A stretch of DNA of 30,149 nucleotides from IMG/VR virus record IMGVR_UViG_3300033512_000421, positions 1 to 30,149 of that record, one strand, 5' to 3'. The translations under genes were made by a program, and so were the position numbers. Positions within the stretch are counted from its first letter, which is position 1. The number at the start of each line of letters is the position of its first letter. Below, in pieces: positions 1 to 30,149 of this stretch. This stretch comes from a virus. Taxonomy: Duplodnaviria; Caudoviricetes. Below the pieces are notes generated by a model. That model saw only the letters and a program-made list of their open reading frames with translations, was not told where the DNA came from and ran no database searches.

Positions 1-1
1 G

Positions 2-58
2 ATTATGGAATTGACTGGTTTAACACAGGGTGAGATTGAAAGTTTGATGCTCAATTGA
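2..58 (+). CDS. 3' end of an Rpn/PD-(D/E)XK family gene (partial, runs off the left edge)
   Basis: Frame 2 reads IMELTGLTQGEIESLMLN*, closely matching the C-terminus of 1767..2687 (IMATTGLTQVEIESMTLN*). Confidence 0.75.
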   Translation: MMELTGLTQGEIESLMLN

Positions 59-71
59 TTGGAAATAGAGA

Positions 72-1028
72 ATGAATGAAACACTACATGATAAAGGCTA
101 TAAACGCTTGTTTTCTAACAAGCTTATTTTTCAGCAGTTAATTACCACTTTTGTGACTGAGGATTGGGTCAAAGAGTGTGATTTTGAGCAGTGCCAAAAA
201 ATTGATAAATCGTTTATTTCCGAGCATTATAAAGAAACCGAAAGTGATATTATTTATCAAGTTAAATTTAAAAACAACAATGCTTATATTTATTTGTTGT
301 TAGAGTTTCAGTCTTCCGTATCGTGGTATATGGCATTACGAATGCTAAACTATGTCAGCAATTTTTACATGGATTATATTGAAGCACATAAAAGCGCGAG
401 AAAATTACCGCCGTTATTTCCGTTAGTTTTATATAATGGGGATGATAAATGGACAGCAGCAACGGATTTTAGAGATTTATTGGAAAAACCTGATTTATTA
501 AAACACTACGCGCCGCAATTGCATTATTTTAAAATTGCGGAAAATGAATATTCAACTGAAAGTTTACTGGAAATTAGCAATTTAGTTTCAACGTTATTTT
601 TAAGTGAAAGAAGTAATGATATTGCGTTAATTAAATCACAATTACTCGCTTTATTTAAGAGCAAGGAAGATAAGCAAGCCATTTCTATTTTATTAAACTG
701 GTTTGTGCAACTTGCTTTGCGCGGCAAAAAATCACGCAATGATTATCAAGAACTGGAACATATTTATCAATCTGAAGAAGAGGCGAAAACCATGTTAGAA
801 ACAACTTTGAATCAGTATGGAAAAACTTTTTTTATTGAAGGAAAAGCAGAAGGAATAGTAGAGGGACAATCAAAAACGTTAATTTTGTTATTGGAGGAGC
901 GTTTTGGGTGTTTATCAGTGAAACAAAAAGAGATGATTTGTCAGTTTAATGAGGCTGATTTTACGCAGGTGTTTAAAAAACTTTTTAGTGTAAAAAGCGT
1001 AGATGAAATTCTTAAAGTTGGTAATTAA
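72..1028 (+). CDS. Rpn family recombination-promoting nuclease/putative transposase (YhgA-like PD-(D/E)XK), long form
   Basis: HDKGYKRLFS start, ESDIIY and LLLEFQS (D...ExQ catalytic motif), MALRMLNY, LPPLFPLVLYNG, and a EGKAEG...LLEERFG C-terminal tail. Confidence 0.9.
   Translation: MNETLHDKGYKRLFSNKLIFQQLITTFVTEDWVKECDFEQCQKIDKSFISEHYKETESDIIYQVKFKNNNAYIYLLLEFQSSVSWYMALRMLNYVSNFYMDYIEAHKSARKLPPLFPLVLYNGDDKWTAATDFRDLLEKPDLLKHYAPQLHYFKIAENEYSTESLLEISNLVSTLFLSERSNDIALIKSQLLALFKSKEDKQAISILLNWFVQLALRGKKSRNDYQELEHIYQSEEEAKTMLETTLNQYGKTFFIEGKAEGIVEGQSKTLILLLEERFGCLSVKQKEMICQFNEADFTQVFKKLFSVKSVDEILKVGN
792..1028 (+). CDS. Putative intragenic RpnS antitoxin (internal in-frame start)
   Basis: GAAGAGG ribosome-binding site upstream of the in-frame ATG at 792 (MLETTLNQ...). 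Internal-start RpnS proteins are established for this family. Confidence 0.6.
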   Translation: MLETTLNQYGKTFFIEGKAEGIVEGQSKTLILLLEERFGCLSVKQKEMICQFNEADFTQVFKKLFSVKSVDEILKVGN

Positions 1029-1030
1029 AA

Positions 1031-1483
1031 ATGTCAGATTATGATGATGGGTTTGAAAAAATTTACCAAACTAAAGAGGAGTTTGAAGCTGCGCTAAACG
1101 AAATAGTAGAGCAGTATCATCAAAATCGTATTATGGATGAAAAAGAGAAGAAGCTAAAGCCAGAAATAAAGCAAAGAAAAATTGAAAGCCCACCTTTTTG
1201 TTCTGATAATGAGGCGAAAACCATGTTAGAAACAACTTTGAATCAGTATGGAAAAACTTTTTTTATTGAAGGAAAGGAAGAGGGAATACAAAAAGGTATA
1301 CAAAAAGGCATACAAAAGGGAAAAATTGAAACATTAATTTTGTTATTAGAGGAACGGTTTGGGTGTTTATCGCTTAAACAAAAGGAAATGATTTGCCAGT
1401 TTAATGAGGGAGATTTTACGCAGGCGTTTAAGCGGTTGTTTAGTATTGAAAGGTTGGATGATATTTTTACAGTGGATGATTGA
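1031..1483 (+). CDS. Orphan Rpn C-terminal (RpnS-like) protein without a nuclease domain
   Basis: From EAKTMLETT onward it duplicates the C-terminus of 72..1028, including the RBS+ATG (ATG at 1223), with extra IQKG repeats. Confidence 0.7.
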   Translation: MSDYDDGFEKIYQTKEEFEAALNEIVEQYHQNRIMDEKEKKLKPEIKQRKIESPPFCSDNEAKTMLETTLNQYGKTFFIEGKEEGIQKGIQKGIQKGKIETLILLLEERFGCLSLKQKEMICQFNEGDFTQAFKRLFSIERLDDIFTVDD

Positions 1484-1503
1484 ATTTGTTGTTTACGCTA
1501 GGG

Positions 1504-1670
1504 AAAACGGACAATGAAAAAATAATCCTGTCCGCATTTTTCCCCCGCCACTGTTTGCACTAACCCTCTAACTATTTTTTAGCTTAACCCTTTTATTGTA
1601 CAGGGATTTCTTATAGACTGAACTCTGAAGTTATGCGCGAATAATTTTGGAAGCAGCGGCTCTGTCAAGT
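1504..1670. repeat. ~167-bp intergenic repeat, copy 1
   Basis: Near-identical to 2693-2860. Begins with the hairpin CGGACA...TGTCCG. Weaker similarity continues to ~1727. Confidence 0.9.
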
Positions 1671-1766
1671 GACAAAATAGCTTAAAAAATAAGCCCCCTT
1701 TTATCAAGTCGTTTTTTGCATCCAAAGATAACAAATTGAAATATAACTAACTTTTGGAGAATAATC

Positions 1767-2687
1767 ATGGCAACTAAAAATAGAAAATTAATTAGTTTTG
1801 ATTGGGCAATCAAGAAAATTTTGCGCAGTAAAGCTAATTTTGAAGTATTAGAAGGATTTTTAAGCGAATTATTGTTTGAAGATATAAAAATTATCGAAGT
1901 TTTAGAATCTGAAAGCAATAAGGAATTTAAAGAGGATAAATTTAATCGGGTGGATATTAAAGTTAAAAACTCTAAAGATGAGATTGTATTAATTGAGATT
2001 CAATATGATAGAGAGCTAGATTATCTACAGCGAATGCTTTATGCAGCCTCAAAAATCATTGTTGAACATATTAAAGAAAGTGAAGCGTATTCAAAAATAG
2101 TGAAAGTTATTTCGATTAATATTCTCTATTTTAATTTTGGTGAAGGCGATGATTATATTTACAAAGGCACGACTTCATTTATTGGATTACATAATCACAG
2201 CAAATTAAAATTAAATCCAAAACAGGTAGAATTGTATAAAACAGACATAGTAGAGGCAATTTATCCTGAGTATTATTTAATCAGAATTAATAATTTCAAC
2301 GATATTGCTAAAGATACTTTAGATCAGTGGATTTATTTTTTAAAAAATGAAGAAATTAAGGATGATTTTAAAGCGAAAGGATTAAATAAGGCGAAAGAGG
2401 TGTTGGATTATTTGAAATGTTCCGAAGAAGAAAAACAAGAATATGAACATTATAAAGAATTATTACATGCTCAAGCGAGTATGTATGAGTCAACTTATGT
2501 AGTTGGAAAAATGGAGGGTGAAAAAAAAGGCAAAATAGAGGGCAAAATAGAGGGCAAAATAGAAGGGAAAATGGAGCGGACTTTGGAAATTGCCAGAGCC
2601 TTAAAAGCACAAAATATTGCGGTGGCGGTTATTATGGCAACTACGGGTTTAACGCAGGTTGAAATTGAAAGTATGACGCTAAATTGA
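1767..2687 (+). CDS. Rpn family PD-(D/E)XK nuclease/putative transposase (second subfamily)
   Basis: FDWAIKKILR, RVDIKV...VLIEIQ catalytic motif, LDQWIYFLKN, 12-bp GKIE repeats and a helix-turn-helix-like tail (TGLTQVEIE). Confidence 0.9.
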   Translation: MATKNRKLISFDWAIKKILRSKANFEVLEGFLSELLFEDIKIIEVLESESNKEFKEDKFNRVDIKVKNSKDEIVLIEIQYDRELDYLQRMLYAASKIIVEHIKESEAYSKIVKVISINILYFNFGEGDDYIYKGTTSFIGLHNHSKLKLNPKQVELYKTDIVEAIYPEYYLIRINNFNDIAKDTLDQWIYFLKNEEIKDDFKAKGLNKAKEVLDYLKCSEEEKQEYEHYKELLHAQASMYESTYVVGKMEGEKKGKIEGKIEGKIEGKMERTLEIARALKAQNIAVAVIMATTGLTQVEIESMTLN

Positions 2688-2692
2688 TTGGA

Positions 2693-2860
2693 AAAACGGA
2701 CAATGAAAAAAATAATCCTGTCCGCATTTTTACCCCGCCACTGTTTACACTAGCCCTCTAACTATTTTTTAGCTCAACCCTTTTATTATACAGGGATTTC
2801 TTATAGACTGAACTCTGAAGTTATGAGCTAGTAATTTTAGGAGCAGCGGCTATGTCAAGT
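2693..2860. repeat. ~167-bp intergenic repeat, copy 2
   Basis: Near-identical to 1504-1670. Weaker similarity continues to ~2921. Confidence 0.9.
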
Positions 2861-3003
2861 CAAGTCAAGAAACAGCTTAAGGGTAACTTACTGTTTGTCA
2901 AGCTGTTTTTTCATCCGAAAGTGGAGAGTGGATAGGTCGTGTTCAGTCACGCAATTTACGCTTTAACACTAAAACAAATTTAATTAATTTTTGGAGATGA
3001 AAA

Positions 3004-3909
3004 ATGGCAACACAATTAACTTTAAGAGCAGGTACAAAACCTGTGGAAGGCGGCGCAAACGGTTCATTTGTAATTGATTTGAGCGCAGCGGCAACATCGG
3101 ATTTAACGGTAAATTTTAATCCCACAGGGACGGCAACACTTGGCACAGATTACAGTTTTAGTTTAACGGTCGGTTCAACCACCACGGCTATTACGGGCAA
3201 TAGTTTTGTACTGCCAACGGGAACGACAACCGCGACTTTAAATGTGATTGCAAAAGCCGATAGCGTCACAGACCCGAATGAAACCGTTACAGTTAATTTA
3301 ATGGCAGGAACAGGTTATGACTTAGCAGGTATGAATACGTTGTTTGCGCCTAAAGTTGATTTTACAGTAGGTGTAGGTTCTCGCTCTGTTAGTGTGGGCG
3401 ATTTCAATCATGATGGAAAACTCGATTTAGCCACAGTTAATTGGTCTAGTGAAACACTTTCAGTTTTGTATCGTAACGATGATAACATTGAAAATAAGTT
3501 CCCTAATAATGCTGGATTTGCTAATGAAGTCCATTTCACAACAGGTGCAAAACCTTATTCAGTTAGTGCGGGTGATTTTAACAATGATTCCTGGCTCGAT
3601 TTAGCTGTCGCCAATAAACATAGTAATTCAATTTCAGTATTTATGGGTAGCAGTAAAGGCTTTTCTACTTCTAGCGAATATGCAACGAACTATTCACCCT
3701 ATTCGGTTACTTCAGGGGATTTTAATCAAGATGGTTTTCTTGACATGGTTACAACCAATTCAAGCGGTGGAATTTCTGTGTTATTAAATAAAGGAGGCAA
3801 TGGCTTTACTAAATATGATTATGCTATAACGGGAAGTGTATATCCTTATTCAGTTACTGTGGCTGATCTCAATGATTGCTTTGTAAATAAGTTGACCTTT
3901 TTTCGTTAA
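3004..3909 (+). pseudogene. Calx-beta plus FG-GAP/VCBS repeat surface protein, truncated by the element insertion
   Basis: Calx-beta-like N-terminus (GTATLGTDY, DSVTDPNETVTVNL) and repeats GDFNHDGKLDLA, GDFNNDSWLDLA, GDFNQDGFLDMV. The fourth repeat breaks at VADLN(D) into unrelated CFVNKLTFFR*. Confidence 0.85.
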
Positions 3910-4135
3910 ATCCCATTTTTAACAATTTTCCCATAAGTCTTTGTTTTTATTTATATCTGCCAAAAAAGAAGTTTAATACAGAACTTTTTTAAAAAGTTGA
4001 CCTAGCTATTTTTAGCGAGCAGTCGAACTTGAAAGAAAGTTGACCTTTGTTGTTTTTATTGCAGTCGAACTTGAAAGAAAGTTGACCTTTGTTGTTTTTA
4101 TTGCAGTCGAACTTGAAAGAAAGTTGACCTTTGTT
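3873..4135 (+). repeat. Putative element terminus with five transposase-binding-site-like repeats
   Basis: AAGTTGACCT at 3889, 3994, 4037, 4079 and 4121. The last three lie in a perfect 42-bp tandem unit (starts 4019, 4061, 4103; third copy 33 bp). TG dinucleotides at 3873 and 3877 coincide with the host-gene break. Confidence 0.8.
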
Positions 4136-5025
4136 TATCCTTCTAAACTCGACAAATACAACTGACTATACTGCTCACTCCCTGTTCCATCCGAACCACT
4201 TTCAAATACATGACACGCCGTCACAATAGCCAACGGCTTTGCTCCTTGAATATCAATCAAATCACCGCCAGCGATTCTTAAATCATAGGCAATTTGAGCT
4301 TTCTTGCGGTGTACTAAGCACCTCCCCATGTTTTGCAGTTGCTGAAGGTTTTTATGTGGCACAAATTGCATTTTACGGGTTTTGTCTTGATTACCGTAAA
4401 TCATTTGCCCAGAGTCATCGGTTGAATAGAACGTAGGGATTTCATGACGCTCTAAAAAGCCACTGTTAGTATTGGACATGGCGTTATCAGGCAAGGACAT
4501 AATAGGCTTTTGTTTAAATAAATCCTGCAAGCGCACAAAAGATAGTTTGCCGTTTTTCCACCGCACCACGCCACCTTGTTCTTGTAAGGCTTGGGCAATA
4601 AGCGCGGTTGGGTAGCTGCCAGAGTAACAATAAAACCGATTGATGGCAAAATCAGAATCAATTGTTTTTAAGGTCGCACCCGTGGCTCTATAAATTTCAG
4701 ACAGCGTGATTTTTTCTTTTACGATAGCTGTTTTTCGTACAAAACCCGCAGTATGCACGTTATCTAAAAACGCCATGATTTCAACAGACTTTTGCTCTTT
4801 TGCGCCTTGCGATTGCCGATTGTTAGCTACCTTTGCTTTTACGATGTAAAACTTATCGCCATTTGCAGCAACTATTTTTCCTTCTGTTAATAGTTTTTGA
4901 AGCCCATCATCAATGCGAATAATAGCATGAAGTGTAGCAGGAATTGGGGCTAGGTCATTGCGTAACACAGCAAGCTTTATCAAGTCACCGCGTAGATTTT
5001 TACCGTCAGATAGGGTGATTATCAT
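4135..5025 (-). CDS. Putative baseplate hub/tail protein
   Basis: 296 aa, beta-rich, in the tail module. Size and layout fit gp27/gpD-like hubs (inference). Confidence 0.5.
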   Translation of the reverse strand: MIITLSDGKNLRGDLIKLAVLRNDLAPIPATLHAIIRIDDGLQKLLTEGKIVAANGDKFYIVKAKVANNRQSQGAKEQKSVEIMAFLDNVHTAGFVRKTAIVKEKITLSEIYRATGATLKTIDSDFAINRFYCYSGSYPTALIAQALQEQGGVVRWKNGKLSFVRLQDLFKQKPIMSLPDNAMSNTNSGFLERHEIPTFYSTDDSGQMIYGNQDKTRKMQFVPHKNLQQLQNMGRCLVHRKKAQIAYDLRIAGGDLIDIQGAKPLAIVTACHVFESGSDGTGSEQYSQLYLSSLEG

Positions 5026-5038
5026 TGTATTTTTCCAT

Positions 5039-5062
5039 AAAAAAACCGCTATGACAGCGGCT
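5039..5062 (-). terminator. Intrinsic terminator-like hairpin after the adenine methyltransferase
   Basis: CCGCT-N5-AGCGG stem followed by a T-run on the minus strand. Confidence 0.55.
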
Positions 5063-5569
5063 TTAGTTAGTTTGATTGGTTATTTTAATTAGAAAGCCTT
5101 TGTTACTCATTCGCTCCAGTGCCTGTACGTTTTCAAGCCCCCACGCTATTAACATAGAGCCGCACCCTGCCCCGCTTCCACTGGTAACACCCAAGCCATC
5201 AACAAATTTAATTCGCTGCTTAACGAAGAGGATAGCATCAGCTTTGGTAACGTAATTATGAAACCAGTTACAATCGGTTCGGGCAAAAACCAAGGCTAAA
5301 CCATTGCGGTGATGGTGCATTTTTTCAAGCCATTGCTCGGTATGCTTGCCATACGGCGGGTTTAGCCATACCCGACCAAACCATTCTGAAATTAGACCAT
5401 CTCTAAAAATATCGTAATGCTGCTTTGCAGGAATCCACGCTACACCGCCAGTTGGTGCAGCAGGGTCTAAGTCAAACTCAATCCCTAACTGGTCAAATAT
5501 CCAGTGCGGCGTGTACCATTCGATAGATTTGTTAACTACACTGTCATGTGTGAATCCGTTAGCCTTCAA
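5063..5569 (-). CDS. Phage DNA N6-adenine methyltransferase
   Basis: EWYTP, FDLDPA, W.GRVWLNPPYG (NPPY catalytic motif), ARTD..WF and RIKF. Confidence 0.9.
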   Translation of the reverse strand: MKANGFTHDSVVNKSIEWYTPHWIFDQLGIEFDLDPAAPTGGVAWIPAKQHYDIFRDGLISEWFGRVWLNPPYGKHTEQWLEKMHHHRNGLALVFARTDCNWFHNYVTKADAILFVKQRIKFVDGLGVTSGSGAGCGSMLIAWGLENVQALERMSNKGFLIKITNQTN

Positions 5570-5980
5570 TCAAACTGTCCTTACTACTTGAAAAAAGGCT
5601 TTAACAGGCATTTCTGACTCGTATTGCGTTATATCACTTATCACCTCAGCAGCAGAACGTCCGTAGGGGTCAATGCCCATGCCGCGACTTGCTTCAAGCT
5701 GTAACGCATTTTCGCGTTCTATATATAATAAGAATAAGGGGCGGATAATAGTCCATTCTGACCAGCTAATTTCAGTTAGCTCATCAATGGGTGGGTAAGG
5801 TATAGGCGGGTCAGGCGCGGGGTCGGGAATCGGAATTGCTAAATGCGCTTCTAAATCCGCATATCCCGCGTAAAAATTAATCGCAGCAAGGCACTGGGCT
5901 AAAATTACAGTCCCGTCAAGCAATGTGCCGACTGGACGCTCATTAGCAAAGCGAGCAACTAATTCAGTTATTGCGACCAT
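5570..5980 (-). CDS. Conserved virion morphogenesis protein, function unknown
   Basis: Tightly coupled downstream of the tube gene in a late operon. No catalytic motif recognised. Confidence 0.5.
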   Translation of the reverse strand: MVAITELVARFANERPVGTLLDGTVILAQCLAAINFYAGYADLEAHLAIPIPDPAPDPPIPYPPIDELTEISWSEWTIIRPLFLLYIERENALQLEASRGMGIDPYGRSAAEVISDITQYESEMPVKAFFQVVRTV

Positions 5981-5982
5981 TT

Positions 5983-6480
5983 TTAGATGGTAGGTGAGTT
6001 GCCTGGGATGGTTTCACCAAAGTAATGGTAAAACATCGTTCCACTAAACGTTAAAACTTGACTGCGGTTTTCCCAGTCTGTATCGGGGGTATCAATTTGA
6101 ACAAAACAATCTTTGATGCGCTTGCCTTGAATGAACTTGCTGGGTACACCGTGATAGATTTTAGCGTTAAAAAAACCGCCTTTAGCGATTAAATCAACCA
6201 ATAGCTTATCAGCACTACCCGCCATTGTTTCATAAAATGAAATCGGCGATTGCTGATTAACCTTAACCTGTTGTTGCTCCCATTGCCCACTTCCTAAAGG
6301 CATGGGGATTTCTATCTCGCCTTGAGCCGAAAGAACGGGCCACGGACATTGCTTAGTTAGCAAGTGCATACTCTCAAAACCTTCAATTTCAATCGTGTAA
6401 TCAGAACTGATGGCTTTTCGACCCATATCAGTGATTTTGTCGTAAAAACCTTTTAAATAACTACCATTATTTGTTGCCAT
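5983..6480 (-). CDS. Tail tube/baseplate protein, P1 BplB-like
   Basis: 165 aa. The pattern YLKG.Y....G.KAISSDY.I.IEG.E...ET..G...DC....D..D...E...V.......Y.YF parallels P1 BplB as recalled. Confidence 0.75.
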   Translation of the reverse strand: MATNNGSYLKGFYDKITDMGRKAISSDYTIEIEGFESMHLLTKQCPWPVLSAQGEIEIPMPLGSGQWEQQQVKVNQQSPISFYETMAGSADKLLVDLIAKGGFFNAKIYHGVPSKFIQGKRIKDCFVQIDTPDTDWENRSQVLTFSGTMFYHYFGETIPGNSPTI

Positions 6481-6510
6481 TGCTACTTCCTCTAAGTTTA
6501 GCTTTTCAAA

Positions 6511-6550
6511 AGTATATGCTTCTAAACAACGGGTTTTCTTTGTTTTTCCT
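6511..6550 (-). promoter_or_regulatory. Putative phage late promoter (GGAAAAAC box plus -10 TATACT)
   Basis: Minus-strand AGGAAAAACA, with TATACT starting 33 bp after the first G. Same layout upstream of the capsid and portal genes. Confidence 0.65.
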
Positions 6551-6578
6551 GCTTAATATTAAATGATTAAAAAAAACA

Positions 6579-6630
6579 TTGACGTGTGACAGTCACAGAG
6601 TGTATTCTATATCTACTGTGACAGTCACAG
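6579..6630 (+). promoter_or_regulatory. Sigma70-type promoter with two palindromic operators TGTGACAGTCACA
   Basis: TTGACG (6579-6584), 18-bp spacer, TATTCT (6603-6608). Identical 13-bp palindromes at 6585-6597 and 6617-6629. AGGAG RBS at 6648. Confidence 0.8.
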
Positions 6631-6660
6631 CTATTTTAATACTTTTTAGGAGTAACAATA

Positions 6661-8052
6661 ATGAGTAAAAATAAAAAAGTGAAAAAGGCGATGAAAAAAG
6701 CAATGTCTGGGTTATTAGCTGCTTTTCCTGATAAAAACGAGCAGGATTTAGTTGACAATAAGGTTTATGAAAATGAAAAATACAAAGGGTTGGATTTCCC
6801 TGTTCTGCACACGGTAGAAGCGGATGTGGCGCAAACCCATTATTTTGCTATCAGAAAAGACCCTGCAAAACCGATTAGTTCCGCTGTGGATTGTTGCTTT
6901 ATCAATTGTATTCAGTTTTACGATTTAGGCTCACGCAGACTAATGGCGATTAATGGCTGTTTTGGTGAAAGCTATGAAAATTCGGTGGATATTTTTAATA
7001 AATTCATTTTGGAAAACCAGTTTACTGAAACGGGCATCGGAATCAAATTAGGTAACTTGAACGGTTTTTTAAATCTACAGTGTTGCATAAAAGAGATAAA
7101 TAAGCGGTATGCACAACCCGATGGCTTTGCTTTTTTAGAGGATTACGCAAGAGCTGGAACACTCAAAGATAACGCGCATTTAGACAGTTCGCGCCGCGCT
7201 TTTTGCATATTTGAGCTTTCGGTTATTGAGTATTATAAAAAGCATAACAAAGTGGTAGGGACATTCAAAAGACGTAGAAGCAACGACTCACTTTTTGCAC
7301 AATACGAAGTTACTATGATAGATATATCGCTGGAGGAGTTTAAAGAAAGCGGACTTTTAGAAGAATATCAGAGCAAACACAATAATAGCAATCATCGGTT
7401 TGCTGAAAACGGGTGGCAAAAAACCTGGATTCCCAATGTTAAGTATGACGCGCACTTGAAACTACATCCTGTTTTTAATTTTACCGAAGAGGATGCGCTT
7501 AGAAACAGTGTTCTTGGGTACACAAAACAAAAGGCAGTGGTCAACAAAGAGGGATTAATAACCTTTGAGAAATTGAGGTATTCAGTTCCACAAGATGCTG
7601 ACTTTAGCCGCACAAACCCAACCCCTGTTTATATATGCAATATAGGGAATGGGTTGTTAGCTGTTTTTTCAGTGGTAAACGAGCAATTTATTTGCTATGC
7701 CACTGTATCAAAAGCTGCTACGCTAATGGCTTCAAAATACGAAGCAATCAAAGCCGTAGTAGCAGTAAGTGGCGCGTACAGAGCAATTTGTAAGCAATTT
7801 GAGAAAATCGCCTTGCCGATTAATGAAAAAGTGTTAAAAGACTTGGTAGAGCAAGGGCTAACTAATGAGATTGTAGCAACCATTCTTGCAAACAATCCTG
7901 ATGTAAAAACAGATGGCGGCTCTGATAAGAACGGGCGTAGATGGCTCTATTTTTGCATGAACGCAAAGGATATATTATGGCAACTCCAGCTTGCGAAAGA
8001 AAAAAATCCTCCCGTAAACGGCGGTCTCACAACGGGTTGTTTAGAGCTGTAG
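6661..8052 (+). CDS. DDE transposase/integrase-like protein: catalytic core plus Mu-C-like domain, apparently inactive and lacking an N-terminal DNA-binding domain
   Basis: VEAD55, FYDLGSRRL (D..SR motif of rve cores), KLG131NLNGFLNL at the DNG-like position, KDNAHLD175SS at the K...E position, Y..KHN..NH, and VNKEGLITFEKLRYSVP. Confidence 0.7.
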   Translation: MSKNKKVKKAMKKAMSGLLAAFPDKNEQDLVDNKVYENEKYKGLDFPVLHTVEADVAQTHYFAIRKDPAKPISSAVDCCFINCIQFYDLGSRRLMAINGCFGESYENSVDIFNKFILENQFTETGIGIKLGNLNGFLNLQCCIKEINKRYAQPDGFAFLEDYARAGTLKDNAHLDSSRRAFCIFELSVIEYYKKHNKVVGTFKRRRSNDSLFAQYEVTMIDISLEEFKESGLLEEYQSKHNNSNHRFAENGWQKTWIPNVKYDAHLKLHPVFNFTEEDALRNSVLGYTKQKAVVNKEGLITFEKLRYSVPQDADFSRTNPTPVYICNIGNGLLAVFSVVNEQFICYATVSKAATLMASKYEAIKAVVAVSGAYRAICKQFEKIALPINEKVLKDLVEQGLTNEIVATILANNPDVKTDGGSDKNGRRWLYFCMNAKDILWQLQLAKEKNPPVNGGLTTGCLEL

Positions 8053-8165
8053 AAGTTTATGTTCATTCAGACGATATGGAAGAACTGCGTGAATTTGAAC
8101 GTAAGATGCAGCAAAAGTGGCTAGTGCAGTCGCAACCCAGCAACAGCCTTGACAACAACATTTAA
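7977..8165 (+). CDS. Small basic DNA-binding protein, candidate autorepressor
   Basis: AAGGA RBS before ATG 7977. MATPACERKKSSRKRR..NGLFRAVEVYVHSDD fits small phage ribbon-helix-type regulators. Confidence 0.55.
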   Translation: MATPACERKKSSRKRRSHNGLFRAVEVYVHSDDMEELREFERKMQQKWLVQSQPSNSLDNNI

Positions 8166-8430
8166 CCCCTTAATCACGCCATTGATGCGCTCCACAATGG
8201 CGTTTTGGGTTTTTGCCTCATAGTCTTTGTATTGCCGCCAATTATCAAATGCCTTACTTTTAAACACCTTTTGTGCCGTGCTTACTGGCATCGCAAGGGC
8301 TTGGTCAAGCGGGGTGTTAAAATACAGGCTTAAATTAACTGCCTCATTTAGCAACGATTCCGATAAAGTCTCGCGCTGTTCTCGATAAGAGCTTTGAAAC
8401 TGGAAATCGCGCTGGAGGTAAACTGCCATC
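8121..8430 (-). CDS. Tail assembly chaperone C-terminal ORF, possibly expressed by frameshift from 8344..9096
   Basis: Overlaps the upstream ORF in the +1 frame. NLSLYFNTPLDQALAMPVS resembles GT-type chaperone extensions. True start uncertain. Confidence 0.55.
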
Positions 8431-9096
8431 CATCTCCTTGGGTAACGTGATAATGCCGTTATCATCAAAATCAATACTAAACAAATGCTGTAGCCGTGCT
8501 TGATGGATTCTGTATGCGATAAACAAGTTTTCAAAAGCACTTTCAGGGTAAGCAAGAAAGGTTTTTATACGACTTAGCAACCAGTCATCTAGCTCTTCAT
8601 TTGAATTAAAACTGTTTTCAACATCCCCTTTTATTGCCAATTGCGCTGCCATTGAGCCGATTAACCAGTGATTGCGTCCTGTTAGAACTTGCCCCTCCAA
8701 TCGCTCAATAGATTCTGCTAAACAGCCCGTTAAATGCCCTAAAACCCATTCATCATCGGCAATTTGACCTAGCTCTATCTGACTAAAAGAGGCGGATAAT
8801 TCAGCTTCTTTGTTTAAATAATCTAAATAGTTCCCCATACCAAGCGAAAAGTTCGGGTTGTTTTCTTCTAACGTACAGGCAAGGTAATGTGCTACAACAA
8901 ACAGGCGTTCTTGCACAGTCCAGTCGTGCTGACTGGCAACCCCTTTGTTTGTTTTTATGACAAAGCCTAAGAACTTGGTTGTTGCCGCTTCATACAAATG
9001 AACTGGCATGGCGGCTAATTCCAACGATTGCTGAAAAGAAAGCTCTTGCAATTGAAGGGTAAGCCGCTTGGACTGTAAAATCGGAAAATGTCGCAT
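8344..9096 (-). CDS. Putative tail/baseplate assembly chaperone
   Basis: Acidic 250-aa protein in the tail operon, ending LPPARFP... with an overlapping downstream ORF. Confidence 0.5.
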   Translation of the reverse strand: MRHFPILQSKRLTLQLQELSFQQSLELAAMPVHLYEAATTKFLGFVIKTNKGVASQHDWTVQERLFVVAHYLACTLEENNPNFSLGMGNYLDYLNKEAELSASFSQIELGQIADDEWVLGHLTGCLAESIERLEGQVLTGRNHWLIGSMAAQLAIKGDVENSFNSNEELDDWLLSRIKTFLAYPESAFENLFIAYRIHQARLQHLFSIDFDDNGIITLPKEMDGSLPPARFPVSKLLSRTARDFIGIVAK

Positions 9097-9098
9097 AA

Positions 9099-9950
9099 TT
9101 AATTATTAATAATGACTTTAGATGTGGTATTGCCACTTGTTGCGGGGCTTGTTGAATCAGTTGTTGCAGCAGGTTTTGATCCTTTGTAGGCTTGCCAGTC
9201 TGCACGGTCTATGGCGGTTAAGGTCGATAGTGACAAAGGGATAGACATTTCAACGTAATTGCCACCACTGTCTATCGGCGAGGTTAATGGGTAGCCAATG
9301 GATTCAATAACCAGTGGCGAAAAGGTGCGGTTTTTGTATTTTAGGGCAACCATAACAGGGGATTTTGACGGCAACAACACATCAACTGCATCCTCAATGC
9401 CATTGGCACTAATTGCTCTGCCGACCAATGTGCTATTACCGGCTAATTCGACTGGTAATGCCCATGCCATCAATTGATTGATAGGCGTTTCAACTTCTTG
9501 GGTCGCATTGCGCCATGCCCGAAACAGCACGGTGATTTGAATTTTAGCACCCGCCGTGCCACTAAAGACCTGCGTTGAATTGAGTTTGGTGATACCAGTG
9601 CGTCCTTCAAATTGTTTCAGAAAATCGGTTGATTTTTGTGAGGTTGAATCGCTTATCACGCCCTTGCCATTTAGCGCGTCCACAACCGGCTGTAACGCAC
9701 CGCTTTGTAACATGGCAAAGAGCATAGGGGCTTTCGATTCCACGCCAGATGACTCAAAAGGGGATTGCCAGTTTAGTGCAATATCAAGGTTTCCTTCGAT
9801 AACGGGGCATTTAACCGTTACATTTTCATCAACTCTTTCGCCCTTGCTGTTGACTTGATAGATTGAAGCGATTAAGTGCGGCGAAAGACCGTCCCACAGC
9901 GAAGATAAGGCAGGTTTTTTGATGGTAATATCTTGCTCTGAGAAGGACAT
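9099..9950 (-). CDS. Putative baseplate/tail-tube initiator protein
   Basis: W.SPFE, QVFSG, I..LFRAW......EVE.PI..L..WALP and PLVIES...P motifs fit gp48-like tube-fold baseplate proteins. Confidence 0.55.
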   Translation of the reverse strand: MSFSEQDITIKKPALSSLWDGLSPHLIASIYQVNSKGERVDENVTVKCPVIEGNLDIALNWQSPFESSGVESKAPMLFAMLQSGALQPVVDALNGKGVISDSTSQKSTDFLKQFEGRTGITKLNSTQVFSGTAGAKIQITVLFRAWRNATQEVETPINQLMAWALPVELAGNSTLVGRAISANGIEDAVDVLLPSKSPVMVALKYKNRTFSPLVIESIGYPLTSPIDSGGNYVEMSIPLSLSTLTAIDRADWQAYKGSKPAATTDSTSPATSGNTTSKVIINN

Positions 9951-9953
9951 GGC

Positions 9954-10643
9954 TTACTTGTTTAACCCTGATTTAACACGCATCCGCATTGACTTGGCTC
10001 TTTTCATCATTGCTCCTGCGCTATGGCTTTTTTTCTGAGCTTTGCGGATGGCTGCTTTTTGCGCCCCTGATAAGCGTACCGTGCCGCTTATGCGTTTGTT
10101 GATTCTGACTTTTTTGCCATTGTGAACTGCGAAACGTTTTTTATAAACAGCATCGAAAATCCCGTTGTCATCCTCAGTTTCAAACCCAAAACTGTCAATA
10201 TCATCGGCTGCCTCGTCATCACTTGGAAGCGATTCAATCAGCAAATCCCGAATACGATTTGCTGTTTCCTCATCCCATTCGTTAAATAACGATACAGCAT
10301 CGCTTTCATCTGCACCGTGTCGAACAATATAATCCAAGGCAAAATTTGAAACAATATCAAAAGCATCTGCTTCGTCATCGTCAACCTCACCATTTTTGTT
10401 GTCATCAACGATACCGACCAACAAAGCAAATAAACGGTCAGATTGTGTTTCACCCTCGCCTAAGTCGATGTCAGAATCTGCCCATTGCTGCACTGCGGCG
10501 GCGGCTTTAATTTTAAGGTCTGTCACACCGTAATTGGCAGCCCCATCAAGAACAGGCTTGCTTTTTTTGTCGGTATCGCAACCATCAAGAATCGGTTGTT
10601 TGGCATACCGACTCGGGTCTGTTAATTTATCGTGTATATCCAT
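9954..10643 (-). CDS. Prohead core/scaffold-like protein (T4 gp68-like charge pattern)
   Basis: Very acidic N-terminal region and basic C-terminus RLSGAQKAAIRKAQKK...KRAKSMRMR..SGL, reminiscent of T4 gp68. Confidence 0.6.
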   Translation of the reverse strand: MDIHDKLTDPSRYAKQPILDGCDTDKKSKPVLDGAANYGVTDLKIKAAAAVQQWADSDIDLGEGETQSDRLFALLVGIVDDNKNGEVDDDEADAFDIVSNFALDYIVRHGADESDAVSLFNEWDEETANRIRDLLIESLPSDDEAADDIDSFGFETEDDNGIFDAVYKKRFAVHNGKKVRINKRISGTVRLSGAQKAAIRKAQKKSHSAGAMMKRAKSMRMRVKSGLNK

Positions 10644-10645
10644 TG

Positions 10646-12286
10646 TTAAATCACCAATGTTTGAGTGCAGTAAATTTGCCGTGTTGTTCCAACAAAGCAG
10701 GGCCAGTAATCGACAACAATTGCATCAATCAGCGTCCCATGAGGCATAACACGGTATTCAAAAAAATCTTTGCTAAATGAGGTCTCTTTAGGCGGTACAA
10801 CCCAGTCAGCGGCGCGTAAATCGGCTCGCATTTGATGCAAAAACTCACTCATTTCGGAGACTGCCACATCAATTGGTTTCTGCGCTAAATCTTTACTGCG
10901 CCGCGTAATGCGGTCATCAATATCAACTGACATATCAATAACCGCCGTGAGTTTTTTCAAGCTGTTATCGACCAACGCCCCTGTCAACGAATCAAAGAAG
11001 ACATAACGCTGTCCACCCGTGTAAGTTTCGCTGATAACGGGGTTGATTTTTGCTCGTGCTAAGTCATTTTTATCTTGTCCGGATAACTGGACAACTTGCG
11101 TTACAGCGCGGCGGTTTAGTGGAAAATCTTTACCCGCCACTGGATAATTTTTAGGCGCATATCCCCGTGCATTTTTTACCGCATTGCGTGCGCAGGCATA
11201 GGCAATATTCAGGGTCGCTGTGCCTAAAAACCCCTTGCCGTTTACGCCTGTGGGGTCTTGTGATTTTAACGGTGTCCAATATGACCATACCAAGTGAGAG
11301 CTATTAAAATTGCCACCGATATTAAGCTGCTCATAAAAAGCAATTGCCGCTTCTTTGCTTAACCCACCATACACATCAAACGGCATTGGCTTGTTAGTTT
11401 CATACGCCAGTTGAATAAATTGTGCTAATAGGGCTGGGGACTGTGTGCCGCCGGACGAAATGTAACCAAAATTAAACGGCGTAGTTTGTAATGCAGTTCG
11501 GGCGGCAATGTAATCGGCTGTCGTATAGCCCGTCCCCCCTTCGTCAAAGCAAACCAGCACCGGTGAACTTGCCCAATTCGGCAAGCCCGTTTCGTTATAA
11601 CCGTAAGCAGGCGAATTGGCGGCAATTTCGGTAATCGAATCCCATGTATAAACTTCAACGGCATCGGTTTGATTGGCGACTAAATTGGACAAATAGTTGG
11701 TTTGCTGGTAATCATCCAAACTGTCAGGGTTTAACGAGCCGGTAAAATCAAACAGCGGTAAATTATCTTTGTCTTTAATGCGTAAATTAATCTTGTCATT
11801 CGCAACTGACATACCGCCGACACGTTTTTCTTCAACGTGAATTTCACATTTGATGCCATCGTTAAAGCACTCTAAGTGCTTGATAGCAATTAAAAAAGGC
11901 GTTGTCGGTAATGTGTCGGTTACTGACCAAACAATCGGGTCTGAGGTCGTTGTGCCTAGCCGAGCTACCGCATATTTAATCACCGCTGCACTGGTAATTA
12001 AGCGTTGCACAATGGCTTCATACGCGCCGTTGTTTAATGCCTCAACGATATGCACCCACGCTTCATTCAGCATAGACACGCGCATCGCTTCGCCCTTGCC
12101 AATTTTTGCCTGATAATTGCCCTTATTGACTTTGAAAGGCTTGTCAATGCGTCCGCGTGTTAAGCGGCACATCGTGGCAAATTGCTGGTCGTAATTATCC
12201 GCTGTGGGGATTTCAGAGTTATCGCGTAAGGGGTTTAATTGCACCCCCGATTCCGCGTTAAGTTGTCGTGTAAAAGAAGCAGCCAT
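10646..12286 (-). CDS. Contractile tail sheath protein (P1 gp22-like)
   Basis: 546 aa. N-terminal SGVQ...RGRIDKPF, PVAG, LARAKINPV and a C-terminal 'YWPCFVGTTRQI' strand. Adjacent to the capsid gene as in P1. Confidence 0.8.
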   Translation of the reverse strand: MAASFTRQLNAESGVQLNPLRDNSEIPTADNYDQQFATMCRLTRGRIDKPFKVNKGNYQAKIGKGEAMRVSMLNEAWVHIVEALNNGAYEAIVQRLITSAAVIKYAVARLGTTTSDPIVWSVTDTLPTTPFLIAIKHLECFNDGIKCEIHVEEKRVGGMSVANDKINLRIKDKDNLPLFDFTGSLNPDSLDDYQQTNYLSNLVANQTDAVEVYTWDSITEIAANSPAYGYNETGLPNWASSPVLVCFDEGGTGYTTADYIAARTALQTTPFNFGYISSGGTQSPALLAQFIQLAYETNKPMPFDVYGGLSKEAAIAFYEQLNIGGNFNSSHLVWSYWTPLKSQDPTGVNGKGFLGTATLNIAYACARNAVKNARGYAPKNYPVAGKDFPLNRRAVTQVVQLSGQDKNDLARAKINPVISETYTGGQRYVFFDSLTGALVDNSLKKLTAVIDMSVDIDDRITRRSKDLAQKPIDVAVSEMSEFLHQMRADLRAADWVVPPKETSFSKDFFEYRVMPHGTLIDAIVVDYWPCFVGTTRQIYCTQTLVI

Positions 12287-12288
12287 GA

Positions 12289-12702
12289 TTAACCACCTTT
12301 GGCTTTTTTGCCAGTTGTTGTCTCATTCGCAACAGGTTCTGTGGGTTCAGTAACAGGTTCTGTGGGTTCAGTAACAGGCGTATCGACTGTCACATTAGGC
12401 ACACCCGCGTCAATAATTACCAGTTCAGCGTGCTTGTGATTTTCAGCAATGCTTTCTAGGTCAGAAACCATACGGTGCATATCGCTTAAGCTGTTTACCG
12501 TTACCGTTGCTGTACAATTTTTTAAATCGTGCAGCGGTTTTAAATGGAATTTATCAGGCAAAACCAAGGAAAACATTGCGCGATTGGTTACAGACACCGA
12601 CAAAGGAAAGTCATTTTGTTGAAATTCTTTTGTCACTGTGTCGTTGGCATCAATACCCGTTACAGAGGGCGCACCAACACCGAATTTTACGGTTCTAGTC
12701 AT
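12289..12702 (-). CDS. Small virion-associated protein with PVTEPTE repeats
   Basis: Lies between the capsid and sheath genes. 21-bp tandem repeat at 12331-12378. Confidence 0.55.
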   Translation of the reverse strand: MTRTVKFGVGAPSVTGIDANDTVTKEFQQNDFPLSVSVTNRAMFSLVLPDKFHLKPLHDLKNCTATVTVNSLSDMHRMVSDLESIAENHKHAELVIIDAGVPNVTVDTPVTEPTEPVTEPTEPVANETTTGKKAKGG

Positions 12703-12704
12703 GA

Positions 12705-14411
12705 TTATTTAAGTCCTGTCAAAGTGATTAAGGCAAAACCTTTGGCACTGGGGGTGTGCGGATTGGGTTTGATAAACGTTTTTTCAAAATAGCCCACGCC
12801 CTCATCCAGGTTTAAAGTGCGATTAGTTGGTAGCAGTAATGGACTTACTGCTTGCCCCATAACTACCGCTGAACGCGCCACATCTTGACTTTGCCCCACG
12901 CAAAGCAACTCAGCGGTTGTAATGTCGTTTCCATCGGTGGTTTCGTTAATGCTTGGGCTGTAATAGAACTCGTAAATACCGTCCAATGTACCAATACGGT
13001 GAATGCCTGGGTAATCACGAATGCCCGATGAAACAAAACGACTACTGTTTTTCAGCAAGTTAAGCCATGACTTAACTTTTTGACCGCAATAGACATGACT
13101 TACACCATAGGAATTGGTGTTGACTGCCATTTTTTGCGAAACAGCACCCAAGGGTATTGAGATGTTTTCAATGGATTGCTCTCTGGTTTGTGCGCCAGTT
13201 GCTAGCCAAGTGTCGATTGCAAAAGAAGCCTGATTTTCGAGTGCTAACCGCCGCCCATACGTCAACGCTAAATAATGCTTTTCGTTCATTAATTGCCGCT
13301 GTAATGCCGCCATAAGTTGCGACATAGGGTCAATACCTGCTTCATTATTGAATTGAGTACGCGCATCCACGCCAACCATTGCGCTGGCTCGCCAGGGACT
13401 GGCAAACAGCGAATAAACAGAGGAGTCTAAGCCGATGGAAGGAATGATTGCGGATTGGCGGTTATAATCAATAATGCCTTCTACGATTAATTCACTGCCG
13501 TTGGGCAATGCAGGACTAGAAGCAACACTAATTTCACCTGTGTCTGTATTAACCGTGCCACTCAATGAGTAAGTCACATTTGACAAGGTTACTGAGCCAC
13601 TTAAATTAGACACGGCTGTTTGAGTGGTTACTTCTTTAGCGACTTGATGACCGTTGGCATAAACAACGGACGCGCCTTTGACCAACTTAACTGCGACCAC
13701 ATCCCCCGCAACCGCCGCGCAATTGTCAGAATCTGTTTGCACACTGGTTAATTGCCCTGTTCCCGTGCCACCTGCGCCAATCACAATTTTGTCAAAACGA
13801 GAGGAGGTTATGTAGGCTCTGCCTGAATTGATGCCGTCAATGTTTGCACCCGCTTCATATTGTCCAAAATGATTGGTCGCGTTGTGATTGACAATAATCA
13901 ATTTAGCTTCACCTGAGCCAATGTCAGTGGGTAAAGTTGTTGCCCAAGGAATTGCCGAGGTTAAGGCAGTGGTGATTGAAACAATGGCACGGTTGGCTTG
14001 CATTGCGCCGTTTTCGGGCAGCATATTAGACGCATCATCTAAGATAGCTCCAGCGGCTGCATAATTGCGCTTGATGTTGTTGCGTGTTTGCTGATAAGCC
14101 GCATTAAGCGTAAATTCAAGTAAATCAGGGGATGGTGCTTGATTATGCTGGGTTTCGTAATCAGCGATGCTGTCCAAAAAAGCCGCAATAACAGGGGCTT
14201 TTCCTGCTGTTCCCACCTCGTCTAGTAATTGAGCAAAACCGTCAGGTACACCTAGGCTGTTTTGCCCTGTTATCGCGGTTTCAATCGCATCGCTAGCTGC
14301 GCTAACAGAGTCTAAAAAGCTTTCAGAGTCTTGTGTGAACAGGCGCAGGTTATCCGCAAACTTTGCGGCGGCTTTCGCGCTGGTGGAATGGGATGTACGT
14401 TTTGTTGCCAT
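12705..14411 (-). CDS. Major capsid protein (P1 gp23-like)
   Basis: 568 aa with a propeptide-like N-terminus, a beta-rich insertion (GTVNTDTGEISV) and an HK97-like C-terminal IGTLDGIYEFY. First gene after a late promoter. Confidence 0.8.
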   Translation of the reverse strand: MATKRTSHSTSAKAAAKFADNLRLFTQDSESFLDSVSAASDAIETAITGQNSLGVPDGFAQLLDEVGTAGKAPVIAAFLDSIADYETQHNQAPSPDLLEFTLNAAYQQTRNNIKRNYAAAGAILDDASNMLPENGAMQANRAIVSITTALTSAIPWATTLPTDIGSGEAKLIIVNHNATNHFGQYEAGANIDGINSGRAYITSSRFDKIVIGAGGTGTGQLTSVQTDSDNCAAVAGDVVAVKLVKGASVVYANGHQVAKEVTTQTAVSNLSGSVTLSNVTYSLSGTVNTDTGEISVASSPALPNGSELIVEGIIDYNRQSAIIPSIGLDSSVYSLFASPWRASAMVGVDARTQFNNEAGIDPMSQLMAALQRQLMNEKHYLALTYGRRLALENQASFAIDTWLATGAQTREQSIENISIPLGAVSQKMAVNTNSYGVSHVYCGQKVKSWLNLLKNSSRFVSSGIRDYPGIHRIGTLDGIYEFYYSPSINETTDGNDITTAELLCVGQSQDVARSAVVMGQAVSPLLLPTNRTLNLDEGVGYFEKTFIKPNPHTPSAKGFALITLTGLK

Positions 14412-14466
14412 GTTTTTACCTATTGCAATAAGTGATTAAACGTTGCTCTTATGAGCAGTAGGCAAT

Positions 14467-14507
14467 AGTGTACGGCGGTAAAAAAGGGCGAAAGGTTGGT
14501 TTTTCCT
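14467..14507 (-). promoter_or_regulatory. Putative phage late promoter (GGAAAAACCAACC plus -10 TACACT)
   Basis: TACACT begins 34 bp after the first G of the box. Confidence 0.7.
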
Positions 14508-14521
14508 AGTGTGATGGGCAT

Positions 14522-14549
14522 AAAAAAAGGCGGGGTTAGCCGCCTTTTT
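14522..14549. terminator. Bidirectional intrinsic terminator ending the Rha operon
   Basis: AAAAAGGCGG-ggttag-CCGCCTTTTT. Confidence 0.8.
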
Positions 14550-14565
14550 GAGTTACCTTTTTTAA

Positions 14566-14982
14566 TCAAGAGGGTTTTCTGCGATAAACCTTGTCTGCTT
14601 TAAAGCTTAAGGGTTTATTGCAATCTTGCCAGTTGTTTAAATCATTTGCATATCGCCACTGCCAAAGCGTTATCGCCTTTTCCTCCCCATAAAATTCAAC
14701 ATCATGGGCATATAATTCACAGATAGGTTTTAATTCAGTTTCAACAAAATCAACTTCATCATTAAGTTTGTTATCCCATAAAAACACCTCTGCCTCGCAA
14801 CATTGACTGACTTGATGATAATGATATTCAGCATTTAATAAATTACCTTGAAAGTCTTCTTCCTCCATACGCGGGTGTCTGTATTCGGTGAGTTCACACT
14901 CCCCACAGCCATTTTCGCAACACCACACTTGCTGAGGCTCTAAATCAGGTAGTTTGAACCGTTTTTCAATAATAGCCATCAA
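14566..14982 (-). CDS. Hypothetical protein with Cys-rich N-terminus
   Basis: CCENGCGEC...SQCCEA suggests metal binding. Last gene of the Rha operon. Confidence 0.6.
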   Translation of the reverse strand: MMAIIEKRFKLPDLEPQQVWCCENGCGECELTEYRHPRMEEEDFQGNLLNAEYHYHQVSQCCEAEVFLWDNKLNDEVDFVETELKPICELYAHDVEFYGEEKAITLWQWRYANDLNNWQDCNKPLSFKADKVYRRKPS

Positions 14983-15195
14983 TCACCCCGCCTTAACTTT
15001 TTTAAAAATGTCCAGTATATACGTTGAAAACAGGTTTTTACGCCCGCTCTCATACCCCGTTTTTTTAGCTATTTTAGTCTTGTCACTCAGGGTTATAATT
15101 GTTTTTGACACTTTAGTAATTTCTAAGGTTCGCCTTTGTGGACCATTGGCGACAAGAACCTTGTCACCGACTTCTACAGTTTGTAAGTCTGGCAT
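14983..15195 (-). CDS. Small beta-barrel (SH3-like) hypothetical protein
   Basis: VEVGDKVLV...ITKVSKTIITL pattern. Translationally coupled to its neighbours. Confidence 0.6.
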   Translation of the reverse strand: MPDLQTVEVGDKVLVANGPQRRTLEITKVSKTIITLSDKTKIAKKTGYESGRKNLFSTYILDIFKKVKAG

Positions 15196-15196
15196 T

Positions 15197-15379
15197 TTAT
15201 TTCACCCTCACTAAACGCGGCTTATCCGTTTTCACCGCCTGATGTTCAAATCTTTCCGCATGAAGCAAGTCAATTAACCGCCCTAACTGTTCTTGCGCTT
15301 CGTTTTGTGCAATCGCTAATTTCCACAATTCAACGATACATTGAACCATAAAAACACGCTGTTCTTGCGTTGCCATCAC
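15197..15379 (-). CDS. Hypothetical protein
   Basis: Coupled to the upstream gene through GTGTGATG with an AGGT RBS. Confidence 0.55.
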   Translation of the reverse strand: MMATQEQRVFMVQCIVELWKLAIAQNEAQEQLGRLIDLLHAERFEHQAVKTDKPRLVRVK

Positions 15380-15786
15380 ACACCTACCGTTTCAAATGAA
15401 TGGTACATTGAAATATCAGCACCAGGATTAGCGGCCTTCTCATCTATGAGTTCTGATAATGATTTGGCTATTTTGACCTGATTGCCGAACATTTTAGGAT
15501 AAAGTGTTTCGTCCCATCCGGTCAGCGAACAAATAACGTTTCGCTCCCAAGATGACGGTCTCGTAACGCCTTCAGAAAAACGGTCACAAACACTTTCAAG
15601 CATCGTTGTCACCAGCGGTTTAAAATCATCGCGTTTTTTGTTGTAACCTTTTTTCATTTCAGGCGTATTACAACCATAATCTTGAACGCACAAAGCATAA
15701 GCCAATGCTTCCAAGTATTGAAAGCTTGACTCCGATAAATTTAAGGTAACAGTTACTTTTTTATCACTGATTTGACTCATCATCAC
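15376..15786 (-). CDS. Hypothetical protein
   Basis: Coupled to the Rha-fusion stop codon and flanked by 15-bp direct repeats. Confidence 0.6.
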   Translation of the reverse strand: MMMSQISDKKVTVTLNLSESSFQYLEALAYALCVQDYGCNTPEMKKGYNKKRDDFKPLVTTMLESVCDRFSEGVTRPSSWERNVICSLTGWDETLYPKMFGNQVKIAKSLSELIDEKAANPGADISMYHSFETVGV

Positions 15787-16760
15787 ACACCTACCTTGTC
15801 ATTTTTAAAATGCAGTTTCAGGGCTTTGTTGTGATTAACGATGCGATACAGTGACAAAATAGGGATGTCCTGCTTAAATTCATCCTCTAAAATCGAATGC
15901 AGCAAGGTCACTTTCCGCTGTGACCAAGGAATAAATGTTTCTTGGTTAGCTGGGTCTGCCGACTGCACGATTAAGGCTTCAAAACGTGCCACAACCGCAT
16001 CGGATAGCCGAGAATGGCGGCCGCGTGTTTCTTCTTTAAACACCCGTGGCATTTTTCCCGTTTCAATAAATTCCTTGCGGTAGCGGCAGCGTAGAGCTTT
16101 GATAGAACCTGCCTGTGAGCCGCTGGTTTTTTTGGCATCTAAAAATCGTGCCAGTGCGACTTCAAAAGCTTGTCGGGACACAATGGCTTCATTAAGATTT
16201 TCATCCACACAAGGCAGGTCGGCTTGAGCTTGCGGCGGGGCTTTTATCCCGTCTGCGGTTTCCGCGCTGACGGTGATATTGACGGGGGCTTTTTTTAGAA
16301 GTGCCAAGTGGTGCGTTAATAAGTCGCGCCGTTCTGTGTAAGTTTCGTAACTGATAGGGTCGGTGACGGGTTTTAAAAAGTCGGGCAGGTCGGTGGGCGC
16401 GGCTTGTGAAGTTATGGGGAAAAGCTTGTTATACATAAAATCAAAGGCATTGATATAAGCTTCCTTTATCTGCATTGCCTTTTGCCCTGTAAAACTCATA
16501 ACAACCATAACAAAGCCGTTTTTTGTGAGTTCGTAAGCGGGGTCTTTACGGATTCCAAAGCCTACTTTTACATCCACTTCAATGAGCGCAAAATTGCGTT
16601 TATTGAAAGAATCAGATACTTGCGTGATTATTTCTTCAATTGAGCGCAAAACATCAGCATGACGTTTGTCGAATGCTTCGGCAATTTTTAGCGAGGTGGT
16701 TTTGAGTTCGTGATGGTGAGCAAAGATAAATTGCTCAGGGATTATTGCGGATGTGGTCAT
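15783..16760 (-). CDS. Rha-family antirepressor/regulator fused to a transposase-like N-terminal DNA-binding domain
   Basis: Rha motifs TTSLKIAEAFDKRHADVLRSI, NFAL, YELTKNGF and FTGQKAMQIKEAYINAF. Start revised to ATG 16760 (AAGGAG RBS). C-terminal ~135 aa contains ...RGRHSRLSDAVVARF...LHSILEDEFKQDIPILSLYRIV. Confidence 0.8.
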   Translation of the reverse strand: MTTSAIIPEQFIFAHHHELKTTSLKIAEAFDKRHADVLRSIEEIITQVSDSFNKRNFALIEVDVKVGFGIRKDPAYELTKNGFVMVVMSFTGQKAMQIKEAYINAFDFMYNKLFPITSQAAPTDLPDFLKPVTDPISYETYTERRDLLTHHLALLKKAPVNITVSAETADGIKAPPQAQADLPCVDENLNEAIVSRQAFEVALARFLDAKKTSGSQAGSIKALRCRYRKEFIETGKMPRVFKEETRGRHSRLSDAVVARFEALIVQSADPANQETFIPWSQRKVTLLHSILEDEFKQDIPILSLYRIVNHNKALKLHFKNDKVGV

Positions 16761-16803
16761 TTCTGACTCCTTACGGTTTCTTTTCAAGGAAGCCTCCGAA
16801 GAG

Positions 16804-16879
16804 GCGAGTTAAGAGCTTGAAAACATCCCATAAGTGATGCAACAGATATTCAATATATTCTCTGTCACTCTTAACCCGC
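16804..16879 (-). ncRNA. C4-type antisense RNA (76 nt)
   Basis: Closing stem GCGGGUUAAGAG/CUCUUAACUCGC, an internal hairpin, and single-stranded CUUAUGG and UUUUCAAG complementary to target pairs upstream (16961-16984) and downstream (16770-16788). Confidence 0.85.
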
Positions 16880-16920
16880 GAGAGTAATTATGCCACAAGT
16901 GACACAATTATAAAAACGAT

Positions 16921-16990
16921 GGGCAAAAAAATACCGCTTGTCTGTCGGGTGCGGAATCCGCTTATGGTTTGTGAGCTTTTCAAGACTCTG
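16921..16990 (-). promoter_or_regulatory. c4 a1-b1 target leader with alternative terminator/antiterminator pairing
   Basis: a1 CUUGAAAA and b1 CCAUAAG, then GCGG..CCGC...GCGG-UAUUUUUUU, where CCGC can pair with either GCGG. Confidence 0.7.
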
Positions 16991-16996
16991 CGTAAA

Positions 16997-17026
16997 ATCT
17001 TACACCCGCGACTGGAAACTTGTCAA
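16997..17026 (-). promoter_or_regulatory. Sigma70 promoter for the c4-rha operon
   Basis: TTGACA (17026-17021), 18-bp spacer, TAAGAT (17002-16997). Confidence 0.75.
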
Positions 17027-17037
17027 GCGGTTGTTGA

Positions 17038-17064
17038 CAGTCGAATTTTAAAAATAGTTGACCT
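17038..17064 (+). repeat. Internal copy of the terminal repeat motif
   Basis: CAGTCGAATTTTAAAAATAGTTGACCT versus terminal CAGTCGAACTTGAAAGAAAGTTGACCT: 23/27 identical. Confidence 0.8.
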
Positions 17065-17074
17065 GTAAGGCAAT

Positions 17075-17107
17075 AAAAAAGCCCGTAACATCCATTACGG
17101 GCTTTTT
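17075..17107. terminator. Bidirectional intrinsic terminator
   Basis: AAAAAGCCCGTAA-catcca-TTACGGGCTTTTT. Confidence 0.85.
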
Positions 17108-17112
17108 AGGCT

Positions 17113-17463
17113 TTATGGATTTTTAGCATCCTTCAAATACTTCTTAAGCACCTTTACCCGCGCGGTGTTGAAATCAATTGCACAGCTTGCGCTTTCATCC
17201 ATGTTGCTCACGGCATAAATATAATCGCAAGTAGAATCCCTAAATTTTGCCCAGTCGTCTTGTGCTTTTTTTAATGCGTCAACCGCTTCTTTATTGTCAC
17301 CCAATCCTTTAAGCAACGCATTGAAAGCAGGTTTAATTGGGGCGGCACTTTCTTCAATTAAGCAGCCTCTAACCATTCCCATATTGTCAGCCCCTTCTTC
17401 ACAATTTTTAGCTGTTGCCGACAAACTCATTGCCAATAACACGGTACACAAAAACAATTTCAT
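17113..17463 (-). CDS. Secreted lysozyme inhibitor LprI/DUF1311-family protein
   Basis: Signal peptide MKLFLCTVLLAMSLSATA, then C...M..C and LKKAQDDWAKFRDSTC...C......R...L. GGAG RBS before ATG 17463, so the start is revised from 17580. Confidence 0.8.
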   Translation of the reverse strand: MKLFLCTVLLAMSLSATAKNCEEGADNMGMVRGCLIEESAAPIKPAFNALLKGLGDNKEAVDALKKAQDDWAKFRDSTCDYIYAVSNMDESASCAIDFNTARVKVLKKYLKDAKNP

Positions 17464-17485
17464 TCTTATCTCCATAAAGTTAAAG

Positions 17486-20400
17486 TTAGGGAGATGATAA
17501 CCCACCTGTCGCAATATGTGCCAGTTTTCTGTCAGGCAAATCCTGCCCGATTTCTTGCCTGATAATTGGCTGGGGCGCACTGCGTGAGCTACTGGCTAAT
17601 GGTACGGTAATCGCGGGGGCATCTTGAATAGGCTGTGGTTTTGCAGCAATAAACGACACTGACGGCATGGCGGGGGTAACGTTTTGCGTGGGCAAAACAG
17701 GCTTTGCGGTGGCTTGCTCGACTTGTTTAGGGGTGGCTACTGGCTTTGTGGCGGGGTCAGCGTTTTTAGCCAACGGTGGCGGTACGTTTTCAGCCTTGCC
17801 ATTGCGCACGTTTGCATACGGGTCAACGGCATACATCATTTTCTTGCTGCGTTTTGCTAACCACTCCCCTGCATCGGTGGTATGAACGCCTTTTTTGCTG
17901 CTTGATTCAGATATTTGCATCGCCCCTGTTGTAGGGTCTTTAACGACTTGCGTAATGTGGTCTATCCCTTTGTAACGCCCCTCACCGCTTTTTGCGCCAC
18001 CTTGCGCATAGTCAATGCCGATTAACATTCCCTCTTTCAAGTTTTGCAAATTAACATCTTTGCCGCTTAATTCCTTGCCTGTTAATTTACCCACTTCTTC
18101 AATAATACCCGCGCCCCCTGCTTCATTAGCCCCTTTTTCCATTGCATTTAAAGCGGGTTTCATTAGTTTTGGGTCGGTCATTTGTGAGGCAATGCCGCGA
18201 TTAAGCTCCATAATCCAGCCAGAGCAGTCGATTGAACCGCTGGATGAGTTTTTCGAGCCGTAATTATATTTAACCCCTTTGTTTATCGCTTGCTGTGTTC
18301 CTTGTACTAAGTTGTTGTTAATATTGGTCATCAAAGGAGATACTGCTTTTGCTGTATCAACAGGCTGGGCGGGTTTTACGCTGGCACTGGCGGTTTTTGG
18401 GGTAGTCGCTGCTACCTCGGCGGTGGCTTGTTTTTGTTTATTTGTACCGCCACTAATATCATTTGCAAATCCTTGACTACCAGCCATTGCGCTACCCATA
18501 TTGGCATAGGCTTCTGATAAAGAAATATTGCCATTCTTGTATAAACTACCGTTCCCCTTTATCACTCTCCCTGACAAAACACTGCTAACAGGCGCGTTAG
18601 GATTAGCTTTTAGTGCTTTTAAAAATTTAGGCCCATCGCCTTCGCCTAAATTGTGCATAGCATAAACATTGGCGGCATCATCAGTACCGCCATATTTACG
18701 CCCCTTTTCTAAGTTTTCTTTTGTGAACTCTGCCAGCATATTAGCTTGCACTTGTTTGTCATGGCGATATTTTCTAGGGTCGCTTGTATCTAACCCATAT
18801 TTTTTACCATATTTTTTAATAGAAGAATCCCAAGTTCCATCTAAAAACTGCCCATAGCCATGTGCGGAACTTAACTTTTTGCCACTTTTCGTAATTGGCA
18901 TCGCCTCAGAATTAAATCCACTCTCAAAACCTGCTATTTTTGCCAACACAGCAGGGTCAACACCCGCTTTATTTGCCGCATCTGCTATCAATGGTTTTGC
19001 TTCCTGCCATCTTGATTGAAACTTTTTATCCCCCCATTTCTTTTTAGCCGTGCTTGATAATGACTCATTTCCAGTCACATAGTTTTTCGCTTTCTCATAC
19101 CCGCCAGAAACAGCATCCTTTGCTGCCCCTGCCGCATTAACCGTCCCTTCAATGCCATCAGTAACAGCATTGACCGCGCTGTCATGCGCTCCCGTTACTG
19201 TATTGACCGTGTTTTCAATGCCATTAGTCGTAGAATTTACCGCGCTTTCGTGAGCATCCTTAACCGCGCCCACCGCATTTGCTACAGGTTCTATGACTTT
19301 TTTACTCACAAATTCAACAACCTTGTCCCAAATCTTAGTAATCGAATCAATAAACGAGTCCCATTTTTTGCCAATGGCATCAAAAATAGGTTGAATGCCT
19401 TTTAAAGCCCCGTCCCAAATTTCACCTATCCATGTTGTAAACCCCGTCCAGATGTCACTAATTTGCTGAGTAAGCCAATCCCAACTGGCGGTTAAAGCGG
19501 GGGCAATGGTTTCATTAAAAAACCTTACCCCAAAATCCCATGTTGCAATCACCGCAGGAATCACATAGTCATTAAAGGCTTTAACTGACCATTGCCATGC
19601 CGCCATTAAATTAGGGCCTAAGTTTGCAAAAAACTCCCTGCCTGTTTTTGAAAACACTCCCCATGCAAGTAAACCCGCCGCACCTATCCCTAACGCAATC
19701 GGGGAAAAAATCAAACCCAAAAGACCTAATAACCCACCGCCCATAAGCCCCGCTAACAGGCTAAAGAAGCCCCCACCGCCGCCATCACTGTTTTCTTCCC
19801 CTGTATTTTCCTCAGTTTTCTTAAGCGACTTAAGAATCTTGCCAAACCAGGCAAAATAAGGCTTGTCTTTTTTATCCTCACCATTGCCGCCGAATAAGAA
19901 CTGATAACCGCGTGATAACGGCTCGGCAACTTCTTGAAACGCCTTGACAGCAGGGTCAGCCTCTTCTAAACCGCCCGTTCCAAAAGCCAGCACACCTGAT
20001 ATTTTATCGCCCAAGTTATCAATAGCACTGCCCACAAAAGACTTTTCTGCCTCTTTATCATCACTACCACTACTTTCAAATTGTCCTCTGGCGTTGCGTC
20101 TTCTGCCCGTAGGTTCGACTGTTTCTTGGGTGTTGCCACCACTGATAAACCGCCCATTCGCATCACGTTGTCGTGTCGGTGGCTCAGATGAATCGGATTC
20201 AGCGGCAGGAATAACCGTTGTTTGCCGCTCTACTAACTGCTCTGATAACAAGCTTGCCGTTGAGTCAGCGCGGGTTGATTGTAATTCGGTATGGCTTGCT
20301 TGCGGTTCAACTACAGTTTGCAATGCAGGTAATGGCGCGGTATTGCGGCTTGTTTGTTGCGGCTCAACTGTTTGTCTTTGTGAACCGCCTGCATTGTTTG

Positions 20401-20668
20401 TAATACGGTTGTTTGTTGTACGGGGATGATTTGAAACAGAGGAAATTGAAGGCGGTAATGCGGGTGCAGACGCTAAAGGCAAAGACAATGCCGCGCTGTT
20501 TTCCAGTGCGTTAGGAATGGACGGCGCGGCTTGGTTATCCATATTTTGTAAAAGCTGCTTGATTGCTGCGACATCTTTGCGAATAGAGTCTAGTCCTTTG
20601 GTTAGTCGCTTAAGCTCAGGAATAGTTTCCCCGACTAAAAAGCCATTTGCATCATGTTTTAATGCCAT
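17486..20668 (-). CDS. Tape measure protein with lytic transglycosylase and NlpC/P60 domains (functional analogue of P1 Sit)
   Basis: Trp-periodic helical repeats and a hydrophobic segment. SLT motifs IAGFESGFN...SSAHGYGQFLDGTW...YAMHNLG. NlpC/P60 motifs YNYG...IDCSGWI...DHI. Confidence 0.85.
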   Translation of the reverse strand: MALKHDANGFLVGETIPELKRLTKGLDSIRKDVAAIKQLLQNMDNQAAPSIPNALENSAALSLPLASAPALPPSISSVSNHPRTTNNRITNNAGGSQRQTVEPQQTSRNTAPLPALQTVVEPQASHTELQSTRADSTASLLSEQLVERQTTVIPAAESDSSEPPTRQRDANGRFISGGNTQETVEPTGRRRNARGQFESSGSDDKEAEKSFVGSAIDNLGDKISGVLAFGTGGLEEADPAVKAFQEVAEPLSRGYQFLFGGNGEDKKDKPYFAWFGKILKSLKKTEENTGEENSDGGGGGFFSLLAGLMGGGLLGLLGLIFSPIALGIGAAGLLAWGVFSKTGREFFANLGPNLMAAWQWSVKAFNDYVIPAVIATWDFGVRFFNETIAPALTASWDWLTQQISDIWTGFTTWIGEIWDGALKGIQPIFDAIGKKWDSFIDSITKIWDKVVEFVSKKVIEPVANAVGAVKDAHESAVNSTTNGIENTVNTVTGAHDSAVNAVTDGIEGTVNAAGAAKDAVSGGYEKAKNYVTGNESLSSTAKKKWGDKKFQSRWQEAKPLIADAANKAGVDPAVLAKIAGFESGFNSEAMPITKSGKKLSSAHGYGQFLDGTWDSSIKKYGKKYGLDTSDPRKYRHDKQVQANMLAEFTKENLEKGRKYGGTDDAANVYAMHNLGEGDGPKFLKALKANPNAPVSSVLSGRVIKGNGSLYKNGNISLSEAYANMGSAMAGSQGFANDISGGTNKQKQATAEVAATTPKTASASVKPAQPVDTAKAVSPLMTNINNNLVQGTQQAINKGVKYNYGSKNSSSGSIDCSGWIMELNRGIASQMTDPKLMKPALNAMEKGANEAGGAGIIEEVGKLTGKELSGKDVNLQNLKEGMLIGIDYAQGGAKSGEGRYKGIDHITQVVKDPTTGAMQISESSSKKGVHTTDAGEWLAKRSKKMMYAVDPYANVRNGKAENVPPPLAKNADPATKPVATPKQVEQATAKPVLPTQNVTPAMPSVSFIAAKPQPIQDAPAITVPLASSSRSAPQPIIRQEIGQDLPDRKLAHIATGGLSSP

Positions 20669-20672
20669 TTTC

Positions 20673-21650
20673 TTACCTCTGTAACTCTATAAATGCCCTG
20701 ATAAATTCAGCCGCAACTTGCGGCACGATGGCATTGCCATAGCCTTTCAACCGCATTACCCGCGCTTCTTGCGTTTCGTTGGGATTTGTCGGTGCGCTAC
20801 TATCGCTGCTGTACACCATTCCTTTGGGTAGCCCATTAACCAGCGGCTTAATGCTGGGTTCAATTGCCCTGTACTTACCGTCTCGGCAGTATAGCCAGTC
20901 TGGGTTATCCCATTCACAGGTACTTGGTCTTTTAAATTGGCGCAGCCACCCTGTGAACTTGAAAGGGCTTGGTCTGAGCGAATTGGTAGATTGTCCATTG
21001 CGTTGGGCGTTCCCCAGCCTGTCATTGTTGTTGCAATAACCGATAATTCGATGGATTTTCCAATTTTTATCCTGCGCTGAATACAAGGGTCTGTCCATTT
21101 CCCTCTGTCTCTGTTGTCGCTGGATATTGGCGTTGGAAAACCTGTTTTTGGCAACCCAATACAATCTTTGTCTTTGATGGAATGAGTTGACGCTGTGTGC
21201 GCCCAATACACAGTACCCAACGGCGTAGTTTTCTGCTTCCATTGCTGCCTGTAAATCATCGAGCCATCCGTGCCTAATCGCTGCTTCAACTTGTTCACCA
21301 AAGAGAGTGTCAGGTCGGCACTGCTTAACAAGTTCAAGGAAGTGGGGCAATAAGTGCCTTTCGTCTGCTTTGCCTTGCTGTTTTCCTGCGGTGCTAAAGG
21401 GCTGACAAGGCAAGCTGACTGTCCAGACGGGTTTATCATCTTGCCAGTTTGCAAGCCTGAGTGACCTTGACCAACCACCAATACCCGCGAAGAAGTGGTG
21501 TTGGGTAAATCCATAAAGGTCGCTTGCTTGTACGTTAATGATTGAGCGTTCATCTACTATTCCATTGGCTATCAGGCCTTGTTTGATTAATTCGCGTAGC
21601 CATGCGGCGGCGTTGGGGTCAAATTCGTTGTAATAAGCGGTCATCATCAA
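20673..21650 (-). CDS. DNA (cytosine-5) methyltransferase, alpha-type polypeptide
   Basis: FFAGIGGW (motif I), LPCQPFS (IV), GEQV (VI), HQRQRLYWV (VIII) and LKGYGNAIVPQVA (X). Motif IX is absent in this frame. Confidence 0.9.
   Translation of the reverse strand: MMMTAYYNEFDPNAAAWLRELIKQGLIANGIVDERSIINVQASDLYGFTQHHFFAGIGGWSRSLRLANWQDDKPVWTVSLPCQPFSTAGKQQGKADERHLLPHFLELVKQCRPDTLFGEQVEAAIRHGWLDDLQAAMEAENYAVGYCVLGAHSVNSFHQRQRLYWVAKNRFSNANIQRQQRQREMDRPLYSAQDKNWKIHRIIGYCNNNDRLGNAQRNGQSTNSLRPSPFKFTGWLRQFKRPSTCEWDNPDWLYCRDGKYRAIEPSIKPLVNGLPKGMVYSSDSSAPTNPNETQEARVMRLKGYGNAIVPQVAAEFIRAFIELQR
20756..21553 (-). CDS. Overprinted alternative-frame ORF: putative beta polypeptide of the C5 methyltransferase
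   Basis: 265 open codons inside the MTase gene, with repeats GFPTP/GWGTP and motif IX-like GQLNPALSRWLMGYPKEW. Start uncertain. Confidence 0.7.
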   Translation of the reverse strand: MNAQSLTYKQATFMDLPNTTSSRVLVVGQGHSGLQTGKMINPSGQSACLVSPLAPQENSKAKQTKGTYCPTSLNLLSSADLTLSLVNKLKQRLGTDGSMIYRQQWKQKTTPLGTVYWAHTASTHSIKDKDCIGLPKTGFPTPISSDNRDRGKWTDPCIQRRIKIGKSIELSVIATTMTGWGTPNAMDNLPIRSDQALSSSQGGCANLKDQVPVNGITQTGYTAETVSTGQLNPALSRWLMGYPKEWCTAAIVAHRQIPTKRKKRG

Positions 21651-22498
21651 CTCATAAACGTATCTAATTGCACAAATGACATCGTGACTTCGCTTAATGC
21701 CTGTTCACTGCGTGATAAGCTTAAAGACATATTGCCAGTTCGATATTTGCCCACACTTTTATAGCCATTACCCTTGATAACGCCATGAATTACGGTGATT
21801 TTAATGGCATATTGCGCGGGTAATCCCACCGTGCCATCAGCACTGGCACAAGCACTACCGTGTTTTTCAAACCACGTTTTAATAAACCCCGCTGAATTGT
21901 CTAGGGTGGTTAGGGTTAATTCAATAGGGTCTGCTGAATTGACTAAATCAACATGAGCTGCGCCAATTTGTTTTTTTTCACCGCTAATTGTGATGGGCGA
22001 AAAGTCAATGTTATAAGCGAACATATTGAATTTTTCTGATTGGTCGCCGCCCAACTCACTTTCGACTTGCAACATCCACAGGTTTTTGCGACACCATGAG
22101 TTACCACGTTGTTTGTTATAAATTTCAAGTGCTGCTTGTGGGCTTATCCCACCCAGCATAGAGGTCGAAGTATTGAAATAAGCCGCGTTGCCACTGCCTC
22201 CACCGATACCAAACGCATCCGCGATTTTAAACCCCGCGCCGATGGCATCAATAAAATTACCGTTTTGAATGGAGTCTAGCATTCCACCTGCGGTATCCAG
22301 CAAGCCCGTGTATTTATTAACCGCGTTTGTAATGCTTGATGGGATATAACGCTCTGCAATTTGTGCGACATTGCTTACCAGCGGATTATTTAAAACATCC
22401 CCCATCGCGTCACCGACCACACTGCCTAACGCATCACCTAACATTCCACCAAACCCCGATGACTTTAGGCTTTTTTGGATATTGTTAAACAAACTCAT
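21647..22498 (-). CDS. Tube-fold baseplate/tail protein with a Gly-rich N-terminus
   Basis: C-terminal ELTLTTLD..G.IKTWF.......DGTVGLP..Y...ITV...EVTMSFVQ fits tail-tube-like folds. Confidence 0.6.
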   Translation of the reverse strand: MSLFNNIQKSLKSSGFGGMLGDALGSVVGDAMGDVLNNPLVSNVAQIAERYIPSSITNAVNKYTGLLDTAGGMLDSIQNGNFIDAIGAGFKIADAFGIGGGSGNAAYFNTSTSMLGGISPQAALEIYNKQRGNSWCRKNLWMLQVESELGGDQSEKFNMFAYNIDFSPITISGEKKQIGAAHVDLVNSADPIELTLTTLDNSAGFIKTWFEKHGSACASADGTVGLPAQYAIKITVIHGVIKGNGYKSVGKYRTGNMSLSLSRSEQALSEVTMSFVQLDTFMS

Positions 22499-22690
22499 TT
22501 AACATTCCTCTGGGTAAAAAGGTTCAATTTCTGCTTGAGTAAAAACCTGTTGCGTTCCATCATCTAAAGCGCACAAATAACCTTTTTTTACTTTCCTGAT
22601 AATAATTACTTTTCCACGACTGTGATAAAAACTATTTTTATCACAAACATAAACACGTCTACCGCTGTAATACTCACTTGATGATGTCAT
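22499..22690 (-). CDS. Small hypothetical protein (SH3-like)
   Basis: ATGA overlap with the portal stop codon and abuts the next gene. Confidence 0.5.
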   Translation of the reverse strand: MTSSSEYYSGRRVYVCDKNSFYHSRGKVIIIRKVKKGYLCALDDGTQQVFTQAEIEPFYPEEC

Positions 22691-24198
22691 TCCTCATCTC
22701 CTCCGCCATCGACTGGGGGCTTTACATCCACCATTTTTGCGTACAAAGCCGCCTCCTCCTCTTCAAGCATCATTTGCTTAGATAAAAACATGGTCATTTG
22801 TTCTTTATCCCAGCCTAAATCTTTTGCCATTTGCATCGCCTGAATCAGCAACATACCGCCATTCATTGTGTCGGCTTTAATCTTGCTTTGTTCGGCATCA
22901 AAGGCAGAAATAGAACTGTAAAAATTGACATTGACTGAACGCTGTTTTTTTGGAAAAACGATTCCGTATTTTAAAAACGTGTGAACATCAATAAGGGATT
23001 GATAAAAATCATGTGCCGATTGGCGGATAATGCGTGACTTTTCGGCGACTTGGGCTGAGGTGCGTGAAATACCACCATCGCCAAAAATAGCACTCATTTG
23101 GTCGGCAAACCCTAGATTTGATAAATCCGCTCCTAATCCCCCCGCAACTAGCCGTGCGTGTAATAACACGTCTTCAACGTTAATGGTGGCACTACGCGAA
23201 GAGCTTAACGGCGTGATGTTGGCAATTTGTTTTTCGCCATTGATGGGAAAAATATGCCGAATCAACCCTAAAATGGGACTGCCGTTAGTCAGCGCGTCAT
23301 CAACGACTTTCTTGGTTTTTGTCAGCATTTGCACAACAGATTCCAAAGAACGCTTTTGCTGTTCTTTAGTCATGTTTTCCATATTCAACGTCCAGTAAGC
23401 CTCATCCAGTGAGTCACGAATGCGCTGCCCTGTAATACCTGATAAAGCTGCTACTAAGTTTTCCCAGTCTTTTTCGACAGGGTACAAAAAAGAGCCACCA
23501 ACCATACTGGGCATAATGGGCTGTTTTGCTAAGTCGTTTTCGGTGATTGCTATTCGCATCGACTTCTGCACAATAGACGGCTGAGGTGTCCATTGAGTGC
23601 GGTGCATTTTAAACCGCCCTAATTGCGTTACATCTAGCCTATCATAGATGTTTCTACCCGAATAAACCTGATAACCCACCGTGCGCCCCGCTTTTTCATA
23701 CGGTTGCACTAAGGCAGGTAAAAATAATTCGTCAGTGGTTAAGTCAATAATGCCCTGTTTATCGGCTGAAAAAATCCTAACGTAAGAATCCCCTTGTTCT
23801 GCCGCTGTATAGCTGCTTGTATAAGCCACTTTATTGAAAAGTTCGGTTAAATCATCCGCTATTTCTTCGGCTATTTTGGCTAATTTTGGGTCTTTTTGCG
23901 CGGCGGCTGATTTTTCTAAATAAACCATTTGCCCTGTTTGCGGATCGCCTCCCAATGCAGCGGTACACAACACTTTAAGCCCCGAAGAAATAATGGAAGT
24001 CGCCCCCATTGTTTGCCATTTTTCATAAATGATTTCGCGTTGCCGCGCGGCTTTGCCTCCTGTTCCCAGCAATGTAGAAACTGTTGTTGAGCCTAACCCG
24101 TATTCATAGCCTAAAGTCGGTGTTATTTGCTCTGCGGGGGCTATATTGGCTTCGCGCCATGTTTTCTGCGAGACTCCGAGTTGTTTGAAAAATGACAT
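22687..24198 (-). CDS. Portal protein (P1 Prt/T4 gp20-like)
   Basis: 503 aa with R..IYEKWQTM, GDSYVRI, GGSFLYPV..W..L, IEDV-like NVEDV and LG.D.S.LGF. First gene after a late promoter. Confidence 0.8.
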   Translation of the reverse strand: MSFFKQLGVSQKTWREANIAPAEQITPTLGYEYGLGSTTVSTLLGTGGKAARQREIIYEKWQTMGATSIISSGLKVLCTAALGGDPQTGQMVYLEKSAAAQKDPKLAKIAEEIADDLTELFNKVAYTSSYTAAEQGDSYVRIFSADKQGIIDLTTDELFLPALVQPYEKAGRTVGYQVYSGRNIYDRLDVTQLGRFKMHRTQWTPQPSIVQKSMRIAITENDLAKQPIMPSMVGGSFLYPVEKDWENLVAALSGITGQRIRDSLDEAYWTLNMENMTKEQQKRSLESVVQMLTKTKKVVDDALTNGSPILGLIRHIFPINGEKQIANITPLSSSRSATINVEDVLLHARLVAGGLGADLSNLGFADQMSAIFGDGGISRTSAQVAEKSRIIRQSAHDFYQSLIDVHTFLKYGIVFPKKQRSVNVNFYSSISAFDAEQSKIKADTMNGGMLLIQAMQMAKDLGWDKEQMTMFLSKQMMLEEEEAALYAKMVDVKPPVDGGGDEE

Positions 24199-24232
24199 AG
24201 GTACAGGGCATAAAGTGGGTATATTGCCTTGT

Positions 24233-24273
24233 ATTATCAGGTATTGCGATTAGGTCTTAGGTTGGTTTTTCCC
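24233..24273 (-). promoter_or_regulatory. Putative phage late promoter (GGAAAAACCAACC plus -10 GATAAT)
   Basis: 13-bp box identical to the one upstream of the capsid gene. The -10 begins 34 bp after the first G. Confidence 0.7.
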
Positions 24274-24275
24274 AA

Positions 24276-24307
24276 TAAAAAAGCCCGTTCCTTGCGGTTC
24301 GGGCTTT
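24276..24307 (-). terminator. Intrinsic terminator ending the accessory operon
   Basis: AAAGCCCG...CGGGCTTT stem with a T-run on the minus strand. Confidence 0.7.
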
Positions 24308-24326
24308 GTGTTTTGTTTACTTTGGA

Positions 24327-24611
24327 CTATAGACTATAGAACAATGACTCTCTTAGGTCTTTTACAGAGCAGTTATAGCCTCGCGCCTGTTCGTCATCAG
24401 TAAAGATAAGGTCACGGATTAACTCCCTGTCGAATGTATCACCATCAAAGGGCGCGTTGGGTTTATCAGCTTTGCGTTTATAGATGGCTTTTATCAGTTC
24501 TTCTTTGCTTACGGTTCGCATAGGGTACATTCCATTTTCGCCGTAGTAACTGTTAAAGTATTGTAAAAAAACATTAACATCGGTACAGTCAATTACGTTG
24601 TTTTCGTTCAT
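24327..24611 (-). CDS. Hypothetical protein
   Basis: Coupled (TAATG) to the HTH gene, with a GGTG RBS. Confidence 0.65.
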   Translation of the reverse strand: MNENNVIDCTDVNVFLQYFNSYYGENGMYPMRTVSKEELIKAIYKRKADKPNAPFDGDTFDRELIRDLIFTDDEQARGYNCSVKDLRESLFYSL

Positions 24612-25042
24612 TATTCACCACCTGATTTTAATAATTTTCCATAATAAACACTTTTTCCAGTTAAGCTGTCTATTACATTCCATCCTACAGGATTGCGCTC
24701 TACAAGCATATCTGCTGCCATTTTTGCTTTTTCTAAATCTTCATATTCCAATGGCATATAAAGAGATGATAATCCGCAATAGGCTCTGTTTTCATAAATC
24801 CTGCTGGATTTTATGATGTGGTATCTTGTATTTTTGTTTTCTGCCAACCATTCAAGGCAAAACTGCACGATGTAAGGACATTCAAGCACATTATTTGCCG
24901 CTCGATTGGCAATATATTTGCGCAATGTACGCGGTTCTATGTCGAGTAAAACCGCTATTTTATGTTGCGACAAGCCTATTCTTTCAATTAAACCCCGTAA
25001 ATAAGCGGGGTCAGGGTTGTGATTTTTTGGGTCAAAGTTCAT
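24611..25042 (-). CDS. XRE-type HTH transcriptional regulator with an extra C-terminal domain
   Basis: HNPDPAYLRGLIERIGLSQHKIAVLLDIEPRTLRKY...PYIVQFCLE. Confidence 0.8.
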   Translation of the reverse strand: MNFDPKNHNPDPAYLRGLIERIGLSQHKIAVLLDIEPRTLRKYIANRAANNVLECPYIVQFCLEWLAENKNTRYHIIKSSRIYENRAYCGLSSLYMPLEYEDLEKAKMAADMLVERNPVGWNVIDSLTGKSVYYGKLLKSGGE

Positions 25043-25962
25043 TGTCTCTCCAGTTGCCGATAATTAATTATTTCACAATCCCCAGCTTCTATCATCCTTA
25101 GTATTAACTCATGTAAGAATCCATTGCTTGACTGGATTACAACTTTTCCAAAATCGTAATCTGAAAGTTCCTTTTGAGTTTCAACATGAAAACTAAAACC
25201 ATCACCCCATTTTTCTGCATCATCAATTCCTTTCTGCAAGTAGTTGATTGCACAAGCTTTTTGCGTATTCAAGGTAAGTTCGGCTTCATACTTAATTTCT
25301 TCTACAGGTTCGGCTTTAGCTATTGCTAATTTCGGTTTTTCCATTTTTAAAGACAGCTCTTTAATGACTGCTTGTGCAGTAGGGCTATATCCAAAATTTT
25401 CTTTAAAATCAGCGTGGATATATTCCTCTTCCCATTCAACAGACATTCTACCAACCACCGAGCTTGTTGAATTTTCAGCCATTTCATAGGCTTCATTTTT
25501 GGAAGTTGCGACACAATGGTAAATCCAAGACCGTTTTACATTTAAAAGATAAATGCGGATGCCAAAAGAATACAGGGTTGAATTTCCAATTGCATCGGCG
25601 TTTTGGATTTTCTCACTCTCATCTTTCAATCTTTTGCGATAAGAATAAGTCGTATGTTTTGTGTATTTTGCTTCACCAATAATCCAGTCAATAATTTCAT
25701 AATAACGGTCTTTTGTGACTAATGACTGACTAACAAAGTATCCATCATTAAAACCCTTCATAATCGCGTATTCAACAAACTTTTCTTCCAAAGAAGGATG
25801 TTCGTATTTTATCAGCCCTTTCATATCGTCAAAGTTTAACCGCTCCACTAACTTTTTAGACAACAAAGCGTCAGAAACTTTGTGATGTACTTTGTAGCCT
25901 TCTTTGCCTCTTAACAGCTCAATCATATCAAGAGCGTGTTGTTGTGGTTTTGTTAATGCCAT
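25039..25962 (-). CDS. Hypothetical accessory protein
   Basis: 307 aa, AT-rich, with a GAGG RBS and its own promoter. No family recognised. Confidence 0.7.
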   Translation of the reverse strand: MALTKPQQHALDMIELLRGKEGYKVHHKVSDALLSKKLVERLNFDDMKGLIKYEHPSLEEKFVEYAIMKGFNDGYFVSQSLVTKDRYYEIIDWIIGEAKYTKHTTYSYRKRLKDESEKIQNADAIGNSTLYSFGIRIYLLNVKRSWIYHCVATSKNEAYEMAENSTSSVVGRMSVEWEEEYIHADFKENFGYSPTAQAVIKELSLKMEKPKLAIAKAEPVEEIKYEAELTLNTQKACAINYLQKGIDDAEKWGDGFSFHVETQKELSDYDFGKVVIQSSNGFLHELILRMIEAGDCEIINYRQLERQ

Positions 25963-26036
25963 GATTGCATACCTCTTTTAATTTTGGGTGAGTCACCTAT
26001 CATCCTGTAGGCTTAAAAAGCGTTCCGTTGAGTTAA

Positions 26037-26065
26037 ATATTAGGACTTAAAGTCCTATATGTCAA
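26037..26065 (-). promoter_or_regulatory. Sigma70 promoter with a palindromic operator in the spacer
   Basis: TTGACA (26065-26060), 17-bp spacer, TAATAT (26042-26037). Palindrome TAGGACTT-A-AAGTCCTA at 26041-26057. Confidence 0.8.
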
Positions 26066-26098
26066 TATCAAGATACATTTTCCTTATCCCTTGACAAT

Positions 26099-26133
26099 AA
26101 AAAAGCCTTGAATCCCTACGGAATCAAGGCTTG
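26099..26133 (-). terminator. Intrinsic terminator for the upstream late operon
   Basis: AAGCCTTGA...TCAAGGCTT stem with a T-run on the minus strand. Confidence 0.75.
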
Positions 26134-26222
26134 CGGCATTTTTTAATATTTTATTTTTCTACCGCAACGACTGCGGATAGCGCATTGGTTTCCAGTCGTC
26201 TGGAAAAGCTCAACTAGACTAA

Positions 26223-26393
26223 ATGCAAATTGAACTCATCCGCCGTGAGTTGTGCCTGAATCAAGACCAGCTTGCGGAAGTTTTAGAGGTGAATAGGTCA
26301 ACGATTGCGAACATTGAAAAACGTAATAAAGTCAAAAAAACTCAAGAGTTGGCTATTAAGTTTTTGCAATATGAGCATAACAATTTAAAATAA
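26223..26393 (+). CDS. Small XRE/Cro-like HTH protein (56 aa, not in the ORF track)
   Basis: MQIELIRRELCLNQDQLAEVLEVNRSTIANIEKR... is a canonical HTH pattern. Confidence 0.8.
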   Translation: MQIELIRRELCLNQDQLAEVLEVNRSTIANIEKRNKVKKTQELAIKFLQYEHNNLK

Positions 26394-26405
26394 AAGGCAA
26401 TAAAT

Positions 26406-26519
26406 ATGTATTACTTATTGATAGCGGTAGGTTTTTTTGTCATTCTGTGGTTAATAACCCTTTTAAAAAGAAAGATAATGTCAAAGCGCAAGCCGCGTTT
26501 TTATGACCATCTTGATTAA
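26406..26519 (+). CDS. Small membrane peptide (37 aa, not in the ORF track)
   Basis: MYYLLIAVGFFVILWLITLL-KRKIMSKRKPRFYDHLD, with an AAGG RBS. Confidence 0.55.
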   Translation: MYYLLIAVGFFVILWLITLLKRKIMSKRKPRFYDHLD

Positions 26520-27019
26520 TACAAATGCAAATCATCCCGCCGATTACATAAATACCGTTGCGTGAACGGCGGGATATTTGAAGTGGTTTCAATTCCAATA
26601 ATTTCATAAGCTAACTTAATCGTATCCCCACCAACTGAATACAGAATCAACAAATACAGGATGTCGTTTTTCTTCACTTCAAAACCGCCATCCTCTGGCA
26701 GTAAAATTTCAGGTTCAATCAAAAACGTAAATACATCACTATCACCACTGCTCGCATCTTGCCTGTCAGTCATCAATGACGGCGCAAAATTACCATCGGC
26801 TCGCAGCGCGTAAGCATTACCCAGTGGCTCAAAAGTCACATCCTCTTCATCCTCACTGGAAATAACCCCCAAGCCGCCAATTGTAGGCAAACCCATGAGC
26901 GTTGAATCGCTGGGGCGGGTGACTACTTTACGAATCATTTGCGCGTTAAACGTATTCGGATGATTTAACACCACGTTACGCGCTAGTTTATTGATTTGAA
27001 TGGGGACTTGGTGCAGCAT
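26516..27019 (-). CDS. Putative head-closure/neck protein
   Basis: 167 aa, beta-rich, ending KKNDILY...YEIIGIET...RYLC like head-closure folds. Late-operon context. Confidence 0.45.
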   Translation of the reverse strand: MLHQVPIQINKLARNVVLNHPNTFNAQMIRKVVTRPSDSTLMGLPTIGGLGVISSEDEEDVTFEPLGNAYALRADGNFAPSLMTDRQDASSGDSDVFTFLIEPEILLPEDGGFEVKKNDILYLLILYSVGGDTIKLAYEIIGIETTSNIPPFTQRYLCNRRDDLHLY

Positions 27020-27022
27020 GAC

Positions 27023-28093
27023 TTAATTCGCATTGATTTGAGCAATCATTGATGCTTCGATTTCAGGCGGTAATCCTAATTTTTTGATGGCATCAATGGC
27101 ATTGTTTTTTAAAACTTTCTGCTGAGTTGGATTTCTTGGTGGCTTTTTAGGCTTATTCACTTTTTTAACCGCATCCGCCGCCGCTTTACGTTCTTTAGCC
27201 CGTTGCGCCTCAGCTTCCCGTTCAGCAGTTGTTTTGATTTTGTTGGCTTGTTTGCGCTGTTTGACTTGCTGTTCAGCTTCTTCTTGGGTGGCGCGTAAAT
27301 TAGCCTTAGCACTATTGTTTTTGATAGCCTCTTTAATCGCTCTGGCTAAAAAATTGGTCACGGTCATAGAGGACTCAATTTCTGCCATCGTGCGTAAAAT
27401 ATGCTTACACGCAACCCCCGCTAACCCAGGATTGCGGATTTTAGGATACCCGTACTCATCCCTGCCAAACGGTTTGCCAATATTAAAACCGCCAATGGTC
27501 GCAATATAGCGAAACCAAAACCGAAACCGCTTACAGTCGCAATTGAAGCGCAAAGGCTCACGACACAACTTTAACGCGGCTTGTTTAACATCGGTTTCAG
27601 CACCCGATGCAGCAAGGGGAAACGTAATAAACTCGACTTGAACGTGATGCCGCTTTACATCCGAATCAGGGCCTGCGTTGGTAATAAATCGCACCACGTT
27701 ATTATTAAAAGCAACGGGCATTGCCATAAAAATTTCACGGTTAGCGCGTTTTAAGTCGGTTTCCTTACCTGACACTATCATGTCTGCTAAATTAATGACT
27801 TGCCGTGCGGTTATACCACCATTAGCTAACAGCTTTTTACGCTCTTTCAGGCGATTAATATTTTCACGAAAGACAACTAAATCTTCGTTGGTAATCGCTC
27901 GTTTTTTACCGCCCAAAGTCGTTTCTAAGGCACGATTAGCATCATAGTTACCGTGTATATCATTCGGATTTAAAATGACCGACTGCGGGGATTTTTCAGC
28001 GTTTTTGCGTTGGTCAGCATCGGCTTTCTGAATGCGTTTTGCCTCAGCATCCGCACCGCGTAATTTACCTATCCAGTCATTATCTTGCGCCAT
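27023..28093 (-). CDS. SWIM-type zinc-finger morphogenesis protein of P1-like phages
   Basis: CDCKRFRFWFRY...PKIRNPGLAGVACKH (CxC...CxH). Confidence 0.65.
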   Translation of the reverse strand: MAQDNDWIGKLRGADAEAKRIQKADADQRKNAEKSPQSVILNPNDIHGNYDANRALETTLGGKKRAITNEDLVVFRENINRLKERKKLLANGGITARQVINLADMIVSGKETDLKRANREIFMAMPVAFNNNVVRFITNAGPDSDVKRHHVQVEFITFPLAASGAETDVKQAALKLCREPLRFNCDCKRFRFWFRYIATIGGFNIGKPFGRDEYGYPKIRNPGLAGVACKHILRTMAEIESSMTVTNFLARAIKEAIKNNSAKANLRATQEEAEQQVKQRKQANKIKTTAEREAEAQRAKERKAAADAVKKVNKPKKPPRNPTQQKVLKNNAIDAIKKLGLPPEIEASMIAQINAN

Positions 28094-28096
28094 TAA

Positions 28097-28432
28097 TTAA
28101 TCAATCCATGTCGGTTGATAGTTATCACGGTATTCAGGATTACTTTCAAAGCCTGTTTTGCGCTTAATCGCGTAAAGTTGGGCGGGGGTTGGCAAGGCGA
28201 TTCGTTTTTGAGTTAATTCTTGGTCAACACTATCAACACCCGCCGCCGCCATCACTGCTAAAAATTCATGGCGATTACCGTAAACGCGCTCTGAAATCAG
28301 CGTAGCATCCCATGCCTCATCAACAGTAATGTCGTAAAAAATAGCAGGTTGCCACGGCTTAACGCGCTCTGAAAACTTGCGAATTTCTTTGTAAAAATCC
28401 TTAGCCGCTTGGGTATTGACATCAAGACTCAT
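28097..28432 (-). CDS. Baseplate wedge protein with a LysM-like motif
   Basis: YDITVDE..D..LISERVYG......V...AG.D.....L....I.LPT fits gpX/gp53-type wedge proteins. Confidence 0.65.
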   Translation of the reverse strand: MSLDVNTQAAKDFYKEIRKFSERVKPWQPAIFYDITVDEAWDATLISERVYGNRHEFLAVMAAAGVDSVDQELTQKRIALPTPAQLYAIKRKTGFESNPEYRDNYQPTWID

Positions 28433-28434
28433 GG

Positions 28435-29139
28435 CTAAAGCACAGACAAGGTAATCGGGTAGCCGTGCGGGTCATTGGGGTCGCCGTTTGTACCTTTTCC
28501 ATCATTGGGTTCGTTGTCTTTTGGTGCAGAAAATAACGGCACTTGTGCTTTTAAATTCAAGCGAATCGCTAAAATAGCGATGTTTTTTGATTCGGAATCA
28601 ATAGCTTGCGCAGGGGCTTCGGGGGATTCAATTTGTACTGAAAAGTTTAAATCTTGCCCTGCAAATTTATAATTGGCAAAAAACCCTTGGTTGCCGATGG
28701 AATCCATAAATAAAATGAATTGCGCGGCTATCGACTTTGCAGTCGGTTCATCAGCTGTAAAAATAGCCACTTGTGCCGCCAAATCCCCCGCAACGGTTCG
28801 CAACATGAACGCCCTTTCTTTTGGGTCATTTGGCAACATAACGGTTTGCGGTTCACCTAATTGCCGTGTGTAATCCCTACCCGTAGGCATGAAATCACGT
28901 CCAAAAGCGACAATAATCACGGGCAGTTTTGCTGGCATAGTCGCCGCGCCGTCTGTATCGTTGCGTTGCCATGCCGCCAACATTTCTGTCGCTGTATCAA
29001 TCATTCGACTGGGACACCACACAATAGCTTTACCGACTTCACGCGCCACATAGCTGTGCATTGGTTTGGTGGTTGGTACAAGTTGATTAAAAAACCGAAT
29101 CATGTACTGCGAAAAGCCCACTTTGACTGGCTCAAACAT
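28435..29139 (-). CDS. Putative tail terminator/completion protein
   Basis: LPVIIVAFGR motif, size and position in the late operon. Confidence 0.5.
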   Translation of the reverse strand: MFEPVKVGFSQYMIRFFNQLVPTTKPMHSYVAREVGKAIVWCPSRMIDTATEMLAAWQRNDTDGAATMPAKLPVIIVAFGRDFMPTGRDYTRQLGEPQTVMLPNDPKERAFMLRTVAGDLAAQVAIFTADEPTAKSIAAQFILFMDSIGNQGFFANYKFAGQDLNFSVQIESPEAPAQAIDSESKNIAILAIRLNLKAQVPLFSAPKDNEPNDGKGTNGDPNDPHGYPITLSVL

Positions 29140-29960
29140 TACCGCCCCCTTAATTGACTAATCAGCTCGACTGTATCAACAATATCCGCTTTTTCATTGG
29201 CGTTTAAATCCTGAAAACGCGGTAAATGCGCGGCATTTTTGAATGCGTCCACATCACGGCTTAATTGACTCGCACGGTCAGTTGATAATAACGCGGGTAA
29301 ACTAAACGATGTGTCATCTAAAATCGGCTTGCCCGTTGCCAACAGCTCAATCATGGCTTCGTTATCCGCTTGACAGCGATTTAACGCCTCGGTCACTTGG
29401 TCAAGCAACGCATCTTTTTGAGCTAATAAAGCTTGCCAAAAGGCTTCGTTTTCACTGTGTGCAGCAACAATAATGTCATCAAATATCACATTAGCAGAGT
29501 CAAGTAAGTAGCCACGGTTATTGTTAAAATTAGGCATTAATACATAGTCAAACCCATAAAAATCATAGCCATTGCCTACAGGGTCGATTGCAGAGCTAAA
29601 ACCACCGATTTTTTGCCCGTACATTAAAGCCGCTTTTTTGCCGCTGTCTGTCTCTAAAAATTCGCTTTGGTGTTCAATATCCCCATTGGAATAAGCTTTT
29701 AAAAATGTCGTGATAAGTGCAGGTTCAATCTCTGTGTATTTACCACTTATCACCACACTTTCAGCAGGATTCATACCCGCTAAACGGCGCGGGGCATGAC
29801 CGTAATAACCGACCATGCCGCGCGTTTTTATTCTTTCTTGCGCAGCCCCGCCATTAATCGCGTCACATAATTTTTTGATGTCAAAATTACGCTCTTGACC
29901 AAGATGCTTGCGACCTCGGTCTTTCACGTTGTAACGAATTAATGGCGGTTGCTGTGTCAT
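29139..29960 (-). CDS. Prohead (head-processing) protease, P1 Pro-like
   Basis: RGRKHLG..R, GYYGH (His), GGFSSAI (Ser), GFDYV..PNF (Asp), followed by an acidic coiled-coil tail. Confidence 0.85.
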   Translation of the reverse strand: MTQQPPLIRYNVKDRGRKHLGQERNFDIKKLCDAINGGAAQERIKTRGMVGYYGHAPRRLAGMNPAESVVISGKYTEIEPALITTFLKAYSNGDIEHQSEFLETDSGKKAALMYGQKIGGFSSAIDPVGNGYDFYGFDYVLMPNFNNNRGYLLDSANVIFDDIIVAAHSENEAFWQALLAQKDALLDQVTEALNRCQADNEAMIELLATGKPILDDTSFSLPALLSTDRASQLSRDVDAFKNAAHLPRFQDLNANEKADIVDTVELISQLRGR

Positions 29961-29968
29961 GATTTTTC

Positions 29969-30148
29969 CTAAACCAAGGTTTCACTGGTTAGCGTTGCCC
30001 GTGTTGCGACATCTGCAAAAACCGAAGCAATCTGATTAACTTGATATTTGACCGCGTAAGGCAAAACCACTTCTTTTGCCGCCACTTTCCCCACAAATTC
30101 AGCGCAAAATGCGCCCAATTCGTTAAGGGAATCAGTCGATTGCATAAG
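29969..30148 (-). CDS. 3' end of a hypothetical phage gene (partial)
   Basis: Open frame ...LMQSTDSLNELGAFCAEF...TLTSETLV* ends just before the protease RBS. Confidence 0.6.
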   Translation of the reverse strand, partial: LMQSTDSLNELGAFCAEFVGKVAAKEVVLPYAVKYQVNQIASVFADVATRATLTSETLV

Positions 30149-30149
30149 C

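Follow-up and report, generated by a model that had tools for sequence, protein, structure and literature searches.

A host gene in the window (the whole 30,149-nt stretch of viral DNA that was analysed, IMGVR_UViG_3300033512_000421) is interrupted at position 3873 by an element end which, by its terminal sites, is a right end of the kind found in a family of Mu-like phages. The DNA behind this end carries a P1-type myovirus module of head and tail genes. The reading given the most weight, with a probability of about one half, is that of a long-standing hybrid between a Mu-like and a P1-type phage, which would have entered this site through DDE transposition. A single virus record makes up the window; it ends at position 30149, where the element runs off. 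The features are listed in Table 1.

Table 1. Positions of host, end, transposase-derived and virion features in the window
Feature	Position	Strand	Remarks
Host Calx-beta/FG-GAP gene, 5' part	3004–3872	+	frame continues to 3909
Predicted 6-bp target duplication TCTCAA	3867–3872	+	based on the 6-bp duplication of the G433 prophage
Mu-type right end	3873–4003	+	terminal TGATTGCT; first site 3889, second 105 nt inward
Three 42-bp tandem units	4019–4144	+	each an imperfect inverted pair GTCGAA...AGTTGAC
P1-type tail protein (phrog_1390)	4135–5025	-	intact to natural stop; usual next gene, spike, absent
Dam methyltransferase, phrog_5551 protein, tail tube	5063–6480	-	
Promoter-like site and two palindromic TGTGACAGTCACA boxes	6579–6630	+	precede the dead core
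MuA/TnsB-type core and C-terminus (dead core)	6661–8052	+	D306 retained; G in place of D382, D in place of E426
P1-type head/tail block	8121–14411	-	PmgG-like, sheath 10646–12286, major capsid 12705–14411, neighbours
Rha domain and transposase residues 140–279 (Rha fusion)	15783–16787	-	predicted end-binding region 15807–16232
Rha fusion promoter-like site and internal end-site copy	16997–17064	-	promoter-like site 17026–16997; end-site copy 17040–17064
Tape measure/transglycosylase, Dcm methyltransferase, phrog_24337 protein, portal	17486–24198	-	
P1-type tail, baseplate wedge and prohead-protease-like genes	26516–29960	-	followed by contig end

A generalised end pattern matches the window at position 3873 only, and this position replaces 3877, which the initial annotation had given as an alternative start. 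Among 276 loci this pattern, which was fitted with the window among its inputs, matches Mu-like ends only. The host gene is cut in mid-repeat, as had been noted: its open reading frame (positions 3004–3909) has four FG-GAP stretches and the break is in the last. Homologues that align over residues 4–290 of this frame have frames of 633–714 aa. The host of the element is probably a member of the Methylococcales, since homologues with the same N-terminus and longer frames are found in 34 of the 401 genomes from the order of G001, a Methylobacter bin. A misassembled junction, an earlier concern, is unlikely. A 267-nt contig from run X3 covers positions 3793–4059, including the junction, with no differences; run X1, with a larger share of the stretch, is the more probable source, although X3 may be it instead. 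No loose end is present at 3873 among the 24 of 92 entries listed for runs X1–X4. One insertion site is known for the element (n = 1).

Five exact AAGTTGACCT sites, all reported previously, are at positions 3889, 3994, 4037, 4079 and 4121. With up to one mismatch there are 7 matches compared with 1.99 expected, and 7 was reached in 1 of 100 shuffles. The last three sites represent one 42-bp tandem unit that is repeated, and the last unit adjoins the stop codon of the tail gene. This stop (positions 4135–4137) is 4 nt from the innermost site, in agreement with the earlier description of an array that extends up to the tail gene. A longer form of the site motif has four exact copies and six matches in total, compared with 1.17 expected, and 0 of 100 shuffles reached this number. 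Besides the five sites of the array, the element has a sixth copy in its interior, in the longer form, at positions 17040–17062. The same site variant is thereby present at the end and about 13 kb inward, and it is absent from 280 other loci; the Mu-like relatives use AATAGTTGGACG, unlike the window. A scan for arrays gave 16 stretches, none of which has a homologue of a window gene, and a search of Rfam gave no match. Another 19 viral stretches with the predicted duplication and an end were taken as chance matches; none of the 19 records has the transposase.

The nature of the end is revealed by a Mu-like prophage of 38,162 bp in G433:C13 (positions 10602–48763). This prophage has repressor, transposase, B-type ATPase (phrog_296), terminase, portal and tail genes, and it encodes a transposase of the family to which the two transposase-derived ORFs in the window belong. 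All seven viral loci with a full-length transposase of this family have a Mu-like gene context. The prophage has a 6-bp target duplication, TTTGAT. Mu itself makes a 5-bp duplication and the window's transposase family makes 6-bp ones; a length of 6 bp, and not the approximately 5 bp proposed initially, is expected at the window junction. The prophage ends start with TGATTGCTTTG and TGATTGCTATT, and the window element starts with TGATTGCTTTG; TGATTGCT also opens both prophage ends. The first 11 nt of the window end are those of the prophage left end, and the first 8 nt are those of the right end. Sites at the prophage right end are spaced 102 and 54 nt apart, and the first spacing in the window is 105 nt. 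Among 80 loci of family transposons examined, right ends have a site spacing of 100–104 nt in 32 of 33 two-site loci and left ends a spacing of 33–35 nt in 24 of 24 loci. The window end is read as a right end because its first two sites are 105 nt apart. In the G433 prophage about 20 nt separate the stop of the last gene from the innermost site, and in the window as in G433 the late genes are directed at the end and stop beside this site. In the Mu-like relatives G433, L151 and L153, an internal site is found right behind the endolysin stop codon. The initial proposal of a DDE-transposon-type end is borne out by these comparisons, which place it more exactly in the Mu-like family. Together with the shared site variant, the two transposase-derived ORFs tie the end to the module behind it: ends of this type are used by the family of both ORFs, and this family is found in only 2 of 401 genomes from the order of G001.

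The virion genes present a different affiliation. Portal, capsid, sheath, tube, tail and wedge are all assigned to P1-type PHROG families, the head and tail genes are in the conserved order of P1-type myoviruses and none of the virion genes appears broken. Mu-type late genes are absent, i.e., the window has P1-type families in place of phrog_145 and phrog_1328 of G433. The closest named phage is Rb1, with identities of 39.6% (capsid), 51% (sheath) and 45% (portal); the P1 capsid is 23% identical. By sequence, the genes belong to the Rb1/ABMM1 branch of the P1-like phages. Homologues of the tail gene were found in 196 viral stretches, of which 80 were fetched and the 50 longest records searched. 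A tyrosine integrase is present in 21 of these 50 related records (19 above the cut-off), including three of three near-complete ones, and site-specific recombination is therefore the usual mode of integration in this branch. ABMM1 is itself a prophage-forming phage with a tyrosine integrase (PMC10345192). The plasmid P1, used at first as the comparison, is misplaced for a module from such a recombinase-integrating branch. The absence of an integrase at this end was correctly noted: none of the 32 ORFs scanned has an integrase family. RepA, ParAB and Cre were not found within the window's 26 kb of the element.

The tail gene is normally linked to a spike-type gene. Among 118 usable loci, 117 have this gene after the tail gene within 2.5 kb, and 112 within 300 nt; the count leaves out 12 loci with insufficient downstream DNA, and a stricter cut-off drops 60 of 131 loci. 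The spike, Dar and baseplate block is absent at this place in the window and may lie beyond the contig. Because the linkage is near-universal elsewhere, the module looks cut at the tail gene. The closest tail relatives are 77–78% identical. In L005, one of the closest relatives, an endolysin gene is located between the tail and spike genes.

Both transposase-derived ORFs described in the initial annotation are real and match P0118, a protein of 709 aa. The ORF at 6661–8052 corresponds to residues 295–696 of P0118, with 64% identity. The transposase family, with 91 representatives in which D306, D382 and E426 are invariant, has no name in Pfam or PHROGs, and a search of solved structures by sequence gave none either. 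A structure model of P0118 (pLDDT 81) matches TnsB, MuA and IstA with E values of 1e-12 to 1e-8; a first model made from five sequences had a pLDDT of 53 and was set aside. The D-D-E residues are kept in 41 of 43 hits that cover all three positions, and the window copy has D-G-D. This copy also has no end-binding region. Neither ORF is a working transposase, because both are pieces and the core has lost two of its three catalytic residues. Changes at conserved columns of the dead core are found in 12 of 32 positions in the catalytic region compared with 0 of 15 in the C-terminal region (Fisher p 0.005). When neutral change of the same size was simulated, 3 of 400 frames stayed open; the frame of the dead core is open. 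The clustering of catalytic losses together with the open frame points to selection that has kept the dead core for a non-catalytic role. The two palindromic TGTGACAGTCACA boxes in front of it represent putative operators of its own. Promoter-like sites near it number 6, compared with 10.4 by chance, and the Atlas gave no usable match for it. A single transposase gene split by one inversion was rejected as the origin of the two pieces, as the genes between them keep the order seen in relatives and the fusion recurs elsewhere.

The other piece is the Rha fusion, the C-terminal half of which is 40% identical to residues 140–279 of P0118. The position of the end-binding region in MuA and TnsB serves as a guide to this part, and by this analogy the region of residues 140–279 would bind the ends. 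The internal end-site copy is just upstream of the promoter-like site of the fusion. Antirepressor fusions or lone copies of the transposase N-terminal region, which all end in GV, are present in three other clusters, and P0177, P0189 and P0194 are recurrent fusions of the same kind. P0177 and the tail homologue P0042 are each on a JGI contig of 21,489 nt, possibly one and the same. The contigs of P0118, P0177 and the other fusions were not found among the viral contigs, and that of P0118 (19,461 nt) is also missing from the metagenome loci, of which 80 out of 236 were retained.

A simple insertion of a Mu-like phage into a P1-like one would leave TG beside the P1 genes; the P1-type DNA must therefore have been brought between the ends through recombination or a deletion. 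An old hybrid is favoured because the end and the interior share a site variant, and because of the age of the pieces. A P1-type prophage of the Rb1/ABMM1 branch may have come between the ends of a Mu-like prophage, with P1-type genes replacing the late genes of the latter. An intact transposase of the P0118 kind and an AAA ATPase would be encoded near the left end, beyond the contig. Binding of this transposase to the AAGTTGACC sites would lead to insertion of the element, with TCTCAA as the 6-bp duplication. The same sites, both in the end array and at its own promoter, are likely targets of the Rha fusion. The dead core is predicted to join and block transpososomes; both proteins may act as brakes on transposition.

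Against the hybrid, the contig up to position 30149 has no intact transposase, ATPase, left end or duplication. Nor do the two parts occur together elsewhere: the family transposase is found in none of the 50 related viral records and none of the 49 genomes with a tail homologue (control 2 of 2), and the P1-type capsid in none of the seven Mu-like records. In 401 genomes from the order of G001, the transposase is present in two and the capsid in five, with no overlap, and the phage collection contains no family transposase. The broken spike linkage, the single insertion site and the inclusion of the window in fitting the end pattern also weigh against it. That the element is a complete transposable myophage of 70–100 kb, with a P1-type virion, random integration of the MuA/TnsB type and two domesticated transposase halves as control, is put forward tentatively and is rather unlikely.

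A recent defective chimera is the main alternative to the long-standing hybrid, possible but less probable. A Mu-like prophage in the FG-GAP gene would have been near an integrase-type P1-like prophage already equipped with transposase-derived decoy genes and with sites, and a deletion between matching sites would have fused the P1-like prophage to an orphan Mu end. With this deletion, the body of the Mu-like prophage would have been lost along with the distal arm of the P1-like one (spike, baseplate, fibres and integrase). The broken tail-spike linkage is well explained in this way, and the relatives are integrase prophages (three of three near-complete), none with the transposase. Truncated ABMM1-like prophages are also reported in the available portion of PMC10345192, and the internal site of Mu-like phages behind the endolysin stop could be the deletion point. 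However, this route calls for three distinct events and for a match between the decoy site and the end of the co-resident Mu, the tail gene is left whole at the junction with 4 nt to spare, and the endolysin gene in L005 already opens the tail-spike link. Recombination by way of a shared endolysin is without support, with an identity of only 31%.

A non-autonomous element, in the form of a P1-type prophage with two Mu-type ends and only a dead transposase that a co-resident Mu-like prophage moves in trans like mini-Mu, is improbable. Only a dead core is visible, an intact relative (P0118, 64% identical) exists and the end is intact, but approximately two thirds of a typical 70–97 kb genome lie beyond the contig and may hold an intact gene, and MuA works best in cis. 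It is very improbable that the repeats serve a plasmid-like phage as operators or as replication iterons, such as the RepA iterons considered initially, and that the host join is incidental or arose in assembly. The presence of three identical 42-bp units, and of a further copy inside the element close to a promoter, would suit this, but no Rep family is found in the 32 ORFs, the terminal sequence and spacing match real transposon ends and the X3 contig spans the junction. Both of these readings are weaker than those of a hybrid or a deletion.

Of the known systems, the Mu-like transposable phages are comparable to the window; the name 'Saltoviridae' is cited for them in PMC5977238, and the nearest example found is the G433 prophage. 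Shared features are an end of the TG...CA type that carries several transposase sites, a location within a gene, late genes that run into the right end and a transposase family of the MuA/TnsB fold; in the window the terminal TG and site array are present at one end. The differences are that the window has P1-type virion genes, a transposase seen split and dead, and no B ATPase seen. The Mu-like phages described in the accessible literature are about 37 kb, and the window element has 26 kb before it runs off the contig. Rb1 (Xanthomonas phage GYRb1, PQ569993), which has largely the gene order of the window, and ABMM1 (Acinetobacter phage, OQ471969) cluster together, beside D6 and Punavirus, in the accessible part of the Rb1 paper (PMC13478112). 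The annotation of Rb1 has a serine recombinase with CI/CII; the same part of that paper states that no integrase was predicted (PMC13478112). Phage P1 (Punavirus) has a homologous virion module that is far more distant than that of Rb1. Stand-alone transposons with a transposase and an AAA ATPase (L159–L238), of IS21/Tn7-like layout, also have TG, a site and a second site about 103 nt inward, but they are mostly 4–5 kb, have another site sequence and, in the two checked whole, carry no virion genes. The open-access literature, as far as its texts were available, contains no report of a transposable phage whose virion is P1-type, nor of a phage-borne dead MuA.

If the element is whole, it would couple the Mu lifestyle to a much larger P1-type particle and approximately double the size of transposable phages relative to those described in the accessible sources. 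Such phages would be candidate movers of large pieces of host DNA in mats of methane oxidisers. Even if it is defective, Mu-like phages that make 6-bp duplications are driven by an unnamed transposase family, and a dead core and a predicted end-binding fusion of this family are kept by a phage; these two represent testable candidate inhibitors of transposition.

A complete Mu-like prophage is present at G433:C13:10602-48763 (loci L247-L249) and has a target duplication of 6 bp. It is surrounded by genes that, judged by their translations, are methanol-dehydrogenase-like. A PHROG search with its 717 aa transposase gave no match. Loci L159-L238 represent many stand-alone transposons of 4-5 kb that carry an AAA ATPase and a transposase of the window's family. 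Their ends are conserved (TG...AAATANTGTAACG), and Pfam provided no name for the family in the three members scanned.

The Mu-like loci tabulated below have 14-18 nt tandem arrays, which lie behind the repressor region and directly inward of the left end, each phage with its own sequence. These are perhaps repressor operators or an enhancer. In three Mu-like phages an end-type site is found mid-phage, immediately 3' of the endolysin gene, where it may act in central synapsis or in regulation.

Repeat features in Mu-like loci
Feature	Position	Remark
Left-end tandem array	L149:2439-2579	
Left-end tandem array	L150:259-314	
Left-end tandem array	L152:1-180	
Left-end tandem array	L158 3' end	
Left-end tandem array	L247:10736-10830	
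End-type site behind endolysin	L248:3410-3421	
End-type site behind endolysin	L151:5938-5949	
End-type site behind endolysin	L153:2856-2912	inverted pair

Within the window, the LprI-like gene (17113-17580) has a hairpin terminator, immediately beside the internal end site. The Dcm gene (20673-21650) contains a same-strand overlapping frame of 265 aa (20756-21553). At positions 72-2860, Rpn/YhgA-like and PD-(D/E)XK genes of the host are clustered, and a 154-nt repeat occurs there twice, at 1517 and at 2707. This region is deeply covered and rich in variants in sequencing runs X1-X4, which suggests multi-copy elements.

Xanthomonas phage GYRb1 (Rb1) has an annotated serine recombinase of 632 aa beside the tail genes (PQ569993.1:70495-72393), whereas its own paper reports no integrase (PMC13478112). 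Rb1 is likely temperate.

Follow-up and report, generated by a model that had tools for sequence, protein, structure and literature searches.

P0001, the protein encoded at positions 6661-8052 (+) of the window (the whole stretch of viral DNA that was analyzed, 30,149 nucleotides long), is a copy of a Mu-type transposase that lacks the end-binding domain and two catalytic residues. The pattern of its changes suggests that it has probably been retained under selection, a conclusion drawn from one locus only. The frame is open over 463 codons and has a strong ribosome-binding site (AGGAG at 6648-6652 (+), 8 nt 5' of the ATG), as the original prediction had it. Taking the reading frame, an AlphaFold model, Foldseek comparisons, and an alignment of homologues together, the gene is predicted to encode an N-terminally truncated protein of the MuA/TnsB fold, made up of an unrelated segment (residues 1-43), an RNase H-like core with D55, G131, and D175, a beta-barrel at about residues 287-350, and a helical C-terminal region.

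The AlphaFold model has a pLDDT of 84.7, and its best Foldseek matches are TnsB (E 5e-10) and the MuA core (1bcm, E 1e-8). In a structural alignment, residues 44-350 of the model superimpose on residues 258-560 of the MuA core (1bco) with a Z score of 16.3 and an rmsd of 4.2 over 250 aligned residues. An RNase H-like core followed by a beta-barrel is predicted, consistent with the rve/Mu-like core that had been proposed from motifs. Sequence-based searches with P0001 were less revealing: Pfam returned only a sub-threshold match to the Mu C-terminal region (E 0.03), searches of PHROGs, PADLOC, and PDB sequences gave nothing useful, and an atlas search was uninformative, with leads below 0.9 that pointed to HTH families.

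The homologue alignment bears out both of the triad substitutions that had been read from the sequence. Position 131 is G in P0001 and D in all homologues (45/45 and 52/52 in two overlapping sets), while position 175 is D in P0001 and E in the same sets (again 45/45 and 52/52). D55 is retained, in a column that is D in 51 of the 52 homologues and a gap in the other. The triad reads D-G-D instead of D-D-E, and P0001 does not have the intact triad of MuA/TnsB-type transposases. D175 is also read in an identical contig from run X1, possibly the source sample; among the matches listed, no identical contig covers codon 131. P0001 might still be an enzyme, an altered nuclease that uses D55, D175, and a substitute acid, and the retained D55, the conservative E-to-D change, and a fold predicted to be intact are compatible with this. 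However, there is no acidic residue at positions 124-159 of the translation, the nearest being E123 and E160, and eleven conserved sites near the triad have been lost. We consider remaining nuclease activity of this kind highly improbable.

The missing N-terminal DNA-binding region is equally clear in the alignment, where homology begins at residue 44, equivalent to residue 295 of the intact relative P0002, and about 295 N-terminal residues are absent. Residues 1-43 match nothing that was tested, there is no remnant of the lost part upstream of the gene, and the new N-terminus is predicted to form a basic helix. Upstream of the gene lies a sigma-70-like promoter match (9/12; 6579-6608 (+)), which taken alone is not above chance, as the window holds five matches of that grade and 4.7 are expected. 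A 13-bp palindrome, a putative operator, is located inside the promoter spacer (6585-6597), and a second putative operator follows at a distance of 32 bp, shortly beyond the predicted start (6617-6629). Both are perfect palindromes of the sequence TGTGACAGTCACA, a pattern picked after it had been seen, which does not recur elsewhere in the window with two or fewer mismatches and occurs at 0 of 193 loci. From this anatomy we infer that P0001 would be expressed from its own repressible promoter. Two small HTH-like genes, at 26223-26393 (+) and 24611-25042 (-), are candidates for proteins that bind the palindromes.

To what family does this protein belong? A first homologue search with P0001 found three proteins of 689-709 aa, the best of which was P0002 with 64% identity, and profile searches gave 426 and 111 matches. 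P0001 and P0002 are sisters in the tree (support 100), P0002 is intact, and P0002-matching DNA is present in run X1, the same mat run. No second full-length dead copy was found among the 426 and 111 matches as far as they were inspected (53 aligned), and no P0002 homologue was found in 50,697 phage records or 72,556 plasmid records. Scans of viral, metagenome, and genome sequences yielded no loci for P0002, another dead copy, or the DNA-binding fusions described below. The family is present in 2 of 401 Methylococcales-order genomes, none with a dead copy. All eight phage-type loci listed (L001-3, L008, and L086-89) are, as judged from motifs, Mu-like prophages with the order repressor, A, ATPase, and Mu-type late genes, and no dead second copy was found near the A gene in those inspected. 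The other 76 genome loci (L009-L084) are mostly from Desulfobacterota. IS-like loci, of which 11 pairs were compared, are multi-copy and have TG ends, an A-rich repeated site, and 6-bp duplications; the elements are about 4.3 kb long where both ends were caught (e.g., L009 8286-12597) and encode a 560-aa MuA-like transposase. The transposase ancestry that had been proposed can now be tied to a named parent family, the MuA-type proteins found in Mu-like prophages and in IS-like elements related to them. Because these loci are of the Mu-like prophage and IS-like kinds, P0001 derives from a working MuA-type family of which it is not itself a working member.

Some further features of this family were also observed. 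Three Mu-like prophages of the family (L001 2439-2579, L008 8852-8948, and L086 1-180) have tandem arrays of 14-18-bp repeats just past the repressor gene, with a different motif in each. In addition, two proteins with distant cores (P0150 and P0155) have C-terminal regions that by eye resemble those of P0002 and P0001, suggesting domain exchange.

Several tests bear on whether P0001 has been kept or is decaying. Its branch in the tree is 4.5 times longer than that of P0002 (0.41 vs 0.09), and a run X1 contig agrees with P0002 at every one of the 21 differing codons; the 29 of its 42 differences that are listed give a pS of 0.78 and a pN of 0.15, with multi-hit codons classed roughly. Under neutral decay, 60-127 missense changes would be accompanied by 3.5-8.5 stop codons and none was seen (P 0.03-0.0002), given a nonsense-to-missense ratio of 0.06-0.07 and the assumption that the excess changes postdate inactivation. 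In the 52-homologue alignment, conserved sites have been lost at 11/31 positions in three catalytic segments vs 6/59 elsewhere (p=0.009, for segments drawn after the losses were seen). Within the core, the catalytic segments have taken radical changes and the remaining positions conservative ones (p=0.027); changes are not clearly conservative in the barrel (p=0.12) or in the C-terminal region, domain III (p=0.26), where the 39 differences at residues 351-440 are no more conservative than random. Finally, the only hint of a second allele is a 151-nt contig of depth 2 and 90% identity that has no listed change at codon 131, with a pN of 0.11 and a pS of 0.12. It may represent a second dead allele; alternatively, the motif may be intact in it through five changes that are not listed.

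A captured or duplicated transposase fragment that was recently freed from selection, with a stop codon yet to come, would account for part of this pattern. The single locus, the long branch, the equal pN and pS against the sibling contig, the random-looking changes in domain III, and the loss of 8/38 nearly invariant sites all fit such a relic. Against it stand the missing stop codons, the indels relative to P0002, all of which are in frame, the clustering of losses at the catalytic motifs, the 23 identical residues at 260-282, and the presence of a ribosome-binding site and paired palindromes before the new start. We regard decay as rather unlikely. The exaptation suggested in the original prediction is upheld to the extent that the selection tests favor retention over decay, while domain III and the restriction to one locus speak against it.

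A second feature, absent from the original prediction, which was correct on the fold, the triad loss, and the truncation, is a transposon end of the P0001/P0002 family at 3873-4134 (+). It has a terminal TGATTGCT and five AGTTGACC sites at about +13, +118, +164, +206, and +248, the last three inside 42-bp tandem repeats. The end cuts an FG-GAP repeat gene that is likely of host origin (3004-3909 (+)) inside its fourth DxNxD-type motif, and the preceding six bases, TCTCAA (3867-3872 (+)), are predicted from the 6-bp duplications of relatives to be the target duplication, of which the window holds one copy. Run X3, which belongs to a different study from the run with the best match, contains an identical contig (3793-4059) that spans the junction. 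The closest comparison is a 38-kb Mu-like prophage with an intact family member in a Methylobacter genome, both ends of which begin with TGATTGCT, are flanked by the 6-bp duplication TTTGAT, and have a repeated AATAGTTGGACG site. The first bases of the window end are identical to those of the Methylobacter left end (11/11), the sites at +13, +118, and +164 match the spacing of its right end (near +14, +120, and +169), and the tail genes point toward the 3873 end just as they do in the Methylobacter prophage. The host junction at 3873 thus has a terminal TG and repeated transposase sites, as seen at one end, since the window breaks off within the prophage, at 30149. Scans for the end motif yielded 87 and 2 loci, all with proteins unlike those of the window, and the motif was found in 0 of 5 partial Mu-like records; because these wider scans added none, the match rests on one reference prophage and the looser IS-like ends. 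As judged from sequence, the prophage ends at 3873 in a family-type transposon end.

Other readings and occurrences of this end were considered as well. An iteron or integrase arm-site array at 3873-4134 was set aside once the Methylobacter ends matched, and a similar 8-mer in L001 counts for little, since the 11-mer matches that locus five times with one mismatch. Mu-family ends were also recorded at 8722 in L008 and at 10764 (-) in L191. A contig in runs X3 and X4 (depth 11.9 in X4) matches window positions 3963-4000 with 6 differences and then continues into different DNA, which suggests that other related ends are present in the mat.

The DNA differs between the two sides of this junction. 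Positions 1-3900 are host-like, with Rpn-type and FG-GAP genes and a lower GC content, and positions 4135-29960 (-) contain a P1-like virion module with protease, portal, tape-measure/transglycosylase, gp23-like capsid, sheath, PmgG, tube, and tail genes. Capsid, sheath, PmgG, tube, tail, and portal proteins have 38-65% identity to those of Xanthomonas phage Rb1 or Ideonella, in similar order. The tail gene (phrog_1390; 4135-5025 (-)) stops 5 nt from the innermost end site, and in 5/5 relatives with that stretch it is followed by a baseplate/spike-like gene, whereas the window has the transposon end and host-like DNA there. The P0001 gene is oriented against the late genes, between the tube gene and a phrog_9371 gene, and the slot before the tube gene is taken by other genes, lysis included, in Rb1, Ideonella, and G097 (L006, L007, and L184). 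A set of 13 queries, three of them B, detected no homologue of A, B, repressor, or ner in the window, and intact A and B genes were not found in the 26 kb of prophage covered. Plasmid replicon or partition genes were not detected among the 33 ORFs scanned of this incomplete genome, which is joined to host-like DNA. That the phage is transposable is a possibility that we place slightly short of even; alternatively, a Mu-like end may have been joined to a P1-like prophage by deletion, giving a possibly defective hybrid. Elsewhere in the window, positions 1-2860 hold three Rpn/PD-(D/E)XK genes whose C-terminal parts are duplicated, with a 154-bp repeat after two of them, and a cytosine methyltransferase is encoded in two overlapping same-strand frames (20673-21650 and 20756-21553).

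The region that P0001 lacks is found in another gene of the same prophage, which the original prediction also did not include. P0179 (15783-16760 (-)) is a Rha domain fused to the transposase-family DNA-binding region, with 40% identity to P0002 residues 140-279 (E 2e-19). A copy of the end-array site (22/26; 17038-17063 (+)) is located about 12 bp upstream of a promoter match for this gene (TTGACA-17-TAAGAT), while the best matches in 30 shuffled windows have 8-10 mismatches. If the site is bound, it would tie the transposon end to the phage's own regulation. The same DNA-binding domain is joined to KilA-N in P0219 and to an antirepressor-like N-terminus, which we read as Bro-N, in P0165 and P0173, and it stands alone in P0178, so that the partners of the end-binding domain are Rha in the window and KilA-N or Bro-N in relatives. 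In a tree that took in 25 of 27 proteins, these five domains, free or fused, group together as a clade that excludes the 20 transposase domains (support 99), which indicates that capture of the DNA-binding domain was separate from, and older than, the origin of P0001. A recent fission of one gene into the P0001 core and the Rha fusion is ruled out by this separate clade. The P0219 linker is identical to that of the Rha fusion, and P0219 and a capsid protein (P0228) are each encoded on a 7235-bp contig; the linker and contig suggest a sibling phage with an N-terminal swap.

What could a protein of this kind do for the phage? By analogy with the Tn5 inhibitor, we tentatively propose, with somewhat less than even confidence, that P0001 is retained as a brake, under separate control, that acts on a P0002-type transposase. 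The subunit, which would fold but neither recognize the ends nor catalyze, would trap the intact enzyme and thereby block transposition. The target might be the enzyme of the prophage itself, so that the lysogen would stay in place, or an enzyme brought in by a relative, in which case the brake would provide immunity. This would imply that a P0002-type enzyme, with its gene outside the contig, mobilizes the prophage or mobilized its ancestor, and the Rha fusion would act in parallel at DNA sites. The brake is weakened by the way in which MuA assembles: domain I binds the ends and subunits reach the end sites through it (PMC3145075), so a subunit without domain I may be kept out. A fuller scenario, which we consider doubtful, is a transposable phage with a P1-type virion and P0002-type MuA integration that has domesticated the family twice, once as a dead-core poison and once as an antirepressor-type fusion occupying the ends and its own promoter.

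Other functions could be served by the same retained fold. P0001 may join the transpososome as a helper subunit that does no catalysis, or it may be an accessory protein with which the prophage binds DNA non-specifically; the selection signal is the same as for the brake, the new N-terminal helix is predicted to be basic, and 2/4 MuA subunits are described as non-catalytic and as supplying domain III-alpha for assembly (PMC5357137). However, the same source has DNA-binding domains place these subunits, and P0001 is without them, nor do the inspected Mu-like loci have a dead second copy near A. A helper role is in our view unlikely. A decoy for the B ATPase appears less probable again, indeed very unlikely: here the free C-terminal region would strip MuB-like filaments from DNA and so confer target immunity. 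That region is retained in P0001, an ATPase-like gene (labeled from motifs) follows A in Mu-like loci, and monomeric MuA, by way of its C-terminal region, triggers MuB ATP hydrolysis and DNA release (PMC5357137). Nevertheless, the changes at 351-440 look random, and a 300-residue core would not be needed for such a task.

Truncated transposase inhibitors and domesticated nucleases are already known. In the open-access literature, our search found no report of a stand-alone dead MuA in a phage and none of a transposable phage with a P1 virion. If the brake is real, it would be a phage-encoded stand-alone inhibitor of a MuA/TnsB-type transposase made from the enzyme itself. It would serve in defense or in locking lysogeny, in either case directed at transposition, and would offer tools based on TnsB a natural design for an off switch. 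The presence of a transposon end of this family next to P1-like virion genes likewise suggests that a large myovirus head is compatible with integration in the manner of Mu. As an intact sister, an end sequence, and a candidate binding site are all at hand, a direct test is possible.

Compared with MuA and the TnsB proteins of Tn7 and CAST elements, P0001 shares the predicted RNase H-like core and barrel (Z 16-18), and its intact relatives are found in Mu-like prophages before an ATPase-like gene, with TG ends and repeated sites. In contrast to these enzymes, P0001 has 12-15% identity to them, lacks the end-binding domain, reads D-G-D, and is encoded among P1-like virion genes with no B/TnsC ATPase gene adjacent. 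Phage Mu makes 5-bp target duplications, whereas the relatives of P0001 make 6-bp ones. The window shares its head and tail genes with P1-like phages (Punavirus, Xanthomonas phage Rb1, and the Ideonella and Methylococcales prophages) and differs from them in the transposon end and host-like DNA after the tail gene. Tn5 Inh is a truncated form that poisons the transposase; it is made from a start within the transposase gene itself and keeps an intact triad. Like Inh from Tn5/IS50R, P0001 is a transposase form without the N-terminal DNA-binding region of its cognate enzyme, but it belongs to another family and is encoded separately, by a diverged gene that has a mutated triad and its own putative promoter. 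Tn5 makes a proposed trans inhibitor, and mutating residue 56 removes its synthesis (PMC2632911). Regulators have also been made from domesticated mobile-element enzymes in other systems. TldR and Paramecium PgmL are domesticated mobile-element enzymes that have lost catalysis and kept the scaffold or DNA binding, and PLE CapR, used as a regulator, is reportedly another (PMC8096241). Those proteins come from other enzyme families, and what sets the window prophage apart from them is that it has both a dead core and a free DNA-binding domain of one family.

Follow-up and report, generated by a model that had tools for sequence, protein, structure and literature searches.

A phage Rha regulator fused to a captured transposase domain, beside P1-like virion genes and a Mu-family transposon end

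The window, as we call the whole 30,149-nucleotide stretch of viral DNA analysed here, runs from host DNA across a Mu-family transposon end into a P1-like virion module, and it carries two genes with homology to one transposase family. The virion module (4135..29960, minus strand) encodes, by PHROG matches, tail, tube, sheath, capsid, portal and baseplate wedge proteins, a tape-measure-like gene and methylases. Its capsid, sheath, tube and portal are of P1 type; the capsid shares 23% identity with P1 gp23 and 40% with that of Xanthomonas phage Rb1, and capsid relatives at 37–41% identity occur in 9 of the 346 family genomes. In all four relatives compared, the tail gene is followed by a baseplate gene; the window lacks it, and the element may for that reason be defective. 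Pfam and PHROGs recognised no plasmid replicon, partition genes or recombinase within the window, and among its ORFs we recognised neither a MuB-like ATPase gene nor an intact transposase. Two overlapping minus-strand ORFs in different frames (20673–21650 and 20756–21553) match the methyltransferase families phrog_363 and phrog_1008 and resemble a two-chain cytosine methylase encoded in overlapping frames.

Phage regulators of the Rha, KilA-N and Bro-N types have shuffled C-terminal domains. The gene encoding P0001 (15783..16760, minus strand), a 325-aa ORF, combines an Rha N-terminal domain, a linker and a domain homologous to part of a transposase. The Rha domain (aa 21–109; 16434..16700, minus strand) matches PF09669 with an E-value of 9.6e-25 and 87.4 bits, against a curated cut-off of 29.9, and phrog_518 with an E-value of 1.5e-37. 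PHROG labels name the protein a regulator or anti-repressor; antirepressor activity is predicted from this family label, and the C-terminal domain is covered by none of the PHROG families considered (the best 5 of 13). The linker (aa 124–169; 16254..16391, minus strand) is identical over 46 residues to that of the KilA-N fusion P0003, and since the two proteins differ in their N-terminal domains, this identity points to recent N-domain swapping. It is also related to the C-terminal part of ordinary Bro-N/KilA-N regulators (phmmer E 5.5e-7 for the one at locus L004 and 3e-4 for the one at L179). Homology to the linkers of two Bro-N fusions, P0009 and P0012, suggested by eye, was not confirmed by phmmer.

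The initial annotation had likened the C-terminal ~135 aa of P0001 to the N-terminal part of a DDE transposase, and alignment bears this out. Residues 197–318 (15807..16172, minus strand) align with aa 162–279 of P0004 (709 aa) at 42% identity (E 1e-19), and the domain aligns with P0005 at 34% (E 5e-12) and P0006 at 37% (E 1e-12), all three E-values being pairwise. These three are full-length proteins of 689–709 aa, retrieved independently with the window's 463-aa ORF, P0002, as query, and the captured domain is homologous to the region directly preceding their DDE core. Aligned separately, the two pieces from the window fall, as had been anticipated, on adjacent, non-overlapping regions of P0004 (aa 162–279 and aa 295–696). 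In MuA, the I-beta-gamma region has a tandem helix-turn-helix (HTH) fold. The position of the captured domain ahead of the core and its HTH-like character lead us to predict that it binds element ends; its match to HTH_32 is weak (E 0.042), and its Atlas neighbours are HTH clusters at 0.82–0.84, below the 0.9 bar, with TM values of 0.37–0.47.

A profile of the captured domain gave 87 hits among 1.84 billion proteins; about two dozen hits, to long repeat proteins with short, low-scoring stretches, were dropped, and the core lies downstream of the domain in 39 of the proteins scored. The domain also stands at the C-terminus of the Bro-N proteins P0009 and P0012 and of the KilA-N protein P0003, and short domain-bearing forms, which may be cut, were found too. 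In a domain tree of 55 rows (score at least 36, at least 90 positions), four full fusions (Rha, KilA-N and Bro-N twice) and two solo or cut forms make up a fusion clade with support of 100/100; its tie to P0004, P0008 and P0036 is weak (76/79). A short TG..GR linker is found in the fusions and in 3 of 33 full-length members, namely these same three. The domains of P0009 and P0012 are 39–41% identical to that of the window, which indicates a domain kept as a module.

By homology, the fusion's domain and P0002 are from one transposase family, and probably from one subfamily. The fused domain nests among the Bro-N and KilA-N fusions and not with P0004, which points to a separate, older capture; it was, we infer, taken once and long ago from the P0004 subfamily, and P0002 arose independently of it. 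Identity values were rejected as an argument for separate origins: in ten pairs of full-length proteins whose cores are 60–80% identical, the domains are 42–79% identical, so that 42% has no discriminating power. The captured domain occurs in 2 of the 346 family genomes, once in a full-length and once in a truncated transposase, and at the loci examined for it only four full-length transposases carry it. Viral, metagenome and genome scans returned no DNA context for the other fusions or for P0004. One locus (L182 87–917, genome G316) encodes P0022, a 276-aa transposase truncated just past the binding domain, in a Mu-like early region.

The second piece, P0002 (6661..8052, plus strand), is a 463-aa transposase core without N-terminal domains, which corresponds to aa 295–696 of P0004 at 64% identity and lacks an end-binding domain of its own; nothing in the window matches the first ~140 aa of P0004. 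We assigned the catalytic triad by invariance and motif in an alignment of 33 homologues; six of the 39 core-bearing ones, most of them partial, were set aside. Three acidic columns show no variation among the 33. P0002 keeps D55 and has glycine for the second aspartate (G131) and aspartate for the glutamate (D175), and the core is predicted to be catalytically dead. At the 31 columns conserved at 90% or more it departs from the family in eight, compared with zero to four in the other homologues. None of the eight losses is more than 7 residues from the triad (8 of the 12 columns there vs 0 of the 19 elsewhere; Fisher p 6e-5 at the 90% threshold), a bias that is weaker at the 80% and 70% thresholds (p 0.01 and 0.026). 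The reading frame is open across 463 codons. P0002 and P0004 are sisters (support 100), and the P0002 branch is 3.4 times as long (0.33 vs 0.098). The pattern is consistent with a protein maintained for its fold rather than for catalysis, and also with simple decay.

Two perfect palindromes TGTGACAGTCACA (6585–6597 and 6617–6629, within 6585..6629) flank the likely promoter of the 463-aa gene and are possible operators; when two mismatches were allowed, 12 of 100 shuffles reached the same count of two. The slot that P0002 occupies is variable: Rb1 and the relatives in genomes G050 and G248 carry lysis-type genes there.

Full-length members of the transposase family sit in Mu-like prophages, at four IMG/VR loci and in one genome contig (G046:C13). 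These prophages measure ~38 kb, and in them the transposase gene adjoins one gene for an ATPase with a Walker A motif and another that is repressor-like. The repressor and ATPase labels were read from translations, and the ATPase motif was seen at L001, L002, L004 and L184. The G046:C13 prophage (10602–48763) bears TGATTGCT at both ends and is flanked by a 6-bp duplication, TTTGAT. A 252-bp MITE in a Methylovulum record (L222, 1174–1425) has the same ends, with a TTGATC duplication. TG ends and a duplication within the 5–6-bp range of Mu/B3-like elements, beside an ATPase gene in a prophage, are thus features of the full-length relatives. No Pfam model recognised the family at its cut-off, the scores to Mu-transpos_C_2 (PF22483, E 0.0007–0.03) being sub-threshold; tblastn found no match in 50,697 GenBank phages or 72,556 plasmids, and a sequence search of the PDB found none. 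For phage B3, TG ends and a 6-bp target duplication have been described (PMC8705779).

The Methylovulum record with the MITE also holds four single family ends (L224 2026 and 5481; L230 10024; L232 2777), and among the 14 loci listed, family ends are present only at L222–L224, L230, L232 and L192. Most of the 45 genome hits and 9 viral hits to the end pattern were discarded as single and chance-like, and a bipartite site pattern gave three unrelated hits in viral contigs. Within Mu-like prophages, end-type sites lie beside lysis genes (G046:C13 23421; L002 5938; L003 2867 and 2901). These prophages also contain tandem arrays of 14–22-bp units (L184 10732–10832; L001 2444–2579; L004 1–180; L183 2234–2411; L002 16214–16292). 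Most of these arrays adjoin the repressor gene; they are not the end sites, and they are possibly enhancer or operator arrays.

In the window, the transposon end (3873..4134, plus strand) consists of a 5'-TGATTGCTTTG terminus and five AAGTTGACCT sites, and it falls within a host FG-GAP repeat gene (3004..3872, plus strand) that is cut inside its last repeat. The sites start at 3889, 3994, 4037, 4079 and 4121 and span 3889–4130; with one mismatch allowed, the window has seven matches where 1.99 are expected, a number reached by 1 of 100 shuffles. The terminus lies 16 bp ahead of the first site, and the first 26 bases from 3873 match four family ends at 17–20 positions. The terminal 11-mer by itself occurs in 16 of 300 shuffled windows, so the terminus counts only in combination with its position and the 26-base match. 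The spacing of the sites (105, 43, 42 and 42) resembles that of the three-site end of the G046 prophage (102 and 54) with the third site triplicated. The window's end points into the phage genes and abuts the intact stop codon of the tail gene, and the G046 three-site end likewise follows the stop codon of a late gene. A TG terminus and multiple transposase sites thus stand at a host junction, as in transposable phages, with the 6-mer TCTCAA flanking at 3867–3872. By homology to the family ends, the AAGTTGACCT repeat is a transposon-end site; the window's version differs from the family's AATAGTTGGACG, and among the matches listed for the window-type end pattern with one mismatch, places in one genome only were found.

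A contig from sequencing run X3 spans the host junction (3793–4059) with 0 differences. No inverted end lies inside the window, and the contig stops at 30149; a reading as a MITE cointegrate was ruled out, with no inverted end near 4134. The host DNA at 42–3012, which holds Rpn-type genes, is 96% identical to a Methylococcaceae record (L101) that diverges past 3012, and no empty insertion site was found there. This host part contains tandem Rpn / PD-(D/E)XK genes with repeated 154–197-bp segments (72–2687). In runs X3 and X4, a contig matches the end's second site (3963–4000) joined to another flank (in X4 with 6 differences, at depth 11.9); it is a related end in the same communities.

The fusion gene is preceded by a conserved structured leader (16776..17029, minus strand) with a predicted -35 box, TTGACA, at 17026–17021. 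The leader is 74–77% identical to those of three KilA-N cassettes of genome G001 and has a fold z-score of -2.67; Rfam, the c4 RNA model included, gave no match at gathering score, and the leader's likeness to those of the c4/immI antisense-controlled cassettes is a tentative one. Between a terminator tail and the -35 box lies a 38-nt insert (17030..17067) that contains an end-type site at 17038–17064, identical to the 42-bp repeat at 23 of 27 positions, where the best of 300 shuffles reached 21. The same interval is 2 nt in the three G001 cassettes (L178, L179 and L180). A leader search gave 29 places in 26 of the 346 genomes; after 11 short matches, mostly to the terminator, were dropped and L180 was added, 19 loci resulted, of which eight could be anchored. 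None of these eight carries the site, all having a best score of 12–15 of 27, and none of the six ORFs called downstream of anchored leaders carries the domain, the close Rha homologue at L279 included. The link between site and domain is seen in one cassette. A site upstream of a -35 box is in a position that favours activation, and the centre of this one is ~25 bp upstream of the box. The three G001 cassettes stand alone, surrounded by genes of non-phage type, a placement that suggests independent mobility of the cassette. Elsewhere in the window, TTTGACCGCGTAAGGCA (30044–30062), upstream of the ORF at 29139–29960, resembles the flank of the 17055 site and is possibly a degenerate site or late-promoter element.

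The element has low contig depth in all four sequencing runs. Run X1 holds a contig 81% alike to 7315–7536, at a depth (4.05) comparable to that of the core gene (5.7), and hand translation of its four loose ends yields P0004 stretches distinct from P0002; that community thus contains a P0004-type gene. The same run has a depth-2 contig over 6973–7062 with at least 10 differences, none of them listed at 7051–7053 (G131), possibly from a second dead allele.

The locus holds a real fusion and a real end, and together they give a strong lead, open to test, that Mu-type ends enclose a P1-like prophage. We favour, with confidence just short of even, the reading that the fusion and the dead core are a brake that restrains transposition of this prophage. 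The fusion would bind AGTTGACC sites at the element end and at its own promoter and would compete with an intact transposase, holding the prophage in place. P0002, a second piece likely captured separately from the same subfamily, kept its structural residues and lost its active site, and so would poison the enzyme as a subunit, in the manner of the Tn5 inhibitor. The gene for the intact P0004-type transposase would lie outside the window, or a co-resident Mu-like phage would provide the enzyme, and the presence of P1-like virion genes inside a true family end makes it likely that such an enzyme inserted the prophage. The brake is disfavoured by the activation-favouring position of the 17038 site and by the long P0002 branch, which decay would also produce; moreover, because end-type sites occur in Mu-like prophages (G046, L002 and L003) in which no such fusion was found, the 17038 site may serve the intact transposase. 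Further points against the brake are the restriction of the site–domain link to one cassette, the difference of the window's site from AATAGTTGGACG, the weak tie of the fusion clade to the P0004 group, the weaker active-site bias at looser thresholds and the missing baseplate gene. It is possible, if doubtful, that a large P1-like myophage has become transposable outright, with Mu/B3-type ends, a 6-bp duplication and its own or a co-resident transposase, under the control of both domesticated pieces, the Rha fusion reading end and promoter and the dead core. We consider it unlikely that the fusion works in the positive sense, binding ends and its own promoter on induction, activating itself and helping to load an intact transposase, for which P0002 would be a non-catalytic scaffold. 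The activator-like place of the promoter site, the conserved regulatory leader and the P0004-type gene in run X1 all suit such a role, which would tie the lytic switch to transposition and comes close to the coupling proposed in the initial annotation. An intact P0004-type enzyme has an end-binding domain of its own, however, with which a second would compete, the window lacks a recognised MuB-like gene, and the precedent of Tn5 is inhibitory (PMC4265352).

A less orderly history is rather doubtful: the domain would be a generic DNA-binding tail of shuffled antirepressors, P0002 a decaying fragment and the end a leftover of a Mu-like prophage joined to P1-like DNA by deletion, with a defective hybrid as the outcome. 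The missing baseplate gene, the long P0002 branch and the low contig depth would fit loose debris of this kind, as would the absence of both pieces from the P1-like relatives examined (10 contigs of 9 genomes, many of them short, and a 41.6-kb stretch of Rb1). Decay does not readily account for an intact frame that, at the 90% threshold, shows losses around the active site and nowhere else, for an end that abuts an intact stop codon, or for an end-type site inserted exactly at the promoter of the one domain-bearing cassette. A working transposase assembled in trans from the products of the two ORFs is nearly excluded. The ORFs cover adjacent regions of P0004 and likely derive from the same subfamily, and to this extent the earlier idea of two transposase halves stands; the enzyme it implied does not, given changes at two triad positions on which all 33 homologues agree, changes at six neighbouring conserved residues, a domain that nests with the Bro-N and KilA-N fusions in what points to a separate capture, and the unmatched N-terminus of P0004. 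It is scarcely credible that the junction of host DNA and end is an assembly artefact: the window comes from one metagenomic contig, and L101 departs from it past 3012, but the run X3 contig crosses the junction without a difference, and the junction coincides with the family terminus to the base.

Here a phage antirepressor cassette has gained a transposase domain and, apparently, the site which that domain would bind, located at the cassette's promoter; this offers a testable instance of regulator and operator being acquired together. P1-type virion genes have, besides, been placed inside a Mu-type end. If the element is intact, it would widen the class of transposable prophages; if it is dependent, it would be a phage parasitising the transposase of another phage. 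The titles and opening lines of abstracts that we consulted, few of them from subscription papers, hold no report of either arrangement. The work also defines ends (TGATTGCT, a 6-bp duplication and MITEs) for a transposase family that Pfam cut-offs do not recognise.

Set beside ordinary Rha, KilA-N and Bro-N regulators, the fusion shares the N-terminal domain, the linker and the leader seen in Methylococcaceae cassettes, and it differs in its transposase-derived C-terminal module and in a promoter that gained an end-type site. The IS1 InsA and IS3 OrfA proteins limit transposition by binding ends. The Tn5 inhibitor (Inh) does so by dimerising with the enzyme (PMC4265352). The likeness to all three is that of a limiter derived from a transposase, inhibition here being proposed by analogy; whereas Inh, InsA and OrfA are alternative products of the transposase gene, the pieces here are encoded by two distinct genes in the setting of a different phage, one piece being fused to Rha and the other having a mutated triad. 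CapR of PLE is reported to be a domesticated endonuclease used as a repressor (PMC8096241), similar in that a mobile-element enzyme would have become a DNA-binding regulator, and different in enzyme family and target. Phages of the Mu/B3 type share the ATPase and repressor-like neighbours, ~38-kb prophages, TG ends and 6-bp duplication of the family, and described transposable prophages measure ~36–39 kb (PMC8705779); the end described here differs in enclosing more than 26 kb of P1-like genes, and the transposase pieces are a fusion and a predicted dead core. P1 and Xanthomonas phage Rb1 resemble the window in capsid, sheath, tube, portal and gene order, but P1 is kept as a plasmid (PMC8546580), whereas in the window a transposon end connects the element to host DNA.
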